Assembly: GCA_001783715.1 (NCBI GenBank)
Contig: MFNF01000055.1
Location: 2,849-66,848 of the forward strand
Direction of reading: 5' to 3'
Source: Candidatus Lambdaproteobacteria bacterium RIFOXYD2_FULL_56_26
GTDB lineage: Bacteria > SAR324 > XYD2-FULL-50-16
Length of the DNA: 64,000 bases
This document shows positions 1-64,000 of the stretch, piece after piece. The translations under genes were made by a program, and so were the position numbers. How positions within the stretch are numbered: the stretch's first letter is position 1; the number at the start of each line of letters is the position of its first letter. The notes under the pieces are model-generated. The model was given only the letters and a program-made list of their open reading frames with translations. It searched no databases and was not told where the DNA came from.

Positions 1-1
1 G

Positions 2-754
2 AGTCAAGAAGATGCCAATGACCCCACCGCCTCCGCCTACCACCAATTGGTGATGGTCGGGGATCATGACAATGGGGACCGAGCCCAGAACGTCCAACAT
101 GGGATCTTCCTCAATACGGAAAAAAAATACCTGCATTATGGCTCCTTTTTGGTGGGAGGGCATTTTACCGCGGTCCCGATCAACCCGGGGGAATATTATT
201 ACGTTGTTGCCTCCATCGACCGCTCGACCAAAACCCTCCGGTTTTACGTCAACGGCGACTTGGCCGGGGAAGAACCCTACCAGACGGAGCAGTTCAACAA
301 TGCTTACAGCCTCTTTTTGGGCAACACCTACAGTACCGGGACCAACATCAAAGGCATCCTCAACCAAGTGGCCATGTGGAGCCGTCCCTTGTCTCCGGGG
401 GAAGTCCGGGAGTTGAGTTTGATGATGTTGGACCACAACAACGGGCGGCTGGGCCTTTTTGTGTTCTGGTTACAGGCAACATTGGCGACATTGCTGTATT
501 TTCTCCACTGGCACCGAGCCTGGATCGTCTTGGAAAAAGCCGGAGCCGGAGCGGTGCGGTGGGTTTGCAGATTGGGCCAGGGTTTGTTGGAATTGGGCTT
601 TAAAGGGAAGAGAGGTCTGCTTTTGTGGCTTTGGGGGAGAGAGCTCCAAAACTTGAAGCCCCAGGACCTGTGGGATGCCGGTTTGCCGGAGGAAGCCCAG
701 GCTGCTTTGAGTCCCCAAGACCGGTTCAAGAAATTTTTACGTTCCCAACCTTGA
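2..754 (+). CDS. LamG/concanavalin-A-like lectin domain protein, C-terminal part (5' end lies outside the window)
   Basis: Frame 2 is open from the window edge to the stop at 752-754. The stretch LRFYVNGDLAGEE...FLGN...ILNQVAMWSRPLSPGEVRELS looks like the end of a Laminin-G_3 type domain. It is followed by a hydrophobic helix (LGLFVFWLQATLATLLYFL). Confidence 0.6.
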   Translation, partial: SQEDANDPTASAYHQLVMVGDHDNGDRAQNVQHGIFLNTEKKYLHYGSFLVGGHFTAVPINPGEYYYVVASIDRSTKTLRFYVNGDLAGEEPYQTEQFNNAYSLFLGNTYSTGTNIKGILNQVAMWSRPLSPGEVRELSLMMLDHNNGRLGLFVFWLQATLATLLYFLHWHRAWIVLEKAGAGAVRWVCRLGQGLLELGFKGKRGLLLWLWGRELQNLKPQDLWDAGLPEEAQAALSPQDRFKKFLRSQP

Positions 755-883
755 AGGGAACCGCTTTTACCTCTGCCCTGCCGGGAAGACCCCCTCTGGG
801 CTTTGTCTTGCAAAGCCGACTGGGATTGGATAGAGTGGCCAAAACTGCGGCAGACTGGAAACCTATTTTTTTGTAGAGCGCCT

Positions 884-2263
884 TTGAAGATTCTTTTATT
901 AGTCCCCCCTTCTCCTGACCACAAAAGGATCATCCGCAACATCGACTGTAGTCATGAGGCGAAGGCGGACTACCTTTGGCAGCCCAATGACCTGATGCTG
1001 ATTTCCGCCTTGGCCAAGGCGGAAGACGAGGTGCGGTTCGTGGACGGCACGGCGGACCGGATGTCCAGGGAAGAGTTTTTTACCACCCTGGGCCATGAGT
1101 CTTGGGACCTCTTTGTGTTTTGCCTTTCCAGCGCCGCTTGGGCTTCGGACTTTGGATACTTCCAAGAAACCCGTGCCCTGTTTCCTATGACCCCGGCCTA
1201 TGTACTGGGGGATATATTCCTGGAAAAGCCTTACCAGGAAATCATCCTCAAAGAAGCCGAGGGAATCGTGATCTTGCCTCACCAGTGTGATTTGACGGCG
1301 ATGGCCGCACCAGGGGAGAAGAACCGGCCTTTGCCGGGGGTGATGACTCAAGTGGGACAAAATGTGCTTGGCCCTCCGACCAAGCCGGTTTACAGCGAAC
1401 TGGGCTCCCCCAGGCATGAGCTGTTTCTCAAGCCGGGCTACATTTTCCCTTTCGCCCGGCACTACAAATACGCCACCGTCACCTTGATGTGGGGCTGTCC
1501 CTTTTCCTGCTCCTACTGCTCTGATGCCCACTTTCCTCCGGTCGTCCGTACGCCCGAATCGGTGTTGTCCGAATTGGAGTCCTTGGAAAAATTGGGGGTA
1601 AAGGAATTGTTTTTTGCGGACAAGACCTTCGGCTTTCCCCAGAAGAACTCCATGCCTTTATTGGAGGCAATGGCCAAGAGGTTCAAGTTTTCTTGGTCTT
1701 GTTATTTCCACCCCCAACATTACGACCCGGTTTTGCTGGACGCTATGGTCGCCGCCGGTTGCCACACCCTGATCATCGGAGTGGATTCGGCAAATCTCGA
1801 CTCTCTCTCGGTTTACAAGCGCCATGTTTCGGAAAACAAGCTCTTGGGGTTGGTCCGGCATGCGGACAAAAAGAAGGTGGATGTTTGTGCCGACTTCATC
1901 ATCGGTTTGGCCCACGAAACCCTGGAGGACGTGAAGTTGACCTTGGATTTTGCCTTGAGCCTGCCTTTGGATTATGCCTCTTTCAACATCGCTGCTCCGC
2001 TACCCGGTTCGGTGATCCGCCAGGAAGCCTTGGAGTCCGGCCTACTGACCATCGGCTCGGAAGGGTTTGACACCTTGGGGCACAGTGGGGTGCTGGCTTC
2101 GGCGAAGATCGACTCTGCCGCCTTACTCAAACTGCGGCGCAAGGCGGTGTTGAAGTTTTATCTCAGGCCTTCTTACCTGTGGCGGCGTTTGAGCCGTCTC
2201 TCCAGTCTGGAACACTTGACGATCCAGATGCGCCAAGCGGTGGGCTTGTTTACCAAGTCCTAA
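884..2263 (+). CDS. B12-binding-domain radical SAM enzyme (class B), copy 1
   Basis: Cys triad WGCPFSCSYCS (Cx3Cx2C) sits after an N-terminal Rossmann-like region (KILLLVPPSP...DLFVFCLSS). The ORF is open from TTG 803. I prefer the in-frame TTG 884 (MKILLLVPP), so the start is uncertain. Confidence 0.8.
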   Translation: MKILLLVPPSPDHKRIIRNIDCSHEAKADYLWQPNDLMLISALAKAEDEVRFVDGTADRMSREEFFTTLGHESWDLFVFCLSSAAWASDFGYFQETRALFPMTPAYVLGDIFLEKPYQEIILKEAEGIVILPHQCDLTAMAAPGEKNRPLPGVMTQVGQNVLGPPTKPVYSELGSPRHELFLKPGYIFPFARHYKYATVTLMWGCPFSCSYCSDAHFPPVVRTPESVLSELESLEKLGVKELFFADKTFGFPQKNSMPLLEAMAKRFKFSWSCYFHPQHYDPVLLDAMVAAGCHTLIIGVDSANLDSLSVYKRHVSENKLLGLVRHADKKKVDVCADFIIGLAHETLEDVKLTLDFALSLPLDYASFNIAAPLPGSVIRQEALESGLLTIGSEGFDTLGHSGVLASAKIDSAALLKLRRKAVLKFYLRPSYLWRRLSRLSSLEHLTIQMRQAVGLFTKS

Positions 2264-2464
2264 ACGAGGCCCTGACCGCTCCCCTCGCCGCAAAGCCTTT
2301 GGTGAGGGTAAGCTTGAAGTTTGCCGTTGCCAAAGGGCGGGTTTCCAAAGAAACTTAGCCAGCCCCTGCCCCAAGGACCCACCCGGATTCGGCTGGGGTG
2401 CATCGGCACCGGCGGTTGGGACGTTTGGACCTCTGGTAACCTACGAACTTGAAGGACCTAACCT

Positions 2465-3457
2465 TTGAACTTAAAAACCTGGGCAATCCGAGCGGTCAAA
2501 GCCCTCCTGGTGGGGGGAATCCTGGTCTATCTGGTCGAAAGCGAGCGACTGGACCTCAAAAGCATGGGCCTGCTGTTTTCCGAGCCCTGGACCATGCTGG
2601 CGGTGGCCCTGTTGATCCTCTTTGGAGCCAATGGTCTAGTGGCGCTGCGGTGGCGGGTTTTGATGTCCATTCATCCCGGCGCTCCCTCTTTGACCCGGCT
2701 TTTTAACATCCAGTGGATTGGACAATTTTTTGCCGCCGTGCTGCCCGGCACGGTCAGTACCGATGGGGTGAAGGCTTTTTATATCATTAAGGAATCCAAG
2801 GGAATACTCAGTAAAACTCCGATCCTTTCGGTGTTGATCATCGACCGTCTGGCCGGGCTGTTTGGGTTGGTAGTGCTTTCGGTGCTGGGGCTCGTGGTGT
2901 TGGGCAAGACCAGCCATTCCAGCGGCCTTTTGGAACTGTTCGTCTTTGGGCTGTTTGCCGGTATGTCTTTGTTCTTTATGCTTTTGCTCTTACCAATCCC
3001 CGAGCACAAAGACCCGATCCTCAAACTTTTTCCCAAGCTGCCCAAGGGCGAGTTGCTGGAGAAAATTTACCGAGCCTTTGTAAGCTTCCGTAGTCACAGG
3101 TTTTATCTCCTAGTGGGGATCTTTATTTCGGTGTTTATCCAACTGCTGTTGGTGGTCTGTTTTTATCTCCTGGGGCCTTTGGTCTGTAACTGTAGTCCCG
3201 ATCCGTTTGTCTTGGCCTTTATCACCCCCCTAGGCGAGCTTTCTACCGTTGTCCCTCTGGGGCCTGCTGGGATTGGCGTGGGTCATGTGGCCTGGGCCTA
3301 CCTTTGGGCTGAGCAAGGGATGAAGGGCGGGGCGGATGTGTTTAACCTCTTTACCATCATGCGCATCCTGGCCGGTTTGATGGGCGGGATTCCTTACCTG
3401 CTCTACAAAAAAAGGGACGGTGCTCCTCCTTCGTTGGACGACGAATCCGCCCCCTAA
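2465..3457 (+). CDS. UPF0104 / lysylphosphatidylglycerol-synthase-TM-type flippase-like membrane protein, copy 1
   Basis: Polytopic 330-aa protein with LRWRVL...PGTVSTDGVKAFY and C-terminal PLGELSTVVPLGPAGIGVGHV...GADVFNL...GGIPYLL. GAAGGA lies 8 nt upstream of the TTG start. Clear paralog of 31607-32599. Confidence 0.7.
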   Translation: MNLKTWAIRAVKALLVGGILVYLVESERLDLKSMGLLFSEPWTMLAVALLILFGANGLVALRWRVLMSIHPGAPSLTRLFNIQWIGQFFAAVLPGTVSTDGVKAFYIIKESKGILSKTPILSVLIIDRLAGLFGLVVLSVLGLVVLGKTSHSSGLLELFVFGLFAGMSLFFMLLLLPIPEHKDPILKLFPKLPKGELLEKIYRAFVSFRSHRFYLLVGIFISVFIQLLLVVCFYLLGPLVCNCSPDPFVLAFITPLGELSTVVPLGPAGIGVGHVAWAYLWAEQGMKGGADVFNLFTIMRILAGLMGGIPYLLYKKRDGAPPSLDDESAP

Positions 3458-3553
3458 GTAAAGAGGCTCCGATTTTTCTGCCCCAGACCAGCAAAACCCT
3501 ATTCTTTTTAACTGCTTGCCTTACTTTAGGGGCCAGGGAGGGGGAACCCCAAC

Positions 3554-3583
3554 TTGACAAAATCCCCACTTCCCGCCTAGTTT
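3554..3583 (+). promoter_or_regulatory. Candidate sigma70-type promoter upstream of the DegT gene
   Basis: TTGACA (3554-3559), 18 nt spacer, TAGTTT (3578-3583), about 70 nt upstream of ATG 3652. Pattern match only. Confidence 0.25.
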
Positions 3584-3651
3584 TACAAGACTTAAAAAGG
3601 CAGTTTTAGCTCACCAGGAACCGGCTCCACCTCCCTTACGACTAGGCGCAA

Positions 3652-4752
3652 ATGATCCCTTTTGTTGACCTCCAAAGCCAATACAAAGCCCTTAAAAAAG
3701 AAATTGATCCTGCCGTTGAAGCAGTGATGACCCAATGCAATTTCATCTTGGGACAGCCGGTCGCCGAGTTTGAAAAAGCCTTTGCCGCCTTTTGCGGGGC
3801 CAAATATTGTGTCGCCGTTGCCAGCGGAACGGATGCCATGTTTTTGGCCCTCAAGGCCGTGGGCGTAGGACCGGGGGATGAAGTGATCACTGTGGCCAAC
3901 ACCTTTGTGGCCACCACCTTGGCGGTCACCTACAACGGGGCCAAACCAGTGTTGGTGGACCATGATGCCAAGAGCTACAACTTAGACCCCAAGCTGATCG
4001 AAAAAAAGATCACCAAAAAGACCAAGGCCATTGTTCCGGTACACCTCTACGGACAATTGGCCGACATGGATGCCATCCTTGGCATCGCCAAAAAACATGG
4101 GCTTACGGTGGTCGAAGATGCCTGCCAAGCCCATGGGGCCGAACGGGGCGGAAAACGGGCCGGTAGCTTTGGTGCGGCGGCGGGGTTCTCCTTTTATCCG
4201 GGGAAAAACCTCGGTGCCTATGGCGACGGCGGCGGGATCACCACCAACGATGAAGCGCTGTACAACCAGTTGGTCCTGTTGCGAGGTTATGGTTCCCCCA
4301 AAAAATACCACCACGAGTTCATCGGCTACAACTCAAGGCTGGATACCATGCAAGCGGCCATCTTGAAGGTGAAGCTGGCTTACCTGGACGGCTGGAATCA
4401 AGCCCGGGCCAAGGCTGCTGGTCTGTACAACCAGAAGCTAAAAGGGGTCGGAGATTTGGTTTGCCCCGACTTGGGGGACCCAAAGTCCCATATCTTCCAC
4501 CTCTACGTGGTGCGAACCCAACAAAGGGAAGCTTTGATGAAACATCTGGGCGAACGGGGCGTTGGAGTAGGGATCCACTACCCGATCCCGATTTTCCGCC
4601 TGGGGGCCTACCAGGACCAAAACTATGACCCGGCCGAGTTTCCCAACGCCGATCTGTTTAAAGACCAGATCCTGTCCCTGCCGATGTTCCCGGAGATTAC
4701 GGAAGCCCAAATCAATGAAGTGGTGGGTGCGGTAAAGGATTTTTTTAAGTAG
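3652..4752 (+). CDS. DegT/DnrJ/EryC1/StrS-family PLP-dependent sugar aminotransferase (ArnB/WecE/PglE-like)
   Basis: N-terminus [21 protein letters not shown]...[32 protein letters not shown] and the Lys motif [14 protein letters not shown] are characteristic of this family. Confidence 0.9.
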
Positions 4753-4932
4753 CTGCCGGTCCGCACTCTGGTTGAGCGCAAAGGCAGTAGTCCTTGGCCG
4801 GTAGGGAGCCCAAGACCGGCTGCCTACCTGCGGGCATTGGCTCAAAAGGGCTTTACAGTCAGGGCGGCTTTTTGTAGCCTAGGCCCTTGCGGATGAATTC
4901 TTGTTTTAACCGAACCTTGACCCCGGATAACG

Positions 4933-6114
4933 ATGAGGCCCAATTCCCCCAATAGCGAACGGGAACTTCAAATTGAAGATGTGCTCTCTTGGGGAGCTTG
5001 GGGAGGGTATTTCCTGGTCAAACACAAGTTTTTCTGGTTGCTCTCCTCCTTGGGCCTGTTCCTGCTGCTGGGCCTTGTGGCCTTGGTGGGCGGCCGTACT
5101 CAGATCCACCAGTGGGTTGATTTTGAGATCCGGCTCGACAGCTTCGACCTGGGTCCGTTGGGGGAAATCAAACCGGCGGAGATCTCTGCAGGGTTTTCCG
5201 CCCCCGGTTTTGGCGGCTTCACGGTAAACCCGATTTGCTCCCCTTGCGACACCGGAGCTTTGGGCCGCTACCAGATCCGGGTCGAAAACCTGGGGCCCGA
5301 AGGGCTGGCCTCCCCGGAAGTGAGGCCAGAGGTCCTAAAGGAAATCAACAAGGCGGCCCAGGCGGGTACGATCAACAAGATCCGGACCCTGTTGCAGGCT
5401 CGTGCCCAGCATGGCCGGGATTTTTTGACCACCTACCGAGAGTTGAAATCCGACCTGTTTGAGTGGAAACTGTTTCGACTCAGTGCCATTGAAGGGGGGA
5501 ACTTGGTTTTCCAGCCCTTCCAGGTGAGGGCGGTGGAGTCGGCGTTTCTGGTGGTGGAACAGCTGCTGGTCGAACCGGTAAACCTGGTTCTGCTTTCGGA
5601 CCCGGTGGAGTTCCCCAAACTACAAACCCCGGTGATCGACCTGATCACCAAGATTCCCGCCAACCTGATTGTTTTTGGTGCCGAGGTGCGGCAGTCCCGT
5701 TTTCCCTTGGAATCCTATCTGGTCTTGAAACAGTCGGGGCTGGTGAACCTGGACGTGGAGTCTGTCAGGCTACGGCTGAATGCCCAGTTGCAGGCCTTGG
5801 CCCGTGATGCCAGCCTGATCCAGCAGTCCGAACAAATCAAGACCCAGCAGGTCGTCCAAGTCCTGCCGGTTTCCTCTCGGTTGGAGCGGGATTTTGCGGT
5901 TCTCTTCCCGGTGCCGGTCAAATTTTCCAGCAGCGCTCCCTTGGGCCAAATCCCCTCCCTGCCTTGGGGCTCGGTTTTTAAGGGGGTGATTCGGTATTTG
6001 TTGGTGGCGTTGCTGTTGGGCACCGGCGTAACCTGCCTGATCGGGGCTAGGTTACGTTATCCCAAGGAAGAGCGGGATTGGGCGGAGGCCCTCCGGCGCA
6101 TCGCTTGGATCTAG
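4933..6114 (+). CDS. Hypothetical bitopic membrane protein (N- and C-terminal TM helices, large central domain)
   Basis: 393-aa ORF with coding-like composition. TM helices FFWLLSSLGLFLLLGLVALVGG and YLLVALLLGTGVTCLIGA. I recognise no family. Confidence 0.55.
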   Translation: MRPNSPNSERELQIEDVLSWGAWGGYFLVKHKFFWLLSSLGLFLLLGLVALVGGRTQIHQWVDFEIRLDSFDLGPLGEIKPAEISAGFSAPGFGGFTVNPICSPCDTGALGRYQIRVENLGPEGLASPEVRPEVLKEINKAAQAGTINKIRTLLQARAQHGRDFLTTYRELKSDLFEWKLFRLSAIEGGNLVFQPFQVRAVESAFLVVEQLLVEPVNLVLLSDPVEFPKLQTPVIDLITKIPANLIVFGAEVRQSRFPLESYLVLKQSGLVNLDVESVRLRLNAQLQALARDASLIQQSEQIKTQQVVQVLPVSSRLERDFAVLFPVPVKFSSSAPLGQIPSLPWGSVFKGVIRYLLVALLLGTGVTCLIGARLRYPKEERDWAEALRRIAWI

Positions 6115-6151
6115 TCTCCTTGGTTTTAGCCCCCCTTTTATTGGCCTGCCT

Positions 6152-7774
6152 GTGCGCATCGGACTGATCCAGCAGAACTACCTCGTAGGGGACCTGAGCG
6201 GCAACCGGGAAAAGATTTTCCGGGCCGTGGCTGAGGCTCCTGCTGGGGTGGACCTGTTTGTCACCTCCGAGTTGGCCTTGCAAGGCTACCCTCCCCGAGA
6301 CCTTCTTTTGTACCACCGGTTTGTGGAGCGCTCCTTGGAGGCCGTGGAGACCTTGGCCCAAAAGTTGACCGGCTTTGCGCCGCTGCTCTTGGGCGGGGTT
6401 GAGTTTGGTTCCGCCCCCAAACGGTTACACAACTGCGCCTTTTTGCTCCACCAAGGCAAGGTGGTCCAGCGTTTCCGCAAAACCCTGTTGCCCAACTACG
6501 ATATCTTTGACGAACGTCGGTACTTTGAGCCGGGCCAAGGGGCACAAAGCTTTTTGCTGGACGGGCAAAAGATTGGGGTGACCATCTGCGAAGACGTTTG
6601 GGCCGGGAGCCCGGAAGTCCCGTTTTACGACCTGAACCCGGTGGGCGAGTTGCGAGGGGTGGATCTGATGGTCAACCTCTCTGCCTCTCCCTTTGTCCGG
6701 GGCAAACAGGCCAAGCGGGAGATGGTCTTGGGCGATGCCGCCCGGGCATTGGGGGTGCCTACCTTTTATGCCAACCAAGTGGGCGGTACCGACCATTTGG
6801 TGTTTGACGGCTCCAGTTTTGCCTTGGACGGTACGGGAGCTCTGTTGGGCAGAGCGAAGGCCTTTGCCGAGGACCTCTTGGTGGTGGACCCAGATCTTGC
6901 CCCCCAAAGAATTGAGCCCAAGTTGGGGAGCGAAGAAGAGGTGTGGCGGGCATTGGTCCTGGGAGTCAAGGACTATGCCGCCAAGTGTGGGTTCAAAACC
7001 GCCGTGTTGGGCCTTTCGGGCGGGATCGACTCGGCCCTGACCGCAGTGATCGCCGCCCAGGCCTTGGGGGCGGACCAAGTGACCGGACTGCTCCTGCCCA
7101 GCCCCTATTCGAGCCCCGGTTCGGTGGCCGATTCCTTGGCCTTGGCCCAGGCTTACGGGATCAAAACCACCACCCTGCCCATCGGGCCGATGATGGTGGC
7201 CATGGATCTGGCTTTGGCCCCCAGTTTTGAGGGATTGCCCAACGATGTGACCGAAGAGAACCTCCAGGCCCGGATCCGGGGAAACCTGTTGATGGCCTTT
7301 TCCAACAAGTTCGGTTCCCTGCTGCTGACCACCGGAAACAAGTCGGAGCTTTCAGTTGGCTACTGCACTCTGTACGGCGACATGTCCGGCGGCCTCGCTG
7401 TGATCAGCGACCTGTACAAAACCGAAGTCTATCGGCTCTGTCACTGGCTCAACCAAACCCAAGGGGGCAAGATTCCCGAGGCGATTTTGACCAAAGCCCC
7501 ATCGGCAGAGCTTCGGCCCGGCCAGACCGACCAGGATAGCCTGCCGGACTATGACACCTTGGACGCAGTGCTGCACCACCTGATCGAAGAGCGGAAGTCG
7601 GCGGCGGAGACGGCGGCCCAGGGCTTTGACCTGCCGCTGGTGGAGCGGATCAACCAATTGCTCAGCCGGGCGGAGTTCAAGCGCCAGCAGGCAGCACCGG
7701 GGATCAAGGTCAGCACCCAGGCCTTTGGTGGCGGTTGGCGGATGCCCATTGCTGCCTCCAAGACCCTGTTTTAG
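6152..7774 (+). CDS. nadE: Glutamine-dependent NAD+ synthetase (nitrilase/CN-hydrolase domain fused to NAD synthetase domain)
   Basis: GTG start. N-terminal CN-hydrolase part (RIGLIQQNY...GVTICEDVW) and C-terminal PP-loop part (VLGLSGGIDSAL...NKSELSVGYCTLYGDMSGG). Confidence 0.9.
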   Translation: MRIGLIQQNYLVGDLSGNREKIFRAVAEAPAGVDLFVTSELALQGYPPRDLLLYHRFVERSLEAVETLAQKLTGFAPLLLGGVEFGSAPKRLHNCAFLLHQGKVVQRFRKTLLPNYDIFDERRYFEPGQGAQSFLLDGQKIGVTICEDVWAGSPEVPFYDLNPVGELRGVDLMVNLSASPFVRGKQAKREMVLGDAARALGVPTFYANQVGGTDHLVFDGSSFALDGTGALLGRAKAFAEDLLVVDPDLAPQRIEPKLGSEEEVWRALVLGVKDYAAKCGFKTAVLGLSGGIDSALTAVIAAQALGADQVTGLLLPSPYSSPGSVADSLALAQAYGIKTTTLPIGPMMVAMDLALAPSFEGLPNDVTEENLQARIRGNLLMAFSNKFGSLLLTTGNKSELSVGYCTLYGDMSGGLAVISDLYKTEVYRLCHWLNQTQGGKIPEAILTKAPSAELRPGQTDQDSLPDYDTLDAVLHHLIEERKSAAETAAQGFDLPLVERINQLLSRAEFKRQQAAPGIKVSTQAFGGGWRMPIAASKTLF

Positions 7775-9951
7775 CGGCCAGCCTCCCGGCCTGGCCACCG
7801 GCCCCACAGCCCCAGCCCAACCAACAGCCCCCCCAAGGCAACCCAGCGCACCCACCGACCCCACCGGTACAAGGGGGGAGAAAACTCAAAGACCACTTGG
7901 TGCACCCCTGGTGGGACCTGAACCGCCTTGAAGGTGTAGTCCGCCCGCTCCAAAGGGGCCGGTGCTCCATCCAAGGAGGCCTGCCAGCCGGGATAGTGGG
8001 CATCCACCCACAAAAGCCAGTTGGCGCAACCGGGAGGGACGGTGACGTTCAAGGCTAAATGGGTCAGGTCAAACCGGTCCAACGTCCAGCTCCCCAGGTT
8101 GGGGCAGCTTTGGGGAGCCCCCCGTTCGAGCAGCAAAGTTTGCTCCAGGTTGGTGGAAGCCATTTTTTCCAGAAAGGCCTTTTCGTTTTGGGGGTTCTCT
8201 GGGCTTTGGGGGCTGGGGAAAACCTCGGTGTTGCCCAGCAGTAGGACCCTGGGGCCGGTGGCGAGCTGGACAAATCCGGGTAGGTCTTGGCCGCTGGGAT
8301 AAAAAAATTCTCCTTGGAAGCCACCGGGATTTTTGCCTGCAAAGATGCTTTGGCCAAAGCCAAAGAGGTGAAATCGGTCGATCCGCCGCAGGGCAGGGGT
8401 CACATAACCCCGCACGCTGGCCACTGAGCGAAGGATTGGCACTCCCAAGGCGTTCATCTCCCGAGTCCCTTCAAAGTACCTTTGTTCCAAGTCTGCCGCC
8501 TCTGCCCAGATCTGGTCCGCCCCCCTCCCGTAGTTGGGGTAGTTGGCCAGCAGATCGGAGGTTTGGCCTTCCATCCGCCGGAACACGTAGCCCAGTTCCA
8601 GAACCATCAACAGCACCACCAGGGACCGGATCCGGGTTGCTCTCCCTTGGGACCAAAGCCAAAGCAAGGCGGAAATGGCCAGTACCACAAAGTATCCGTG
8701 CAGTTCCGGTCGTTTGATTACCTCGAATTTTACGATTGCCGCCAAGGCGCAGGAGAGGGCCAAAAAGCCGAACAAAAAGGCCACCAGCCTTCGGTCTGAA
8801 TCCGAAACGGGGCGGTCTTTCAAGTAATCAAGCCCCCTGCCCACCAGGATGACCAAGGGCAGCCCCAGGTAAAGGGCGGTGCGGTGGTGCCAATGTTGGG
8901 TTTTGTATCCCGGCAGGAAGAGGTAAAAAAAGTCGGTAAACAAGAGGTAGGTCCCCGAGCCGAACACAAAGACCACCAGCCCCAGGAGCATCCAGCCCTT
9001 GAACCACCGGGGCCGGGCAGAGGGGACAAACAACGGAATCAAAGCCAACAGGTAGGCCCCGAAGCCAAACCAGGCGCTCCGAAAGACTTGGTAGTCCATG
9101 GGGCTAAAAAAGCGGTCCAACAGGTAGGCGGGGTTGAGGCCGCTCATGGCGTAGGCATAGGTAGGGTGGGTCCGTTCGGAGAACTGGACCACCAACTGCA
9201 AGAGGCTCCCCAAGGTAGGGGCGGCAATCAGCACCGCCAACAGGTGGGCCAGTCCAAAGCCCAGCCAGGGGCGCAGAGGCCGCCACTTGCCCCAGTTAAA
9301 AACCAGGATGGTGGCGGCCAAAAGCAGGCTGACGTAATAACAAACCGGCAGAAAATTGGTGGAATAAAGGATCCCCAACACCAGCCCCAACTGGAGCCAA
9401 GGCTTCCAGGTCGGTTTTTCCAGCCCCCGGAGCAGAAAATGGAGCGCCCAGGGAGCCCAGGCGAGGCCGTAAAGCCACTCGAATCCATCAGTCCCGTTGC
9501 TGGCGGCGCTCGAAAGGGTCCAGACCATCGCTCCGGCAAAACCGCCCAAGGGGCTGATCCCTTGGCCCTTGGCCAGCCACATGACCCCAGCGGCGGCGAG
9601 GCAAAAATGGATGATGATGTAGAGGTTAAAGATTCGCAAAAACCAGACCGGATTGGGGTCAAAGGCCCAGGCCAGCCCCCAGGCGGGAGGGTAGAAGCTG
9701 ACGTTGCTGATCTGGGCGAGCGCCGGGTAACCCAGGCTGATGTAGGGGTTCCAAAGGGGCTCTTGGCCCAGGCTGGCGAATTTGTTGTAAAAGTAGGACC
9801 ACCAGTAGGAATAGGCCAAGGTGTCGTTGTTAAACAGCCTCAGCTCCTCTTTGGGACCCCAAACGTAGGACCAGTGGAAAAACAGCGGCAAAAGGACAGC
9901 CAAGGCGCACAACCCCAAAAAACCCTTGTTCCCGCTTTTCCAAATTTTCAT
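7771..9951 (-). CDS. YfhO-like polytopic membrane glycosyltransferase (GT-C type)
   Basis: Many TM helices followed by an extracytoplasmic C-terminal domain, with the YfhO-type ending ...VDAHYPGWQASLDGAPAPLERADYTFKAVQVPPGVHQVVFEF plus a terminal TM. Start chosen at ATG 9951 (MKIWKSG); the ORF is open to 9996. Confidence 0.65.
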   Translation of the reverse strand: MKIWKSGNKGFLGLCALAVLLPLFFHWSYVWGPKEELRLFNNDTLAYSYWWSYFYNKFASLGQEPLWNPYISLGYPALAQISNVSFYPPAWGLAWAFDPNPVWFLRIFNLYIIIHFCLAAAGVMWLAKGQGISPLGGFAGAMVWTLSSAASNGTDGFEWLYGLAWAPWALHFLLRGLEKPTWKPWLQLGLVLGILYSTNFLPVCYYVSLLLAATILVFNWGKWRPLRPWLGFGLAHLLAVLIAAPTLGSLLQLVVQFSERTHPTYAYAMSGLNPAYLLDRFFSPMDYQVFRSAWFGFGAYLLALIPLFVPSARPRWFKGWMLLGLVVFVFGSGTYLLFTDFFYLFLPGYKTQHWHHRTALYLGLPLVILVGRGLDYLKDRPVSDSDRRLVAFLFGFLALSCALAAIVKFEVIKRPELHGYFVVLAISALLWLWSQGRATRIRSLVVLLMVLELGYVFRRMEGQTSDLLANYPNYGRGADQIWAEAADLEQRYFEGTREMNALGVPILRSVASVRGYVTPALRRIDRFHLFGFGQSIFAGKNPGGFQGEFFYPSGQDLPGFVQLATGPRVLLLGNTEVFPSPQSPENPQNEKAFLEKMASTNLEQTLLLERGAPQSCPNLGSWTLDRFDLTHLALNVTVPPGCANWLLWVDAHYPGWQASLDGAPAPLERADYTFKAVQVPPGVHQVVFEFSPPLYRWGRWVRWVALGGLLVGLGLWGRWPGREAGR

Positions 9952-10178
9952 TCCGCTCCGCTGTTTGTGGACCCAGGTCGAGGTCAAACCTTCCAACCTT
10001 GGGTCAGGCTATCCCAACCTCCAGGCCGGGGTCAACCGGGAGTAGTCAAGGAGGCCAAAGTGGGAGGGAGAACCCTTGGGGTTGACCCCGATTGGCCCGA
10101 TGGGGTACAAATCCAGAACAATGGACCGCTCCGGGGGTATCCGCCCCCAAGGTCCCAACCTTTTTTTTCCTGCGCCGC

Positions 10179-11213
10179 ATGGCCCCTGAACCTTCCGCCG
10201 TTGGCAGGCCCACCAAGGTCTCGATCCTGATTCCTTTCCAAAAGGAAAACGATTACTTGGCCGAGTCCCTGGCAGCAATAACAAAACTTACCTACCCGGC
10301 GGTGGAGGTGGTTCTGGCCCCGGACGTGGCTTTGTCCCCGGAGTTTTGGCAGGCTCATTTGGCGGACCTGAAGGTGCCGGTTTTGGAGCTGGTCACCGGG
10401 CCGGTGAGCCCTTCGATCAAACGAGACTCCAGCGCCGAACAGGCGACCGGGGAGATTTTGGCTTTTTTGGACGATGATGCCTACCCTGAGCCCGATTGGC
10501 TGGACCGGCTGGTTCCGCACTTTGCAGACCCCCGGGTATGCGCAGTCGGCGGCCCCCAGATCACGCCCCCTTCCGATGGATTTTGGGGACAGGTTTCAGG
10601 GGCCACCTTTTTGTCTCCGCTCAATGGAGCGGCTGCAAGGAGGTACCATCGGTTTGAACAGGTGTTCCAGGTGGACGACTGGCCGTCAGTCAATCTCCTG
10701 GTTCGTAAAGCCGACTTTTTGGCGGTCGGCGGATTTGACAGCGCCTTTTGGCCGGGGGAGGACACCAAACTTTGTGCCGATCTGGTGGCCACCGGCAAGA
10801 CGATCCTTTGTGATGGGCAGGCCCCGGTCTTTCACCACCGTAGGGCCGGGTTTTACCGGCACATGCGGCAAGTGGGCAACTATGGGGAGCACCGAGGGTA
10901 TTTTGCCAAGGTTTACCCCAGCACCTCCCGTAAGCCTGCTTACTTTGCGCCCAGCGCCTTTTTGTTGTTTGTACTCTTCGGCTGGCTGGCCCTGTTCCTG
11001 CCCAGCCCCTGGCCGCAGCTGTTCGGCTTGGGTTGGGCTCTGTATGCCGGTGCCCTGGGGGTCCATGTTTTTGGGGTTTGGCAAAAATCCCGCAACCTGT
11101 TAGTCTCGGTCTCTACTTTACCCTTCATGGTGGGGGTCCATCTGGTTTACGGCTTTCGGTTCCTCAAGGGGCTTTTGGCCGGAAAGGACTTTGCCAGTAA
11201 ACTTGGAAGATAG
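10179..11213 (+). CDS. Family 2 glycosyltransferase with C-terminal TM helices
   Basis: VSILIPFQKENDYLAESLAAI...VVLAPD, the DxD-type LAFLDDDAYPEPDWL, and hydrophobic C-terminal helices. Start chosen at ATG 10179; the ORF is open from 10092. Confidence 0.8.
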   Translation: MAPEPSAVGRPTKVSILIPFQKENDYLAESLAAITKLTYPAVEVVLAPDVALSPEFWQAHLADLKVPVLELVTGPVSPSIKRDSSAEQATGEILAFLDDDAYPEPDWLDRLVPHFADPRVCAVGGPQITPPSDGFWGQVSGATFLSPLNGAAARRYHRFEQVFQVDDWPSVNLLVRKADFLAVGGFDSAFWPGEDTKLCADLVATGKTILCDGQAPVFHHRRAGFYRHMRQVGNYGEHRGYFAKVYPSTSRKPAYFAPSAFLLFVLFGWLALFLPSPWPQLFGLGWALYAGALGVHVFGVWQKSRNLLVSVSTLPFMVGVHLVYGFRFLKGLLAGKDFASKLGR

Positions 11214-11216
11214 TCT

Positions 11217-12683
11217 ATGAAAGTTTCGATCTCCTACCCTCCCCTAGAGTCCCCCAAAGGTGTGGCGCTGCTGGCCCAGAATCGCCAGTTCCAGTGGTTT
11301 AACAACCCGACCTACATCTACCCGATGGTCCCCGCTTATGCGGCAACCCTGCTGAAGTCCAAGGGGTTTGAGGTGATCTGGGACGACGGAATCTCCGAGG
11401 GGATCAGCTACGAAGCCTGGAAAGAGCGAATCTTGGCAGCCAAGCCCGATCTGGTGGCCATGGACTCCAAAACCCCGGTGATCAAACGGCATTGGGCGAT
11501 TGTCGCCGAGATGAAGGCCTTGCTGCCCCAAACCAAATTCGTCCTGATGGGCGACCACGTAACCGGTATGCCCGAAGAGACCATGGCCGCCTGTCCGGTG
11601 GACTTTGTGGTCACCGGTGGGGACTTTGATTTTCTCTTGGAGGCCCTGTGCAGCGCTTTGGCCAACCAAACCGCCCTGCCCGGCGGGGTCTGGTACCGGC
11701 AAGGAGCGGAGGTCAAAAACACCGGCCCCCACAATCTGGACTGGGACCTGGACAGCCTGCCCTTGGTGGACCGTGACCTGACCCGGTGGGATCTGTATTC
11801 GGAAAAAAACGGCAACTACAAATTTTTGCCCGGAACCTACACCATGGCCGGTCGGGACTGTTGGTGGGGGAAGTGCACCTTTTGCAGCTGGACCACTCTG
11901 TTCCCTGGCCAAAAGTTTAAGGCGGTCAGCCCCAAACGGCTTTTGGACGAGGTCGGCCAATTGATCGAAAAGTATGGGGTCAGGGAAATCTTTGACGACT
12001 CAGGTTGTTTCCCCCGTGGGGCTTGGCTCAAGGAATTTTGTGAAGGCATGGTGGAGCGGGGTTACCACAAAAAGGTGGTCATGGGATGCAACATGCGGGT
12101 CGGGGCGCTCAACCAAGAAGAATGGCACCTGCTCAAAAAGGCCAACTTCCGGTTTATCCTGATCGGTCTCGAATCGATGAACCAAGCGACCCTCAACCGC
12201 TTGGCCAAGGGGATCAAGGTTGAAGAGATCGAAGAGACCATGATTATGGCCAAAAAAGCCGGTCTGGAGCCGCACATTACCACCATGGTGGGCTACCCTT
12301 GGGAAACCAAAGCCGAGGCGACCCAGACCATCGAGTTCGCCCGAAGCATGTTTTTAAAAGGCTACATCGACTCCTTGCAGGCAACCATTGTGGTCCCCTA
12401 CCCGGGGACCCCTCTGTTTGACGAGGCCCGGAAAAACGGTTGGCTTTTGACCGAAGACTGGGACCGGTACGATATGCGTGAATCGGTCTGGCGCTCCGAA
12501 GTGGGCACCGAAGAGGTCAAGGTATTTACCCAACAACTTTACAAAGCGGCCCTCTCGCCGACCTTTATTTTGCGCAAGATTTCCAAGGTGCGCAGCCTTG
12601 ATGATCTCTCCTTTTTGGCCCGTGCCGGGATGAAGGTCTTGGGGCACTTGAAGGACTTCAGCAGCCTGAAAAAGGGTGCTTAG
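11217..12683 (+). CDS. B12-binding-domain radical SAM enzyme, copy 2 (atypical Cx4Cx2C spacing)
   Basis: N-terminal B12-binding-like region (KPDLVAMDSKTPVIKRHW...FVLMGDHVTG), Cys cluster GRDCWWGKCTFCSW, and a TIM-barrel-like remainder (ILIGLESMNQ...). GGAAGA lies 6 nt before the ATG, which is 3 nt after the GT2 stop. Confidence 0.8.
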   Translation: MKVSISYPPLESPKGVALLAQNRQFQWFNNPTYIYPMVPAYAATLLKSKGFEVIWDDGISEGISYEAWKERILAAKPDLVAMDSKTPVIKRHWAIVAEMKALLPQTKFVLMGDHVTGMPEETMAACPVDFVVTGGDFDFLLEALCSALANQTALPGGVWYRQGAEVKNTGPHNLDWDLDSLPLVDRDLTRWDLYSEKNGNYKFLPGTYTMAGRDCWWGKCTFCSWTTLFPGQKFKAVSPKRLLDEVGQLIEKYGVREIFDDSGCFPRGAWLKEFCEGMVERGYHKKVVMGCNMRVGALNQEEWHLLKKANFRFILIGLESMNQATLNRLAKGIKVEEIEETMIMAKKAGLEPHITTMVGYPWETKAEATQTIEFARSMFLKGYIDSLQATIVVPYPGTPLFDEARKNGWLLTEDWDRYDMRESVWRSEVGTEEVKVFTQQLYKAALSPTFILRKISKVRSLDDLSFLARAGMKVLGHLKDFSSLKKGA

Positions 12684-13573
12684 TGGGGGCTCTGGTCTCG
12701 GTGGTGATCACCACCAAAAACGAAGCCAAAAACATTGAGGCCTGCCTAAAAAGTCTGCAAGCCCAAACCTACCAACCCCTGGAGATCATCGTTGTGGACA
12801 ACGGCTCCACCGATGAGACCCAGGCCTTGGCTCGCCGCTACACCTCCCAGGTTTTTGACCGAGGGCCGGAGCGCTCCGCCCAAAGAAACTTTGGCCTGCT
12901 CGAACAATCCAAAGGGGAGTATGGCCTCTTCTTGGACGCAGACATGGTCTTGAGCCCCAACCTGATCGCCGAGGCGGTCAAAGAGATGGAAAAAGGCAGT
13001 TGTGTCGCTTTGCACCTGCCTGAAATCGTGTTGGGGAAAAACTATTGGAGCCAAGTCCGGCGTTTTGAACGGGGCTTTTATGACGGCACCGTGATCGATG
13101 GGGCCCGGTTTTTTAAGCGCCAAGACTTTGCCCGGATCGGGGGGTTTGACGAGTCGTTCAGCGGCCCGGAAGATTGGGACCTAGATAAAAAATTCAAACA
13201 GCTGGGCCCCATCGGGCTGCTCCAGGCTCCCGGCTCTGCATGCCCGCCCGAATTGGACCAACTGCTCAAAGATGCCGGGGTGGACCCCGGTCGCTACGGT
13301 GCCGTGGTCTTCCACAACGAAGCGGAATTTGACCTGAAACGGTACCTTTCCAAAAAAGGTTATTACATTGAGTCCTTTGACCGATACATTGCCAAATGGG
13401 GGGCCCAGGACCCGGAGGTCAGGCTCCAGTTCAGCGCCTTTTACCGCTTTTTCGGGGTATTCCTGGAGCGGGGCAAGGGCTGGAGGTTGTTGGCGCACCC
13501 GGTTTTGGCCGCCGGGATGTACGCCTTGAGGTTTCTGGTGGGGCTGAGGTTTTTATTGAGGCCCCGGTCATGA
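12683..13573 (+). CDS. Family 2 glycosyltransferase
   Basis: VSVVITTKNEAKNIEACLKSLQAQTYQPLEIIVVDNGSTDET...FLDADM. The GTG start overlaps the preceding TAG stop by 1 nt. Confidence 0.85.
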   Translation: MGALVSVVITTKNEAKNIEACLKSLQAQTYQPLEIIVVDNGSTDETQALARRYTSQVFDRGPERSAQRNFGLLEQSKGEYGLFLDADMVLSPNLIAEAVKEMEKGSCVALHLPEIVLGKNYWSQVRRFERGFYDGTVIDGARFFKRQDFARIGGFDESFSGPEDWDLDKKFKQLGPIGLLQAPGSACPPELDQLLKDAGVDPGRYGAVVFHNEAEFDLKRYLSKKGYYIESFDRYIAKWGAQDPEVRLQFSAFYRFFGVFLERGKGWRLLAHPVLAAGMYALRFLVGLRFLLRPRS

Positions 13574-14019
13574 GCGGCTACCAGCAATTTTTGTATCTTC
13601 ACATGGTCGTGCATCTTTTGGTGGCCTTGCCGCTCTTGTTTTTGGGGTGGAAAGGTTGGGGGGCCAAAGGAGTCGGTTGGGGGCTGGCGGGTACCTTCGG
13701 CATTGATTCAGATCATTTTTTTAGGCTCTTTCTGCACCCGTCCGAGTTTTGGGACCGCCTGTTGGCCTGGAATCTTTTTGATGGTGAACGAGCCCCCTTT
13801 TTGCTCTTCCATAGCTTTGAATTGGCCTTTGTGCTGATGTTGGTCGGGTGGATTTGGAAGGACAGGCTTTGGCCGTTCTTGGTGGTCGGTGCGGCTTTTT
13901 TTGTCCATCTCTCTTTGGACATGGGGACCTACGCCTTGCTGGGCCTGCATCCGGCCTTTTACACTTGGACGGGATGGGTCTTGGGGCTCTCAAAAGTGGT
14001 CTGGGGGCAAACATTTTGA
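13570..14019 (+). CDS. Small polytopic membrane protein, unknown function
   Basis: ATG 13570 overlaps the GT2 stop (ATGA). The 149-aa product has about 4 hydrophobic helices. The ORF-track start 13396 lies inside the GT2 gene and was trimmed. Confidence 0.5.
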   Translation: MSGYQQFLYLHMVVHLLVALPLLFLGWKGWGAKGVGWGLAGTFGIDSDHFFRLFLHPSEFWDRLLAWNLFDGERAPFLLFHSFELAFVLMLVGWIWKDRLWPFLVVGAAFFVHLSLDMGTYALLGLHPAFYTWTGWVLGLSKVVWGQTF

Positions 14020-14119
14020 CCCCAAAAGGCAGAAAATAACCTTTACCCCTAAAGAGGTAGAGGGCTAAGATTGCCCATCGAATACGGTTGCACAAAAACT
14101 TTGTCCTGGAAATCAGTAC

Positions 14120-15418
14120 ATGCCCAGCCTTTTGCCCAAAGGGGCGGCCCTTTGGGACCGCCTCCAGTCCAGCCCGCTGATCCTGCGCACCGGGATCCTG
14201 TTTGTGGGGACCATGGGGGGCAACGTCTTCTCCTACCTGTTCCAGCTGGTGACCGGGCGGCTGATGTCCGTTTCCGATTACGGGACCATGAACGCCCTGG
14301 TGGCGGTGATGGCCATTGGTTCGGTGCCCCTGGTGACGGTGACCAACTATCTGGCCAAAAAGGTATCCCACCACTTGGCCCTCGAAGAGCCCGCCTTGGC
14401 CAACCAACTGATCTTGACCAGCTACAAATGGGTCTTGCGGGCGGCCTTAGGGGTCGCTCTGGTGGTGGCAGTTTTCCCCCATGTCTTGGGGGACATTTTG
14501 CAACTGCCCAGCGTAGTGCCGGTTTTTTTCCTCTGTGCCGCCTTTGTGGCCAATGCGGCCATTCCAGTGAACATCGGTCTTTTGCAGGGGTTGCACCGGT
14601 TTGGGCTGCTGTCCTTTTTTTCGGTTGGCTACCCGGCGCTCAAGCTACTTTTGGCGGTTTTGGCCCTTTACCTGGGCTGGGAGCTCAACGGGGTCATGGG
14701 GGCGATTACGGTCTCCGCCTTGGTGGCGGTGGTAGCCACCTTTTTGTTGATCCGCCCGGTCTTTGCGGCCGGATTTGCGCCCACCGACCAGGAGGTCCGG
14801 CATGTGTGGGTGGAGCTGTGGCCGTTGTTCTTGGGGAATACGGCGTTTTCCCTGATCAGCCAGTTGGACATGGTTCTGGTCAAATCCCTGTTTGATCCCC
14901 ACCAAGCGGGGATCTACAGCTCGGCGGCGATTCTTTCCAAGGCCTTGATGTACCTTCCCGGCGCACTGGTGATGTCCCTGTTTCCCATGGTGGCCGCTTC
15001 CAAGGCCAAGCAGGAAAGCAGTTTCCACTTGCTGCTCAAGGCCCTGGGGCTGACCCTCCTGCTCTCGGGAAGTGGGGCGGTGGTGTTGTATTTTTTCCCG
15101 GAATGGGTGGTGGGGTTTTTGTTCGGCAACAAATTCCTGGAAGCGACCTCCTTGATCCCCACCTTTGTGGTGGCCATTCTGCCGGTGGCCTTTTTGATGG
15201 TGTTGATGACCTACAACCTCGCCTGGGGCGGCCGCTTGGCGGCCCCGATCCTGGCCTTGGGGGCGGGTGTCCAGGCCTTGGGGTTCTATCTATTCCACGA
15301 AAGTCTGGCCCAGGTGCTGTGGGTGATGTTTTTTGTCAACCTGGGGACTGCCGGTCTCTCTCTGGGCTTGGCCTACCTGACCGACCGGATCCACCGGCAA
15401 GACCAAGCTCGTAACTGA
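14120..15418 (+). CDS. MOP/Wzx-type oligosaccharide (lipid-linked glycan) flippase
   Basis: 432 aa with about 12 or more TM helices. N-terminus ILRTGILFVGTMGGNVFSYLFQLVTGRLMSVSDYGTMNAL is typical of polysaccharide biosynthesis (Wzx-like) proteins. Confidence 0.7.
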   Translation: MPSLLPKGAALWDRLQSSPLILRTGILFVGTMGGNVFSYLFQLVTGRLMSVSDYGTMNALVAVMAIGSVPLVTVTNYLAKKVSHHLALEEPALANQLILTSYKWVLRAALGVALVVAVFPHVLGDILQLPSVVPVFFLCAAFVANAAIPVNIGLLQGLHRFGLLSFFSVGYPALKLLLAVLALYLGWELNGVMGAITVSALVAVVATFLLIRPVFAAGFAPTDQEVRHVWVELWPLFLGNTAFSLISQLDMVLVKSLFDPHQAGIYSSAAILSKALMYLPGALVMSLFPMVAASKAKQESSFHLLLKALGLTLLLSGSGAVVLYFFPEWVVGFLFGNKFLEATSLIPTFVVAILPVAFLMVLMTYNLAWGGRLAAPILALGAGVQALGFYLFHESLAQVLWVMFFVNLGTAGLSLGLAYLTDRIHRQDQARN

Positions 15419-15422
15419 CAAG

Positions 15423-17669
15423 ATGAACCTACCTCCCTTGGCTGTTTTTTGGGTGTTTCTGCTGGGCTGGGGGTGGGTGGCCAACCGTGTCTGGAGGCAC
15501 CCTTGGCTGGTTTACCGGATTTGGGCCGGTTTGGCTTGGTTTGGATTGCTCCACTGCTCCTTTGTCCAAGGGCAAAAAACTCTGGGGTTTGATGCCCTCT
15601 CTTTCCCTCTGCAAGCCGCAAAGTTCCAGCAACAGATGGCCCAGTGGGGGCCTATGGGGGTGATCGACCACTGGGCCGACTGGGACCCTTTTACCGCCCT
15701 GGGCAGCAGCATCACCCAATTGGCGGCGACGGACTTTACGGTTTTGTTGTGGACCAATTGGGCGCTTGGCTCTTGGTTGAGCCCCGCCGAGGTGGTCAAC
15801 CTGATGACCCTCAATCAGGTGGTCGCCTTTTCTTTGGGTATGGGCTTGGCAGTCTGGACCTTAAAGCCCTGTGGTCGTTCGGCGCTGTTTGGGTTTTTGG
15901 TAGCGTTGCTTTCGGATCTACTGCCCCATTCGATGGTCCAGCCCTTCGCTTGGCGGCTCTATCCCTTTCCGTTTCTGTTGGTTTTTTTGCTCCGCTGGCT
16001 CCGGCGAGGCAAGCCCTCCGACCTCCTGTTGGCGGCGACTTTCGGGGGTTATGCCTTTACGATCTACCTGCCCAGCGAACCGGCCTATGGGTTGCTTTTT
16101 TTCCTGGTCCCCGGGGTCTGGTTGGGGATCAAGGGGCTCTCGTGGAAAAACCTCAAGCTGCGGCTTCGCCAGCAATGGGGTTGGGTGGCCTGGGCGGGAT
16201 TGGTGTTTGCGCTGATTGCTTCGGTAAACCTGTACCGAGCGATGGGGCTAGACCGGATGGTCCACACCAACCGTGGGGCCCGGCAGGGCATCCAAGCCCA
16301 AGTACTGGTGCCGGGGCAGCATCCTTCGGTGACCGGCCATGCAGGCAAATTGACCGACCTCAATGCCCTATGGAGCAACCAGCCTCTTTCGACCCCCAAC
16401 CATGCCTGGGCTTACCTGGGCGCTTTGGCGGTGCCTTTTGGGCTGCTCGCTTTGGGTTTTGGCTTTCGGCTGCCGGTGGTTCGGGTCATTCTGGTGGCCT
16501 TGGTGCTGTTGTTTTTGACCCTTTTGGGACGAGAAGGGCCTTGGTTCGAGGTCTTAAACCAGATTCCAGGGCTGAATTACCTACGGCATTATCTTTTTGT
16601 GTTGAACTTTTTTACCCTGTACACTCTGGTACTGGCGGCCTTGGGGTTTGGCCTTTGGCACCGGCAAAAGGGTTCCCTTTGGTTGCGGCTGCTTTGGCTG
16701 GAGTGGGCCGGGGTCACCGGTTGGTTGGCTTTGCAAGGTCCGCCGGAGACTTCATTTTGGCTCAACCCCCAGGGGCAGATGGCACTGTTGGCTTTGGTAC
16801 TGGCCTTTTGGCCCCCCAAACGGGGCTGGGGCAGAGGCGAACTGTGGGTGTTGCTGGGGTTGGCCCTGTCCTTGGGTTTGACCCAAAAAGAAAAGTTGGC
16901 TGTTTTGGCCCAACCCTTTGCCGCCGTGGCTGGACCGGTTGCCGCTTATCCCTCCACCAGGCCTTGTGTGGTCCCGGTCGGCAAGGACCTGGGCTGGGCC
17001 GCCCGAGAGGGAGTGGCTTGTGTCTCTTTCCCCCAAGCCAATTTGGTCAACTACCCGGCCCCCACTTTGAAGTTGTTGAACCTGCTTTATCCCGAACGAA
17101 ACGACCCAAGACTCTTGACCCAGGTGCGTCCGGAAATTTACGATCACAAAGAGCCGCTGTTGGGCAACGGTTTCCCGATCTTTTTTTTGGTATTTGGGGC
17201 CCAATGGATTCCTCAGAGCTGTTGGACCGAGGACCCCTGCCTGGATGCCACACTTTTGGCCATGGCCCGGCAGTACCGGGAAATGCGGGCTCAGGCCTAC
17301 TTTTTTGCAGAGGACCTGAGTCCCAAGGTGGCGGCCTCTTCGGATTTGGCCCCGGTTGCGGTTTTTCCCGATCCGCAAGCCTCTTCCACCAACAAGGTGG
17401 TGTTAAATTTTAACGCTCCCGGGCCCGGTTACCTGGTGCGCTTGGAAAGCTTTGACCCCCTTTGGTCGGCCCGGCTCAACGGGGAGGAAGTGCCCACCTA
17501 CCGGGCCAACTATGCCTTTTCCGCCCTGGAAGTCCCCAGCGGCCCGGTACAAGTGGTCTGGCGGTACCAAAACTACTTGCCTTGGTTGCAGTGGTTACAC
17601 CAGCTCCCCTTGGGGGTAGCGGTAGCCTTTTTGTGGGCCGGAGCCCTCGTGAGGAGAAAAAACCGTTGA
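15423..17669 (+). CDS. Large polytopic membrane protein, YfhO/GT-C-like, copy 2
   Basis: 748 aa with many TM helices. The C-terminal extracytoplasmic part ends LVRLESFDPLWSARLNGEEVPTYRANYAFSALEVPSGPVQVVWRYQN plus a terminal TM, parallel to the ending of 7771-9951. Confidence 0.55.
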   Translation: MNLPPLAVFWVFLLGWGWVANRVWRHPWLVYRIWAGLAWFGLLHCSFVQGQKTLGFDALSFPLQAAKFQQQMAQWGPMGVIDHWADWDPFTALGSSITQLAATDFTVLLWTNWALGSWLSPAEVVNLMTLNQVVAFSLGMGLAVWTLKPCGRSALFGFLVALLSDLLPHSMVQPFAWRLYPFPFLLVFLLRWLRRGKPSDLLLAATFGGYAFTIYLPSEPAYGLLFFLVPGVWLGIKGLSWKNLKLRLRQQWGWVAWAGLVFALIASVNLYRAMGLDRMVHTNRGARQGIQAQVLVPGQHPSVTGHAGKLTDLNALWSNQPLSTPNHAWAYLGALAVPFGLLALGFGFRLPVVRVILVALVLLFLTLLGREGPWFEVLNQIPGLNYLRHYLFVLNFFTLYTLVLAALGFGLWHRQKGSLWLRLLWLEWAGVTGWLALQGPPETSFWLNPQGQMALLALVLAFWPPKRGWGRGELWVLLGLALSLGLTQKEKLAVLAQPFAAVAGPVAAYPSTRPCVVPVGKDLGWAAREGVACVSFPQANLVNYPAPTLKLLNLLYPERNDPRLLTQVRPEIYDHKEPLLGNGFPIFFLVFGAQWIPQSCWTEDPCLDATLLAMARQYREMRAQAYFFAEDLSPKVAASSDLAPVAVFPDPQASSTNKVVLNFNAPGPGYLVRLESFDPLWSARLNGEEVPTYRANYAFSALEVPSGPVQVVWRYQNYLPWLQWLHQLPLGVAVAFLWAGALVRRKNR

Positions 17670-18265
17670 AAACGATCCAGGCAGAACGACCAAACCGCCT
17701 CCCTTTCTGGAACAGTCCAAAATTTGGCTTTCTCTTTTTGAAACAATTACTAGGCCACCCGCTCTTGTTTTTCATTGGCTGTTTTGCTTTTGTATCCCAG
17801 TTTTATTCCGTGGAACCGGGCTACTCTTTGAATACTTGGGGAATCCTTACCTTACTGGTCTTTGGAAAGGCCAGTTTTAGGCGGCAATCGGTCCTGCCGA
17901 AAAAGCTTTGGTTTCCAATCGGTGGCTTGGCGGCTTTGGATTTGGTGGTTATTTATTGGTTGTTTCCTGAAGCTTATTACCCGTTGTTTCCTGAAGCTTA
18001 TTACCCGTTGTTGCAGGTTTTTGAGTTTTTGCTTTTTTTCTTGGTCGGCCTACCCTGGCTTGGACAGCACAAAAAAGATTTGAACCCTATTGGCTTGATG
18101 CTGATATTTGGTTTTGCCAATGCAGGTTTGTCCGCATGGGTCGGACAAGCTTCGATGGTGCGATTGTTCCTGAGCTTCAGCTTTTTTGCATTTTTTGTTG
18201 GAGCCTTCGACTTGGCTTGGTGGTGCTTGCGCCCGGCACATGAATTGGACCCAAAGGAGGGATAG
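17666..18265 (+). CDS. Small polytopic membrane protein containing an in-frame 8-aa tandem duplication
   Basis: TTG 17666 overlaps the upstream TGA (TTGA). The product is hydrophobic and contains FPEAYYPL twice. The start is uncertain because the ORF is open from 17462. Confidence 0.45.
   Translation: MKTIQAERPNRLPFWNSPKFGFLFLKQLLGHPLLFFIGCFAFVSQFYSVEPGYSLNTWGILTLLVFGKASFRRQSVLPKKLWFPIGGLAALDLVVIYWLFPEAYYPLFPEAYYPLLQVFEFLLFFLVGLPWLGQHKKDLNPIGLMLIFGFANAGLSAWVGQASMVRLFLSFSFFAFFVGAFDLAWWCLRPAHELDPKEG
17961..18008 (+). repeat. Perfect 2 x 24 bp tandem direct repeat (TGTTTCCTGAAGCTTATTACCCGT)
   Basis: Read directly: copy 1 is 17961-17984 and copy 2 is 17985-18008. In frame, duplicating FPEAYYPL. 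Confidence 0.95.
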
Positions 18266-18268
18266 GTT

Positions 18269-21200
18269 GTGAAGATCAAGAAGGGAACGGTTATTTTTTT
18301 GCTGCTTCTAGTCTCATTGTTGTGGGCAGAAGGTAAATACTTGGGGAGACTTTCTTCCTCCGTTGCCTGGCAGACCATGTTGTTCTTGGATCAGATCGAT
18401 CAAAATCGGTTTGGTTTCGATTCTTTTGAAGGGAGCTTCAAGCGTACTTGGGTTGGCCCAGGTGAAGAAGCACATCTGTCGCTCAGCCAAGCTTTGGTCG
18501 TCCAAGCGGGGCATCGTATTTCTCGGTTGTTTCATCGAACCGGAGAACAGATACCGATTCTGATGTACCAAATTCTGTTGGGAGGGCAACTGATCATCGG
18601 GGCCTTGTTGGTCTATTTTGCGGGGGGGGGGCGCTTAGGGACGGTGTTGGCTTTTTGGTTGGTTCTGTTGGTCATGCCTTGGAATCTGATTCCAATCTAT
18701 CCTCTGACTGAAAAGCCTTTGTCGGCCCTATTGGTGTTGGTCATTTTCGGAGTGATGAGCTTGGTTTCGGTCTGGCCAAAGCGGGCATGGATATTCGCCC
18801 TGATGGCTGCCCATGTAGCAGGGTTCTATGTTTGGAGCGAAACCGGGAGCATGCCCGTAATTTTGAGTTTTATGATTGCAGCCACCTACTGGTGGTCCAG
18901 ATCGCAAGAAGAAAAACAGGCCCAAGGAATTTTTGTCCTTTTTTTTGGGCTGGTTTGTTTTGGTTTCATGGCAGTTTTTTCCAAAGACCTCAGTAACCTG
19001 TTGTTCTTCCAGCAGACAGGCGATCTCCCTTTTACCGAAGTCCTTGGTATTCCCTCGGCTTTATTGATGATAATGGGCTTGGGTTGCCTCATGCCTTTGG
19101 CTGCGATCCCCTGGAAACAGCCGAATCTCAGGGAGACCTTAAAATGGAGGGTTTTTGTTTCCGGGGTGATCTTGATTGTACTGGTAGTAATAGGCAAGGG
19201 ATTTTCAGGCCTCAAGGGTGATGAAAGCGGGCTTTACTCGGTACTGCCGCTTTTTTTGGTGGTCTCTCTGGTGGGTTGGAGTTTCTTGTTCCAAGGGCTT
19301 CAAAGACCTATGCAAGCCCTGTTGGGATTGGTCTTGGTCTTGCTGCTGGCTGGGGTCGGGTGGGAGGGTTACCAAGCAATCCGCTTCATGCAGGTTTACC
19401 GCAATTTGGAAGAAATCCGAAAGTTGGCTCAGGTCTCTGTCCCTGTGGAACCTGCCAAAATATTGGACCTTTTGATACAGCCAAACGGTGCACCTGAATT
19501 TTCCTATCAATTGACCCAAAGCGTCTATAACGATCTTGTAGGAAAAAATGAACATTATCATCATTTTGCTCCTTTGGTCGGCAAAACCTTTGAGACTAAA
19601 AAGGCTTTTGTTGCCGCACTCAATGGGTTGGACTCCAGTGGACTTTGGGCCAAGAAAGTTGAAGTCAGCCCCAGTTCATTGGAAATCGGTAGCCGGCGGG
19701 ATTATCCCGGGAACAACCTAGAGTCGATCGAACTCCCCAAAGGGCAAGCCGAAACCTGTTGGTCCATGTGTTTGGTTAAAGAAGGATGCGAAGGTGTCAC
19801 GTATGAATGGAACCTGGGATTTGGACGGTCTCGGTGTAACCTAAAAAGTGTGCTGCCCACCCATTCAACGCCCAACGGCTGCTGCCTTTCGGTGCCGGTA
19901 GGGGAAATGCAAGTCGCTATATTGACGGATTCAAGCCAGTGGAATCAAGCGATATCAAGGCTTAAAAGAGCAGCCAACCTGGACTGGGGGGATGAAAAAT
20001 CCATCGCTTCTGTTTTGGCTGATTTCCCTTCCCCGTTGGTGATGGCTTTGACAAAAAAAACCAGCAGTACATCGGAGTTGCCCAGGCTGGTCGCAATGGA
20101 AACCGATCCCCAAAAAAGAGTGATCCAGCAGTCGATCAAGCCACTTTCGGCTACTTTTCTTAGCCCTCCCGAACTTTTGGCACTGGGGCATCAGCATCGG
20201 CCTTTTGTCCTGCTCAAGTCCTTCAACCACCAAACTTTTAATAGCCCCGCCTTTATGGCCGAGGAGAGGAAGATTTATCTCCTGGAGGTGGCTCGGTACA
20301 AAGACCAGCGTTTAAGCCAGTTGCGGCGGTTCTCGAACGTCAGGCCCTATGGTCCTGTTCCCAAAAACCAGTGGTGGGTAGTTCCCCAGGGGAGCATCCC
20401 CCACAGTTGGTTTAAGGAACAGCACTTGGGCTATGGATTTTACAAGCCGACAATGGACAAGTTCAAGGGGAACGCTCGGTTTAAGAGTCTCCAATGGTCA
20501 GATTCTGTCAATGGGGCTTCCATGTCCACCCAAGCTTTTTTTTCCAAACTTGAAAGGCTGAAGGAACAGGTTTTCCCCAACTCCCGGTTGTTGATGGAAG
20601 CTGCGTTCAAAGGGGCAGGCCTTTGGTCTATTGAGCCCCAGTTGGATTATCCGAACCAACAACTCTCCTCGGTCGAACTCCCGGCCAACAGCGAAATCCT
20701 TTGCCGCCAAACCTGTGCTGCAGAGCAGGGTTGCGTGGCCTATACCTATGAGCCAAAAATCATCGAAACCCCTGGGGCCTCCCGGTGCAACCTCAAAAAG
20801 GCGGCCTATATAGCGGTCTCTAACCATTGCTGTTCCAGTGGACAAAAAGTACAGTCCTGGGTTGACCAATACAGCGACTTAACTGCGGAATTGGAGGGGC
20901 TACTCCGCCGCTACGCTACCGAGCCGGTAAGTTCGCCGCAGGAGTTGTTGGCACAGTTGGAAGCAGACTGGGGCAAGCCTCTTCCTGAAGTGATCAGGCA
21001 AAAAATTACGAACGCTCTCACCCCCGCAGTGTTCGGCTTGGAAGAAAACATAAACCAGAGACAGATCGAAAACGCCGAAGTGCTCAAGGGAGTCAGCCTG
21101 CTGCTGGTCAAGGCCGAGGAAATTCCCGGTTTGAGAAAAAAACTTAAGACCTTTGACTTGGTCTTGGATTGGCGGAGGTATCCCACTTTATTCCGTCTGA

Positions 21201-21796
21201 CCTACCCGGCCTACAAAGAGTTTTACCAAGCCTTTGGGGAGCGGTCTGAAAATGATTACGTGGAAATGAACCTGCCCAGTTACCGCAATTACCAATTGGC
21301 GAATGCGGAGGAAGTAAAAAACACCCTTGCCACTACTTTTTTGGGCTGGTTGAGCAGCGCAGAAAGTAAGTTTATTTGGGACAAAAGCCCCTTTTCCTTT
21401 GGTTCCGCAGGGTTGGAGTCTGTATCGGCCCCCTATTGGCCTTTGGACTATGAAGTAGGCTTATTGCGTTTGAGCCAGGATTCGTTGGAGCGTTTGAGGA
21501 AAGACCCTGCTCTTGGGGGCTTGGCACCCGATTTGGGCGACTTGGTGGGGAAAACCTACCCCAACCCGGAATCCTTGTTGGGTGTCTTGGAAAGCAAATG
21601 GGGCGAGGCAAAAGCTCTTTGGACCTACAGCCTGTTGCTTCCCTATTGGTTGGAGGAAAACCCCAAAATTCTCGGCTCCAAAAGCGTTTATAGCCTTTCG
21701 ACTTGGTACCGGAGTTTCCGTCGGACCCTGTCGTTGGGAAGCACGCCCAACCGGGGTCGAGAAGAGATCGAGGTTTTGATCTACCGGCCCCAATGA
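18269..21796 (+). CDS. 1175-aa protein: N-terminal ~11-12 TM domain plus a large extracytoplasmic region with two PAN/Apple-like Cys-rich modules
   Basis: GTG start with AAGGAGGGA upstream. About 400 aa of TM helices are followed by a soluble region with an internal repeat carrying C-x3-C-x5-C...C-x-L-K...CC patterns. Confidence 0.75.
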   Translation: MKIKKGTVIFLLLLVSLLWAEGKYLGRLSSSVAWQTMLFLDQIDQNRFGFDSFEGSFKRTWVGPGEEAHLSLSQALVVQAGHRISRLFHRTGEQIPILMYQILLGGQLIIGALLVYFAGGGRLGTVLAFWLVLLVMPWNLIPIYPLTEKPLSALLVLVIFGVMSLVSVWPKRAWIFALMAAHVAGFYVWSETGSMPVILSFMIAATYWWSRSQEEKQAQGIFVLFFGLVCFGFMAVFSKDLSNLLFFQQTGDLPFTEVLGIPSALLMIMGLGCLMPLAAIPWKQPNLRETLKWRVFVSGVILIVLVVIGKGFSGLKGDESGLYSVLPLFLVVSLVGWSFLFQGLQRPMQALLGLVLVLLLAGVGWEGYQAIRFMQVYRNLEEIRKLAQVSVPVEPAKILDLLIQPNGAPEFSYQLTQSVYNDLVGKNEHYHHFAPLVGKTFETKKAFVAALNGLDSSGLWAKKVEVSPSSLEIGSRRDYPGNNLESIELPKGQAETCWSMCLVKEGCEGVTYEWNLGFGRSRCNLKSVLPTHSTPNGCCLSVPVGEMQVAILTDSSQWNQAISRLKRAANLDWGDEKSIASVLADFPSPLVMALTKKTSSTSELPRLVAMETDPQKRVIQQSIKPLSATFLSPPELLALGHQHRPFVLLKSFNHQTFNSPAFMAEERKIYLLEVARYKDQRLSQLRRFSNVRPYGPVPKNQWWVVPQGSIPHSWFKEQHLGYGFYKPTMDKFKGNARFKSLQWSDSVNGASMSTQAFFSKLERLKEQVFPNSRLLMEAAFKGAGLWSIEPQLDYPNQQLSSVELPANSEILCRQTCAAEQGCVAYTYEPKIIETPGASRCNLKKAAYIAVSNHCCSSGQKVQSWVDQYSDLTAELEGLLRRYATEPVSSPQELLAQLEADWGKPLPEVIRQKITNALTPAVFGLEENINQRQIENAEVLKGVSLLLVKAEEIPGLRKKLKTFDLVLDWRRYPTLFRLTYPAYKEFYQAFGERSENDYVEMNLPSYRNYQLANAEEVKNTLATTFLGWLSSAESKFIWDKSPFSFGSAGLESVSAPYWPLDYEVGLLRLSQDSLERLRKDPALGGLAPDLGDLVGKTYPNPESLLGVLESKWGEAKALWTYSLLLPYWLEENPKILGSKSVYSLSTWYRSFRRTLSLGSTPNRGREEIEVLIYRPQ
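18622..18631 (+). repeat. G10 homopolymer inside the 5' part of the PAN-protein CDS
   Basis: Read directly: ...ttttgc GGGGGGGGGG cgctta..., encoding A-G-G-G (codons 118-121). Confidence 0.95.
19718..19891 (+). other. PAN/Apple-like module 1 (domain within 18269-21796)
   Basis: LESIELPKGQAETCWSMCLVKEGCEGVTYEWNLGFGRSRCNLKSVLPTHSTPNGCCLS; Cys spacing C-x3-C-x5-C-x15-C-x14-CC. Confidence 0.55.
20663..20839 (+). other. PAN/Apple-like module 2 (domain within 18269-21796)
   Basis: LSSVELPANSEILCRQTCAAEQGCVAYTYEPKIIETPGASRCNLKKAAYIAVSNHCCSS; Cys spacing C-x3-C-x5-C-x17-C-x13-CC. Collinear with module 1, including the preceding GLW...DYP..N.L.S.ELP. Confidence 0.55.
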
Positions 21797-21808
21797 GCGA
21801 GAGACGGG

Positions 21809-21837
21809 TTTACAAATTGAGGACCGGCGGCTATCCT
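21809..21837 (+). promoter_or_regulatory. Candidate sigma70-type promoter upstream of the SDR/GT4 block
   Basis: TTTACA (21809-21814), 17 nt spacer, TATCCT (21832-21837), 47 nt upstream of ATG 21885. Pattern match only. Confidence 0.3.
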
Positions 21838-21884
21838 TGGGCAAAATCGGACGGCTTGGATGTAGGCCTTTTGTCAGGTAGGGA

Positions 21885-22949
21885 ATGAGGAATTTTTTGA
21901 TCACCGGAGGCTGTGGCTTTGTCGGCTCCTCTTTGGCGTTGAGCCTCAAGGCAAAAGACCCCACCAGACGGGTCTTGGCGCTGGACAACCTCAAGCGCCG
22001 GGGCAGCGAGCTCAACCTGCCTCGCCTCAAGGCGGCCGGGGTGGAGTTTGTCCATGGGGACATCCGTAACCAAGAGGACCTGGAGGCGGTCGGTGAGGTG
22101 GACCTGTTGCTGGAATGTTCCGCCGAGCCTTCGGTTCTGGCCGGCCTGACCGGCAGCCCCGCCTATGTGATCAACACCAACCTGATGGGCACCCTCAACT
22201 GCCTGGAGCTGGCCCGGCAAAGAAACGCCGCCTTTTTGTTTTTCTCGACCAGCCGGGTTTATCCGATGGCCGGTTTGGGAGAGGTGAAGCTGACCGAGCG
22301 GACCACCCGTTTTGAGCTCGACGAGGTCCAAGACCAACCGGGCCTCAGCGGCAAAGGGGTGAGCGAGTCTTATGGCCTGGAGGGGGCCCGGTCGATTTAC
22401 GGGGCCACCAAACTGGCTTCGGAACTGATGATTCATGAATATGTCGAAGCCTTTGGCCTCAAGGCGCTGATCAACCGCTGCGGGGTCCTGACCGGCCCTT
22501 GGCAGTTCGGCAAGCAGGACCAAGGGGTGGTGGTCTTGTGGGCCGCCCGGCACCACTTTGAAGGCAAGTTGGGTTACTTCGGTTACGGCGGAGAGGGCAA
22601 GCAGGTGCGGGATATTTTGCACGTCCAGGACCTCTACCGGCTGGTGGAACTGCAATTGGGCCGGTTGGACCAATGGCGGGGACAGGTTTACAACGTCGGC
22701 GGGGGCCGGGAAGTGAGCGTCTCCTTGGCCGAACTGACCGCCCTTTGCCAAGCAGCAACCGGCAAGAAGATACCCCTGGGCTCGGTGCCGGAAAACCGGG
22801 TGGCCGACATTCCCTTGTACCTGACCGACAATTCCAAGGTTACCGCCGCTACCGGCTGGCGGCCTCAAATCGGCCCGGAACAGATCGTTAATGAAATTGC
22901 TTTGTGGATCAAAAACAACGAAACCCTTTTGGCGGGAGTCCTGCAATGA
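21885..22949 (+). CDS. NAD-dependent epimerase/dehydratase (extended SDR; CDP-paratose-2-epimerase-like N-terminus)
   Basis: [21 protein letters not shown]...[13 protein letters not shown]...[14 protein letters not shown], and a YGATK catalytic motif. Confidence 0.85.
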
Positions 22950-24007
22950 AGATTGTTTTAGTTACCGGTTCGGGCGGGTTGATCGGCAGCCAAGCGGTGG
23001 AATTTTTCTCCGAGAAATTTGACCTGGTGGTGGGTGTTGACAACGACATGCGCAAGGAATTTTTTGGCCCCGATGCCTCCACCGCCTGGAACTCAAAACG
23101 CTTGGCCGAACGGATCTCCAACTTCAAGCCCTACAACGCCGACATTCGGGACGAAAAGGGGATGGATAGGATCTTTGCCGAATATGGTACGGACATCGCC
23201 CTGATCATCCACGCCGCCGCTCAACCCAGCCACGACTGGGCCGCCAAGGACCCCTTCAAGGACTTTACGGTCAACGCCAATGGCACCTTGGTGATGTTGG
23301 AGATGACCAGGAAACATTGCCCCGGAGCGGTCTTTGTTTTTACTTCCACCAACAAGGTTTATGGGGATACCCCCAACTCGCTGCCTTTGGTGGAGTTGGA
23401 AGACCGCTGGGAAATCGACCAAAGCCATCCCTACTTCAAACATGGGATCGACGAGTTGATGAGCATCGACCAAACCAAACACAGCCTGTTTGGGGCCAGC
23501 AAGGTCGCCGCTGATGTGGTGGTCCAAGAGTATGGCCGTTATTTTGGGATGAAAACCGGGGTTTTCCGGGGCGGTTGTCTGACCGGGCCCAAACACAGCG
23601 GGACCCAGTTGCATGGCTTCCTGAGTTATCTGGTCAAGTGCGCCATCACCGGGGACCATTACACCGTCTTTGGTTACAAGGGCAAACAGGTACGGGACAA
23701 CATCCACTCCTGGGACTTGGTCAACATGTTCTGGCACTTCTACCAAAACCCACGGCCTGGAGAGGTTTACAACGCCGGTGGGGCGAGGCATTCCAACTGT
23801 TCGATGAAGGAAGCCATTGCCGTTTGTGAGAAGATGACCGGCAAAAAGATGAACTACAGCTATTCGGAAACCAACCGGGTCGGAGATCACATCTGGTGGA
23901 TCAGTGATGTCAACAAGTTCAAGGCCCATTATCCGGGCTGGAACTTCAAGTATGACCTCAACGACATCCTCTCCCAGATCCACGAAGAGATGAGCAAGAG
24001 AGCCTAG
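22946..24007 (+). CDS. NAD-dependent epimerase/dehydratase (extended SDR)
   Basis: ATG 22946 overlaps the upstream TGA (ATGA). [21 protein letters not shown]...[11 protein letters not shown]...FGASKVAAD. Confidence 0.85.
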
Positions 24008-24008
24008 C

Positions 24009-25187
24009 TTGAAGGTCCTGGTCCTCAACCACAATCAGGAGAATTTCGGGACTTACTACCGCTGCCTCTTCCATTCCCGGCACCTTGCCCGCCGGGGCCA
24101 CGAGGTGCTGATGCTCTGCGCCTCGGGCAGTACCTTGGATCCTCTGATTCGGACCAAGGAGCTGGAGAAGGGGCTCAAGATCATGACTTTGCCCAGGGTT
24201 AAGTACGGCCAATATTTCTCCGGCCAAATGGCCCGCAGCCTCCCGGCCCTGGCCCAGGTGTTATTTGGGGACTACGAGGTTTGCCACGCCTTTACGGTGG
24301 CCCAGCCGCAAATCGCTTATCCCGCCTGGGCGGCTCGACGGCTTCGGGGCAAACGGCTGATTGTTGATTGGGACGATCTTTGGGGCGGAGGGTTTGCCGA
24401 AGCCCACGCTGGACTGATCAGCCGGGTGTTGGGCTGGCACGAACGGTACTTCCTCCAACCGGCCCACCACATTACCTATGTTTCTAAAAAGATCGGCGAC
24501 GAGATCGAAAAGGCGGCGGAACGATATCCGGCCATTGCCCGGATCCCCAAAACCCTGATCCCCAACGGAGCCAACACCGAAGGGATTCGGCCTCTGGACC
24601 AGCAAGCCTGCCGCCGCCAACTGGGGATTGATCCCCAGGCCAAAATTTTGGTTTCCATGGCCAACACCTACACCGAATCGCTCCAGTTGATGCTGGAGGC
24701 CTTTCTCTTGGCCTTGGAGACGGAACCGGAACTCAAGCTATATCTGGTTGGCGAGGCCCCGATTCCCGAAGCCTACCAAGACCTGTTCCAAAAGGTGCAG
24801 CACCGTACGGTCCGGGTCGGCAAGGTGCCTTTTGCCCAGGTGCCCTTTTACCTGGGGGCCGCCGATGCCTTGGTCCTGCCGATGGAGGACAACCCCATCG
24901 AAGAGGCCCGGTTCCCCATGCGGTTTGGGGATTACCTTGCTTCGGGCAGGCCAGTGGTCAGCAACGCCGTGGGGGAGGTGAAGCGGTATCTCAACGAATA
25001 TGAAGCCGGGTTGGTGTCCCCTCCTTCGGACCCCAAGGGCTTGGCCGAGAATCTGGTTAAAGTGGTGCAAGACCCGGAACTGGCCCGGCAGTGTGGAGCC
25101 CGTGCCAGAGCGCTGGCCGAAGGACCGCTCAATTGGGATCAGGTGATCGACCAAGTGGAGCGGATCTACCGAGGCGAAAAGGGATGA
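24009..25187 (+). CDS. Family 4 (GT-B) glycosyltransferase
   Basis: MKVLVLNHNQ...RGHEV and a C-terminal GT1/GT4-type region (LVLPMEDNPIEEARFPMRFGDYLASGRPVVSNAVGE). TTG start 1 nt after the upstream stop. Confidence 0.8.
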   Translation: MKVLVLNHNQENFGTYYRCLFHSRHLARRGHEVLMLCASGSTLDPLIRTKELEKGLKIMTLPRVKYGQYFSGQMARSLPALAQVLFGDYEVCHAFTVAQPQIAYPAWAARRLRGKRLIVDWDDLWGGGFAEAHAGLISRVLGWHERYFLQPAHHITYVSKKIGDEIEKAAERYPAIARIPKTLIPNGANTEGIRPLDQQACRRQLGIDPQAKILVSMANTYTESLQLMLEAFLLALETEPELKLYLVGEAPIPEAYQDLFQKVQHRTVRVGKVPFAQVPFYLGAADALVLPMEDNPIEEARFPMRFGDYLASGRPVVSNAVGEVKRYLNEYEAGLVSPPSDPKGLAENLVKVVQDPELARQCGARARALAEGPLNWDQVIDQVERIYRGEKG

Positions 25188-26374
25188 AAATTTTTATGCC
25201 CGCCCTGGGCCGGGTGAACACCCAAAACCGGGACGGCAGCGAGGTGCGGACCACCGAGATCCTCAAACGCTGGCTCCAGCAGGGGGTCCAGGTGGACTGC
25301 CTGCTGCCCAAGCGGCAGGTCCGGGTCTTTGAGTCCCAAGGGTTACTGGGCCTGAAATACCAACTTCTGCCCGACCCCACCGAATCGGAAAGCGAACACC
25401 TGGGCAACGTCCTTTTCCTTTACCTGACCCGGATGGTCAAAGGCATGTTCGCCTCTTTTGCACGGGACTACCAGGTGATCTACGGCCCTTCGGATTTTCT
25501 GGTGGACCTGCTGCCTGCCCTTGCCTGCCGGTCCAAAAATCCCCAAGCCAAACTGGTGGTCTGCCTGTTTCTGGTCGCCCCTAAACCTTGGCGGGGCTAT
25601 GAAGGCCATTATTCCGGGAAGCTCAAACGGCCCAGCTTGCGGGGCCTATTGTATTATTTCACCCAAAGGCTGGCCATTGGCCTGATCCGGGGGTTTGGGG
25701 GCACTTTTCTGGTGCTCAACAACCAGGACAACCAGGCCTTGGTCGAGGCAGGTTGCCGCCCTGAAAGCGTTAAGACGGTGCCCATGGGGGTAGATGTCTC
25801 CTTGTACAAAGCCCCGGCGGACCAAGCGGAGCCTTTGCTCGATGGGCTGTTTATCGGTCGGCTCCATCCCCAAAAGGGACTGCCGGACCTGCTTTTGGTC
25901 TGGCGGGCAGTGGTGGACCAAAGGCCAGGGGCCAAATTAGGTATCATCGGCGGCGGAAGTGAGGAGATGAAGGCTTGGCTGGAAAGCGAAACTCGGCGGC
26001 TGGGGCTGGTGGAGAATGTAGAATACTTGGGCTTTCGCCAAGGGGAGGAAAAAATCGGTTACCTCCACCGGTCCCGTTGTTTTTTGATGCCCAGCCACTA
26101 TGAGTCCTGGGGGATGACTGCGGTGGAAGCAATGGCCGCCGGTTTGCCGGTGGTGGCTTACGACTTGCCGGTGTTTCGGGAGATTTTCCCCCAAGGGATG
26201 ATCCAGGTCCCTTTCACCGACACAGGGGCCTTTGCCCAAAAGGTGCTAGAACTGCTGGAGGACCCGGCCTTGTGCACCCAGGTGGGGGCCTTGTCCCAAG
26301 CCTTTGCCGGCCAATTTGACTGGAGCCGGGTTGCGGCCGATGAGATGGCGATTTTGACCGCACCGGCACCATAG
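25184..26374 (+). CDS. Family 4 (GT-B) glycosyltransferase
   Basis: ATG 25184 overlaps the upstream TGA (ATGA). C-terminal motif FLMPSHYESWGMTAVEAMAAGLPVVAYDLPVFREI. Confidence 0.8.
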   Translation: MKIFMPALGRVNTQNRDGSEVRTTEILKRWLQQGVQVDCLLPKRQVRVFESQGLLGLKYQLLPDPTESESEHLGNVLFLYLTRMVKGMFASFARDYQVIYGPSDFLVDLLPALACRSKNPQAKLVVCLFLVAPKPWRGYEGHYSGKLKRPSLRGLLYYFTQRLAIGLIRGFGGTFLVLNNQDNQALVEAGCRPESVKTVPMGVDVSLYKAPADQAEPLLDGLFIGRLHPQKGLPDLLLVWRAVVDQRPGAKLGIIGGGSEEMKAWLESETRRLGLVENVEYLGFRQGEEKIGYLHRSRCFLMPSHYESWGMTAVEAMAAGLPVVAYDLPVFREIFPQGMIQVPFTDTGAFAQKVLELLEDPALCTQVGALSQAFAGQFDWSRVAADEMAILTAPAP

Positions 26375-26380
26375 GTAAAG

Positions 26381-26408
26381 TTGTCTGGACAAATCGGTCT
26401 ACTATACA
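26381..26408 (+). promoter_or_regulatory. Candidate promoter at the head of the low-GC block
   Basis: TTGTCT (26381-26386), 16 nt spacer, TATACA (26403-26408). Pattern match only. Confidence 0.25.
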
Positions 26409-26451
26409 TCATGGTCAGCGATGAAGGAGCGTCCCCCTGGGAACTCCAAGT

Positions 26452-27486
26452 GTGATCCTCGTAAAAAGGTCTTTGTTTAAACCTAAAATTCAAAAAGAAC
26501 CTTTGAAACTAATCATTCAAATTCCATGTCTCAATGAGGAAGAAACCCTTCAAAAGACATTGGAAGATTTGCCCAAAAAGCTTCCAGGGATAGATCAAAT
26601 TGAAATTTTGATCATAGACGATGGTTCTACTGATGGCACGGTAAAAAGGGCCATTGAGTTAGGAGTAGATCATGTGCTTTCGTTTCCCAATAATAAAGGC
26701 CTTGCGAGGGCTTTTTCAGCCGGATTACATGCTTGCATCTACTTAAACGCAGATATCATCGTTAACACTGATGCAGACAACCAATATTATGGAGGCGGTA
26801 TAAGTAAAATTGTGGAGCCCATCCTGAAGCACAAAGCTGATATGGTTATAGGCTGCCGCCCAATAAGTGAGATGTCAGAATTTTCTTTTTTAAAAAAGTG
26901 CTTGCAACGCTTGGGAAGCTTTATAGTACGGCAACTTTCCAATACAGACATTGCTGATGCCACTAGCGGGTTCCGGGCCTTTTCCAGGTACGCAGCATTG
27001 CGAATAAATGTGGTTTCGCAGTTTTCTTACACCCTGGAATCAATCATCCAGGCTGGTTCGCGCTCCATTACCATTGTGGGAGTCTCTATCTCTGTTAACC
27101 CCAAGACCAGAGAATCCAGGTTATTTAAAAGCAATTGGCAGTACATTGTAAAATCCATCAGCATTATGTTACGCCTGTCCACTCAATTTCGCCCGGCAAA
27201 AACCTTTTCCTTGGTCGGTGGTCTTTCTTTAGTGTCGGGGTTTTTGCTTGGTGTGCGATATCTTAATTTCTTCTTTACGGGCAGTCCTTCTGGCCATGAG
27301 CAATCCAGTATTTTATCGGCCATCTTGTTACTGTTCGGAGGCTTTTCTTTTTTGGCTGGCCTGCTAGCTGATCAAATTGGGGCAAATCGCCAATTGATCG
27401 AAGAAGTGATTGCATTACAGCGGGATCAATACCGACAAAGCCAGGGCTACCAGATTCCATATTTAATATATTCAAGGCCTAAGTGA
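26452..27486 (+). CDS. Polyprenyl-phosphate glycosyltransferase (GT2; DPM1/GtrB/ArnC-like with two C-terminal TM helices)
   Basis: LKLIIQIPCLNEEETL...ILIIDDGSTDGT...NKGLARAF...NTDADNQY...ATSGFRAFSR, then two TM helices. The start is uncertain. Candidates are GTG 26452, TTG 26503, or an in-frame CTG 26437 that sits 7 nt after a GAAGGAG box. Confidence 0.85.
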   Translation: MILVKRSLFKPKIQKEPLKLIIQIPCLNEEETLQKTLEDLPKKLPGIDQIEILIIDDGSTDGTVKRAIELGVDHVLSFPNNKGLARAFSAGLHACIYLNADIIVNTDADNQYYGGGISKIVEPILKHKADMVIGCRPISEMSEFSFLKKCLQRLGSFIVRQLSNTDIADATSGFRAFSRYAALRINVVSQFSYTLESIIQAGSRSITIVGVSISVNPKTRESRLFKSNWQYIVKSISIMLRLSTQFRPAKTFSLVGGLSLVSGFLLGVRYLNFFFTGSPSGHEQSSILSAILLLFGGFSFLAGLLADQIGANRQLIEEVIALQRDQYRQSQGYQIPYLIYSRPK

Positions 27487-29360
27487 TGTGTGGTATTGCA
27501 GGTTTCTTTAATTTCAGTAATGACCGACCCGCCGATCCGCAACTGCTCCAACGAATGCTGAGCCATTTGCTCCACCGGGGGCCAGAAGGACAAGGATGTC
27601 TAATTGAAGGGGCGCTTGCGTTGGGCCACCGGCGACTTTCAATCATTGACCTGCCCGGTGGGCACCAACCAATGAAATCAGCTTGTGGGCGTTATGCCAT
27701 TAGTTTTAATGGTGAAATTTACAATCACAAAGAGCTCCGCGAATTTACCCAGAGCAAAGGATATCAATTTAAAACCCATTCAGACACCGAGGCTATTTTA
27801 AGTCTATATTCCATCGGCATTGAAGCTCCTGAACTAATGCTGCGAGGAATGTTCGCTTTTGCTCTATTTGACTTTCAGGAGCAAAAACTTCTCCTAGTAA
27901 GGGATAGAATGGGCGAAAAACCCCTATTTTACTTTCTTGGCTCTGAAGGGGTGTATTTTGCCTCTGAAATCAAGAGTTTGCTTGAGTTGTCAGGCCGTCA
28001 TGCGAGCGGACAGGCGATTTGGGACTTTCTAAGCTTGGGCTACCTGCCTGGTACCGAATGCGCTTTTGAACATATTGAGCAAGTTCCACCTGCCACAAAA
28101 CTGACAGTGAAAAAAGGTATCAAAGAGAATCGCTATTGGAAGTTAGAATCTAAAGGGCTCCAACATCTTTCTGAGGATCAATGGGCGGATCGTCTGTTTG
28201 AGTCCTTTGCTCAGGCTGTACACTTGCGCCTAGAATCGGATGTGCCGATAGGCCTATATCTAAGCAGTGGATTAGATTCCAATGCGGTGATGGAATGCAT
28301 CCGTCAAACCCGCCCGGGAACGGAAATCAACACCTACACGGCTGGTTTTGAAGAAGTTGATTTTGATGAATCCAAACAAAGTGCGGCCTTTGCTAAAGAC
28401 TTGGGTTTTCAAAATCATCAAGTAGTGATTACCCCCCAGATGATCCAGGAAAGTTTTTCTGATATAGTCGCAAAAGCCGATAATTTACATGCAAATCCGG
28501 CTATGTTTCCACAATACTTTCTTGCCAAACGTGCTTCCATAGATCTCAAGGTTATTTTGACAGGAGGTGGAGGTGATGAATTGATGCTAGGATATCCCAC
28601 ATACTTGGCGGACCGCTATAAGTGGGGCCTAAATTTAATACCAGAGTTTATGCAGGGATTAGCTCGGACTGGGCTCAATCTATTGCCTGCTTCGCACAAA
28701 AAGTTGTCGTTACAATATAAGCTGAAAAAGTTCTTAGACGGTGCCAAATATAGCCCGGAATATGCGCATTATTTCTGGCGCACTATTTTTACAGAAGAAG
28801 ACAAGGCCCAGTTGCTACCCGAAATGGCAAATAGGGACACAGTCTGGTGCTACCAAGCCCAAAGTGGACACATGGAAGGGTACTCCGCATTGGAGGGATT
28901 CGCTTATCAGGACCTGATGGTGTGGTGGGCCAATATGGGGCTTTATCAAGCAGATACCATGGGTATGAGTCACTCCGTAGAAGTTCGTACCCCCATGATG
29001 GATCACGAATTTATGCGTCTCTGTTTCGAGATTCCGGAGCATCTGAAACTTAAAGGCTTTCAAGGAAAAGCGATTTTTCGCAAGGCAATGAGCCGTAATT
29101 CCACTCTGGACTTAATGAAGATGAAAAAAAAAGGGTTTCACGTACCGCTGGCAAGTTGGTTCGCTAATCAACTCCAACCCTGGGTATACCAAAAATTGTC
29201 ACCTGACCGGATTCGAGCCCTAGGTTTTATTCAATATTCGCAAGTTGAAAAATTGATCAAAGGACATGTTAGCCGTAGGGCTGATTTCTCATGGCATTTG
29301 ATCAACCTTTTGGTCCTAGTGGAATGGTACCACCAATACATTCTACAGGAGCCATCATGA
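27486..29360 (+). CDS. Asparagine synthase (glutamine-hydrolysing)-family amidotransferase, AsnB-like
   Basis: MCGIAGFFNF gives the Ntn Cys directly after Met, so ATG 27486 is the start, overlapping the upstream TGA by 1 nt. Also HRGPEG, HRRLSIIDL and the synthetase-domain SSGLDS PP-loop. Confidence 0.9.
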   Translation: MCGIAGFFNFSNDRPADPQLLQRMLSHLLHRGPEGQGCLIEGALALGHRRLSIIDLPGGHQPMKSACGRYAISFNGEIYNHKELREFTQSKGYQFKTHSDTEAILSLYSIGIEAPELMLRGMFAFALFDFQEQKLLLVRDRMGEKPLFYFLGSEGVYFASEIKSLLELSGRHASGQAIWDFLSLGYLPGTECAFEHIEQVPPATKLTVKKGIKENRYWKLESKGLQHLSEDQWADRLFESFAQAVHLRLESDVPIGLYLSSGLDSNAVMECIRQTRPGTEINTYTAGFEEVDFDESKQSAAFAKDLGFQNHQVVITPQMIQESFSDIVAKADNLHANPAMFPQYFLAKRASIDLKVILTGGGGDELMLGYPTYLADRYKWGLNLIPEFMQGLARTGLNLLPASHKKLSLQYKLKKFLDGAKYSPEYAHYFWRTIFTEEDKAQLLPEMANRDTVWCYQAQSGHMEGYSALEGFAYQDLMVWWANMGLYQADTMGMSHSVEVRTPMMDHEFMRLCFEIPEHLKLKGFQGKAIFRKAMSRNSTLDLMKMKKKGFHVPLASWFANQLQPWVYQKLSPDRIRALGFIQYSQVEKLIKGHVSRRADFSWHLINLLVLVEWYHQYILQEPS

Positions 29361-30697
29361 GCCGTTACGCCTTGATTGATTTCCGACACCCTGAGAAAGG
29401 ATTGGCTAATAGAGATCAGACTGGTACTTTCGGCTCCAACATGAAAGCTGGCGGTCTTATAGGCCGGGTGATCGGGAAGATTAAGAGTTCCAGTACTGTG
29501 GTTCCCAACTTGACTCTTGCCTATCTAAAAGCGATTGCGACTCAAGAGGGTAAAAAAGCCGTAATTTATTCAGGGATGCCTCAGGGAGAAGAGTGGATTT
29601 TGATCGCCTCAAGCCTCCACCACTACAAGCTTGAGATTGCCTTAGCTCAAGAGATAAAGAAAGCTTTCCCTCAATCGAAAGTCGGCTTTATCAATGCCTT
29701 TGCGACGACTAATCCAGAACTATTTGAAGAGGTTGCGGATTTTGTAATCTTGGGAGAACCAGAATGGGCGTTGTGGAAGCACTTTCGTGGGGAACAAGAT
29801 TTGGTGGGGCGGGTTGTTTCTGAACCCCAACTGGACCTAGATCAATTGCCCTTTCCCCAGTGGGAGAAAGACAGGCTCTGGGAATACGGTTACTTTCCAG
29901 CGCTAAGTCGGCGACCGTTTTTGACAATTCAGTCCAGCCGAGGCTGTCCTTATGGATGCCATTTTTGTCCCTATCTTGTGCTTCAAGGCTTGCCGTTGCG
30001 CCGGAGATCTAACCAGTTAGTACTAGCGGAGTTGAAACATCTGAAAACAGAATATGGTGTAAAATCAGTACTTTTTCGAGATATTATGTTTAGTTACGAC
30101 ATGAAAGGTACCAAGGAGTTGGTTCAGATGATTGCTCAGGCAAACCTAGGGATTGAATTTGGATGCGAAACTCGCCCCGACCATTTTGATGATGAACTAA
30201 TCGAACTTTTAAAGGCGGCGCAATTTAAAATGGTTAACCTAGGCATTGAGTCGCCACATCGCGATATTCTCAAAGCCAGTGGCCGTAAATCAGTTAAAAA
30301 TAATCGAATAGAAAAGGTAATCAAAAAATTGGAGCGGGCAGGCATCAAGGTACAGGCTTTTTACATTTTAGGATTGCAAGAAGATACCAAGCAAAGCATG
30401 GAGGATACTATCGCCTATAGTCGCAAGCTCAACACCTTTACGGCGCAGTTTTGTATTCTCACCCCCTTTCCAGGAACCAAGTATTATGAAGATTTAGACA
30501 AAAGTTTGCTCTTAACGGATGATTTTGGAAGGTTTACCGAATACGAGCCGGTGGTAGACATTGCAGGCGCAACTCCTGGAGATATCTTGGAGCTGCGTGA
30601 TCTAGCCTTTAGTGGGTACTATATGCGTCCGCAGTGGTTTACCAAACACGGAGTGAGGTTAGGCTTGGAACTCTTGGTAAACATTTTTAAGCACTGA
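29357..30697 (+). CDS. B12-binding-domain radical SAM enzyme, copy 3
   Basis: ATG 29357 overlaps the asnB-like TGA (ATGA). SSRGCPYGCHFCPY (Cx3Cx2C) follows an N-terminal Rossmann-like region; also NLGIESPH... and FYILGLQEDT. Confidence 0.85.
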   Translation: MSRYALIDFRHPEKGLANRDQTGTFGSNMKAGGLIGRVIGKIKSSSTVVPNLTLAYLKAIATQEGKKAVIYSGMPQGEEWILIASSLHHYKLEIALAQEIKKAFPQSKVGFINAFATTNPELFEEVADFVILGEPEWALWKHFRGEQDLVGRVVSEPQLDLDQLPFPQWEKDRLWEYGYFPALSRRPFLTIQSSRGCPYGCHFCPYLVLQGLPLRRRSNQLVLAELKHLKTEYGVKSVLFRDIMFSYDMKGTKELVQMIAQANLGIEFGCETRPDHFDDELIELLKAAQFKMVNLGIESPHRDILKASGRKSVKNNRIEKVIKKLERAGIKVQAFYILGLQEDTKQSMEDTIAYSRKLNTFTAQFCILTPFPGTKYYEDLDKSLLLTDDFGRFTEYEPVVDIAGATPGDILELRDLAFSGYYMRPQWFTKHGVRLGLELLVNIFKH

Positions 30698-30707
30698 GGT
30701 GTTGAAG

Positions 30708-31601
30708 ATGAGCAAACCTAAAATATTGATTACCGGTTGTTCTGGATACTTAGGCCAGCAAATATTCGCTAGTGCCACCGACAGTGGCTTCTCAGCAGTC
30801 GGGACATCCCGTGGTCCTGCGGCCTTGAAAACACCTTTTGTGCAAGCTGACCTTCTTAGAAAGGAAAATCTTGAAACATTACTAGACTCAGTTGATGTGG
30901 TGTTGCATTGCGCTGCGGTCACCCGCTCCAACGATCCAAAACAATTGTTTCAAGGTAATCAAGCTGTAGTTATGGCATTGATTAAAGCATTAAAAATCAG
31001 GCCTCAAATCAAACTTATCTTTTTCAGCACGGATCAAGCCATAGGGCCGATTGGTGCGTATGGGCATTCCAAATTGGAATGTGAGGCATCTATTCAAAGC
31101 GGTTTGGAAAACTACAGTATTTTGCGCCTTGGAGCGATTTTGGGGGATTACCAACCAGAGGGAAATTCAACCTTTTCCAAGTTAACCTCTCAATTGTTGA
31201 AAAAATCGGTCATGCTTTTGCCACAGCAAGGCCGGTTTTTGATGCCACTATCGTTGTATCAAGATATCTGGAACCTGATCAAATTTCTACTGTGTCGTCC
31301 CCAAAAAGAAGCGCTTTTAATTAACTGCTTCCGATATTATGAGCTTCACCATGTTTTGAAACTCTTAGCCGAAGGTCTACCTAGGTCGGCAAAAATCATA
31401 CCCGTCCCCTTGGGGCCCATAAAAATCCTTGCCAAGGTAATGATCGCAGCCAATTTGTTACCTAAGCTACCTTGGGTAGGTTTGGCAAATATAGGTAGCA
31501 TTGCAGAACCCCGAGACGGGATAGGTTTTGATCAATTTCAATTACCTAAGGTAAGAATAGAAGATCAGATCCAATTAATGCTCAAGCAGCTCAAGGCTTA
31601 G
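30708..31601 (+). CDS. NAD(P)-dependent epimerase/dehydratase-like SDR
   Basis: KILITGCSGYLGQQI Rossmann motif, VLHCAA, and YGHSKLECE (YxxxK). AGGTG lies 6 nt upstream of ATG 30708. Confidence 0.7.
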   Translation: MSKPKILITGCSGYLGQQIFASATDSGFSAVGTSRGPAALKTPFVQADLLRKENLETLLDSVDVVLHCAAVTRSNDPKQLFQGNQAVVMALIKALKIRPQIKLIFFSTDQAIGPIGAYGHSKLECEASIQSGLENYSILRLGAILGDYQPEGNSTFSKLTSQLLKKSVMLLPQQGRFLMPLSLYQDIWNLIKFLLCRPQKEALLINCFRYYELHHVLKLLAEGLPRSAKIIPVPLGPIKILAKVMIAANLLPKLPWVGLANIGSIAEPRDGIGFDQFQLPKVRIEDQIQLMLKQLKA

Positions 31602-31606
31602 GCTTG

Positions 31607-32599
31607 ATGAGAACAATACTACGGCTAGTAGCAAAATTCCTGTTTCTGGGGTTGATTTTGGGGTACTTGATTTACTCGGGCCACCTAAATCCAGGAAAGC
31701 TGTTTCTTTTTACAGAAATGCCTCTGTTTTTTGGTTTAATGTTTGCGAACGTGGCACTGGGTATGTTGGGGCTCAATGCGGTTCGGTGGTGGGTTTTGCT
31801 AAAAAGCCTCTCTATCCATTTGATGTTCAGGCGGGTGCTTGCGATCACCATGATCAGCTTTTTCTTCAATATTTCAATGCCTGGGACGATAGCACAGGAC
31901 GCTATTCGTAGCCTGTATATCTTAAAAGAAAAGGAAAAGACCTCACAAACCGTACCTCTAGTGATGTCGGTTATACTTGACCGCTTTTTGGGTTTTTTCG
32001 GGGTGATTTTGTCGTTTCTTGCAGGGGTTCTTTGGTTACCCGAAGAATTGAATATAAATCCAATAATTTATTATACTGTATGGACCGTTGGCTTCTGTTC
32101 TTTTTGTGGGATTTTCACAATATCTATTTTTGTCTTACCCCTTTCTGAGATAGACCAATTTATCGTGATACTGGCGAGGGTTCCCATAATCGGAAGCCAT
32201 TTGATCCAGATTGCTTTGGCCCTACGAGCATATAAGGGCAAGTGGGGTGTTTTGTCGATAGCCATGGGGTTATCAATACTCACTCAAGTTATTTTTGTTT
32301 TTGTCATGACTGTTGGATATCAACTACTCACTAGGCAATCTCTTCCTTTTTCTGTACATATGTTTGTCGTGCCGATTGGTGAGTTGGCAACGATTTTGCC
32401 GTTAACTCCCGCCGGGGCGGGGATAGGGCATGTGTCATATGACTATTTGTATCACATGTTTGGCGGAAAAATGGGGGCCGATTTATTCAATCTATATTTT
32501 TGTATGGTGCTCTTGGTAGGTTCCATTGGTGGACTTCCATACCTTTTGATTAAGCCGAAAAAAATGAATAAGGAAGACCTTTTGACTACGTCCCAGTAA
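31607..32599 (+). CDS. UPF0104 / flippase-like membrane protein, copy 2
   Basis: Polytopic, with VRWWVL...PGTIAQDAIRSLY and PIGELATILPLTPAGAGIGHV...GADLFNL...GGLPYLL, collinear with 2465-3457. ATG 31607 is preceded by an in-frame TTG 31604. Confidence 0.7.
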   Translation: MRTILRLVAKFLFLGLILGYLIYSGHLNPGKLFLFTEMPLFFGLMFANVALGMLGLNAVRWWVLLKSLSIHLMFRRVLAITMISFFFNISMPGTIAQDAIRSLYILKEKEKTSQTVPLVMSVILDRFLGFFGVILSFLAGVLWLPEELNINPIIYYTVWTVGFCSFCGIFTISIFVLPLSEIDQFIVILARVPIIGSHLIQIALALRAYKGKWGVLSIAMGLSILTQVIFVFVMTVGYQLLTRQSLPFSVHMFVVPIGELATILPLTPAGAGIGHVSYDYLYHMFGGKMGADLFNLYFCMVLLVGSIGGLPYLLIKPKKMNKEDLLTTSQ

Positions 32600-32769
32600 A
32601 ACTAAAAATCCACTCCGCCTCATTTTATAACGGAACGAAATTTTCGAACAAAATTTGGAGTTGGCCTAAGGTGAACCTCAAAAACTGGACAATGGAGTCC
32701 ACTTTATTCTAAAAGGACGGGAAACCTGTCCAGGTAAGAGGTACTACTTTAGTGCTTACGGAGATTATC

Positions 32770-33531
32770 ATGAATCAGTCGTATGCTGTTAGGTTGCTAT
32801 TGGGGCTATTGCTGTTTTTTGGATTATCTTTCACATCAGTTGGATTCGCTTGGGACGCAATGACCGAAGATGGGGCCGAGTTTCCCAACAAAGACCGGTA
32901 CTTCCCCAAGGTGATGGTCCAGTACCAAAGGGTACTTTTTTTGTGGGACGATTTGGTGGACTACCGCCAGGATGTTTGGGGGGACAACCAAAACGGAAAG
33001 GTCACCCTACGTACCGAAAAGCGAGCCCGGACCAGCCACGGGGTCACGGACTATTTGGACAATGGCAAGCTGATCCTCAAAAACCAGGAAATGGTTTGGC
33101 TGTTAAAACGGCTGAACTTTGGGCAGTTTGAATGTCGTTGGTGCGGGTTGGGAAAAGCGGAACCGGGCAACGACAAGTTCATTGGCTTTGGGGACCCAGC
33201 CGAAGGGTATGCCGCAGGTTATAGGCTTTACAGCGGTGACAAAGGACCGGGGTTGTATGTGTTTTTGGTCAACCAAGGCCAAGCCAAAACCGTGGCCATT
33301 CCCTGGAACGATGACTTTGCCGCCAGTACCAGGTACATCGTTTCTTGGAGCCCAGGGAAGTTTGATTTTTACCTGATCACCGCTACCAAGTTCATCCATG
33401 CGGCCACCATCGCCGAAGCGGACATCGCCGTAGTGGGGATTCCCAAGATCAACATGGAGATCTCCCTGCAAAGTATCTCGGGTCCCAATGAGGTCATGGC
33501 GGACCTGATCAAATACGATGCCTATCCTTAA
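32770..33531 (+). CDS. Secreted hypothetical protein (signal peptide; beta-rich, possibly lectin/jelly-roll-like)
   Basis: ATG 32770 is preceded by GGAG. Signal-like N-terminus AVRLLLGLLLFFGLSFTSVGFA. The remainder has no family I can name. Confidence 0.55.
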   Translation: MNQSYAVRLLLGLLLFFGLSFTSVGFAWDAMTEDGAEFPNKDRYFPKVMVQYQRVLFLWDDLVDYRQDVWGDNQNGKVTLRTEKRARTSHGVTDYLDNGKLILKNQEMVWLLKRLNFGQFECRWCGLGKAEPGNDKFIGFGDPAEGYAAGYRLYSGDKGPGLYVFLVNQGQAKTVAIPWNDDFAASTRYIVSWSPGKFDFYLITATKFIHAATIAEADIAVVGIPKINMEISLQSISGPNEVMADLIKYDAYP

Positions 33532-33617
33532 GTCCGGCCACCGGTAGGTTCCCGGCGGCCAAACCCCTTGGGGCTGTTCATGGATGCCGGTCCAGCGGTG
33601 GCCTTGGGTCCATGCCG

Positions 33618-36311
33618 CTAGGGCTGGACAAAGTCCACCTTCAAGGTGAGCGGGTTGGTTTTGACCGCCCAGAGCTGGCTGTTTTCCCCGGAAAAATCAA
33701 ACCGCACCCACAACCGCTTTCCGGTCACGGCGGTTTGCCCGGACAGCTCCCGCTCGTAAATTCCCGTCCAAATGCCTCGCCCATCGCTGGCCAAACGGCC
33801 CATAGAACGGAATTGGGTCCCGTTGGTCGAAATGCTGATCCCTATAAAGTTGACCATCTCCGGGTCGTTGTGGACCCTGGGGAAGCTGGTAAAGGCCAAG
33901 GTCTTCATCTCTTTTTGGCCGCGAAGTTCAAAGGTCAAGCTGGCCGGGTTAGGGGAGTTGGGGGCAAACCAGCTCCAGTCTCCGGCCACAAACAACCCCA
34001 GCCCTTCGGCACCACCGCTTTCCAGTTGGGCTTGGGAAACCAGGAGTTTGACCTCCTCAGAAGCCCCGTTGGCCGCCAAATCCAGGATTTGGGCCTTGGG
34101 GGTTGGCACCCATACGGTTGAAGCTGGCACCAGTCGCCAGTCATAGGTCTCTTCCAGCAAGGCGGGAGCCGTCCCGGAGCCGGGCCGAGCCGATTGGTAG
34201 GCTTGGCTGCCTTGGGAACAACGGCAGGGAGACTGTTTGACGAACACACCTTCCCCTTTGGCTTGGAGCGCCAGACCATAAAATCCACGGGGGTCCATTT
34301 TGAGGCCAGAAAACTCCAACCGCACTTTTCCGCTTGGGTTGACGCTGGCCTTACCTAAAACCTGGGTTGCCCCACCCATAGGATTGGCCGGGTCCAAGGC
34401 CAGAACTTCGGCGGTGACGTTGCCCGTGGCAAGCCCGTCCTGACGCAACTCCAGTTCCACCGCCTCCAGGGCCGGGAAGGGGAAACGGAAGGTTTGGACC
34501 AAGGGCTCGGTGCCCAGAGGAATCCAGGTGGACTCTTGGGTTAGGGAGGCGTTCACGACATACACCGCCTGGAGCGGGATCCCCCTGGAGGTATAATTGA
34601 TCCGAACCGGTTCCAACTTGGGGTGGAGTTGGGCAAAGCGGAGCAGATCATCGTAGTCGTTGCCGTAGTTGGCAGGTTTGCCGGGAATCTTTGCCCCCGC
34701 TTGGTCCAGGGAAAAGAGGTAAAGGATTTTTTGTACTCCCCGGTCAAACTGCTCCTGTTCCCATAACCGCATTTCCGAGAGTTGGTACTCTTTGGCCCCT
34801 AACAACCCCGCCCAGGAATGGACCCTGTATTCTCCGTGGGTCAGGAAAAACAGCGGGGCATTGGGGATCAAGGTCGAGTGGCCCAGCACCACCAACACCT
34901 GCTCCGGCGGACCGGCTTTAAGCACCTCTTGGGCCAACACTTCGCTGTGGATAGCTCCCCAAAGGTTGGCATCGTCCTGCCGGTAGTCTACATAATAATT
35001 TTTGTAGGTCATCAGGCTGCTGATCCCAAAGACTAGCCCGGCCAACAGCCACAGTCCTCGCCCTCGGCCCAGGGCAGTCCACTTCTGTTCCAACCAACCT
35101 GCGGCCAAGAGCATCCCCTCGACACAAAGGGCATACAGGGCCGGAAGGACCACCACAAAGTAACGGATCTCATAGGTGATCAAAAAGGCAAATACCGTCC
35201 AAGACACCCAGAACCAAGTGAACCAAAGTTTGTCGGCTGAACTGCGGCGAACAAAGGCCCGACCCAGGCCCAACAGGAAAAAGGGCAACAGGACCCGTTG
35301 GAGCTGGGTTGCCCCGACCAATGTAAAGTTGGGCATGTCGGTGCCAAAGGGAGCCGGATAGGGGGGCATCGACCAAAAGAGGACCCGGAGCGACATCAGG
35401 GGATTGTTCCACAAAAAGGCGGCTCCCTTGGCGACCGGGTTTTCATCGGTGCCCCGGTCCAGGTAGTAGGCATAGGTTTGGATTAGATTGCCCCAGGGGT
35501 TAGGGGTCAAGGCGGCGGAAAAAAGGATGGAGCCCAGCACAAACACCCCAAGAGCCAGCAAGGCCCCCAGCCAGAGGTATTTTCCCTTTAAAAAAGTTAA
35601 ACTCCCACTGTCCCAAACCAACCAAACCAGCAGAATCAACGGGAACACAAACACCGAAGGGTAACAATTGAGCAGTGCAAACCCGTAGGCCAAGCCGCCC
35701 CAAAGGAAATAAACCGGACGTTTTTGGCTGTATCCCCTAAAAAAAGCCCCCAAGGTCAAGGCTCCAAAGAGCGCTCCAAAAACAGTTGGGGTAAACACGG
35801 TTCGGCCCAAGAGCAGCAGGACCAAGGACTGGCTGGCAAACAAGGTTGCCAAGAGGGCCGATTGGGTCCCCGAGATTCGGGCTACTGTCTTGTAAAGTAC
35901 CGCCAAAAAGGCCAGGGACAAAACTGCAGCGGAAAAATGGATGGCAAAGGCATTGGCCCCAAAGAGCCAAAATGCGGCCCCCAGCCAGAGGGTCTGCAAG
36001 GGGTAAAGGTCGGGGATCAGGTAGGCGGTGTGCATGGGCAGGTTAGGCCCCAGCGCCATTTGGGACCACCGCTGGATCATATAGGGGCCAAAGTCCAGGT
36101 GGGCTCTGTAAGCTTGGTAAAAAAGTTCGGTCGCCAAGCCCAGGACCGCCTCTCCGTTTTCCAGGGGAGGAAAGTTGTGGATGTCCCAAAAGAGAAAAAA
36201 CAAGCCGTTGGCCAGGACCAAGAGAAACAAAGCGATCTTTGTGGTCGGTTTTTGTGGAACCATCTTTGATTTCCGGGAAATTCTTGTTGTGGCCTTGGCC
36301 GCTGAGGTCAA
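33618..36311 (-). CDS. GT-C fold membrane glycosyltransferase (ArnT/PMT, GT39/83-like) with a ~440-aa extracytoplasmic C-terminal region
   Basis: 897 aa. About 12 N-terminal TM helices with a first-loop acidic motif (FPPLENGEAV), then a long soluble region. The start is TTG 36311 or ATG 36263. Confidence 0.65.
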   Translation of the reverse strand: MTSAAKATTRISRKSKMVPQKPTTKIALFLLVLANGLFFLFWDIHNFPPLENGEAVLGLATELFYQAYRAHLDFGPYMIQRWSQMALGPNLPMHTAYLIPDLYPLQTLWLGAAFWLFGANAFAIHFSAAVLSLAFLAVLYKTVARISGTQSALLATLFASQSLVLLLLGRTVFTPTVFGALFGALTLGAFFRGYSQKRPVYFLWGGLAYGFALLNCYPSVFVFPLILLVWLVWDSGSLTFLKGKYLWLGALLALGVFVLGSILFSAALTPNPWGNLIQTYAYYLDRGTDENPVAKGAAFLWNNPLMSLRVLFWSMPPYPAPFGTDMPNFTLVGATQLQRVLLPFFLLGLGRAFVRRSSADKLWFTWFWVSWTVFAFLITYEIRYFVVVLPALYALCVEGMLLAAGWLEQKWTALGRGRGLWLLAGLVFGISSLMTYKNYYVDYRQDDANLWGAIHSEVLAQEVLKAGPPEQVLVVLGHSTLIPNAPLFFLTHGEYRVHSWAGLLGAKEYQLSEMRLWEQEQFDRGVQKILYLFSLDQAGAKIPGKPANYGNDYDDLLRFAQLHPKLEPVRINYTSRGIPLQAVYVVNASLTQESTWIPLGTEPLVQTFRFPFPALEAVELELRQDGLATGNVTAEVLALDPANPMGGATQVLGKASVNPSGKVRLEFSGLKMDPRGFYGLALQAKGEGVFVKQSPCRCSQGSQAYQSARPGSGTAPALLEETYDWRLVPASTVWVPTPKAQILDLAANGASEEVKLLVSQAQLESGGAEGLGLFVAGDWSWFAPNSPNPASLTFELRGQKEMKTLAFTSFPRVHNDPEMVNFIGISISTNGTQFRSMGRLASDGRGIWTGIYERELSGQTAVTGKRLWVRFDFSGENSQLWAVKTNPLTLKVDFVQP

Positions 36312-36326
36312 GGCTGTGAACCGTTT

Positions 36327-37283
36327 TTAGGGCGAAGGTTTTTTTCTGCGGTCCCATACCAAATAGGCCAGACCGGCGAGCAGGAAAAATCCGCTCGCTA
36401 GACTGCCCAGGAAATAATACCGTTGGGGCAAAAATTCGAGCACCAGATCAAACTCGTAGCCTGCTTCCGGGGTCCCCTCCAGCAGTCCTGCCTTTTTGAG
36501 GGCTTCCAGGTCGATCCACCAAAAGTTCCCGAACTCCCCGTATTTGCCGTGGCTTTCCCCAAACCAAGGTTGGGCTCCGATCAAGGAGTACCAAGCCGGG
36601 GGTGTAAGATTGTTGTTTTGCAGGCTATTGTAAAAAGGTTTGGAGATAAAGTCCACCTGGTAGTCTTCCGTCCTTTTTTCCACCTCCCCTTGCCGGTAGT
36701 CGTACAGGGGCCGTTGTTTGGGGCTCAGGTCCCCCAGGTCGCTGACCCAACCCTTGGCGAGCATTGCCTGAAGTTCCTTCCAGTTGGCCTGCCCCACTTG
36801 GTTGCCTTCGAGGACCTTGTACTCTTCTTTCTGCAGCTCGGGCGGGCGCTGGGCCGTGCGGGGGCGGAAATAGACCTTCCAGTGGTGGTGGTAGGAGGCC
36901 AGAAAGACTAACGGGAAGCTTTGTTTGGCCCCATGGACCCGGAGGTAGTAGGTAGAGGAGGAATGCCTGACGAACTCCAGCACCGGAACAGGGCCGGTAA
37001 ACCTTGGGTAAATCCGAAAGTCTTCGGAGGCGGTTGGGTTGGGTCCCAGAGGGACTCCGGCCGATTGTAGCAAACCGCTCAGTTGGGTTTGCTCGGCGGC
37101 ACTTTTGGCGCTCAGGTAGGACCAACTCGGCTCGGCCCCGGCGGATGTGGGGCAAAGGGTCCACCAGAGCCCGGCCACAAAGCCCAAAGCCCAAGTCCGG
37201 GGACGAAGGACCCAGCCCCTAAGAGGCACCGAAGGTCGATTGGACGGGCACCAGCCCAAAGGTTGAGGGGAAGTTTCGGTCAT
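36327..37283 (-). CDS. Hypothetical membrane-anchored protein resembling the C-terminal extracytoplasmic module of YfhO-type proteins
   Basis: Start at ATG 37283, 1 nt after the upstream stop. N-terminal hydrophobic segment. YYLRVHGAKQSFPLVFLASYHHHWKVY resembles the ...Y/F-x-P-x-W-x-A... stretch of the two YfhO-like proteins. C-terminal TM FLGSLASGFFLLAGLAYLVW. Confidence 0.45.
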   Translation of the reverse strand: MTETSPQPLGWCPSNRPSVPLRGWVLRPRTWALGFVAGLWWTLCPTSAGAEPSWSYLSAKSAAEQTQLSGLLQSAGVPLGPNPTASEDFRIYPRFTGPVPVLEFVRHSSSTYYLRVHGAKQSFPLVFLASYHHHWKVYFRPRTAQRPPELQKEEYKVLEGNQVGQANWKELQAMLAKGWVSDLGDLSPKQRPLYDYRQGEVEKRTEDYQVDFISKPFYNSLQNNNLTPPAWYSLIGAQPWFGESHGKYGEFGNFWWIDLEALKKAGLLEGTPEAGYEFDLVLEFLPQRYYFLGSLASGFFLLAGLAYLVWDRRKKPSP

Positions 37284-37284
37284 T

Positions 37285-38808
37285 TTATTTGGAAAGAAGT
37301 CGCAGCAACAAGGGAGCCTTTTGGTAGAAAAAAAACTCCCAGTAAAATTGGTACCACCCCCGGCGGAACCGGAGGTTGGAAAAGGGGCTGTAGGCCCAAC
37401 TGAACAACCGCAAGATCCGGTACATGGCGTTTTTTCCGCTGGTGACCTTAAAGATTTTTTGGTCGATAAAGTAGGACCCCAACACCAAGAGGTTGCAAAA
37501 CTCTCGGGTTTCTTGGGTTTCCCAAGGGGCTCGGTAGTTCCCCTCCACTTCCACTTCCACCCATTGGCCCACCGAAGAGGGAGGGGTGAATTTCCAGTTG
37601 GCCGAGGCATAGTCGAACAGCTCGGTGCCCGGCAGCGGGCGGAACCGGTTGGGGGTGAAGATGATGGCCCTGGGGTTGTCTTCAATCAGCCGTAAGATCA
37701 AGTCCCGGGTCTGTTTGAGGTCGGTCAGGGTTTCGCCGGGGATCCCTACGATAAAGTTGTACCCCGCCGTGATCTCCTTGTGTCGGGCCAATTTCTGGTT
37801 GCATTCGATGATGTCTTCGACGGTGCAGTTTTTTTTGAACAGCTCCAGCATTTGGTTGCTGCCGCTTTCGGCTCCGATGTGCAGGATGTTGGTACCGGCG
37901 TTGGCCAACTTGCTCAAAAAGTCATCGGACATCTTTTTGATTTCGTTGATCCTCGCACCCCGAAAGCCCAGGCGAACCTTGAGGCCCCGGCGGCTGATCT
38001 CGTCGATGATCGACTCCACATGCTGGAGGTTCACAAAGGAGTCGTCGTCGATAAAATAAATGTAGGAGGCTTGGTACCGGTCCACCAAAAACTGGATGTG
38101 GTCCACCACTTCCACCACGTCCACCCGCTCCCACTTGCGGGCGTAGCCCTGCAGCGCCGCCGGGGTGCTGCAAAAGGTGCATTTGTAGGGGCAGCCGTAA
38201 ACGCTGTACATGGAAAAGATGAACCCCATGTCCTCCAACTGTCCGTACCGGCCATAGTCGGGGATCAGGTGGTAGGGGATCTTCTTGTAGTTGATGTATT
38301 CAAACTGCTTGGCTGGGGGCCAGGACCGCAGTTGGCCGTCCTGTTTGAGGTAAAGCCCGGCAATCTGGTCGGGCCGGGTCCCTTGGGCCAAGGCTTGGGT
38401 CAACAGGGCCAAGGGTTTGGAACCATAGCCGCTGATGACATAGTCGCAGGCCGGGGTAAAGGTGAAGGGGGTTTCGGGGTAAAAGGTCGGATGGGGGCCG
38501 CCCCAAATCACCGGCAGGTCCGGGCGCTTTTCCTTGGCAAACTCGCTGACCTCGATGGCGTTCAAGATCGGTTTTCCGGTCATTACGCTGACCCCAACCG
38601 CAAGCAGGGAAGGATCGGCCAACTTTTGGGCCAACACTTCCTTCCAGTCTTGCAGGTGGAGCCGGTTGTCCAGGAGTTCCACCCCATACCCGGCTTCGAT
38701 CACCTCAATGGAGGTGTAAAGCAGGCTCAGAGGGGCATGGCGGACAAAATTCCCCGAAAGCCCCATGTGAGGATAAACCAAAAGCAATTTGTTTTTTTGG
38801 GGATTCAT
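37285..38808 (-). CDS. B12-binding-domain radical SAM enzyme, copy 4
   Basis: Start chosen at ATG 38808 (MNPQKNKLLLVYPHMG). B12-binding-like LLAVGVSVMTGKPI...VIWGGPHPTF, then SVYGCPYKCTFCSTP and LHIGAESGS. Confidence 0.85.
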   Translation of the reverse strand: MNPQKNKLLLVYPHMGLSGNFVRHAPLSLLYTSIEVIEAGYGVELLDNRLHLQDWKEVLAQKLADPSLLAVGVSVMTGKPILNAIEVSEFAKEKRPDLPVIWGGPHPTFYPETPFTFTPACDYVISGYGSKPLALLTQALAQGTRPDQIAGLYLKQDGQLRSWPPAKQFEYINYKKIPYHLIPDYGRYGQLEDMGFIFSMYSVYGCPYKCTFCSTPAALQGYARKWERVDVVEVVDHIQFLVDRYQASYIYFIDDDSFVNLQHVESIIDEISRRGLKVRLGFRGARINEIKKMSDDFLSKLANAGTNILHIGAESGSNQMLELFKKNCTVEDIIECNQKLARHKEITAGYNFIVGIPGETLTDLKQTRDLILRLIEDNPRAIIFTPNRFRPLPGTELFDYASANWKFTPPSSVGQWVEVEVEGNYRAPWETQETREFCNLLVLGSYFIDQKIFKVTSGKNAMYRILRLFSWAYSPFSNLRFRRGWYQFYWEFFFYQKAPLLLRLLSK

Positions 38809-38962
38809 ACAACCATTGGACCTGCAACCGGCACCGGGCCACCGGGGCGCAAAATTTTTAATGGGGAGTTTAAGCCCCAAAGGGCCAAACGACCGCCTCC
38901 CAAAGCCTACCTCAGGGCTCCGATTGTCTCACCTTTTGCCAGGAAAGGAAATGGGTAATCCG

Positions 38963-38984
38963 CACAAACCCTTCGTGGGAAGGG
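38963..38984 (-). terminator. Weak intrinsic-terminator-like hairpin after the Wzy-like gene
   Basis: Minus strand reads CCCTTC-CCAC-GAAGGG followed by TTTGTG, starting 37 nt after the stop at 39021. Short stem and a poor U-tract. Confidence 0.25.
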
Positions 38985-39020
38985 CTACAAAGGCAGTCAA
39001 ACCCTGGCCCAAAGGGGGCG

Positions 39021-40247
39021 CTAAAACCTTGGGGTCAGAGGCGAACCGGGCTTGGGTTGGGCGCTCAACGGGGGGACCGCAAAAAAGCTGACCACCAGAC
39101 CGGTCAAAAACAAGGGGTACCAAAAAAAGTCGAAGGCCAGGGAGAAATAAAGGACATAGAGGGTCAGGGTTTTTCTTTGGTCCAGGAGCTTGAGGATTAC
39201 ACCAAAGAAAAAGAGGGAAAGCAACAGCCCACGGGCAATGAAGACCTGTAACAGTCCGGCATTGGCCCCGCCCGAAAGGATGGCTTTTAGGGGCAAGATC
39301 CCGGTGCCAAAAAGGATCTGGTAAAAGTTCAGCGCCTTGTATTCTTCCCAAACATGAAGCATCCGCTTGAGCCGGTCGATTCCCGAGCTGTTGGGCAGCA
39401 GGTCGATGTTCTGGACCAGCAAAACAAAGGTCAACACCGAAACCAGCCCGATCCCCAGCAGGAGCAAGGTGAATTCAACCTTGTAGTCCAAAAGTTTGGT
39501 GACCTTCAGCACAAACCAAACCGCCAAAAAAATGAACAGGGTATAAGACAAGGTCGTCAACCCCGCCGCCAACGCCAAGACCGAAAACCACCGGCCTCGA
39601 ATCTTGCTTTCAAACAGCCTGGGGCCAATGTAGAAGTTGAGCCCGGCAAAAAAGGCCAACAGCCCCGGCTCGTCAAAAAAGCCGCAGACCCTGGGAAACA
39701 TCACCCCGCCCAGGTTTTTGTCCAACAGGTTCCCCAGCAGAGGGTGGAACTGGTAGGGGTAATGGACCGGGAAGGGGAAGGGGCCAAAGCGGAGCAGGCC
39801 CAAAAACTTGGTCGTAAAAGCCGTCAGAGCCAACAAAAAGGTCAGCACCCAAAACCAGACCCACCCCTGGCGCAGATACCGGGCAAACCGGGGCCGGTCC
39901 CTTGCCACCCGGTAGAGCAACATCAGGAACAACAACTTGTTGAGGAAGGAAAAGACCTGGGCCAACGCTTCCCCGCTGAACATCCCATACAGTGAGACCA
40001 AGACCAGAGCGGTCAGGAAGGTCACCGCAAACCGTCCCCCACGGGTGCCCAGATAAACCAGGGTAAGGAAGGCCAGCAGCAAACCCTCGACGGTCAGACG
40101 GTACAGGGACTCAAACCATACATGGGAGACAAAGGGGGGGTAGAGCACGGAGTAGAGCCCCACCAGCCAAACCAACAGCCAGTCGAGCCCCCCAACAATC
40201 CGAACGGAGGTGCCCTGGGCTTTGCCGTAGCCGGTTGCAGAGATCAT
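39021..40247 (-). CDS. O-antigen ligase/polymerase (Wzy/WaaL)-like polytopic membrane protein
   Basis: 408 aa with about 10-12 TM helices, of the size and topology expected for a Wzy_C-type protein inside a glycan locus. The call rests on topology and context only. Confidence 0.45.
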   Translation of the reverse strand: MISATGYGKAQGTSVRIVGGLDWLLVWLVGLYSVLYPPFVSHVWFESLYRLTVEGLLLAFLTLVYLGTRGGRFAVTFLTALVLVSLYGMFSGEALAQVFSFLNKLLFLMLLYRVARDRPRFARYLRQGWVWFWVLTFLLALTAFTTKFLGLLRFGPFPFPVHYPYQFHPLLGNLLDKNLGGVMFPRVCGFFDEPGLLAFFAGLNFYIGPRLFESKIRGRWFSVLALAAGLTTLSYTLFIFLAVWFVLKVTKLLDYKVEFTLLLLGIGLVSVLTFVLLVQNIDLLPNSSGIDRLKRMLHVWEEYKALNFYQILFGTGILPLKAILSGGANAGLLQVFIARGLLLSLFFFGVILKLLDQRKTLTLYVLYFSLAFDFFWYPLFLTGLVVSFFAVPPLSAQPKPGSPLTPRF

Positions 40248-40290
40248 TGGGGTGCCATTGCCAAGGTCGGGGTTAGGGGATCAACAGAGG

Positions 40291-40866
40291 CTAGCTGTAG
40301 ATGAGGGGGCCAAAAAGGTACAAACACTGGGGGCATACCTCTTCCACCAAGTCGGTCTCCTGGCCGCACTTGGGGCAAAGTTTGTGGTCCCAGCCGACCG
40401 AAGCTTGGGGTTTGGGCTCGCCCAGCAGGAGCTTGAACTTCTTTTTTTTGGCCATCATTTGGGCCTGTTCGGCCTTGATCCGCTCTAACTTTTGCAGGTC
40501 CCGCTCCAGGTGTTCCAAGACCAGGGCCAGCAGTTCGGCGTTTTTGGCCTTGTATTTTTTAAGTTCCAAGAGGGCCTTAAAAAAACCAAAGGTCAGGGCC
40601 AAGTCAACCAGACCCAGGGCATAAGGAGCCCAGGAGGGAGCTTGGGAGGGCTCCAAGGAGGCATCAATCAGAAAGCTGACCACCACCACCAAGGTCCCAA
40701 AGGCCAGCAACAGACCCCGGTAGAGGATAAAGATCATCCGGTGTTGCCGCTGGTAAACCTTGAGGTACAAGGAAAGGGGGTTGCCCTCGACCTCGGTGGG
40801 AATCTCCCTTTCCTCCTCCACCCCGAAGGCAAGCTCCCGCAACCGTTGGTCCAGCCTTTTGAGCAT
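40291..40866 (-). CDS. Hypothetical membrane protein with coiled-coil and a C-terminal zinc-ribbon (CPKC...CPQC)
   Basis: Start chosen at ATG 40866 (AAAGGA 6 nt upstream). Two TM helices, a Lys/Glu-rich helix, then CPKCGQETDLVEEVCPQC. Confidence 0.5.
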   Translation of the reverse strand: MLKRLDQRLRELAFGVEEEREIPTEVEGNPLSLYLKVYQRQHRMIFILYRGLLLAFGTLVVVVSFLIDASLEPSQAPSWAPYALGLVDLALTFGFFKALLELKKYKAKNAELLALVLEHLERDLQKLERIKAEQAQMMAKKKKFKLLLGEPKPQASVGWDHKLCPKCGQETDLVEEVCPQCLYLFGPLIYS

Positions 40867-40868
40867 GG

Positions 40869-41549
40869 TTATCCTTTGGCTAAATTGGCAAACCTCGCTT
40901 TGTGCCACTTGACCTTGAACCGCTCGTCAAAAAGTTGGGTCAGGTTGTTGGCCAACTCCAACGCAATCTCTGGTGCGGCCCCCAGTTCGTAGTCAAACAG
41001 CTCCTGCTCCACTCCGGCGGTCCAGAGGATCAAGCCCGAAGAAGCGTCCACCAGACGCAACTTCAACCTCAAGGTACTCTTGTTTGAGCAGGTCGGGCAA
41101 GGCCACAAGGAAACATGAAAGACCAAAAGGTCGTCCACGTTGAGGTACTGGCCCAAGGGGTTGGCCAAGTCCTTGTCCGAAACCGCCACGTTGGTCAGGC
41201 TGTCCAGGTAGATCTCCGAATTGACCCGCATCTGCCGGTCTTCCTGGAGCCTTGTATTCAGGTCTTCGTTGCGCAGGAGCACCGGGAAAAAGCCCATCTG
41301 CTCCACTGCGGCAAATACTTTTGCTTCCATGGGGGCCTTTACGTCCTCGGGCACTTCCTTGTGGTTGAGCAGCACAAAAAATCCGGCTGAAAGTCCTAAA
41401 AAATCACGGTTTTGCAGGGTCCCCGCCAGTCCTTTGGTTTCTTCAAAGTGTCGTTCCGCCGTTTTGGAGATCTGTTCGGAGGTCAAGGTCGCCGAGCAGG
41501 AGCTCAAACCGAGCCCCAGGCAGAAGAGAAAAAAGGTGCTTCGTTTCAA
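40869..41549 (-). CDS. Lipoprotein, unknown function
   Basis: MKRSTFFLFCLGLGLSSCS is a signal peptide with lipobox L-S-S-C. The ATG overlaps the amidase stop (ATGA). Confidence 0.65.
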   Translation of the reverse strand: MKRSTFFLFCLGLGLSSCSATLTSEQISKTAERHFEETKGLAGTLQNRDFLGLSAGFFVLLNHKEVPEDVKAPMEAKVFAAVEQMGFFPVLLRNEDLNTRLQEDRQMRVNSEIYLDSLTNVAVSDKDLANPLGQYLNVDDLLVFHVSLWPCPTCSNKSTLRLKLRLVDASSGLILWTAGVEQELFDYELGAAPEIALELANNLTQLFDERFKVKWHKARFANLAKG

Positions 41550-43387
41550 GTTCGGTCCATGTAAGAAAAGAGTCCCTGGTAGATTCCCAAGGCCAGGATC
41601 TTCCGGTACTTCGGGTCTCGCAACAGGTCGTTTTCGGTTTTGTTGGTGATGAATCCGGCCTCCACCAGGATGCTGGGCATTCTGGCCCCCAAAAGCACGA
41701 AAAAGGGAGCCTGCTTGACCCCCAGGGAGCGCAGCTGGATCCGGTTGGAAGACCGGGCTTGGTTGACCGCCCCGTCTTGGATCAGTTTGGCCAGTTGGGT
41801 GGATTCCTGGATCTTGGAATGGGTCATCAGGTCGTGCAATAGCCCTTGCAAGTGCCGTATGGACTTGAGGCTGGTTTGGTTTTCCTTGGCCGCCAAGGAA
41901 AGGGCGTAGGCATCGGTGGTCAAGTTCAAGTAGTAGGTCTCAATGCCGCTGACGCTGCTTTTGCGGTGGGCATTGAGGTGGATGGATACAAAAATATCCC
42001 CTTGGTTTTTGTTGGCAAAGGCGGTCCGAGCTTCCAGCGGGATAAACTTGTCGGTCTCCCGGGTCATCATCACTTCCACTTCCGGGTTTTTTTGCTGGAG
42101 GATTTTACGTAGTTCCAGGGCCAACTCCAGGACCAAGTCCTTTTCCTTGAGCCCGAAGGCCATGGCTCCGGGGTCCCTGCCGCCATGTCCGGGGTCGAGG
42201 ATGACCCGGCTGACCTTGAGCCCCAGGGCCCGAGAAAGGGTGGTTGCCTCCACGTCCGCCTTGGAGGGGGCCGTGCCGTTGAGCGGTCCGTTTTTGGCCG
42301 GTAGTGCCGGTGCCGGGGCCGTCGCCACCGGGGTGGCGGGAGCGGTTTCCGCAGCCGGACCGGGACTGTCGGCAATGGCCTCGGAACCCAAGATGTCCAC
42401 GATGATCTTGTATTGGTCTGGGGACTCAAAAGGATAAACCCGAATCCGGTCCAAGCTGGCCAGATCCAGTACCACCCGGACCGTATCCTTGTCGAACTGG
42501 GCGATTCTGGCTTGTTTGATCAATCCGTCTTCGGCGGCAATCCGGTCCTTGAACTTGCGGGGCAAAAAACTCTTGTCCAGGTCCAGGTACATCCGCCTGC
42601 CCTTGCCTTGGGCCTTGTCTTCCTTGAGCACCTGATACTTAAAGCGGACCGGGTCGGCTACGTTGATCACCAACCGGGACCAGTCGGAGTTGGACCAGTA
42701 TTCCACGTTGGCGACCAGACTTTTTTTCTTCTTCTGCTGCTCTTCCTTTTCACTCAGGCCGCCGTACCTCGCTTGGGTCAGGTCGCCGGGGCGCAGGGCG
42801 CTTGCGGGGGGGGGCGGCACCACCGGAGGCGGGTTGGCCGGAGGTTGGGGGCTGGGGGCGGCCAGCCGCAGGTCTTGGGTCGGAGGTCCCAATTGTTCCA
42901 ATTTTTTGCGGGCAATCGGGGCGAAGTCCCCTTTGGGGAAAAGGTCGATGACCTTTTGGTATTCCACCGAGGCTTGGGAGGGTTGGTCCTTGTATTCCTC
43001 AAAGATCAGGCCGATCTCAAATTGGGCATCGTCGGCGATTTTCTCTTGGGGGTAACTGATCACCAACTTGCGGTAGGCCTGGATCGCTTGGTCCAGGTAC
43101 CGGTCGTTGTGGCTCCACTTGTACAAGGAATGGTAGAGCTTCCCATTGTTGTAGAGCGCCTGGGGTGCATGCTTGTGGCCAGGGTGATCGGCGGCGATGG
43201 CCTCAAACTTGGCAATGGTTTTTAAGAAGTTGTCCGCCCGCTCCCGGAAGGGGCCGGGCCGGTAAAGCCGGTAAAAGTCCTGGGCCGCCCTTTGGTAGTC
43301 CCGTTCCACCGAGTCTGCCCGCAACTCGGCCAGACCCAAACCGGGGGCCAAGAGAAACAGCAGAAAGGCGACCCAAAAAACTCTCAT
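41546..43387 (-). CDS. N-acetylmuramoyl-L-alanine amidase (Amidase_3, AmiC-like) with N-terminal TPR (YbgF/BamD-like) repeats, a Pro-rich linker and an AMIN domain
   Basis: Signal peptide. TPR-like QALYNNGKLYHSLYKW...AIQAYRKLVISYP...AQFEIGLIFEE. PSPQPPANPPPVVPPPPAS linker. AMIN-like TVRVVLDLASLDRIRVYPFESPDQYKIIVDI. Amidase_3 motifs ILDPGHGGRDPGA and SIHLNA. Confidence 0.85.
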   Translation of the reverse strand: MRVFWVAFLLFLLAPGLGLAELRADSVERDYQRAAQDFYRLYRPGPFRERADNFLKTIAKFEAIAADHPGHKHAPQALYNNGKLYHSLYKWSHNDRYLDQAIQAYRKLVISYPQEKIADDAQFEIGLIFEEYKDQPSQASVEYQKVIDLFPKGDFAPIARKKLEQLGPPTQDLRLAAPSPQPPANPPPVVPPPPASALRPGDLTQARYGGLSEKEEQQKKKKSLVANVEYWSNSDWSRLVINVADPVRFKYQVLKEDKAQGKGRRMYLDLDKSFLPRKFKDRIAAEDGLIKQARIAQFDKDTVRVVLDLASLDRIRVYPFESPDQYKIIVDILGSEAIADSPGPAAETAPATPVATAPAPALPAKNGPLNGTAPSKADVEATTLSRALGLKVSRVILDPGHGGRDPGAMAFGLKEKDLVLELALELRKILQQKNPEVEVMMTRETDKFIPLEARTAFANKNQGDIFVSIHLNAHRKSSVSGIETYYLNLTTDAYALSLAAKENQTSLKSIRHLQGLLHDLMTHSKIQESTQLAKLIQDGAVNQARSSNRIQLRSLGVKQAPFFVLLGARMPSILVEAGFITNKTENDLLRDPKYRKILALGIYQGLFSYMDRT

Positions 43388-46039
43388 CTATAGCTTTTGC
43401 TGCAATCGATGGACCAGTTGCAACGCCTCTAGGGGCGTTTTGTGGTTGAGGTCAAAGGACCGAAGTTCCTCAACCCAGGGAGCTTCGACCGGGGCAAAAC
43501 TGATCTGTTGGTTCACCGGTTCCGCCTTTGATTCCAGCTCCAGGCTGGGGTTACGGTCCAGAGAGTCGGCCAGCCGGGCTTGGGCATATTCGAGCCGGTT
43601 CAAGATCCCCTTGGCCAAAGAGAGCACCGAACGGGGCAGTCCTGCAAGCTCCGCCACATGAATGCCGTAACTTTTGTCTGCCTGTCCGGCAACCACTTTC
43701 TTTAAAAAGACAATCTTCTCCCCTTCTTCCTTGACCACCACCTTGGCGTTGCTGACCCCCTTGAGCTCCTCTTCAAGCCGGACCAGCTCGTGGTAGTGGG
43801 TGGCAAACAGGGTCAAGGCCCCGAGTCGGTGCAGGTGCTCGACAATCGCCCAGGCCAAACTGATCCCGTCCAAGGTGCTGGTCCCCCGGCCAATTTCATC
43901 CAAGATCACCAGACTGGTGCGGCTGGCGTTGTTGAGGATGCTGGCTGCTTCGGTCATCTCCACCATGAAGGTGGATTGGCCACGGGTCAAGCTGTCCGAA
44001 GCGCCCACGCGGGTAAAAATCCGGTCGAACAACGGCAGCCTGGCCTGTTTGGCTGGAACAAAACTTCCCATCTGGGCCATCAAGGCGATCAGGGCCGCTT
44101 GGCGCATGTAGGTGGATTTGCCGCCCATGTTGGGGCCGGTCAAGATGTGGATCCAGTCGGTCTGCCCGTTCAGTTCCAGGTCGTTGGCGATAAAAGGCTG
44201 GTCGGTCAAAATCGCCTCGATTACCGGGTGCCTCGCTTGGGAGAGGAACATCACCCGTTCGTTTGGGTCCAGGTTAAATTCAGGGCGGACATAGTTCCGC
44301 TCCCTGGCCACCTGGGCCAGACTGGACAGCACATCCAACTGGGCGAGCAGCCGAGACATGGCTTGGATGCGGCCCGCTTGGGCGATGACCTTGGCCCGCA
44401 GCTCCCCAAAAATCCTCATCTCCAGGGCCTTGGCTTCGTCGTCCGCACCGAGCAGGCTTTCTTCAAGTTCGGCCAACTCCGGGGTACTGTATCGCTCGCT
44501 GCCCGCTAGGGTCTGTTTGCGTAGGTAACGGTCCGGCACTTGGCCCTTGGTGGCCTTGGTGACCTCCAGGTAATAACCGAAGACCCGGTTGTAAGAGATT
44601 TTGAGGCTGCCGATCCCGGTTTCCCGCCGTTCCTTGGCTTCCAGATTGGCGATCAACTGCTTCCCGTCTCGGGCCAGCCCTCGAAGCCGGTCCAATTGCT
44701 CGTCCACCCCAGGGGCGATGTAGCCCCCTTCGGTTAACTTGACCCCGCTGGCCGATTCAACCAGTTGGCAGTCCAAGAGGTGGAAAAGGTCGGCCAGACT
44801 GTCAAAGGGCTGGGTGTATTTCTCCAGGCCGCTGCCTTGGGCCTTGCCCAGCAGCGCCTTGATCCCCTCCAGGGGGGCCAAGCCTCGTTTGAGCCGGATC
44901 AGGTCTTGGACAGTACAACCACTGAGGCTGATTCGGGCCAAGGTCCGCTCCAGGTCCCCAATCTCCTTGAGGCTTAGACGTAGCTCTTGGGTCAAGGGCA
45001 CCTGGGAAACAAAAGCGGAGACTCGGTCCAACCGCCGTGTGATCGCCCCCAACTCCAAGAGCGGCGAACCGATCCACCGGCGCAAGAGCCGAGAGCCCAT
45101 CGGGGTTTTGTTCAGGTCCAAGAGCCCCAGGAGACTGTTTTGCACCGAACCATCTTGGGATTCAAACAGCTCCAGGTTGGCCACCGTGGCCTCATCGAGC
45201 AGCATGGTCTTTTGGGGGTTGAGCCTTCTGATGCTCTGGAAGTGGGCCAGCGATTCTTTTTGGGTCTCCTTGAGGTAGGCGAGCAGTGCCCCGGCCGCAC
45301 AAAGCCCGGCGCTCAAACCGCCCAGTCCAAACCCGTCGAGGCTGAGTACCCCAAAGTGCTGGGTCAGTACCTTGACCGCCGGTTCTGGCTCAAAATGGTA
45401 GCGGTCAAAGGGCTCCAGGTGCGGAGGCTTTTGCAGCAGCCGTTCGACCAGGGGGCCATAAAAGTCTTCTCCCCGGTGGGCTTTGGGGAACAGGATTTCT
45501 TTGGGCCGGTAGAGCTGGAACCGCTCCAAAAAGGCCCCGTACCCCCCTTGGACCTCAATCTCCTCCAGCTCCAATTCCCCGGTGGTGAGGTCCGCAAAGG
45601 CTAAGCCCAGCAGCTTTTTGTGGGAATCCAAGGTGAGGCTCAGGAGGAACTGATTTTTCCCTGGTTCCAAGAGGTCTTCAGCCAAGATCGTGCCGGGGGT
45701 GATCACCCGGACCACTTCCCGCTTGACCAGCCCTTTGGCCAAGGCCGGGTCTTCCATCTGTTCACAAATGGCGACTTTGAGCCCCGCTTTGGTCAGCTTG
45801 TTGACGTAGGCTTGGTAGGCATGGACCGGCACCCCGCACATAGGAACCGCATTTGTGGTCCCTTTGCCCCGAGTGGTCAGTTGGATCTGCAGGACCTTGG
45901 AAGCGGCCACCGCATCTTCCCCAAACATCTCGTAAAAATCCCCCATCCGGTAAAACAAGATCGCTTCCCCGACCGCTTCCTTGGTCTGGTAGAAGTGCTT
46001 GAGCATCGGGGTCAGTTGGGCCTCTTTGGGCTCGGACAT
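43388..46039 (-). CDS. mutS: DNA mismatch repair protein MutS
   Basis: LTPMLKHFYQTKE...ILFYRMGDFYEMFGEDA, Walker A GPNMGGKSTYMRQ, and DEIGRGTST. Confidence 0.95.
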   Translation of the reverse strand: MSEPKEAQLTPMLKHFYQTKEAVGEAILFYRMGDFYEMFGEDAVAASKVLQIQLTTRGKGTTNAVPMCGVPVHAYQAYVNKLTKAGLKVAICEQMEDPALAKGLVKREVVRVITPGTILAEDLLEPGKNQFLLSLTLDSHKKLLGLAFADLTTGELELEEIEVQGGYGAFLERFQLYRPKEILFPKAHRGEDFYGPLVERLLQKPPHLEPFDRYHFEPEPAVKVLTQHFGVLSLDGFGLGGLSAGLCAAGALLAYLKETQKESLAHFQSIRRLNPQKTMLLDEATVANLELFESQDGSVQNSLLGLLDLNKTPMGSRLLRRWIGSPLLELGAITRRLDRVSAFVSQVPLTQELRLSLKEIGDLERTLARISLSGCTVQDLIRLKRGLAPLEGIKALLGKAQGSGLEKYTQPFDSLADLFHLLDCQLVESASGVKLTEGGYIAPGVDEQLDRLRGLARDGKQLIANLEAKERRETGIGSLKISYNRVFGYYLEVTKATKGQVPDRYLRKQTLAGSERYSTPELAELEESLLGADDEAKALEMRIFGELRAKVIAQAGRIQAMSRLLAQLDVLSSLAQVARERNYVRPEFNLDPNERVMFLSQARHPVIEAILTDQPFIANDLELNGQTDWIHILTGPNMGGKSTYMRQAALIALMAQMGSFVPAKQARLPLFDRIFTRVGASDSLTRGQSTFMVEMTEAASILNNASRTSLVILDEIGRGTSTLDGISLAWAIVEHLHRLGALTLFATHYHELVRLEEELKGVSNAKVVVKEEGEKIVFLKKVVAGQADKSYGIHVAELAGLPRSVLSLAKGILNRLEYAQARLADSLDRNPSLELESKAEPVNQQISFAPVEAPWVEELRSFDLNHKTPLEALQLVHRLQQKL

Positions 46040-46212
46040 GGGGCAGGCAGGGGTTTTTTAGGGGTTGGGGAATAAAAACTTTTTTGAAAGGGCAGGCTAC
46101 CCCAACGGGGAAAGAAAATCCAGCCCCAAGGGCAAAGGAGGCGCTTCAGGGAAAAGGTCGCTTTTTTTGTAGCACCCCGGGCGAAGTCGCCAGGGTTACC
46201 TGGGACAAAGGC

Positions 46213-47520
46213 TCAAGGGGCCAAAACATCCATAAACGCCGAGACCGAAAAAACCGCTTTGCCCAGTCCGGCTTGGCCGTAGCCGGGGGGGACTTTGAGG
46301 CCATAGTGGGTGAAACATTCTTTGTACCGTTTGAGCAAATAAACAAAATACTCCAACGGTGGTGGGGGCTGGGAGCCCAAGGCGCTCAAGGGTTCGGGGC
46401 ACCAGGTGGTGAACCGGGGCAGGATGCCTTTGGACATAAAGAACTCCAGCCCCAAAACGGTGGATTCTACGGCGGCTTCCACCGTTCCAAATCCGTAGGG
46501 GGCCGCCATTTCTACGCCGCCCACAAAGTTGGGGATTACATGGTCGGGGCCAAAAACCTCGGCGGACTCTACAATCCGGCGCATCCAGCGGTTGTAGCCA
46601 ACAAACCGCTCCTTGCCGGGGCAAAGTCGTTTGAACAGTTCCTGGTCCCAGACCTCATAGTTGGGGTGGTAAATTCGCACCCCGCCTTCGGTGTAAAGCC
46701 GTTGGCAATCGGCCTTCTCAAAGGCCTCCACAACGGCTTTTAAGATCCACCGGTCCCCAAACCGTTCAAAAATGGGCCGGGCATAATCCAGGTAAAAGTC
46801 CAGCTCGGTTTTGTGGTTCAAAAGGCCGGTGATGCTGCCGCCGGTCAAGGTGATCGCTTGGGTGGTCTTGGCCGTGTCGAGTCGGTTGATGGTCTCCAAG
46901 GCCTCCAAGATGTCGCTCAGGTCCTTGACCCCGGTGTATTCCCGGCCTGCCTTTTTTTGTTGCCGGTAATTTTCGTTGATGTCGCAAAACTGGCATTCTT
47001 CGTCTTTGCCCCAGTATTGGCAGAGCCGGTAAAGGGTCAGGTAAACCAGATAACCCCATTCCAGCACCGGGGCAATCTCGCTGATTTTTTTGCCGCTCTG
47101 CAAAGGGCTTTGGTAAAAGGGCGGGACCGGGTGGTACTCCACTTCCGCCAGTTGAACCTGGCCCAAAAACAACTGCAACTTCCCTTCGCCGATCCCCACT
47201 TGGTAGGGGCTGGTAGGGCTGAGCCGGACGTTGAAGATGGTCGGTTGCAAAAGGTAGGGGCCGCCAAAAAACCGGACCTCTTCGGGGGCCTTGAGGAGAT
47301 GCGCCCCGGCTTTTTCCAGGTCCTCCAAGGTACTCAGGTCAAAACTGAAGATAAAATAATCCTTTGGTTTGAACCCGGTGGCGATTCTCAAGCTGTCCTC
47401 GGAAAACCCTACGCCCAGGCGCAAGAGGTCCTGCTTGAGGATGGCCTCCATTGGCACCGAGGGGTACTTGGCGCTTAGGGCTTCGAGGGCTTGCAAGACC
47501 GCAGGGGCAGGGCTGTTCAC
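46213..47520 (-). CDS. Radical-SAM-like protein with a non-canonical Cx8Cx2C cluster motif
   Basis: CQYWGKDEECQFCD followed by ITLTGGS (a GGE-like SAM motif) and a TIM-barrel-like remainder. GTG 47520 overlaps the upstream TGA (GTGA). The ORF-track start 47766 lies inside the upstream gene. Confidence 0.5.
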   Translation of the reverse strand: MNSPAPAVLQALEALSAKYPSVPMEAILKQDLLRLGVGFSEDSLRIATGFKPKDYFIFSFDLSTLEDLEKAGAHLLKAPEEVRFFGGPYLLQPTIFNVRLSPTSPYQVGIGEGKLQLFLGQVQLAEVEYHPVPPFYQSPLQSGKKISEIAPVLEWGYLVYLTLYRLCQYWGKDEECQFCDINENYRQQKKAGREYTGVKDLSDILEALETINRLDTAKTTQAITLTGGSITGLLNHKTELDFYLDYARPIFERFGDRWILKAVVEAFEKADCQRLYTEGGVRIYHPNYEVWDQELFKRLCPGKERFVGYNRWMRRIVESAEVFGPDHVIPNFVGGVEMAAPYGFGTVEAAVESTVLGLEFFMSKGILPRFTTWCPEPLSALGSQPPPPLEYFVYLLKRYKECFTHYGLKVPPGYGQAGLGKAVFSVSAFMDVLAP

Positions 47521-48326
47521 TGGTTCATTCCTTCTTGGTAACTGGGGTAAACAAAGGTAAACTGAGTTTCCAACAGCCGTTGGTTGGAGAGCTTCCGTTC
47601 TGGGTGGACTGCAAAACCACGGCGGGCCAAGTAGCCTTCTTCCAGTTTGGGGACCAACTCCGGGTGCCGTTGGTGGACCCACTGGGCCACCTCCAAACTG
47701 CTGGCAGGTTTCAGGTCCAACGCATTGATCGGCGAGGGGAAGTCGGACTGCTCCAAAGCGGCCCAACAGATCCGGGCGAGGTCTTCGACATGGATCCGGT
47801 ACACCGGCCCCGAGTCTGCAGGCACCGGCAAGCCTTGCCTCATCCGCTCCAAGATGCTCCGGTCCGGCCCGTAGATCGCCGCCGGACGGATCACCTTGAG
47901 GTCAAAAAAACGGGCCAGCACCTGCTCGCTGAGCAACCGCAACTGGCCCTTTTCACTTTGTGGGGCAATGGCCCAGGTTTCGTCAAAAAGCCCCGGCTGG
48001 TTGGGGTAAACCGCAGTAGAGGAGAGATACACCAACCGACCCAACCGGGGCCGGTGCTTGGACATCCAGGCTCCCCAGGTTTCCAGTCGGGCCTGTTCCG
48101 CCTTCAGGTCAGGATGAACTGGCGGGATGGTCAACACCAAACCCTGGGCCTCTTGGGGGAGGTGGTCCCAGGTGTTTGGTTCGGCCCAATCGAAGGGCAC
48201 CCAAGGGACGGGTAGGCCCTGGGGCTTCTCGCCTCTGGAGGCGGCAAAGGAGCCCGGACCACAGGGACCTGCAGCCAGCACCCTGGCCCCCAGATACCCG
48301 TAACCCAAGACTCCCACCGCCTGCAT
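47517..48326 (-). CDS. NAD(P)-binding Rossmann-fold protein (atypical SDR / epimerase-like)
   Basis: VGVLGYGYLGARV at the N-terminus, LVYLSSTAVY, and IRPAAIYGP. Confidence 0.55.
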   Translation of the reverse strand: MQAVGVLGYGYLGARVLAAGPCGPGSFAASRGEKPQGLPVPWVPFDWAEPNTWDHLPQEAQGLVLTIPPVHPDLKAEQARLETWGAWMSKHRPRLGRLVYLSSTAVYPNQPGLFDETWAIAPQSEKGQLRLLSEQVLARFFDLKVIRPAAIYGPDRSILERMRQGLPVPADSGPVYRIHVEDLARICWAALEQSDFPSPINALDLKPASSLEVAQWVHQRHPELVPKLEEGYLARRGFAVHPERKLSNQRLLETQFTFVYPSYQEGMNQ

Positions 48327-48328
48327 GG

Positions 48329-49015
48329 TTACTCGATCCCCAACAGCTCCACGTCAAACGTCAACACCGAGTTGGGGGGGATTGCTCCGCCCATGCCCCG
48401 GTCGCCATAAGCCAATTCGGCGGGGATCACCAGGTGCCACTTGGAGCCGACCGACATCATGCCCAAGGCCTCGGTCCAACCGGGGATCACCCCGGTGACC
48501 GGGAAGACCGCCGGTTCACCCCGCTTGTAGCTGGAGTCGAACAGGGTCCCATCGGTCAACTTGCCTTCGTAGTGGACCTTGACCTTGGAGTCGGTCTTCG
48601 GCTTGGCCCCTTTGCCTTCGGTCAAAACCTTGTACTGGAGCCCGCTTTTGGTCACCTTTACGCCCGCCTCTTTTTTGTTTTTGTCCAAAAAGGCTTGTCC
48701 GGACTTCTGATTTTCCCCAGCCATCTTGCTCCTTTGGGCTTCCATTTTGGCGGTCAGTTTTTGCCGGAAATCGTTCATCACCTTGGCGGCTTCTTCTTCG
48801 GAAAGTTGTGGTTTGACCCCTTTGGTGCCGTCTTGCAGACCTTCGGCAATGGCGGCCAAGTCAAGCTCCACCCCTTGGCGGGTCAGGTTGGTGCCAAACT
48901 GGAGGCCCAACAGGTAGCTGACCTTTGCGGTTTCGGTGGTCAGTGGGGTTTTGGCCCAAGCGCTGGGTGCGCTTAAGACCAAGGCCAAACAAAGGCCCAA
49001 GGTGATCCGGGACAT
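48329..49015 (-). CDS. FKBP-type peptidyl-prolyl cis-trans isomerase (Mip/FkpA-like, secreted)
   Basis: Start at ATG 49015 (MSRITLGLCLALVLSAPSAWA signal peptide). FKBP core VHYEGKLTDGTLFDSSYKRGEPAVFPVTGVIPGWTEAL...LVIPAELAYG. Confidence 0.9.
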   Translation of the reverse strand: MSRITLGLCLALVLSAPSAWAKTPLTTETAKVSYLLGLQFGTNLTRQGVELDLAAIAEGLQDGTKGVKPQLSEEEAAKVMNDFRQKLTAKMEAQRSKMAGENQKSGQAFLDKNKKEAGVKVTKSGLQYKVLTEGKGAKPKTDSKVKVHYEGKLTDGTLFDSSYKRGEPAVFPVTGVIPGWTEALGMMSVGSKWHLVIPAELAYGDRGMGGAIPPNSVLTFDVELLGIE

Positions 49016-49055
49016 AGTGTTCCTTGTAGGAGAAATGTGGGTGGAAAAAGTTTTT

Positions 49056-50072
49056 TCAGCTTCGTACCTTTGGGGAGCGAAGTAAAGCCCTTTCCAGAGG
49101 TTTGAGGACCGGCCAGCAGAGCAAAAACCCCATCGGCCAGAGGAACCACAAAAACCATTCCTGCCAAACCCAGACCTCTTCCCCCGCTCCCTTTTCCACC
49201 CCGTCTCGGGCCAGGAATTTCCGGTACAACTCGGCCATGTCAACCTGTTTGGTTTGGGCGGGGATGTAATAACCGCCGGTGAGCTTGGCGATTTCCCGTA
49301 AGGTCCCTTCATCCAGCTTGGTTAGCACCACTTGGCCTTGGAAGGTCAAGGGACCGTCCTGGGTGGGGATGGGTGCCCCTTTGGGGTCGCCCAGGCCCAA
49401 GGTGTGGACCCTCACCCCCTTTTGGGCGGCCAGCTTTGCCGCCCCCAGGGGGTCGGACTGGTGGTCCTCTCCGTCGGTGATCAATAAAATCTCCCGGCCT
49501 TGGGTGGTAGGGTCAAAAAACAACATCTCCAAGGCCTGGGAAAGGGCCGCCCCGGTTTGGGTGCCGCCCAGCCTGATCTGGTTGGGGTTCGCCTGGGACA
49601 AGGCGGAGTTAAAAAAGGTGTAGTCCAAGGTCAAGGGGCACAAAAGCTTCACCTCCCCGGCAAAGCCCAGGAGCGCAATCCGCTCCCCCCCCAAAGCCAA
49701 AACCAGCTCTTCGATCATCCCTTTGGCCCGTTCCAGCCGGTTGGGCCGGAGGTCTTCGGCGAGCATGCTTTTGGAAAGGTCGAGCAGAATCACCAGATCC
49801 CGGCCCTTTTTTTGGGCCAGCTTGGGGGTAGGTTCCCCTTGGGGACGCATCAAGGCAAAAATCCCCAAGGCCAGCACCAACACCGGCCAGCCAAACCGTT
49901 CCAGAGGGTGGGTCCGGTGGGGGAGCAACTTGGCCAGGAGCGTGGGGCTAAAGTGCCTCTGCAGGACCAAAAACCCCTTTTGGTGATTCTTGTAGCCAAA
50001 GTAAGCCAGCAGAGGCAGCAAGAGCAGCCAAAGGCCCCATTGGGGCTCAAAAAACCGAAACCAGGGGTTCAT
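49056..50072 (-). CDS. VWA-domain membrane protein (BatB-like)
   Basis: ATG 50072 overlaps the crcB TGA (ATGA). N-terminal TM helices, MIDAS-type LLDLSKSM, TDGEDH, and a C-terminal TM. Confidence 0.75.
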   Translation of the reverse strand: MNPWFRFFEPQWGLWLLLLPLLAYFGYKNHQKGFLVLQRHFSPTLLAKLLPHRTHPLERFGWPVLVLALGIFALMRPQGEPTPKLAQKKGRDLVILLDLSKSMLAEDLRPNRLERAKGMIEELVLALGGERIALLGFAGEVKLLCPLTLDYTFFNSALSQANPNQIRLGGTQTGAALSQALEMLFFDPTTQGREILLITDGEDHQSDPLGAAKLAAQKGVRVHTLGLGDPKGAPIPTQDGPLTFQGQVVLTKLDEGTLREIAKLTGGYYIPAQTKQVDMAELYRKFLARDGVEKGAGEEVWVWQEWFLWFLWPMGFLLCWPVLKPLERALLRSPKVRS

Positions 50073-50452
50073 AACCAAATCCGTCCCAACCGGTCTCCAG
50101 CGTAAACCATCAAAAGGCCCAAGACCAACTGGGCCACCAGATTGGCGATGCCGTTGAGCGTCATGCCGGCCTTAAAAAAATAAAAACTCTCCAGCCCAAA
50201 GGTTGAAAAGGTGGTCAGCCCTCCCAGTACCCCGGTGATCAAAAACATCCATCCTGCCGACCCGGCCATTCCCCTGGCTTGGAACAAGGCAGCGATCAGG
50301 CCGATCAAAAGACAGCCCAGGCCGTTGACCAGGAGCGTCCCCAGCGCCACGAAGGCGGTGGGAAAAAGGCGGTTTGCCCAGTTGGTCAGGAGAAACCGGG
50401 CCACCGTGCCCAGGGCCCCACCCAAACCGATCACCAAAATTTGTACCATCAA
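50069..50452 (-). CDS. crcB: Fluoride ion channel CrcB/FluC
   Basis: 127 aa, 4 TM. IGLGGALGTVARF, GTLLVNGLGCLLIG, and GVLGGLTTFSTFGLE. Confidence 0.85.
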   Translation of the reverse strand: MMVQILVIGLGGALGTVARFLLTNWANRLFPTAFVALGTLLVNGLGCLLIGLIAALFQARGMAGSAGWMFLITGVLGGLTTFSTFGLESFYFFKAGMTLNGIANLVAQLVLGLLMVYAGDRLGRIWL

Positions 50453-50467
50453 AACCCTCGTGGCCGG

Positions 50468-51505
50468 TCAAGGCAGTTTTCTCAGCGGTCCAAAAGAAAG
50501 GATAAATTCCAGCAGCAACAAGCCCAAAGCGGGGACCAAAAACCAAGCAAACCGCTCCTTGTAGGTCACCTGCCGTTCCTCGAATTGGCTTTTTTCCAAC
50601 CGGTCGATCTCTTGGTAAACCTTGCGCAGCGATTCGCCGGTGGTGGCCTTAAAAAAGGCTCCCCCGGTGATCCGGGCCGCCTCTTCGATCATGCTGGTGT
50701 CCAAAAAGGGGTTGTTCAACCGAAAAAAGCTGCCCAACCCGCCAAACTGGGGCGGCTCCCCGACAATGGCGATGCTGTAAAGCTTGATGCCGTTAGCGGC
50801 GGCGGTTTTGGCAGCCTCCAAGGGGTCGGTCCCACCGGGGGTTTGTTGACCGTCGGTCAGCAGGATCAGTATCTTGGACTTTAGCTCCCGCTCCCCTTTC
50901 CCCTCATGTCCCAGCATGCCCTGGTAGGCGATCATCCGCAAGGTGGATTGGGCAATGGCATCGCCGATCATGGTCCCGTCTTCGTACCGCTGGGCCACCT
51001 GGAGCCCCTGGGCAAAGTGGACCAAACTTTGGTGGTCTCGGGTCAAAGGGGAGATTTCGTCCACAAAACCCGAAAAGGTCATCAGCCCGATCAGGTCCGC
51101 ACCCCTGCCGGGCAGGCCCTTGGGGGTGCCCAAGATAAAATCCCCAAAGACCTGTTTGACCACCTGCAACCGGGGCATTTCCTGGCCTTCATAAAGCATC
51201 GGGTCGAGCATCGAACTGCTGCGGTCTAGGACCATCAAAATGGCTACCCCTTCGGTTTGGGTCTTGACCGCCTGTTCCATCACCTGGGGCCGGGCGAGGC
51301 TCAAGGCCACCAGGGCCACTGCGACCAGCCTCAGCCAGGGCAGGGTTTGGGCCGCCCGGACCTTGCGGCTGGGTTTGGCGCTTCTTAAAGCCGAAGGATC
51401 GGCCAGCTTGAGCGCCGGACCTTGGGGCCGACGGAGCCCCCACAAAAAGAGCCCCAGGTAAACCGTAAAAAACATCAGCCCCCAAGGCCAATCCCTAAAC
51501 TCCAT
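50468..51505 (-). CDS. VWA-domain membrane protein (BatA-like)
   Basis: Two N-terminal TM helices, VLDRSSSM (MIDAS), ILLTDGQQT, and a C-terminal TM. Confidence 0.8.
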   Translation of the reverse strand: MEFRDWPWGLMFFTVYLGLFLWGLRRPQGPALKLADPSALRSAKPSRKVRAAQTLPWLRLVAVALVALSLARPQVMEQAVKTQTEGVAILMVLDRSSSMLDPMLYEGQEMPRLQVVKQVFGDFILGTPKGLPGRGADLIGLMTFSGFVDEISPLTRDHQSLVHFAQGLQVAQRYEDGTMIGDAIAQSTLRMIAYQGMLGHEGKGERELKSKILILLTDGQQTPGGTDPLEAAKTAAANGIKLYSIAIVGEPPQFGGLGSFFRLNNPFLDTSMIEEAARITGGAFFKATTGESLRKVYQEIDRLEKSQFEERQVTYKERFAWFLVPALGLLLLEFILSFGPLRKLP

Positions 51506-52355
51506 GGGCCTCCTTGGCGATCCAGGCCCGCATTTCCTCTAGGGCCGCTAGGCTTAAGGCCGGTCCGGGGTCATAGGCGGCGAATTTGACTTGGTCGCTC
51601 AGGTGAAAATACCGGTCCAGCCCCTGGCGGACGGAGGGGCTCAAAAGGGTAGAGCGACGGGCAGACCACAAAAACTCCTCGGTCGTTTGCCCCCAGACAG
51701 GCAGGCCGTACTTCCCGGTCAGGTACGTCTTGAGCAGCAAACTCAACTCTACGTGGAAGCCCTTGAGGTCCTGGGGGTTAAACCGGTTTTCCAGTTCCTG
51801 AAGCCGGGCCAAGGCCAGTGTTTCGGGGCTGACCGGGGGAGGCAAGACCACCTTTTGGGGGCGGCGCAGCCACCAGCCCAGGGGCAGGGCCAAGACCAAA
51901 GAGAGCCCCAAGCCCGCCACCACCCAGCCCCAACGAAGCCCCGGTTCCAAAGGCGGCAACAGGGCGGGTGCCCCAGGCTGGGCCGGAGCGGCGACCTCAT
52001 ACTCCAAGGCAGGCCCCGATTGGGATTTTGGGGTGCCCCGTTCCAGGTAACGGACCACCGGGCTGGGAAGCTGGACGGTCCCTGGCCGGACCGGGCTCAA
52101 GGTGAAGGTCCAGGTGGTCTGGAAGGTCCCGTTTTCGTAACCCAAGGTTTTGTCCGGGCCAATCACCACCAAGGGCAGCTTGGCCGGGGGCACCAGTTCC
52201 AAGTCCCGAACCTCGGGGCCATAACGGGCGCTCACCGACCAGACCTGGGGCGTTTCAAAGGGCAGGTGCGGATGGCCGAGCGAGACGGACAGCTCCAAGG
52301 CCAACAGGGGCAAGGAAAAACCACAAAAGGCCAGAAACCAAAACAGGGTTTTCAT
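51495..52355 (-). CDS. Hypothetical membrane protein in a Bat-like operon (DUF4381-like position)
   Basis: Signal/TM at the N-terminus and a central TM (WGWVVAGLGLSLVLALPLGWWL). The ATG overlaps the DUF58 stop (ATGA). The family assignment is by position only. Confidence 0.45.
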   Translation of the reverse strand: MKTLFWFLAFCGFSLPLLALELSVSLGHPHLPFETPQVWSVSARYGPEVRDLELVPPAKLPLVVIGPDKTLGYENGTFQTTWTFTLSPVRPGTVQLPSPVVRYLERGTPKSQSGPALEYEVAAPAQPGAPALLPPLEPGLRWGWVVAGLGLSLVLALPLGWWLRRPQKVVLPPPVSPETLALARLQELENRFNPQDLKGFHVELSLLLKTYLTGKYGLPVWGQTTEEFLWSARRSTLLSPSVRQGLDRYFHLSDQVKFAAYDPGPALSLAALEEMRAWIAKEAHGV

Positions 52356-53236
52356 CGCCGCCGGGCCCGTTGGCGGAAAAAGCCCTCCAACTTTTGGTCC
52401 AGGTCGTCGGTTTCCTTGACCTGGAGGTAGTCGGCACCCAGGAGAGTGAAGGACTTTTTTCGGTTTTCCGGTCCCTGGGGGGCGAGGTTAACCAAGTCGA
52501 GCAATTCTCGGCTCCCCGACTCCAGCCCTTCTACCTCGATCAGCCCCAGCCCGCTCAACTCCAGGGGCACCGGCTCCCCCGTTTCGATCACCACCAGGTC
52601 TTGTTTTTTGGCCAGGTGGCGCAGCGGTTTGGCGTAGTTGTGGGGGTCCAAAAAGTCGCTGACCAAAAACAACACCCCTCTTCGTTTGAGCGCTTTGTTG
52701 CAGTACTCCAAGGCGGTCCCGATGTGGGTCCCCTTGGACTGGGGGGTGAAGTGGAGCAGTTCTCGGATCAACCGCAAAAAATGTTTGCGCCCCTTTTTGG
52801 GTGGAACAAACAACTCTACTTGGTCGGTAAACACCAACAACCCCAGGGAATCGTTTTTGCGCATCCCCGAGAGGCCCAAGGCGGCGAACAACTCCACGGC
52901 CAAGTCAAACCGGGTTTTGGTCCCCAACCCAAAACCGGAGGAGCCGGAACCGTCGATGACAAAAAACACCGACAGTTCCCGTTCCTCAATGAAGGTTTTG
53001 ATGTAGGGGTGGCCCATCCGGGCGCTGACCATCCAGTCAATGTACTTGGGGTCGTCTCCGGGGCTGTATTCCCGGACTTGGTCGAACTCCATGCCCCGGC
53101 CCCGGAAGGCGCTTTGGTATTCTCCGGCCAAGTGGTCGTTGACCCGTTTGCGGCTGGTCAGCTGGACTGCCTTGACCCGCTTGAACAGTTCCGCTTCAAG
53201 GCGAGGTTCGGTGGGTTTGGAGGGGGGAGGGGCCAT
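52352..53236 (-). CDS. DUF58-domain protein (MoxR-associated)
   Basis: LAGEYQSAFRGRGMEFDQVREYSPGDDPKYIDW is the hallmark DUF58 motif, followed by a VWA-like remainder. Confidence 0.8.
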   Translation of the reverse strand: MAPPPSKPTEPRLEAELFKRVKAVQLTSRKRVNDHLAGEYQSAFRGRGMEFDQVREYSPGDDPKYIDWMVSARMGHPYIKTFIEERELSVFFVIDGSGSSGFGLGTKTRFDLAVELFAALGLSGMRKNDSLGLLVFTDQVELFVPPKKGRKHFLRLIRELLHFTPQSKGTHIGTALEYCNKALKRRGVLFLVSDFLDPHNYAKPLRHLAKKQDLVVIETGEPVPLELSGLGLIEVEGLESGSRELLDLVNLAPQGPENRKKSFTLLGADYLQVKETDDLDQKLEGFFRQRARRR

Positions 53237-53250
53237 AGGTTGGTGGGGGC

Positions 53251-54243
53251 TTAGGGGACCTTCACTTTGCCTAGAATCTGGCCGATCATCTCGTCGGTAC
53301 TCACCGACTCGGCCTCTGCTTCGTAGCTGGCCAAGATCCGGTGTCGCAAGACCTCGGGGGCCACTTGCTTGACCTCTTGGGGGGTGACAAACCCTTTGCC
53401 GTTAAACAGCGCCAGTGCCTTGGCGGCGATGGCCAGGGTAATGCTGGCCCGAGGGCTGGCTCCCATTTCGATCAGGGGGCTCAAAGAGCCAAGGCCAACG
53501 GTTTGGGGTTCACGGGTGGCAAAAACCAAGTCCACGATGTATTCCTTGATCTTCTCGTCCAGGTAAACCTGTTCGATCAGCCCTCGAATCTCCAAGATCT
53601 CCTCTTTTTCCAAAATTTTGGCCAAAGGCAAAGGTTCACGGAACCCGGTGACCCGGTTTAAAATCTCCCGCTCCTCTTCCCGGGTGGGGTAGCCGACTTT
53701 CAGCTTCATCATAAAGCGGTCCACCTGGGCTTCGGGCAAGGGGTAGGTGCCTTCCTGTTCGATCGGGTTTTGGGTGGCCAGGACCAGAAAGGGCTCTTCC
53801 AAGGCGTAGCTTTGGGACCCCAAGGTGACCTGCTTTTCCTGCATCACTTCGAGCAGCGCCGACTGCACCTTGGCCGGGGCCCGGTTGATTTCGTCGGCCA
53901 AGACCAGATTGGAGAAGACCGGCCCCTTGCGGGGGCTGAAGCTGCCGTCCTTGGGGTTAAAAATCATGGTGCCCACCAGATCGGCGGGCAACATGTCGGG
54001 GGTGAATTGAATCCTGGAAAACTGCAACGCCACCACTTGGGAGAGCGCTTTGACGGTCAGGGTTTTGGCCAAACCCGGCAGCCCTTCAAGAAGCACATGC
54101 CCGCCGGTGAACAGCCCAACCAAAAGTCCGTCCACCATGGCCGCTTGGCCGACGATCACCTTGGCCAGTTCGGCTTTGACCCCGCTGATCTTGGCGGCCT
54201 TGTCGGCAATTTTGCCTTCCAAAAACTTGATTTGTCCGTACAT
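53251..54243 (-). CDS. MoxR-family AAA+ ATPase
   Basis: Start at ATG 54243 (MYGQIKF). VIVGQAAMVDGLLVGLFTGGHVLLEGLPGLAKT, ADEINRAPAKVQSALLEVMQE, and LATQNPIEQEGTYPLPEAQVDRF. Confidence 0.9.
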   Translation of the reverse strand: MYGQIKFLEGKIADKAAKISGVKAELAKVIVGQAAMVDGLLVGLFTGGHVLLEGLPGLAKTLTVKALSQVVALQFSRIQFTPDMLPADLVGTMIFNPKDGSFSPRKGPVFSNLVLADEINRAPAKVQSALLEVMQEKQVTLGSQSYALEEPFLVLATQNPIEQEGTYPLPEAQVDRFMMKLKVGYPTREEEREILNRVTGFREPLPLAKILEKEEILEIRGLIEQVYLDEKIKEYIVDLVFATREPQTVGLGSLSPLIEMGASPRASITLAIAAKALALFNGKGFVTPQEVKQVAPEVLRHRILASYEAEAESVSTDEMIGQILGKVKVP

Positions 54244-54348
54244 CTGCCCCTGGGGATGGAAAAACGGTGAAGCCCTAAGATAGAGGACAAAACCCGGTCT
54301 TTCAAGAGCCCTATTCCCAAAGGTCGGTTGGTTTTGTATTTTGCTCTT

Positions 54349-55440
54349 ATGGACAAGCGAATCGGGATCGACACAAAAAATTATGCACTCTACCAAGGGG
54401 GGATCTTCAACTCTACCGCTCCTTGGGTGGAGGCGCTGTTTGCCGCCCACCCGGACTGGGAGTGCCACGGATTTGGCCCGAACCGGGGCAACCTGCGGCT
54501 CAAAGTGCCCAAATTGGTCTGCCGGGACATCGAACTGCCCCTCAACCATCCTTATGCCGGGTACCTGTACAACCTGACCAGCTTTCCCCGGCACTTCAGC
54601 CCCAAAGGGTTGGACCTGTTTTACAGCCCCTACTACGACCTGCTTTTGCCCAAAAAACTGCCCACGGTCATCACCATCCACGACTGCCTCTACTTCCGGT
54701 TCCCCCAGTTCTACAAGGCTCCCTTGGTTGCCTACTACCAGTGGATCGCCAAACGGAACGCCCGGTGGGCCCAAAAGGTGGTCACTGTTTCCCAGGCCAG
54801 CAAAAACGACCTGATCCGGTTTTTGGACCTGCCGGAGGAAAAAATTGAGGTGATCCCCAACAGCCTGGGGCCAATATGGAGTGAGGCTCCCCGTCCCCAT
54901 ACGCTTTTAGAGGAACTGCGCCGGACCTATGGAAGCCAAAGGTTATTGCTGTACCCTGGCGGACTGGAAGCTCGGAAAAACTTGGCGCTACTGGCGGAAG
55001 TAGTCTTGGGCTTAGGGCCGGAGTATGTGTTGGTCCTGACCGGGAACCTGGATTCGTACCTCAAAGCAGTGCCGGGGCTGGCTAGGCTAAAGGAACTGGG
55101 ACGTTTGGCAGGGGTCGGCTTTTTGGAGCTGCCGGTTTTGGTGGGGCTTTATGGGACCGTGGATGCTGTGGTTTATCCCTCGCTCTTGGAAGGGTTCGGT
55201 TTCCCTGTCTTGGAGGCCCAGGCCGTGGGAGTGCCGATCGCCTGCTCCAACACCAGTTCCCTGCCCGAAATCGGCGGGGACTATCCGGTTTATTTTGACC
55301 CGACCAGCCCCGAACAAATGGCCCAGGCCATTGTCCAAGCCGCCCAATCCCCCAAGGTGCAGGGGAATATCCCCGTTGCCTTTGAAGCCGCCAAGGCCCA
55401 AGCCCAGTTTGTGGGGTTGGTTGAGACTTTGGTCGGTTAA
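54349..55440 (+). CDS. Family 4 (GT-B) glycosyltransferase
   Basis: MDKRIGIDT..., the C-terminal motif VVYPSLLEGFGFPVLEAQAVGVPIACSNTSSLPEI. Confidence 0.8.
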   Translation: MDKRIGIDTKNYALYQGGIFNSTAPWVEALFAAHPDWECHGFGPNRGNLRLKVPKLVCRDIELPLNHPYAGYLYNLTSFPRHFSPKGLDLFYSPYYDLLLPKKLPTVITIHDCLYFRFPQFYKAPLVAYYQWIAKRNARWAQKVVTVSQASKNDLIRFLDLPEEKIEVIPNSLGPIWSEAPRPHTLLEELRRTYGSQRLLLYPGGLEARKNLALLAEVVLGLGPEYVLVLTGNLDSYLKAVPGLARLKELGRLAGVGFLELPVLVGLYGTVDAVVYPSLLEGFGFPVLEAQAVGVPIACSNTSSLPEIGGDYPVYFDPTSPEQMAQAIVQAAQSPKVQGNIPVAFEAAKAQAQFVGLVETLVG

Positions 55441-56285
55441 CCTCTGGGCAACATAATGCCCAACAGGTTGGCAATCTGGCCCTTCAGTTCCCGGCGGTCC
55501 AAGACCAAGTCCACCGCCCCGTGTTCCAAGAGGAACTCGGCTCGCTGGAACCCGGCGGGGAGCTGCTGGCCAATGGTTTGTTGGATCACTCTAGGTCCGG
55601 CGAAGCCGATCAGCGCCCCTTTCTCGGCGATGTTGATGTCCCCCAGCATGGCGAAACTGGCCGAGACTCCGCCGGTGGTTGGGTCGGTCATCAGGGAAAC
55701 GTAGGGCAGTTTGGCTTGGGCCAGTTGGTACAAGGCCGCCGAAGTCTTGGCCATTTGCATCAACGAAAGCGCCCCCTCTTGCATCCTCGCTCCGCCGGAA
55801 GAGGAAACGATGATCACCGGGAGTTTTTCGGCCAAGGCATATTCGATGGTCCGGGTGATCTTTTCCCCCACCACCGAGCCCATGGAGCCGCCCATAAACC
55901 GGAAGTTAAAGACCGACATGGCCACCCGTTGGCCCATCATCCTTCCCTCTCCGCAGGTGATCGCCTCTTCGAGCTTGGTTTTGGTGGTCGCCGCCTTAAG
56001 GCGGTCTTTGTACTTTTTGGAGTCGGTAAACTGCAACGGGTCCTTGGGCAGGATGCCGGAAAACAGTTCGGTCCAGGTGCCGTCGTCCACCAAGGAAGCA
56101 ATCCGTTCTTCGGCGGTGAGCCGAAAGTGGTAGCTACAGTTGAGGCAGACCTTCAGGTTTTTATCCAGGTCCTTGGAGTAAAGGGTCTCGCCGCATTCGG
56201 GGCATTTGATCCAAATCCCGGCCGGGATGTTCTTTTTTGGCTCGGTGGAAAGGAGCTTGGGGGCGATCCGTTTGAACCAGGACAT
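55437..56285 (-). CDS. accD: Acetyl-CoA carboxylase carboxyltransferase beta subunit
   Basis: MSWFKR...IWIKCPECGETLYSKDLDKNLKVCLNCSYHFRL Zn-ribbon, then FRFMGGSMGSVVGEK. Confidence 0.92.
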   Translation of the reverse strand: MSWFKRIAPKLLSTEPKKNIPAGIWIKCPECGETLYSKDLDKNLKVCLNCSYHFRLTAEERIASLVDDGTWTELFSGILPKDPLQFTDSKKYKDRLKAATTKTKLEEAITCGEGRMMGQRVAMSVFNFRFMGGSMGSVVGEKITRTIEYALAEKLPVIIVSSSGGARMQEGALSLMQMAKTSAALYQLAQAKLPYVSLMTDPTTGGVSASFAMLGDINIAEKGALIGFAGPRVIQQTIGQQLPAGFQRAEFLLEHGAVDLVLDRRELKGQIANLLGIMLPRG

Positions 56286-56349
56286 GAGACTTTCTCCAAA
56301 GGTGGCTTGATCTTTCAGGGAGCAGACTAGTGCTTTTTACCCAAACCGT

Positions 56350-56385
56350 AAAGCAAAAGCCGGTGCGGCCCAAACCGGGACCGGC
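56350..56385 (-). terminator. Possible terminator after hemL
   Basis: Minus strand reads GCCGGT...(15 nt with an inner CCC/GGG pair)...ACCGGC followed by TTTTGCTTT. Confidence 0.3.
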
Positions 56386-56400
56386 CCGCAGCGGCTCCAG

Positions 56401-56429
56401 GGGGAATCGGCGCTTCCCCCAACTTTTTT
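56401..56429 (+). terminator. Terminator-shaped hairpin plus T6, oriented on the plus strand between two minus-strand genes
   Basis: GGGGAA-tcggcgc-TTCCCC, then caac, then TTTTTT (56424-56429). On the minus strand the same hairpin is preceded by A6 and lacks a U-tract. Confidence 0.3.
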
Positions 56430-56442
56430 GAGGGCCTCCCGG

Positions 56443-57729
56443 TCAAAGGATCTGGTTGAGGCTTTCCTTGAAGGCCAGGGCGGTTTTTTCCAGGTCCGCT
56501 TCGCTGTGGGCGGCGGACATAAAGGCCGCTTCGTAGGCAGACGGGGCCATGTAAATCCCTCGGATCAACATCTCCCGGAAATACTTGCCATACAAGGCAG
56601 CGTCGCACTTGAGGGCGGTTTCATAGCTGTCCACCTTCTCCTTGGCAAAATAAAAGCCGAACATGCTGCCCACGGAAGTGATCGAATGGGGCACCCCTTT
56701 TTTGGTCAGGGCCTCTTGCATCTCGTTTTTGAGCCAGGTGGTTTTTTGGACCAGGTCTTCATAAAAACCGGGTCGGTCCAAAACCTTGAGGGTGGCGATT
56801 CCCGCCGCCATGGCCATGGGGTTGCCGCTCAGGGTCCCGGCTTGGTAGATGTTGCCCGCAGGGGAAACCTGGGACATGATGTCCCTCCTGCCGCCATAAG
56901 CACCCACCGGCATCCCGCCGCCGATCACCTTGCCCAAAGTGGTCAGGTCGGGCTCCACGTGGAAAAGCTCCTGGGCTCCTCCTTTGGAGACCCGAAAGCC
57001 GGTCATCACTTCGTCGAAAATCAACAGAATCCCTTCCTTGTCACACAACTCCCGTAATCCCTGCAAAAATCCGGGGCCCGGAGCTACGACCCCCATGTTG
57101 CCCGCAACCGGCTCGACGATGATCGCCGCCACCTCGCCCGAGTTGCTTTCGACCATCTCTTGGACGGCGGCCAAGTTGTTGTACTGGCAGAGCAGCGTCA
57201 AGGCGGCAAAGGCTTCGGGTACGCCGGGGCTGTCCGGTGCGCCCAGGGTGGTCGCCCCTGAACCGGCTTTGACCAAGAGGTAATCGGCATGGCCGTGGTA
57301 ACAGCCGGTGAACTTGATGATCTTGTCCCGGCCGGTAAAGCCCCGGGCCACCCGAATGGCGCTCATGGTGGCTTCGGTGCCCGAGCTGACCATCCGCACC
57401 ATTTCCATGCTGGGCACCAGCCGGTTGATCCACCGGGCTAGCTCAATCTCCATTTCAATGGGGGCCCCAAAGCTGAGGCCCTTTTTCATGGTTTCGGCCA
57501 ATGCGGCTAACACCTCGGGGTGGGCATGGCCCAGGACCAAGGGACCCCAGGACCCGACATAGTCGATAAACTCGTTGCCGTCCACATCCCAAAGCCTGGA
57601 CCCGGCCCCACGGTCGATGAACAAGGGCTCCCCACCGACCGAACGAAAGGCCCGCACCGGGCTGTTGACACCGCCGGGGATCAGGGTCTTGGCTTGGGCA
57701 AACAGGGCTTTGGACTTTGAAACCATCAT
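56443..57729 (-). CDS. hemL: Glutamate-1-semialdehyde 2,1-aminomutase
   Basis: Start at ATG 57729/57726 ([10 protein letters not shown]). [31 protein letters not shown], and [16 protein letters not shown]. Confidence 0.92.
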
Positions 57730-57743
57730 CGGGAACTCCTGGG

Positions 57744-59234
57744 TTAAAAATGATAGGCCAACTGGGCCCCAAAGGCGGAGAACAGGTCCATCTTGGTGGG
57801 GGCAAGGTTGTCGTTGTTGCTGTAGGCACCTTGGGGGCGGAAGGCCCCGTAGCCGAACTTGAAGACCAGATTTTTGTCGAACTCGATCCCGTAGCGGATG
57901 TCCAATTCCTGGCCGATCCGGTCCACCACTTCCCCGGATTGGTTGAAAACTCCGGCGGTACGGTAGAATTGGTAAAAGGCGAAGTCGAGCCCCCACTTTT
58001 GGACCGGGTGTCGGTAGTTGAGCCCGTACTGGCGGAAGGTCAGGTTGGAGACGCTGTGGCTGTTCCCGGTGTTTTGCAGCCCTTGGAAGTAAACCTGGGC
58101 CTCCCCGAAATAACCCTTTTGGACCTCTACATAGTCGGTCCGGTCCGAAGCGTAGTAGGTTTCCGAGGCACTTTGGCGTTTTTGTCCCGAAGACTGGAGG
58201 TAGTCAAAGCTCAATTTCCAGTCTGCCGCCGGGTAGTAGGTGTTGCGGCTGTACCACAAGGTCCCGGTCTGGTGCCTCCGAGCGATCAGGGACCGGTCGG
58301 CGCTGCCCAGGGCTCCGGCCCAGTAGTCTCGGTCCCCGGCCAGGGCGATGTAGTTGAGGTCGAACCGAAAGGCAGGCAAGACCCAGCTGAGGTTGGTGCC
58401 GAAGTATTCGGTCTTGTGGTTGTCAAAATAAATCAACCGGCCCGAACTGTCCGCCAGGTGGTACAAGGACCCGCCGCCAGTGCGTCCGCCGTAGTTGGCC
58501 AGGGGGATTTCCTCGCCTCGGTAAAAGTTGCGGAACAGCTCAATGTACAAACCTTCGGACTGCCTTTTGGCCCCGGTAAAGGGGTCAAAGATTTCCTGCC
58601 CGTTTTCGTAAACCGGGTAGGTCAGTTGGGCGAACATCAGGTTGTCGTTGATCCCCTTGTTGAGCTTGGCCGCCCCAAAATAGTAGCACCAAGTCCCGAC
58701 CCGGCAGGTCTGGCTGAACCCGTTGGAGACCCCTTTGTAAACCAAACCCATTTTGTCGGCCACCGCAAAGCTGTGCTGGCCGATTTTCAAAACCGCATTG
58801 GGGTTGTGGTCGTACTCCAGATAGGCTTCCTTGAAGATCAGGTTCATCCCGGTGTCGGTGCTGGAGTCCCCTTGTTCTAAGGGGTTTGCCGAATGGTAGC
58901 CCTCGGGTTGATCCCCTATGAGTATGGAATAGTTGGCCAAAAGTGCATTGATCGAGATATGATCATGCAGGTTTGAGCGAAAACCCAGTTCAAAGTCCTG
59001 GACCGCTCGCCCGGACTCTGTGCGGTTGCCCAAAAAGGAATTGCGTTGGGAAAGGTAGGTCATCTCAAACCGGCCCGAAATCACCGCATCTTCGATGGTC
59101 GGTCGGGGGGCTTGTTCGACCTCGTATTCCCCGTCTTTGAGGGGGACAAAGTTTTGTTGGGCCAAAAGGAGGTTGCCCAAGGGGAGCCAAAGGGCAATCC
59201 CGGCGAGAAGCAGAAAGGGGTAAAATTTTTTCAT
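57744..59234 (-). CDS. Outer-membrane beta-barrel (porin-like) protein
   Basis: Start at ATG 59234 ([16 protein letters not shown] signal peptide). Alternating amphipathic strands rich in Y/G/N, and a C-terminal ...GAQLAYHF with terminal Phe. Confidence 0.6.
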
Positions 59235-59428
59235 CAGCGGAGCAGGGTAGATTTTTGGTTGATCTGCCACGTTTAGCGGAGTTTTGGGTTGAAGGCAATT
59301 CGTTTCCCCCTAAAAAACCGCAGCCCTGTCCGCTCTACCTTGCTTGAACATGGTTCCTGGTACGGTCTTTGCTTTAAAGGCAGCCAAAACCACCAACCGT
59401 GCCCAATCCCGCAGAGAAAGGGGGATCG

Positions 59429-60868
59429 ATGAATAGCCTGTTTCCCGTGATCACCGAATTCCGTCTGATGCCCGGTTCGGTGCTCTACAGCACCGCTTTG
59501 GGCGGAATCCTGATCGGTTGCCCCCCCGAGGTGCTCAAGGCCCTTTTGGCGCAACATTACCCCATGCCCAACACGGTGGTTCTTCCTGGAACCCTGTTGC
59601 GAGGCTCTTCTTCCCAGGTCTGTCTGGAATTCCCCTTTTACCATTTTTTGTTCATCCAGCAAGGGCTGGCGCAGGGCAAAAAGTTCAAGGTCTTGGGCGA
59701 AACTTCGTTGCTCTCCAAACTGGAGGAGATGTTGCGGGTGACCCTGACCGGCCCTTCTTTGGAAGAGGCTTTGGGCTCGGAAAAACGTCTGGGGCTCCCG
59801 GCCTTTTTGGACCAGACCAAGGTTTCCGCCTGGGCCAAGGAAACCGAACGGCTCGCCCTCAAGGGCAAAGACGGCCATACCTTGAAGGTCAGGGAACTGG
59901 TGGACTTCATTCCCCTGAACGTTGGTGATGACCGGGAGGTTTTTCCGGCCGTGGACGACCAACCGGCGGTCTGGGTCAAACGTCTGGGTCCCGACAGCTT
60001 TTCCTGCCGGTCCAATGGCAACGAGCACAGCTGTGATCTGGTCAGTGAAGACCCCCAATTGCCGGTTTATGAACTGACCCCGGTGCTGGTTACGGCCAAG
60101 GAAAAAAAGTCCCTCTCCGCATTCAACCTACGGCTGCTGGGCACCAGTGAAGGGTTCGACCCTTTGCGTCCGGCCAACGGGCTCCTGCTCCGGTTGCAAG
60201 GCAAATGGTTCCTCTGGGATTGCCCTTCCTACCTGCGGCTGCACCTCCAAGCGGTGGGCCTACACCTTGACGACATCGAAGGGATTTTTGTCTCCCATGT
60301 CCATGAAGACCACCTGGAAGTGGCCGAAACCTTGACTGCCGGTCGGAGGCTGAAGATATACACCAGCCCGGAGATCTTTGAATCCATGTTGGTCAAGGTG
60401 ATGGCCCTGCTCAACTGCGGCTACAAGGAAGCCTTGTCCCATTACGAATTTGTCCCCCTTTATGCCGACCAGCCCTTTGACCTTTTTGGGGCAACCTTGG
60501 AGGTTTTTTATTCGGTCCATTCAATCCCCGCCTTGGGGCTCCGTTTGGAAGTGCCCCAAAAGAAGGGCCAACCCAAGCGGCTGTTTGTCTCCGGGGACCA
60601 GCTCTCCAACTCCGGGGTGGAAAAACTGGTGGAAGCGGGGGTGATGGACAAGGTGCGCAAAGCCCAGGTGGACGGAAGATTTTTGGGCCACACCTATGAT
60701 GCCGTCTTTGTGGACGTAGGTGGGGGGTTGATCCATGGGGACCCCAAGGATTTTTTCCAGCGGACGGACCCGGTTTATTACATGCACACCGGCAAAACCC
60801 TGAACGATCTGCCCAAAGGGCACCAGTCGGTCCATCCCGGGCAAAGGGTGGTGATTGTTCCAGAATAG
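59429..60868 (+). CDS. MBL-fold metallo-hydrolase with an N-terminal domain I cannot place
   Basis: AAGGGGGA RBS precedes ATG 59429. HxHxDH motif in IFVSHVHEDHLE, and later YSVHSIP / DVGGGLIHGD. Confidence 0.65.
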   Translation: MNSLFPVITEFRLMPGSVLYSTALGGILIGCPPEVLKALLAQHYPMPNTVVLPGTLLRGSSSQVCLEFPFYHFLFIQQGLAQGKKFKVLGETSLLSKLEEMLRVTLTGPSLEEALGSEKRLGLPAFLDQTKVSAWAKETERLALKGKDGHTLKVRELVDFIPLNVGDDREVFPAVDDQPAVWVKRLGPDSFSCRSNGNEHSCDLVSEDPQLPVYELTPVLVTAKEKKSLSAFNLRLLGTSEGFDPLRPANGLLLRLQGKWFLWDCPSYLRLHLQAVGLHLDDIEGIFVSHVHEDHLEVAETLTAGRRLKIYTSPEIFESMLVKVMALLNCGYKEALSHYEFVPLYADQPFDLFGATLEVFYSVHSIPALGLRLEVPQKKGQPKRLFVSGDQLSNSGVEKLVEAGVMDKVRKAQVDGRFLGHTYDAVFVDVGGGLIHGDPKDFFQRTDPVYYMHTGKTLNDLPKGHQSVHPGQRVVIVPE

Positions 60869-60875
60869 AGGGGCG

Positions 60876-61364
60876 ATGTACCGCTCACTGGTCTTGGTCT
60901 TGTTGTTGTGGACCACCGCACTTTCGGCCCAGGTCCTGGACGAGCACCTGCCCCCCGGACCCTTCCCTTTGACCGGTAAGGTGTTTGACGGCAATGGCCA
61001 GGAAGCCGCCAGGGCCAAGGTTTACCCCCAATTCGTGGAACTCTACGACCTGAATGACAAACCGATCGGCAAGGTCGGGATTCTGGTGGAAAAGGGCTGG
61101 GCCCGGATCCATATGGTTAATGCCGATGCCAGCCAAACCTTGGTCGGCTACGCCCACAAGGGACAGATTTTTGACAAGGACAACCAAGTGGTGGGAACCT
61201 ATTTTTGGACCCCCACCTACTCTTATGTGTACGACCCGGACGGGAAAAGGGTCGGCTACACCAAGTGCATCGCTTGGCCGCAGGTTTGTTCGGTCGGGGT
61301 GGCAGGTTACCTGCTCAAACTGATGGGGGGCGAGGAAGGCAAAACCGATGAAGTTAAGCCGTAG
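60876..61364 (+). CDS. Small secreted hypothetical protein
   Basis: MYRSLVLVLLLWTTALSAQ signal peptide. Overlaps the next gene by 17 nt. Confidence 0.45.
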   Translation: MYRSLVLVLLLWTTALSAQVLDEHLPPGPFPLTGKVFDGNGQEAARAKVYPQFVELYDLNDKPIGKVGILVEKGWARIHMVNADASQTLVGYAHKGQIFDKDNQVVGTYFWTPTYSYVYDPDGKRVGYTKCIAWPQVCSVGVAGYLLKLMGGEEGKTDEVKP

Positions 61365-62157
61365 TCCTGCGGTTGCCGGTAGTTTTTACCCGGCCCAAGC
61401 TGAGGTGCTGGAGGCACAGGTAAAAGCCCTGCTGGCCAATCGGCCCAAAAAGAGCGCCAAACGGCCCCAGGTCTTGGTGGTGCCCCATGCCGGGTACGAA
61501 TATTCGGGTCAAGTGGCGGCCAGCGCCTTCAAGGAGATTGAAGGAGAAAATTATGAACGGGTGATGCTGCTGGGCCCTTCCCACCATTTTTGGTTTGAAG
61601 GGGCAGCGGCGACTTTGGATCAGGTTTGGCAAAGTCCCTTGGGCGAATTCCAGGTGACCCGGCCCCAGCCTTGGCCTTTGGTTGAGACGGCCTACCACAA
61701 GCCGGAACACTGCCTGGAGGTGATGTTGCCTTTTTTGGGCTTGCTTTGCCCCCAAGCGAGGATTTTGCCCCTGCTGCTTTCAGGCGGACCAGAACAGGCC
61801 CAAACGCTGGCGGTTGCCCTGGAGCCCTTTGTGGAGCCCAACACCTTGTGGGTGATCAGTTCCGACTTTTGCCATGTTGGCCCCAGCTTTGGTTTTGACC
61901 CCAGGCCCCAAGGGTACAAAGACGGCCCGGCTTTGGACAAGGAAGCGATCGACCGCATTGCAGCGCTGGACATCCGGGGCTTTGAGAACCTGCTGGAGCA
62001 AACTGGGGCCACCATCTGCGGTGCCTTGCCGATCCTGGTAGCCTTGAGGTTGATCCGGCACTTTGGCCTGGGTCCTTTGGTGTTTAAGGAATACGACAAC
62101 TCCGCCCGGACCGGCGGAAGAAAAAACTCAGTCGGCTATGCCGCTTTTTTTGCTTAA
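61348..62157 (+). CDS. amrB: AmmeMemoRadiSam system protein B (MEMO1-family)
   Basis: RSPAVAGSFYPAQAEVLEAQV..., VVPHAGYEYSG, LGPSH, EHCLEVMLPFL, SSDFCH, and ICGALPI. Confidence 0.8.
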   Translation: MKLSRSPAVAGSFYPAQAEVLEAQVKALLANRPKKSAKRPQVLVVPHAGYEYSGQVAASAFKEIEGENYERVMLLGPSHHFWFEGAAATLDQVWQSPLGEFQVTRPQPWPLVETAYHKPEHCLEVMLPFLGLLCPQARILPLLLSGGPEQAQTLAVALEPFVEPNTLWVISSDFCHVGPSFGFDPRPQGYKDGPALDKEAIDRIAALDIRGFENLLEQTGATICGALPILVALRLIRHFGLGPLVFKEYDNSARTGGRKNSVGYAAFFA

Positions 62158-62179
62158 TTTTTTCCGTTGAAGGGAAACC

Positions 62180-62683
62180 ATGGAACACAGCATCGACATC
62201 CAGCGACTCAAAGACTTTTCGTTGTTCAAGGACTTGGCCACCGATGAAGCAAAAATTGCCACCATTGCCCATTTTGTCACCCCCAGGCGCTTCCAGGCGG
62301 GGCAATACATCTTCCATGAAGGGGACATGGGGGAGGAACTGTTCATCCTGGTGGACGGTGCGGTCAGGGTGCTCAAAAACACCAAGAACAAAGAGGAATA
62401 CACCATCGTGGACCTCAAAAGCCAGTTCAACGTCTTTTTTGGCGAAGTCGCCTTGATGGACAACGACCTGCGCTCCGCCTCAATCATGGTTTTAGAGGAC
62501 TGCCTGACTTATGTGATCGACCGCAAGGCCTTTTTGGAATTGGGGGACAAACACCCCGAGATTGCCCTGCCGGTCACCCGGGTGATCGTCAAGATCCTCT
62601 GCGGAAGGCTGCGTAACGTCAACAACGATGTGATCATGCTTTTTGACGCTCTGGTCAACGAGATCGAATCCACCCAGCTTTAG
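62180..62683 (+). CDS. Stand-alone cyclic-nucleotide-binding (CAP effector) domain protein
   Basis: FSLFKDL...FQAGQYIFHEGDMGEELFILVDGAVRV...FFGEVALMDNDLRSASI. No HTH follows. Confidence 0.8.
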   Translation: MEHSIDIQRLKDFSLFKDLATDEAKIATIAHFVTPRRFQAGQYIFHEGDMGEELFILVDGAVRVLKNTKNKEEYTIVDLKSQFNVFFGEVALMDNDLRSASIMVLEDCLTYVIDRKAFLELGDKHPEIALPVTRVIVKILCGRLRNVNNDVIMLFDALVNEIESTQL

Positions 62684-63714
62684 CCCAACCGCTCCAAAGC
62701 CAACTCCCCAACCTGCCGGGCCGAAAGGCCTACCAGGCAAGCTTGGGTGTCCTTGATCCGGCACTTTCCCTTGCCGTTTCGGCTGCAAGGGCGGCAGGGC
62801 AGATCCCGTTCGACCACCAAACTTTGGGGCAAAAACGGTGCAAAACCAAATTCTTGGACCGTAGGGCCAAACAGGGCCAAGACCGGACGGCCCACCGCCT
62901 CGCTGAAATGGACGATCGCCGAATCGTTGCTCACCGCCAACGTCGCCTGGGACAGCAGGGCGGCACTTTCCAGGAAGTCCAGTTTTCCGCTCAGATCCTT
63001 GATCTTCCCTTGGGAAGCCTCTTCCAGCCACGGGGGCTCCAGGTCCCCCGGACCGCCCAAGGCCACCAGCCCAAAACCCCGTTCTGCCAGCTCCAACCCC
63101 AACTCCAAAAAAGATTCCTTGGGCCAACATTTGAGCCCAAAGGAGGCGGAAGGCCCCAGGGCGACCAGAGGCTTGCCTTCAAGGCCCGTTTGGGCCAGGA
63201 TGGCCTTGGCTTTGGTTTGGGCTTGTGGGCTGGGGAAAAGCTCGGTGTGTCCTTGCAACTTGAGCCCCTGGGCCAAGGGCTCCAAAAGTTTGAGGTAGGC
63301 CCGCCGCTGGGCCTGGGGGCCTTGGAACCGGTTGATCTTGAAGGCCAAGAGCAGATTCCGGTTGAGGCTCCGTTTGTCGATCTTTTTGACCTTGGGGCTG
63401 AAGGCTCCAAAAGCCTTGAAGAGCAAAAGGCGGCTGCGGAGGGACCGGTGTAGGTCAAAGGCCAAGTCGTAGTCCTGGGCCTTGATTTGACGGGCCCAAA
63501 GGTCCAGCTGGGCGGAGTCCTTGCGGTCAAACTCCCAAACCTGGGTCAGGTGCGGGTTGCCCTCAAAAAGGGGGGCAAAGGTCCGGGAGGTCAAAAGGTC
63601 CACCTGGGCTTTGGGGAACAACCGTTTCAGTTCCCGGTAAAAGGGGGTGGTCAGGATCAGGTCTCCCAGAGAGGAAAACCGGACCACCAAAATTTTTTTC
63701 ACCCCATTGGGCAT
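62680..63714 (-). CDS. Family 9 glycosyltransferase (heptosyltransferase-like)
   Basis: Start at ATG 63714 (MPNGVKKILVVRFSSLGDLILTTPFYRELKRLFP). C-terminal SNDSAIVHFSEAVGRPVLALFGPT. Confidence 0.8.
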   Translation of the reverse strand: MPNGVKKILVVRFSSLGDLILTTPFYRELKRLFPKAQVDLLTSRTFAPLFEGNPHLTQVWEFDRKDSAQLDLWARQIKAQDYDLAFDLHRSLRSRLLLFKAFGAFSPKVKKIDKRSLNRNLLLAFKINRFQGPQAQRRAYLKLLEPLAQGLKLQGHTELFPSPQAQTKAKAILAQTGLEGKPLVALGPSASFGLKCWPKESFLELGLELAERGFGLVALGGPGDLEPPWLEEASQGKIKDLSGKLDFLESAALLSQATLAVSNDSAIVHFSEAVGRPVLALFGPTVQEFGFAPFLPQSLVVERDLPCRPCSRNGKGKCRIKDTQACLVGLSARQVGELALERLG

Positions 63715-64000
63715 GGTTGGCACCTTGTGGTATCGCAGCGTAAAGGAAGCTCCCCAAAAAATCTTGGTCTGCCGGACCGACCGGATCGGGGATTTTGTCT
63801 CCAGCCTGCCGGTTTTTGAGGTGTTAGGCAACCGGTTGGGGCTCAAGGTTTCGGTCTTGTGCCGCCCTCTGACCGCTCCTTTGCTGGAGAACAACCCCTT
63901 TGTCTCCCAGGTCATCTTGTACCAGCCACAGCGGACCAAGGAGGTGCTGGAGGAGATCAAGGCCGCCGACTTTGGGGCCATCCTGGCCTTGGTCAACGAC
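63713..64000 (+). CDS. Family 9 glycosyltransferase (heptosyltransferase-like), N-terminal part (3' end outside the window)
   Basis: Not in the ORF track because no stop falls within the window. My translation from ATG 63713 is MVGTLWYRSVKEAPQKILVCRTDRIGDFVSSLPVFEVLGNRLGLKVSVLCRPLTAPLLENNPFVSQVILY. The real start could be a later TTG. Confidence 0.6.
   Translation, partial: MVGTLWYRSVKEAPQKILVCRTDRIGDFVSSLPVFEVLGNRLGLKVSVLCRPLTAPLLENNPFVSQVILYQPQRTKEVLEEIKAADFGAILALVND

Follow-up and report, generated by a model that had tools for sequence, protein, structure and literature searches.

AprD4 is a radical sugar 1,2-diol dehydratase with the reductase AprD3 as its partner (PMC5461906), and it binds no cobalamin (PMC12931638). 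Three-component systems in which auxiliary enzymes act on a lipid-linked sugar are also established (PMC11127046, PMC7389260). Literature searches found no report of radical SAM (rSAM) enzymes in surface-glycan systems; two reviews of cobalamin-dependent rSAM enzymes do not contain the word "polysaccharide", one of them also lacking "lipopolysaccharide" and the other "glycan" and "sugar".

The window analysed here is a stretch of 64,000 nucleotides from a metagenome-assembled genome of Candidatus Lambdaproteobacteria (contig MFNF01000055.1), whose source habitat is groundwater (an aquifer). A composite cell-envelope glycan locus occupies the window from its left edge to approximately 40 kb and continues upstream. 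The left edge truncates it, and the further locus genes on the same contig encode two more B12-binding rSAM proteins, a GT4, two methyltransferases and two polytopic membrane proteins; the window locus has four rSAM genes (R1 to R4) and the contig as a whole six or more. The first open reading frame (47-754) is likewise incomplete, being the C-terminal portion of a LamG gene for 373 aa that starts upstream of the window (full length at 8750-9871 of locus L325). The following features were identified:

1-754, forward: LamG/concanavalin-like secreted protein, C-terminal part (Pfam Laminin_G_3, 53.3 bits)
884-2263, forward: R1, AprD4-like rSAM protein, 459 aa, CPFSCSYC (PF04055, 57.9 bits)
2465-3457, forward: LPG_synthase_TM flippase-like membrane protein, copy 1 (PF03706, 83.6 bits; 6 TM-like segments)
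3652-4752, forward: DegT/DnrJ/EryC1 sugar aminotransferase (PF01041, 403.8 bits)
4933-6114, forward: 393-aa protein without family match (no Pfam match)
7771-9996, reverse: YfhO-like polytopic membrane protein, GT-C candidate (PF09586; 7 TM-like segments)
10092-11213, forward: GT2a, membrane-anchored family-2 glycosyltransferase (PF00535, PF13641, PF13632; 2 C-terminal TM-like segments)
11217-12683, forward: R2, rSAM protein with B12-binding domain, 488 aa, CWWGKCTFC (PF02310, 33.5 bits; PF04055, 56.3 bits)
12683-13573, forward: GT2b, family-2 glycosyltransferase downstream of R2 (PF00535, 93.9 bits)
13570-14019, forward: small membrane protein, 149 aa (3 TM-like segments)
14120-15418, forward: Wzx-type polysaccharide flippase (PF01943, 49.2 bits; PF13440; 10 TM-like segments)
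15423-17669, forward: 748-aa polytopic membrane protein, GT-C candidate, YfhO-like relative (6 TM-like segments)
17666-18265, forward: 199-aa membrane protein (5 TM-like segments; GC 46%)
18269-21796, forward: 1175-aa protein, approximately 9 TM segments near the N-terminus, PAN/Apple domains (PF14295, 51 bits)
21885-22949, forward: NAD-dependent sugar epimerase/dehydratase, copy 1 (PF01370, 121.8 bits)
22904-24007, forward: NAD-dependent sugar epimerase/dehydratase, copy 2 (PF01370, 117.5 bits)
24009-25187, forward: GT4 glycosyltransferase (a) (PF13692, PF00534)
25091-26374, forward: GT4 glycosyltransferase (b) (PF00534, 107.9 bits)
26452-27486, forward: GT2c, GT2 resembling polyprenyl-phosphate-sugar synthases, first cassette gene (PF00535, 88.7 bits; GC 42%)
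27486-29360, forward: AsnB-like glutamine amidotransferase, MCGI N-terminus (PF00733, 232.4 bits; GATase_7; TIGR01536, 400.8 bits)
29357-30697, forward: R3, AprD4-like rSAM protein, 446 aa, CPYGCHFC (PF04055, 75.9 bits)
30699-31601, forward: RmlD-like SDR reductase (PF01370, PF04321)
31604-32599, forward: LPG_synthase_TM flippase-like protein, copy 2, last cassette gene (PF03706, 85.6 bits; 9 TM-like segments; GC 42%)
32752-33531, forward: 259-aa protein with N-terminal hydrophobic segment (no family match; one TM-like segment at residue 5)
33618-36311, reverse: 897-aa GT-C glycosyltransferase, PMT_2/ArnT type (PF13231, 56 bits, cut-off 26.1; 8 TM-like segments)
36327-37283, reverse: 318-aa protein immediately downstream of R4 (no Pfam match)
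37285-38808, reverse: R4, rSAM protein with B12-binding domain, 507 aa, CPYKCTFC (PF02310, 43.7 bits; PF04055, 78.1 bits)
39021-40247, reverse: 408-aa polytopic membrane protein upstream of R4 (9 TM-like segments; no Pfam match)

The four rSAM genes, their cysteine motifs and their junctions are as an earlier sequence-only reading had described them, and the start codons of R1 (884), R3 (29357) and R4 (38808) match the N-termini of their family alignments. With pairwise identities of 21-27%, the proteins are distant paralogues and not recent duplicates; each comes from a separate, widespread, uncharacterised family with conserved neighbours. All four had been described as cobalamin-type enzymes, of which the rSAM part stands, since every protein exceeds the PF04055 cut-off (29.5 bits), whereas the Pfam B12-binding domain PF02310 (cut-off 32.1 bits) is found in only two of the four, R2 and R4. 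No protein among the four attains the curated cut-off set for a characterised NCBIfam family: the AprD4 model gave 112.7 (R3) and 83.5 bits against a cut-off of 500, and the HpnJ model 154.7 bits against 577.6. Scores for the known non-glycan enzymes HpnJ, BchE, BzaD, PhpK and the ladderane protein all lie far under their thresholds. The modified lipid tails once suggested as a product find no support, as genes of hopanoid or other lipid pathways are absent from the locus and the HpnI, HpnK and HpnL models gave no matches. The C-methyl, branched or carbocyclic sugars that were also suggested are candidate products.

R1 and R3 do possess an N-terminal alpha/beta domain, but the solved relative closest to the two proteins is AprD4. 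For R1, PF02310 gave no match even at E <= 5, nor was a precomputed match present among the 120 family members listed, while R3 scored only 15.2 bits (E = 0.019). The best PDB match of R1 is AprD4 (6fd2, E = 1.5e-19). The predicted models (pLDDT 93.1 for R1 and 94.5 for R3) superimpose on 6fd2 with TM scores of 0.76/0.77 and 0.83/0.82, respectively, compared with at most 0.65 and 0.70 for the cobalamin enzymes TsrM, TokK, QCMT, CysS and OxsB. Both by sequence and by modelled fold, R1 and R3 are AprD4-like, although their aligned triad is CX3CX2C and that of AprD4 is CX3CX3C. Scored as a single sequence with HMMs, R3 comes no closer to AprD4 (112.7 bits) than to HpnJ (128.5 bits), and the absence of solved structures for HpnJ, BchE, Fom3 and MoeK5 skews the identification of AprD4 as the nearest fold towards the content of the PDB. 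The R3 family profile aligns to AprD4 6fd2 over nearly its full length (E = 2.6e-52). Given the likeness of R1 and R3 to AprD4, a cobalamin-free radical dehydration or deoxygenation is at least as likely for them as methylation or ring contraction.

R3 lies in a cassette (26452-32599) that forms a sharp low-GC island, with GC3 of 43-47% against 53-80% in the other listed genes (65-80% in all but two), which fits its transfer as a unit. The AsnB-like gene, whose product keeps the N-terminal cysteine, overlaps R3 by 4 nt (ATGA), and the SDR gene follows R3 after 1 nt. Within 5 kb of R3 orthologues, AsnB was found in 17 of 22 loci, a GT2c-like gene in 17 and the SDR in 15; the latter, a conserved partner of R3, directly adjoins the R3 orthologue in L320-L322. 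Elsewhere the R3 cassette is compact. The gene order is GtrA, R3, SDR, AsnB and GT2 in Vibrio coralliilyticus, where a transposase gene lies upstream and an IS66 gene approximately 1.7 kb downstream of the cassette. A Bdellovibrionia MAG has a 699-aa protein without family matches, GT2, AsnB, R3 and SDR, and a metagenome contig has R3, SDR, AsnB, GT2, a 630-aa protein without family matches and GtrA. R3 and its SDR would most likely deoxygenate a sugar through radical 1,2-diol dehydration and subsequent ketoreduction, and the same sugar may also be amidated by the AsnB-like enzyme. The best partial NCBIfam matches of GT2c are AglJ, PpgS, ArnC and a dolichyl-P hexose transferase, all under their curated cut-offs, so that its lipid-phosphate acceptor is one that we infer.

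The R1 family occurs in loci rich in other rSAM proteins, and close R1 orthologues share few neighbours detectable by BLAST. A keto-sugar formed by R1 may serve as substrate for the DegT aminotransferase close by. The flippase-like copy 1 between R1 and DegT scores 46.6 bits with TIGR00374 (cut-off 43.2), and the 393-aa protein further downstream is conserved in additional assemblies of this contig.

The canonical rSAM triad is CX3CX2C. R2 has CX4CX2C instead, a spacing conserved throughout its family together with the motif RDCW[WY]G..C.FC. R2 has 334 genome matches, the best 80 of them at 54-82% identity, and its relatives occur in bacteria, CPR and archaea; the family profile matches QCMT (9ccb), AprD4 and OxsB. 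GT2a, separated from R2 by 3 nt, is its conserved partner: in 58 of 75 loci the gene directly before R2 is a GT2a orthologue (overlapping by 4 nt in 20 of these), and in 70 such an orthologue lies within 5 kb. GT2b, which overlaps R2 by 1 nt, lies within 5 kb in 55 of the 75 loci. The 149-aa membrane protein adjoins R2 in L007, L035, L046, L050, L060 and L068. The YfhO-like protein falls slightly under the PF09586 cut-off (26.2 against 28.5 bits), and the 748-aa protein matches this family weakly (E = 0.08) with 35% identity to the YfhO-like C-terminus; both assignments are thus sub-threshold and the GT-C role is a candidate one. The YfhO-like protein has relatives (37-43% identity) in L095, L099 and L103, where they directly precede the R3 orthologue.

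The neighbours of the rSAM genes were confirmed to be GT2, GT4, Wzx, LPG_synthase_TM flippase-like, PMT_2 GT-C and YfhO-like genes, but the genes on either side of R4 are unannotated, with the GT-C gene two genes away. The R4 stop codon and the ATG of the 318-aa gene are 1 nt apart, and relatives of the 318-aa protein (25-34% identity) occur in R2-type glycan loci. R4 has 673 relatives at E <= 1e-20, and its profile matches TokK, OxsB, QCMT and CysS, reaching the N-terminal part in TokK, OxsB and CysS. Among 67 loci with R4 orthologues, a GT2 is present within 5 kb in 50 and AsnB in 44; one such locus with AsnB and GT2 (L323) also has LPG_synthase_TM and YfhO-like genes. R2 and R4 would each most likely C-methylate, or rearrange the ring of, the sugar made by a partner GT2.

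The co-localisation with glycan genes recurs in other genomes for each family, and its recurrence in tens of unrelated genomes indicates more than chance; that the families keep these neighbours across phyla bears out R1-R4 as a functional part of the locus. The analysis shows which domains the proteins have, which folds they resemble, that the synteny is conserved and that the cassette is a compositional island. Since each family adjoins sugar-transferase, flippase and membrane-transferase genes, R1-R4 probably remodel lipid-linked sugars before these arrive at the cell envelope. Alternatively, they could act on a nucleotide sugar or on the glycan once it is complete. A priming phosphoglycosyltransferase was not detected in the window. 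In the favoured reading, which is somewhat more probable than not, the locus would comprise several make-tailor-flip-transfer modules that act on lipid-linked sugars, with R1-R4 as tailoring enzymes. In such a module, a membrane-anchored GT2 working on the cytoplasmic side would couple a sugar to a lipid carrier, soluble enzymes including R1-R4 would tailor it, a flippase-like protein (in this locus LPG_synthase_TM or Wzx, and GtrA among relatives) would carry it across the membrane, and a GT-C enzyme of the PMT_2 or YfhO-like type would pass it to an envelope acceptor; we infer that the substrate is lipid-linked, in which order the steps follow and what each reaction is.

The density of such enzymes is not exceptional among related loci. 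Of 179 that span 15 kb or more, with rSAM proteins counted within approximately 21 kb, 77 (43%) have at least two, 31 at least three and 14 at least four.

The gene order over 1–46 kb of the window was derived from Pfam and NCBIfam scans, and it places four radical SAM (rSAM) ORFs, here called R1–R4, among genes for glycan synthesis:

Left edge: LamG gene, partial
884–2263 (+): R1, rSAM ORF
2465–3457: LPG_synthase_TM protein, copy 1
Next: DegT aminotransferase, then an unannotated gene
6152–7774: NadE
Next (-): YfhO-like gene
10092–11213: GT2a, glycosyltransferase upstream of R2
11217–12683 (+): R2, rSAM ORF
12683–13573: GT2b, glycosyltransferase downstream of R2
Next: small membrane protein, Wzx, 748-aa YfhO-related membrane protein and 199-aa membrane protein
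18269–21796: 1175-aa protein with transmembrane (TM) segments and PAN domains
Next: two epimerase/dehydratases, then two GT4 glycosyltransferases
26452–27486: GT2c, glycosyltransferase, first gene of the R3 cassette
27486–29360: AsnB-like glutamine amidotransferase (AsnB)
29357–30697 (+): R3, rSAM ORF
30699–31601: RmlD-like reductase (SDR)
31604–32599: LPG_synthase_TM protein, copy 2
Next: unannotated gene
33618–36311 (-): PMT_2 protein of GT-C type
36327–37283 (-): unannotated gene, 318-aa product
37285–38808 (-): R4, rSAM ORF
Next (-): unannotated gene for a 9-TM protein, then two small unannotated genes
Right end: AmiC and MutS, housekeeping genes

The same sequence is present on contig MFNB01000058.1 of the aquifer MAG GCA_001783655.1 and recurs in several independent assemblies. 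All four ORFs encode radical SAM proteins, matching PF04055 at 56–78 bits (cut-off 29.5), and the start codons chosen for them fit the family alignments. The Cys motifs quoted for them in the sequence-only reading are present exactly as given, and its description of the gene junctions was confirmed base by base. The cluster motif is CX3CX2C in R1, R3 and R4, and CX4CX2C in R2. No curated family threshold is reached by any of the four proteins. Their mutual identity is only 21–27%, and profile-profile comparison (hhalign) ranks R1 and R3 as the nearest pair and R1 and R4 as the furthest apart; R1–R4 therefore represent four old families rather than local duplicates, and the same low identity rules out a recent tandem duplication as their origin.

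The sequence-only reading was not aware of a characterised surface-glycan locus with such a density of rSAM genes, but related genomes show that a density of this kind is common. Among 179 fetched related loci, each at least 15 kb and at most 21.5 kb long, 77 hold at least two, 31 at least three and 14 at least four class-B-like rSAM ORFs, and three loci hold five. The envelope-glycan locus itself is real but larger than the ~40 kb originally described, running upstream past the left edge of the window. The region upstream of window base 1 (positions 1–9117 of the corresponding MFNB01000058.1 locus) encodes a partial 502-aa B12-rSAM protein, a GT4 glycosyltransferase, a 530-aa B12-rSAM protein, two class I methyltransferases and two proteins with 6–7 TM segments (606 and 700 aa), as well as the start of the full-length LamG gene. 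The 530-aa protein (cluster motif CPYKCTFC) belongs to a fifth family, 24–28% identical to R1–R4, and the contig thus carries at least six such rSAM enzymes in ~48 kb.

R2, R3 and R4 were found in synteny with glycan genes again and again, in tens of loci spread over many phyla. This recurrence argues against an incidental clustering of rSAM enzymes that serve unrelated pathways, e.g., RiPP maturation or cofactor synthesis, and so do the overlapping or near-abutting stop and start codons, which point to co-transcription and possible translational coupling. An incidental origin could draw on partial matches to models of RiPP rSAM enzymes (ApyD and rSAM_ocin_1), BzaD and BchE, and on the presence of NadE, perhaps a housekeeping gene, likewise embedded in the locus. 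NadE is, however, the sole cofactor-pathway gene, and no RiPP-associated families were found in the Pfam and NCBIfam scans of the locus genes, small precursor-peptide ORFs lying outside these scans. RiPP maturation was rejected given this absence among the scanned neighbours and the scores for ApyD (95.7–104.7 bits, cut-off 750) and rSAM_ocin_1 (84 bits, cut-off 281.85), and we regard incidental clustering in general as scarcely credible.

By domain content, the description of all four enzymes as cobalamin-type fits R2 and R4 but probably not R1 and R3. Whereas PF04055 is common to the four proteins, the gathering score of the B12-binding domain PF02310 (32.1 bits) is exceeded by R2 (33.5 bits) and R4 (43.7 bits) only. 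R3 has a sub-threshold score of 15.2 bits (E = 0.019), and R1 gives no PF02310 match even at E ≤ 5. According to precomputed matches, the domain is present in 0/120 listed relatives of R1 and in 120/120 of R4, and it was found in very few close relatives of R3. No sequence motif is known to us that would identify the cobalamin binders among class B rSAM enzymes. Two of the four enzymes, R1 and R3, probably do not use cobalamin.

The closest solved relative of R1 and R3, by both sequence and fold, is AprD4 (PDB 6fd2), which aligns nearly full length with the R3 family profile (E = 2.6e-52) and with the single R1 sequence at E = 1.5e-19. It is also the top structural neighbour of the AlphaFold models of R3 (pLDDT 94.5; TM 0.83/0.82, E = 1e-25) and R1 (pLDDT 93.1; TM 0.76/0.77, E = 3e-22), whereas the cobalamin enzymes TsrM, TokK, QCMT, CysS and OxsB have TM scores of at most 0.70 to the R3 model and at most 0.65 to the R1 model. 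The choice of AprD4 as the nearest fold is biased, since to our knowledge no structure has been solved for HpnJ, BchE, Fom3 or MoeK5. AprD4 is a radical 1,2-diol dehydratase that acts on the glucosamine ring of paromamine, i.e., a sugar ring on a larger aglycone, and works with the NADPH reductase AprD3 (PMC5461906). It is listed as non-cobalamin-binding despite a Rossmann-related N-terminal domain, and it falls in the same similarity network (PMC12931638). R1 and R3 share with AprD4 the full-length two-domain architecture, with no convincing B12-binding signature on either side. Similarly to the AprD4/AprD3 pair, to which it is likened by adjacency, an NAD(P)-type SDR gene abuts R3 both in the window and in three orthologous cassettes, and occurs within 5 kb in 15/22 R3-orthologue loci; R1 is instead neighboured by the DegT aminotransferase, not by a reductase.

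On the other hand, the identity of R1 and R3 to AprD4 in structural alignments is just ~19–22%, and the AprD4 equivalog NF033070 (cut-off 500 bits) is reached by none of the four proteins (R3 112.7, R1 83.5, R2 44.7 and R4 36.7 bits). The CX3CX2C motif of R1 and R3 differs from the CX3CX3C of AprD4, for which the HMM alignment gives GCPYPCRFYC, a one-residue insertion relative to the CxxxCxxC of the R3 family. In single-sequence HMM scoring, HpnJ (128.5 bits) is no further from R3 than AprD4 is (112.7 bits). The contexts differ as well, AprD4 belonging to an aminoglycoside antibiotic cluster and R3 to an envelope-glycan cassette with GT2, AsnB, flippase-like and GT-C proteins. By score and motif, R1 and R3 fall outside the AprD4 family, although the modelled fold and, for R3, the partner logic fit it.

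The R3 family is small, with ~58 full-length relatives of at least 35% identity. Its genomic loci came from an alignment-based scan, a genome scan with the single R3 sequence having returned no relatives. In the 22 R3-orthologue loci, AsnB and a GT2c-like GT2 gene were each found within 5 kb in 17. The cassette of Vibrio coralliilyticus consists of gtrA, R3, SDR, AsnB and GT2 genes; upstream of it lies a transposase gene, and ~1.7 kb downstream an IS66 gene. In a Bdellovibrionia genome, genes for a 699-aa protein with no family match, GT2, AsnB, R3 and SDR are surrounded by unrelated genes. A metagenome contig has the order Wzy_C, R3, SDR, AsnB, GT2, a 630-aa protein with no family match and GtrA, within a NeuB/epimerase locus. 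In several loci, a gene for a YfhO-like protein lies immediately upstream of R3. In the window, positions 26452–32599 form a sharply bounded compositional island that coincides exactly with the five genes from GT2c through AsnB, R3 and SDR to LPG_synthase_TM. The GC content of the island is 42–45% and its GC3 43–47%, compared with ~55–60% GC for other measured genes and 53–80% GC3 for other listed genes (65–80% when those of the 199-aa and PAN proteins are excluded), which indicates that the cassette was acquired as a unit. A search for repeats flanking the island gave short chance-level matches only, and no integrase was found. The AsnB-like protein of the cassette retains the MCGI glutaminase N-terminus.

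The R4 family is much larger, with 673 relatives at E ≤ 1e-20, more than 100 of which exceed 50% identity. Within 5 kb of R4 orthologues in 67 loci, a GT2c-like GT2 gene was found in 50, AsnB in 44 and both in 39. For example, a scaffold from the same aquifer sample carries SDR, an R4 orthologue (59% identity), AsnB, GT2 and LPG_synthase_TM genes followed by GT2 and YfhO-like genes; a second B12-rSAM, methyltransferases and a carbamoyltransferase are encoded nearby. Magnetotactic lineages or MAG sets contribute many of the R4-orthologue loci (Magnetococcales, Magnetospirillum, Magnetobacteriaceae, Solidesulfovibrio magneticus and strain LM-1), a bias that may be a genome-sampling effect. The best relatives of the R4 profile in the PDB are TokK, OxsB, QCMT and CysS (E ~1e-13 to 1e-10), with the alignment reaching the N-terminal part of TokK, OxsB and CysS. 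For R2, the corresponding hits are QCMT, AprD4 and OxsB (E ~1e-11 to 3.5e-07). The relationship of R2 and R4 to the solved cobalamin rSAM enzymes QCMT/MgmA (9ccb), TokK (7kdx), OxsB (5ul2) and TsrM (6wte) is very distant, and the substrates of the latter are protein, carbapenem, nucleoside and tryptophan, respectively; the cluster motif of R2 is one residue longer than that of QCMT.

These data bear on what was essentially the leading option of the sequence-only reading, namely that all four proteins are cobalamin-dependent C-methyltransferases of the GenK/MoeK5/Fom3 type that install C-methyl or branched-chain sugars. R2 and R4 resemble MoeK5 (moenomycin), GenK/GenD1 (gentamicin) and Fom3, class B C-methylases of sugars or small polar substrates, in their B12-binding and rSAM architecture, whereas those enzymes belong to secondary metabolism and not to envelope glycan synthesis. 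The moenomycin pathway offers the nearest analogy, as the combination of B12-rSAM, AsnB-like amidotransferase and glycosyltransferase in R4 loci recalls the methylation and amidation of unit F. In that unit, MoeF5 amidates a lipid-linked uronic acid. MoeK5 C-methylates a sugar of the lipid-linked saccharide, and the characterised class B enzymes are mostly methylases (PMC9204698). The PF02310 scores of R2 and R4 and the alignment of R4 with the methylases TokK, CysS and QCMT, which begins in the N-terminal part of the first two, are in line with this chemistry. However, the B12-binding signal is missing from R1 and amounts to 15 bits in R3, and the nearest solved relative of both is AprD4, an enzyme that neither methylates nor uses cobalamin. 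In addition, an SDR gene accompanies R3, as expected by analogy with AprD4/AprD3, and the cut-off of every methylase family is missed. Methylation by all four enzymes is thus unlikely.

The R2 family is widely distributed. The genome scan returned 334 matches, and the best 80 of these share 54–82% identity with R2, unusually high for such taxonomic breadth; the taxa among them include Thermodesulfobacteriota, Elusimicrobia, Acidobacteriota, Verrucomicrobiota, many CPR lineages, Methanoperedens and other archaea. The non-canonical CX4CX2C motif of R2 (RDCWWGKCTFCSW) is near-invariant from Proteobacteria to CPR and archaea, the pattern RDCW[WY]G.C.FC being kept in 76/80 orthologues. A GT2a orthologue (32–63% identity) is located directly upstream of R2 in 58 of the 75 evaluable loci, with a 4-nt overlap in 20, and within 5 kb in 70. 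Other frequent neighbours of R2 are GT2b, Wzx and a GT2c-like gene. The closest relative among the matches listed (82% identity) is fully syntenic, its locus containing DegT, GT2a, R2, GT2b, the small protein, Wzx, the 748-aa protein, the PAN protein and an epimerase. A tblastn search of 72,556 plasmids with R2 and R3 returned distant paralogues only, all below 60% identity and the listed ones below 30%, with no informative annotation.

The tight coupling of R2 and GT2a across domains of life raises the question of a function similar to HpnI/HpnJ, in which a GT2 enzyme would glycosylate a membrane lipid and the rSAM enzyme would contract the pyranose to a carbocyclic cyclitol head group, the product being a glycolipid rather than a polysaccharide side chain. 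HpnJ, which together with HpnI and HpnK forms the cyclitol ether of bacteriohopanetetrol, is proposed to act on lipid-linked glucosamine by ring contraction (PMC9204698), and the order of events, i.e., attachment of a sugar to a lipid by a GT2 enzyme followed by remodelling of its ring by a class B rSAM enzyme, would be alike. Moreover, the membrane-anchored GT2a gives weak matches to Glyco_transf_21 and Glyco_tranf_2_3, and the HpnJ equivalog TIGR03471 is the top NCBIfam model for R2 (154.7 bits), R3 (128.5 bits) and R1 (87.4 bits). These scores, however, and the 90.0 bits of R4, are three- to four-fold or more under the HpnJ cut-off of 577.6 bits. No HpnI, HpnK or HpnL models were among the matches of the GT2 or flippase-like proteins, an HpnK-type deacetylase and other hopanoid genes are absent, Pfam scans found no squalene-hopene cyclase or related domain anywhere in the window, and the R2 loci are typical polysaccharide loci with Wzx, GT2, GT4 and epimerase genes. 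We consider an HpnJ-like role of R2–GT2a or any of the other enzymes quite improbable.

A still more general lipid function, with the rSAM enzymes acting not on the sugar but on its polyprenyl carrier, on a lipid anchor or on lipids that span the membrane, comparable to HpnP/HpnR, the ladderane protein or archaeal lipid rSAM enzymes, could be read from partial matches to the lipid-biosynthesis B12/rSAM model TIGR04072 (65–94 bits) and to HpnR, and from several function-unassigned membrane proteins among the neighbours. It appears highly improbable, because the scores are far under the cut-offs (360 and 650 bits), the window has no lipid-biosynthesis genes and the conserved partners GT2, AsnB, SDR and DegT are sugar enzymes. 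Membership in a hopanoid or other lipid pathway was accordingly rejected, the partner genes being absent and the cut-offs missed.

Relatives of R1 at 44–61% identity are numerous, and few shared neighbours are detectable by BLAST around its orthologues. Three annotated contexts, from Geobacter and Nitrospirota-type genomes, are crowded with other rSAM genes of B12-binding and SPASM types, four more in two of them and three more in the third. They also contain GT2, GT9 heptosyltransferase or PMT_2 GT-C genes, genes for TPR proteins and TPP/transketolase pairs that constitute a split TPP enzyme (E1_dh and transketolase domains).

The remaining genes of the locus resemble three-component systems of extracytoplasmic glycosylation. 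The best partial matches of GT2c are AglJ (93.5 bits, cut-off 325), PpgS (56.6, cut-off 370), ArnC (50.5, cut-off 529) and a dolichyl-P hexose transferase, all below cut-off, and both GT2a and GT2c have C-terminal TM or TM-like segments. The two LPG_synthase_TM proteins score 83.6 and 85.6 bits (cut-off 33.4), copy 1 alone reaching the ‘flippase-like’ model TIGR00374, and Wzx is encoded in the locus beside them; GtrA (PF04138) stands in for LPG_synthase_TM in the R3 cassettes of V. coralliilyticus and the metagenome contig. A GT-C enzyme is represented by the PMT_2 protein (56 bits, cut-off 26.1) and by two sub-threshold YfhO-like candidates. Taken together, GT2, flippase-like and GT-C proteins make up, by their predicted families, the anatomy of a three-component system. 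The GtrA/GtrB/GtrV, Arn, CsbB/GtcA/YfhO (PMC7389260) and GT136 pentofuranose systems likewise combine a GT2 resembling polyprenyl-phosphate sugar synthases with a transporter, either small or flippase-like, and a GT-C transferase, and GtrA in the orthologous R3 cassettes extends the parallel. In contrast to them, the putative flippase of the window is of the LPG_synthase_TM type, and rSAM tailoring enzymes or an AsnB-like amidotransferase occur in no described system found in the literature searched. Auxiliary enzymes of three-component systems, e.g., epimerases, can alter the lipid-linked sugar before its transfer (PMC11127046; PMC7389260). Based on this anatomy and the known auxiliaries, we propose that the rSAM enzymes tailor carrier-linked sugars.

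In the proposed scheme, R3 and SDR would perform a dehydration followed by reduction, by analogy with AprD4/AprD3; R1 might supply DegT; R2 and R4 would catalyse a cobalamin-type methylation or rearrangement; and AsnB would amidate a uronic acid. All of these activities of R1–R4 and AsnB are inferred. The sequence-only reading was right in spirit in assuming glycan tailoring by radical chemistry, whereas the chemistry it had in mind was too narrow and the locus is not unique.

The sugar-remodelling rSAM enzymes known to us so far come from antibiotic pathways (AprD4, GenK and MoeK5) and hopanoids (HpnJ). The diversity of envelope glycans is currently attributed to nucleotide-sugar enzymes and Leloir glycosyltransferases, and to three-component systems that use simple auxiliaries. 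Literature searches for rSAM enzymes in O-antigen, polysaccharide or three-component systems gave no relevant report, and in the reviews of cobalamin-dependent rSAM enzymes that were consulted the word ‘polysaccharide’ is absent, one of them also lacking ‘lipopolysaccharide’ and the other ‘glycan’ and ‘sugar’. Judged from the genomic comparison, four to six distinct rSAM families appear to be regular and horizontally mobile components of cassettes that modify lipid-linked glycans, in hundreds of genomes of bacteria, CPR and archaea. What would be new is the joining of rSAM sugar tailoring to lipid-linked glycan modification systems, which broad comparative genomics supports. As a tentative and still doubtful generalisation, radical SAM chemistry might be a widespread, ancient and so far unrecognised diversifier of primary envelope glycans: rSAM families coupled to GT2 enzymes would act on lipid-linked sugars and reshape them ahead of extracytoplasmic transfer. 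Its agents would be the domain-spanning GT2a–R2 pair and mobile Gtr-like cassettes with an AprD4-like dehydratase, an amidotransferase and a reductase, carried by Proteobacteria, CPR, DPANN and methanogen-related archaea, and its products might be radical-deoxygenated or aminated uronamides and C-methyl or carbocyclic sugars undescribed in envelope glycans. If the place of the rSAM families in such cassettes is confirmed, envelope glycobiology would gain a new class of tailoring reactions and, probably, new sugar structures. Large ‘B12-binding radical SAM protein’ families that now bear generic names only would receive functions, and glycoengineering would obtain new enzymes. For several large enzyme families that are still uncharacterised, a clear and testable genomic context is defined, and tests are feasible in the cultured carriers Vibrio coralliilyticus, Desulfosarcina cetonica, Fundidesulfovibrio agrisoli, Geomonas paludis, Magnetospirillum and Bacteriovorax.

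Several other genes of the window deserve mention. NadE (6152–7774) is a full-length glutamine-dependent NAD synthetase (CN_hydrolase and NAD_synthase domains) located between glycan genes and abutting the YfhO-like gene; it could be a housekeeping enzyme or a recruited amidotransferase. The gene at 18269–21796, with a lower GC content of 50%, encodes the 1175-aa protein, in which ~9 TM segments at the N-terminus precede PAN/Apple domains. By analogy with GT-C enzymes bearing a C-terminal CBM, this protein may act as a polytopic transferase or polymerase whose periplasmic module is lectin-like. The gene of the 318-aa protein (36327–37283, minus strand) begins 1 nt past the R4 stop codon; the protein has no Pfam match, and its relatives (25–34% identity) are encoded in many R2-type glycan loci (L022, L026, L039, L041, L045, L062–L064 and L069). 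An operon of MoxR (AAA_3), DUF58, VWA and BatA-type genes on the minus strand (49056–54900) resembles the aerotolerance (Bat) gene set and appears unrelated to the rSAM finding. Finally, further envelope-glycan genes lie away from the main locus at 54328–55440 and 62680–63996, encoding a GT4 and a GT9 heptosyltransferase, the latter suggesting a role in the LPS core.

Follow-up and report, generated by a model that had tools for sequence, protein, structure and literature searches.

The window analysed here is a 64,000-nt stretch of the genome of Candidatus Lambdaproteobacteria bacterium RIFOXYD2_FULL_56_26 (GCA_001783715.1, contig MFNF01000055.1, positions 2,849–66,848 of the forward strand). 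It contains five plus-strand genes encoding, in order, a family 2 glycosyltransferase (GT2), an AsnB-type amidotransferase, a radical SAM enzyme, a short-chain dehydrogenase/reductase (SDR) and a UPF0104/LPG_synthase_TM membrane protein. The original prediction described them as a tightly coupled unit; the TGATG (GT2/AsnB) and ATGA (AsnB/radical SAM) overlaps are real, and the remaining intergenic gaps measure 10 nt (radical SAM–SDR) and 5 nt (SDR–LPG_synthase_TM). The surrounding polysaccharide locus encodes a Wzx-like flippase, four other glycosyltransferases and two SDRs of the epimerase/dehydratase family.

The block is a 6.5-kb segment of compositionally foreign, low-GC DNA within this surface-polysaccharide locus, probably acquired horizontally. 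Maximum-likelihood two-breakpoint segmentation of positions 22000–38000 delimited it at 26371–32850, where GC falls from ~0.58 to 0.44; the breaks had been predicted at 26374 and ~32850. In 500-nt windows, GC was 0.58–0.62 up to 26250, 0.41–0.48 for 26500–32750 and 0.51–0.61 past 32750, and the six hand counts of 60-nt lines that accompanied the prediction were reproduced (38.3, 36.7 and 46.7% inside; 70.0, 61.7 and 53.3% outside). The five genes have GC3 values of 0.43–0.47, against 0.69–0.80 for 20 flanking genes, apart from orf259 (0.65) and the 17462–21796 stretch (0.51–0.59). The composition-normalised tetranucleotide correlation between the block and the remaining window was 0.76, compared with 0.962 ± 0.006 (minimum 0.946) for 200 same-size segments outside it. 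The discontinuity in GC and codon usage is extreme, and GC3, tetranucleotide usage and breakpoints all set the block apart, as expected under the horizontal acquisition proposed earlier. An integrase, tRNA, IS or flanking repeats were looked for at the block and none was found. The cassette has a GC of 0.44 in a host of 0.57, whereas homologous cassettes elsewhere have the GC of their own hosts.

The first gene (26452–27486, + strand) encodes a 344-aa GT2 of the polyprenyl-phosphate type (DPM1/ArnC/GtrB/AglJ class; PF00535, 88.7 bits). Its top NCBIfam matches, AglJ, PpgS, ArnC and PgfS, each score under their own cut-off. The nearest solved structures, matched near full length over residues 16–311, are DPMS (5mlz) and ArnC (9hwj/9bhc/8vxh), all polyprenyl-phosphate GT2s. 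Two C-terminal transmembrane helices (250–268 and 287–305) form the hairpin expected of the DPM1/GtrB/ArnC-like enzyme that had been predicted, a pair that is atypical for repeat-unit GT2s. The product of this enzyme would be a lipid-linked monosaccharide donor. The second gene (27486–29360, + strand) has 1 nt in common with the GT2 stop. It encodes a glutamine-hydrolysing AsnB-type amidotransferase of 624 aa with GATase_7 and Asn_synthase domains, exceeding the cut-off of TIGR01536 (400.8 bits; cut-off 267.1), and the cassette AsnBs keep the N-terminal MCG nucleophile and the PP-loop SSGLDS. Its putative role is to amidate a sugar carboxylate.

The third gene (29357–30697, + strand) encodes a 446-aa radical SAM enzyme (PF04055), in which C197, C201 and C204 are invariant across 35 homologues. 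Its NCBIfam scores are below cut-off for both HpnJ (128 bits; cut-off 577.6) and AprD4 (NF033070, 112 bits; cut-off 500), slightly favouring HpnJ. The best match by sequence in the PDB was AprD4 (6fd2, 1e-29), which was also the best Foldseek hit of the AF2 model (pLDDT 94.5), with TM-scores of 0.83/0.82 against 0.58–0.70 for other folds. The structural alignment with AprD4 spans the full length at 22% identity, so the modelled enzyme has the AprD4 fold. AprD4 is a cobalamin-free radical SAM 1,2-diol dehydratase that acts on a glycoside, paromamine, together with the NADPH reductase AprD3 (PMC5461906, PMC12931638). The earlier assignment to the B12-type radical SAM enzymes stands for the radical SAM domain, but the B12 label is nominal: PF02310 was not detected in the Pfam scan, and AprD4 binds no cobalamin (PMC12931638). 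The enzyme probably catalyses a radical dehydration or rearrangement of a sugar ring; we keep the latter in view because HpnJ has no solved structure for comparison. The fourth gene (30708–31601, + strand) encodes an extended SDR of the RmlD/epimerase type (297 aa; PF01370 and PF04321, Epimerase/RmlD_sub_bind) with the motifs GCSGYLG and YGHSK, the latter keeping YxxxK. By analogy with AprD3, it may be the keto-reductase partner of the radical SAM enzyme. The NCBIfam equivalog matches of the GT2, the radical SAM enzyme and the SDR are all far under their cut-offs.

The last gene of the block (31607–32599, + strand) encodes a 330-aa UPF0104/LPG_synthase_TM protein with ~9 transmembrane segments, which scores well over the cut-off of PF03706 (85.6 bits; cut-off 33.4) and under that of TIGR00374 (33.9 bits; cut-off 43.2). 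This family takes in lipid flippase domains such as that of MprF, and the protein is a candidate flippase for the lipid-linked sugar, as first suggested.

Two genes follow the block. The first, orf259 (32770–33531, + strand), encodes the secreted or periplasmic protein foreseen in the original prediction (253–259 aa), with a signal-like hydrophobic segment at residues 15–33 and no match in Pfam and NCBIfam scans. It shares 91% identity with orf253 of a sister-lineage contig (L088) and is a conserved backbone gene outside the imported block. The second, convergent gene (33618–36263, − strand) encodes a GT-C glycosyltransferase of the PMT_2/ArnT-PMT class (PF13231, 56 bits; cut-off 26.1). The length of 897 aa first given for it is that of the longest ORF, and in other assemblies the protein has 881 aa; the PMT_2 assignment and convergent orientation stand. 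It has a polytopic N-terminal domain with at least eight transmembrane segments, followed by a ~400-aa extracytoplasmic C-terminal domain; its AF2 model failed (pLDDT 35). The gene is native by GC3 (0.69) and is the last of its own minus-strand unit, which includes a B12-radical SAM gene. Aligned by hhalign with PMT_2 proteins encoded beside homologous cassettes, it gave a probability of 78% (E 1.8e-5).

The sister-lineage contig matches the flank of the block at 83% nucleotide identity and encodes the same GT-C, which is 84% identical. Nucleotide homology stops at window position ~32836, so the right edge of the foreign block coincides with the loss of synteny. Past this point, the sister contig has a native-GC cassette encoding an SDR, a radical SAM-SPASM protein, DegT, a GT2 with two C-terminal transmembrane helices, AsnB and a methyltransferase. 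The two lineages thus share the GT-C but have different donor cassettes at the same breakpoint.

To assess co-conservation, we surveyed ~28 non-redundant loci holding a radical SAM gene of this family, which span at least 10 phyla or classes, among them Bdellovibrionia, Bacteriovoracaceae, Alphaproteobacteria, Planctomycetota, Nitrospira, Elusimicrobia, Omnitrophota, Desulfatibacillaceae, Myxococcales, Actinomycetota and Vibrio coralliilyticus. The core formed by the radical SAM enzyme, SDR, AsnB and, often, GT2 recurs throughout: a gene of the SDR cluster was found in 25/28 loci (directly adjoining the radical SAM gene in 21/28, according to the gene maps), AsnB in 23/28 and GT2 in 19/28, and all five Pfam types occur together in one locus (L005). 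More broadly, in a search of 1.84 billion representatives, over 100 clusters (50% identity) scored >300 bits. In 23/28 loci the core adjoins a gene for a large polytopic membrane protein, which often lies upstream of the radical SAM gene and is translationally coupled to it; in 15/28 the protein is a PMT_2 or YfhO GT-C, and in 8 further loci a 540–707-aa protein with 9–13 transmembrane segments and no Pfam match. This arrangement, and the retention of the GT-C in the sister lineage, strengthen the predicted link with an ArnT/PMT-like GT-C. The flippase slot alternates between GtrA, a partner of polyprenyl-phosphate GT2s (L003, L006 and L023), and LPG_synthase_TM (the window and L005); no flippase-like gene was seen in loci of the Omnitrophota/Elusimicrobia type. 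Similarity between the window and L005 copies was undetectable, and at the sequence level the window protein appears to be a family-level analogue, not an orthologue, of the latter.

Taken together, we consider it probable, though with reservations, that the block was acquired horizontally and is the donor-synthesis cassette of a Gtr/Arn-like system for decorating a glycan in the periplasm. The interpretation offered at the outset, a three-component system with added amidation, radical SAM and redox tailoring, is supported by the compositional discontinuity, the GT2 class, co-conservation and GT-C adjacency. Most likely, the cassette makes an amidated, deoxygenated sugar donor that decorates the envelope from outside the cytoplasm. 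The GT2 would move a sugar from a nucleotide sugar onto polyprenyl phosphate at the inner membrane face, and the three soluble enzymes would then tailor it, presumably on the lipid. AsnB would adenylate a carboxylate, most simply C-6 of a hexuronate, and convert it into a carboxamide with glutamine-derived ammonia. The AprD4-like enzyme would take a ring hydrogen, with loss of the neighbouring hydroxyl, to give a keto-deoxy sugar whose ketone the SDR would reduce, a net deoxygenation as with the AprD4/AprD3 pair. The LPG_synthase_TM protein would flip the completed lipid-linked sugar to the outer face, where the native GT-C may pass it to an extracytoplasmic acceptor, probably the polysaccharide made by the surrounding ~10–40 kb locus. 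The pairing of GT-C and cassette rests on position and analogy, because the sister lineage keeps the GT-C beside a different cassette.

It is possible, though unlikely, that AsnB, the radical SAM enzyme and the SDR instead build a nucleotide sugar first (e.g. a UDP-deoxy-hexuronamide), which the GT2 then loads for flipping and transfer by the GT-C. The three enzymes have no transmembrane segments and could precede the GT2 step, as in the Arn pathway, where tailoring at the nucleotide level is the rule and most of it comes before ArnC. WbpS, an AsnB-type enzyme amidating a uronic acid in O-antigen synthesis, is likewise generally placed in the cytoplasm. The radical SAM enzyme DesII also acts at the nucleotide level (PMC11434129). 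However, both nearest characterised relatives of the cassette enzyme, AprD4 and HpnJ, use glycosides, not nucleotide sugars. Stand-alone modules, such as the IS-flanked one of Vibrio, lack a nucleotidyltransferase or dehydrogenase. The substrate of HpnJ is hopanoid-bound glucosamine. Alphaproteobacterial versions carry an extra protein with FAD_binding_4, a Pfam domain that DprE1 also contains. The substrate of DprE1 is a lipid-linked sugar (PMC11127046).

We give little credence to the cassette yielding an end-product membrane glycolipid instead of a glycosyl donor, with glycosylation of a lipid by the GT2, HpnJ-like head-group remodelling, an HpnL-like transfer to the outer leaflet by the UPF0104 protein and an unrelated GT-C. 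HpnJ, which remodels the head group in hopanoid cyclitol-ether formation, is the top NCBIfam match of the radical SAM enzyme, and the SDR weakly matches HpnA; the lipid flippase domains of the UPF0104/LPG_synthase_TM family and a PlsC-type acyltransferase gene immediately after the SDR in one locus (L001) point the same way. Yet the matches to HpnJ and HpnA score 4- to 15-fold under the cut-offs, the scanned window ORFs include no hopanoid genes, and the recurrent GT-C or other large polytopic neighbour, the presence of GtrA in three loci and the exchange of cassettes beside a conserved GT-C all argue against this reading. The hopanoid set (HpnI/HpnK/HpnJ, with HpnA and HpnL) does resemble the cassette in bringing together a GT2, a B12-class-like radical SAM enzyme, an SDR and a UPF0104-type protein, and in the action of the radical SAM enzyme on a lipid-bound sugar, as proposed here; but the cassette lacks a deacetylase and hopanoid synthesis genes, and AsnB and the GT-C do not belong to that set. 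Although the block lies in a locus with its own flippase, glycosyltransferases and SDRs, and low-GC serotype-specific regions are typical of O-antigen/capsule loci, it is very improbable that it represents a mosaic segment for ordinary cytoplasmic assembly, in which a Leloir GT2 extends an Und-PP-linked repeat unit with a donor supplied by the other enzymes, given the full-length likeness of the GT2 to DPMS/ArnC, including the C-terminal pair, and the occurrence of the module outside polysaccharide loci with GtrA (L003) or beside a large membrane protein (L001).

The combination of GT2, AsnB, AprD4-like radical SAM enzyme, SDR and flippase-like protein matched no described pathway in the original prediction, and our literature search likewise found none. 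Individual parts have close parallels. AprD4/AprD3 (apramycin C3'-deoxygenation) shares the radical SAM fold, sequence similarity over the radical SAM core, the lack of a PF02310 match and, as proposed for the cassette, an adjacent reductase gene and a sugar-ring glycoside substrate, but belongs to an actinomycete antibiotic cluster, whereas the cassette would serve envelope glycan modification in Gram-negative bacteria and candidate phyla. The AsnB resembles WbpS (GalNAcA amidation), AsnB1/LtsA (mDAP amidation) and the XrtA/PEP-CTERM amidotransferase TIGR03108 (398 bits; cut-off 817) in its Ntn-glutaminase and PP-loop and its surface-glycan setting; we know of no fixed coupling of those enzymes to a radical SAM enzyme and an SDR.

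Among pentofuranose systems, Citrobacter youngae O1/O2 ORF12–15 and mycobacterial DprE1/DprE2 are three-component systems with auxiliary epimerases, in which an SDR acts on undP-ribofuranose and the conserved GT-C is donor-promiscuous (PMC11127046). They share with the proposed cassette the tailoring of the donor after its synthesis, an SDR as tailoring enzyme and a conserved GT-C with an extra extracytoplasmic C-terminal domain, and gain or loss of tailoring genes alters the serotype. They differ in having PRPP as starting material and a polyprenyl phosphoribose synthase to use it, in relying on a MATE or SMR flippase and in carrying out epimerisation only, with neither a radical SAM enzyme nor an amidotransferase.

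The overall layout is that of the three-component systems (ArnC/ArnEF/ArnT, GtrB/GtrA/Gtr*, CsbB/GtcA/YfhO), which decorate lipid A, O-antigen and teichoic acid by means of an undecaprenyl-phosphate GT2, a flippase and a periplasmic GT-C. As in GtrA/GtrB/GtrC, the Arn and CsbB systems and streptococcal Pgf, genes for a polyprenyl-phosphate GT2 ending in transmembrane helices, a flippase-type protein and a GT-C lie side by side, and homologous cassettes bear GtrA, YfhO or PMT_2 proteins. The cassette adds to this layout a fixed AsnB, AprD4-like radical SAM enzyme and SDR, and in the window its flippase slot holds LPG_synthase_TM instead of GtrA or an SMR protein. In Shigella/Salmonella gtr loci, the GT-C is the serotype-specific part; here, conversely, the GT-C, which would consume the donor, is constant and the donor cassette is variable. 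With a conserved GT-C and an exchangeable cassette, the site may therefore switch the decorating sugar much as a serotype locus does.

The five-gene block, which encodes a GT2, an AsnB-type amidotransferase, a radical SAM enzyme (rSAM), an SDR and a UPF0104 protein, is compositionally distinct from the rest of the window. GC content, computed in 500-nt windows, was 0.58-0.62 before position 26250, 0.41-0.48 at 26500-32750 and 0.51-0.61 thereafter. A maximum-likelihood two-breakpoint segmentation placed the edges of the block at 26371 and 32850, within a few bases of the borders given in the original prediction (26374 and ~32850), whose six hand-counted GC values were all reproduced. GC3 was 0.43-0.47 in the five genes and 0.69-0.80 in the flanking genes. 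Composition-normalised tetranucleotide usage in the block correlated at only 0.76 with that of the remaining window, compared with 0.962 +/- 0.006 (minimum 0.946) for 200 same-size segments taken outside it. In GC, codon and tetranucleotide profiles alike, the discontinuity is real and sharp. The five ORFs are as tightly coupled as predicted, with a 1-nt overlap (TGATG) and a 4-nt overlap (ATGA) followed by gaps of 10 and 5 nt.

As regards the usual features of genomic islands, the block combines atypical composition and sharp borders with replacement at the same site in a relative, described below, and is devoid of mobility genes, tRNA genes and repeats. A tRNA scan detected none in the window, no integrase or transposase/IS was found among the window ORFs or marking the block borders, no flanking repeat marks those borders, and the repeats that were detected were short and at chance level. 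Overall, the repeat, tRNA, Rfam and promoter/terminator scans of the window revealed neither an insertion signature nor a regulatory RNA. The cassette has a GC content of 0.44 versus 0.57 in its surroundings, whereas homologous cassettes elsewhere generally match the GC of their hosts.

The families proposed for four of the five products were borne out by profile and motif searches. The GT2 (26452-27486), predicted to be DPM1/GtrB/ArnC-like, combines a PF00535 GT-A domain with a pair of TM helices at the C-terminus (250-268 and 287-305); polyprenyl-phosphate GT2s are recognised by a cytoplasmic GT-A domain with one or two such helices. In a PDB sequence search, its only solved relatives were two polyprenyl-phosphate enzymes, DPMS and ArnC, with alignments spanning residues 16-311, and its top NCBIfam matches were AglJ, PpgS, ArnC and PgfS, every score falling under the respective cut-off. 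The AsnB-type amidotransferase (27486-29360) passes the TIGR01536 cut-off (400.8 vs 267.1 bits) and retains the N-terminal Cys nucleophile (MCGIAG N-terminus) and the PP-loop SSGLDS at residue 261. The SDR (30708-31601) belongs to the extended RmlD/epimerase type, carries GxxGxxG and YxxxK motifs and had no match in the PDB sequence search. The last gene (31607-32599), predicted to be flippase-like, encodes a polytopic LPG_synthase_TM/UPF0104 protein (~9 TM) that scores 85.6 bits against PF03706 (gathering threshold 33.4) and 33.9 bits against TIGR00374, under the 43.2 cut-off. It lacks the MprF synthase domain and, like the SDR, matched no solved structure in the PDB sequence search.

The rSAM (29357-30697) has PF04055 as its sole Pfam match. 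It scored 112.5 bits against the AprD4 profile NF033070 and slightly higher, 128.2 bits, against the HpnJ profile TIGR03471, in both cases far under the cut-offs (500 and 577.6 bits, respectively). HpnJ has no solved structure for comparison; the rSAM differs from it in lying under the equivalog cut-off and in its context, since none of the window ORFs scanned is a hopanoid gene. AprD4 (6fd2) was the only strong PDB sequence match (1e-29). An AlphaFold model, built from 35 homologues with a pLDDT of 94.5, aligned with 6fd2 over its whole length in Foldseek (TM 0.83/0.82, 465 columns), whereas other folds, including MiaB/RimO, reached only 0.58-0.70. The CxxxCxxC cluster (C197/C201/C204) is invariant. 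The enzyme shares with AprD4 both this cluster and the two-domain architecture, at a profile score below that set for NF033070 members. AprD4 is a radical SAM 1,2-diol dehydratase which, together with the NADPH reductase AprD3, deoxygenates C3' of paromamine (PMC5461906).

The rSAM family is compact, with ~58 clusters at least 35% identical over their full length and >100 clusters (50% identity) scoring over 300 bits in a set of 1.84 billion representatives. Co-conservation was assessed in 28 non-redundant loci, each containing a family member. A gene of the SDR cluster was present in 25 of them, AsnB in 23 and GT2 in 19, and an SDR with YxxxK directly adjoined the rSAM in 21. The module was found in Bdellovibrionia, Bacteriovoracaceae, Alphaproteobacteria, Planctomycetota, Nitrospira, Elusimicrobia, Omnitrophota, Desulfatibacillaceae, Myxococcales, Actinomycetota and, as an IS-flanked copy, Vibrio coralliilyticus. 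A Pfam-recognised GT-C (PMT_2 or YfhO) adjoins the rSAM-SDR-AsnB(-GT2) core in 15/28 loci, often immediately upstream of the rSAM gene. Another 8/28 have a neighbour of 540-707 aa with 9-13 TM and no Pfam match. Since the profile similarity of the 586-707-aa proteins to PMT_2 proteins is weak (hhalign probability 69%), we refer to these neighbours as large polytopic partners and keep them apart from GT-Cs.

Several of these loci carry additional features. In V. coralliilyticus GCA_013364385.1 (locus L003, 8904-17258), the module consists of GtrA, rSAM, SDR, AsnB and GT2, has transposase fragments (HTH_Tnp_1 and TnpB_IS66) on its flanks and shows a lower GC content than its surroundings (0.40 vs 0.45); it is likely a second recent transfer, in a cultivable organism. 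In Bacteriovoracaceae, a ~390-aa polytopic gene directly adjoins the cassette asnB (L029, 14011-15207, and L030, 14012-15181, both on the minus strand). The L029 copy belongs to the Amt family of ammonium transporters according to Pfam and the L030 copy clusters with it, which hints at coupling to ammonia supply. Alphaproteobacterial modules encode a FAD_binding_4 oxidase directly after the GT2 (L009, 13411-14709; L013, 13305-14759; L023, 13424-14737), with the Pfam match obtained on the L009 copy and the other two clustering with it. An Omnitrophota-type locus (L007, 11393-13055) has an AbiEii-family gene and a 266-aa partner inserted between rSAM and SDR. Within the rSAM family itself, a 738-aa member is fused to methyltransferase domains (P0043), and several long representatives (P0289, P0291, P0296, P0299 and others) reach 900-2600 aa, with two to four matched stretches.

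Downstream of the block lie orf259 (32770-33531), a signal-peptide protein with no assigned family that corresponds to the predicted secreted protein, and, convergent on the minus strand, the gene for the predicted GT-C (33618-36263). The latter encodes an 881-aa protein with a long C-terminal extracytoplasmic region. Judged by its PMT_2 score (56 bits, cut-off 26.1) and its TM segments (8 or more), it is a putative GT-C that adjoins the cassette and is encoded together with the GT2. It belongs to a separate minus-strand unit, and its pairing with the cassette is suggested by position and analogy. A word-indexed protein search returned the GT-C itself and one relative with 84% identity; no relatives were found in metagenome contigs by contig scans, no orthologues in all fetched loci by phmmer and no solved relatives in the PDB sequence search.

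A contig from a sister lineage (L088) is collinear with the window across AmiC, orf408, a B12-rSAM, orf286, GT-C and orf259, with 83% nucleotide identity. This homology ends at window position ~32836, which is the compositional breakpoint; the contig spans the right junction of the variable site only. L088 carries an alternative cassette (10185-17495) encoding an SDR, an rSAM-SPASM protein, a DegT aminotransferase, a GT2, an AsnB and a methyltransferase, with native GC (GC3 ~0.8). In this cassette, the GT2 falls into the AglJ/PgfS/ArnC type and has two TM helices at its C-terminus, and the AsnB is 36% identical to that of the window. Because L088 keeps the GT-C flank yet differs beyond ~32836, the comparison indicates that the site beside the GT-C takes alternative cassettes, each with a polyprenyl-phosphate GT2 and sugar-tailoring enzymes. 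The gene logic of the two cassettes is analogous, and their radical SAM types are unrelated. The compositional and synteny breakpoint (window 32752-32850) lies within the 5'-terminal part of orf259 that encodes the signal peptide; therefore, cassette-swapping recombination also exchanged the orf259 N-terminus.

Of the components typical of Gtr/Arn-type systems, the GT2 and a putative GT-C are present and the small GtrA/SMR flippase is absent: there is no GtrA or SMR (ArnE/F) gene in 26375-36311, and the LPG_synthase_TM protein occupies that position. The same slot holds an LPG_synthase_TM protein in L005, with no pairwise similarity to the window protein by BLAST, and phmmer retrieved no orthologues of the latter in all fetched loci. 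Because GtrA holds the slot in three homologous cassettes (L003, L006 and L023), the window protein probably fills a GtrA-type role by analogy, non-orthologously.

The most economical reading of the block and the GT-C is a Gtr/Arn-like system. The analysis demonstrates the gene identities, the AprD4 fold, the co-conservation and the cassette swap, from which we infer the sugar, the single reactions, the stage of tailoring and the acceptor. The GT2 would generate a polyprenyl-phosphate sugar, and AsnB would amidate a carboxylate, most simply that of a uronate. The AprD4-like rSAM and the SDR would act on a vicinal diol, with dehydration followed by keto-reduction amounting to deoxygenation. The UPF0104 protein would then flip the product across the membrane, and the GT-C would move it onto an extracytoplasmic acceptor. 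A different order of steps, with tailoring taking place on the nucleotide sugar, would suit the solubility of AsnB, rSAM and SDR and has a precedent in the Arn pathway. However, the characterised enzymes closest to the rSAM, AprD4 and HpnJ, both take glycosides and not nucleotide sugars as substrates, stand-alone modules occur without nucleotide-sugar genes, and the Alphaproteobacterial FAD_binding_4 protein shares its Pfam domain with DprE1, which oxidises a lipid-linked sugar. Because the HpnJ profile scores slightly above that of AprD4, the rSAM may instead catalyse a radical rearrangement other than dehydration. A B12-dependent methyltransferase is rejected, and the 'B12-type' label of the original prediction is only nominal: Pfam does not detect the B12-binding domain PF02310 in the window rSAM (a few distant homologues alone have it, in some cases as a 'faint' match), and the model fits the B12 enzymes TsrM, TokK, CysS and OxsB markedly less well (TM 0.58-0.70) than AprD4 (0.83), which does not bind cobalamin (PMC12931638).

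A full-text literature search found no published description of this gene combination. Much of the antigenic variation of bacterial envelopes stems from periplasmic three-component systems, a main source of it, which, to our knowledge, were until recently believed to transfer plain hexoses. Among published concepts, the nearest is the Citrobacter pentofuranose three-component system, in which an auxiliary SDR epimerase converts undP-Ribf into undP-Xylf (PMC11127046). This epimerase, published in 2024, was the first auxiliary tailoring enzyme to be reported for such systems, and its authors were aware of no others; the Citrobacter GT-C is donor-promiscuous and conserved between serotypes (PMC11127046). 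The module in the window follows the same logic. Its starting point is a GT2 of the GtrB/ArnC type, and its additional enzymes are an amidotransferase and a radical SAM protein.

With the Gtr/Arn-like reading as a basis, we tentatively put forward, as an idea somewhat more doubtful than probable, a class of extracytoplasmic glycosylation system that spans phyla and has so far gone undescribed. A polyprenyl-phosphate-linked sugar would be the direct substrate of both ATP-dependent amidation and radical SAM dehydration of the AprD4 type, to yield a deoxy-uronamide-type residue that Leloir enzymes cannot install, and interchangeable donor cassettes beside a promiscuous GT-C would serve as a serotype switch. 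If true, this conserved amidation and radical-SAM deoxygenation version would widen the known chemistry of lipid-linked donors and give AprD4-type dehydratases a role beyond biosynthesis of the aminoglycoside apramycin, where AprD4 was characterised. It would also provide a function for >100 unannotated rSAM clusters in Bdellovibrionota, Omnitrophota, Elusimicrobia, Planctomycetota and others, and in one cultivable coral pathogen, where it is open to testing. Cassette exchange beside a conserved GT-C would show clearly how serotypes can switch by modules in nature.

The block is situated at the end of a surface-polysaccharide locus (~10-40 kb, between NadE and MutS) with genes for a Wzx-like flippase, two proteins each of the GT2 and GT4 families and two SDRs of the epimerase/dehydratase family. 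The host population is uncultured and has been recovered repeatedly, always with the same gene context, for example in the NCBI MAG GCA_001783655.1 and in Rifle-type assemblies. Its MutS has at most 65% identity to anything else, the nearest named relatives being SAR324 and 'Deltaproteobacteria' MAGs. Exact-protein look-ups with the rSAM (24 contigs) and the left-flank GT4 (19 contigs) revealed no empty-site or variant strain within the population, with the context identical in all representative places shown (8 and 6, respectively). The locus contains two additional radical SAM genes, giving a density of three in ~28 kb of glycan genes. One (11217-12683, plus strand) is HpnJ/BchE-like and lies between GT2 genes at 10092-11213 and 12683-13573. 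The other (37285-38808, minus strand), which encodes a B12-binding domain, is part of the orf408/rSAM/orf286/GT-C unit on that strand. A second, milder compositional anomaly at 17462-21796 (GC ~0.50, GC3 0.51-0.59) comprises orf267 and a 1175-aa protein with ~9 TM segments and PAN domains, and may be another imported piece of the polysaccharide locus.
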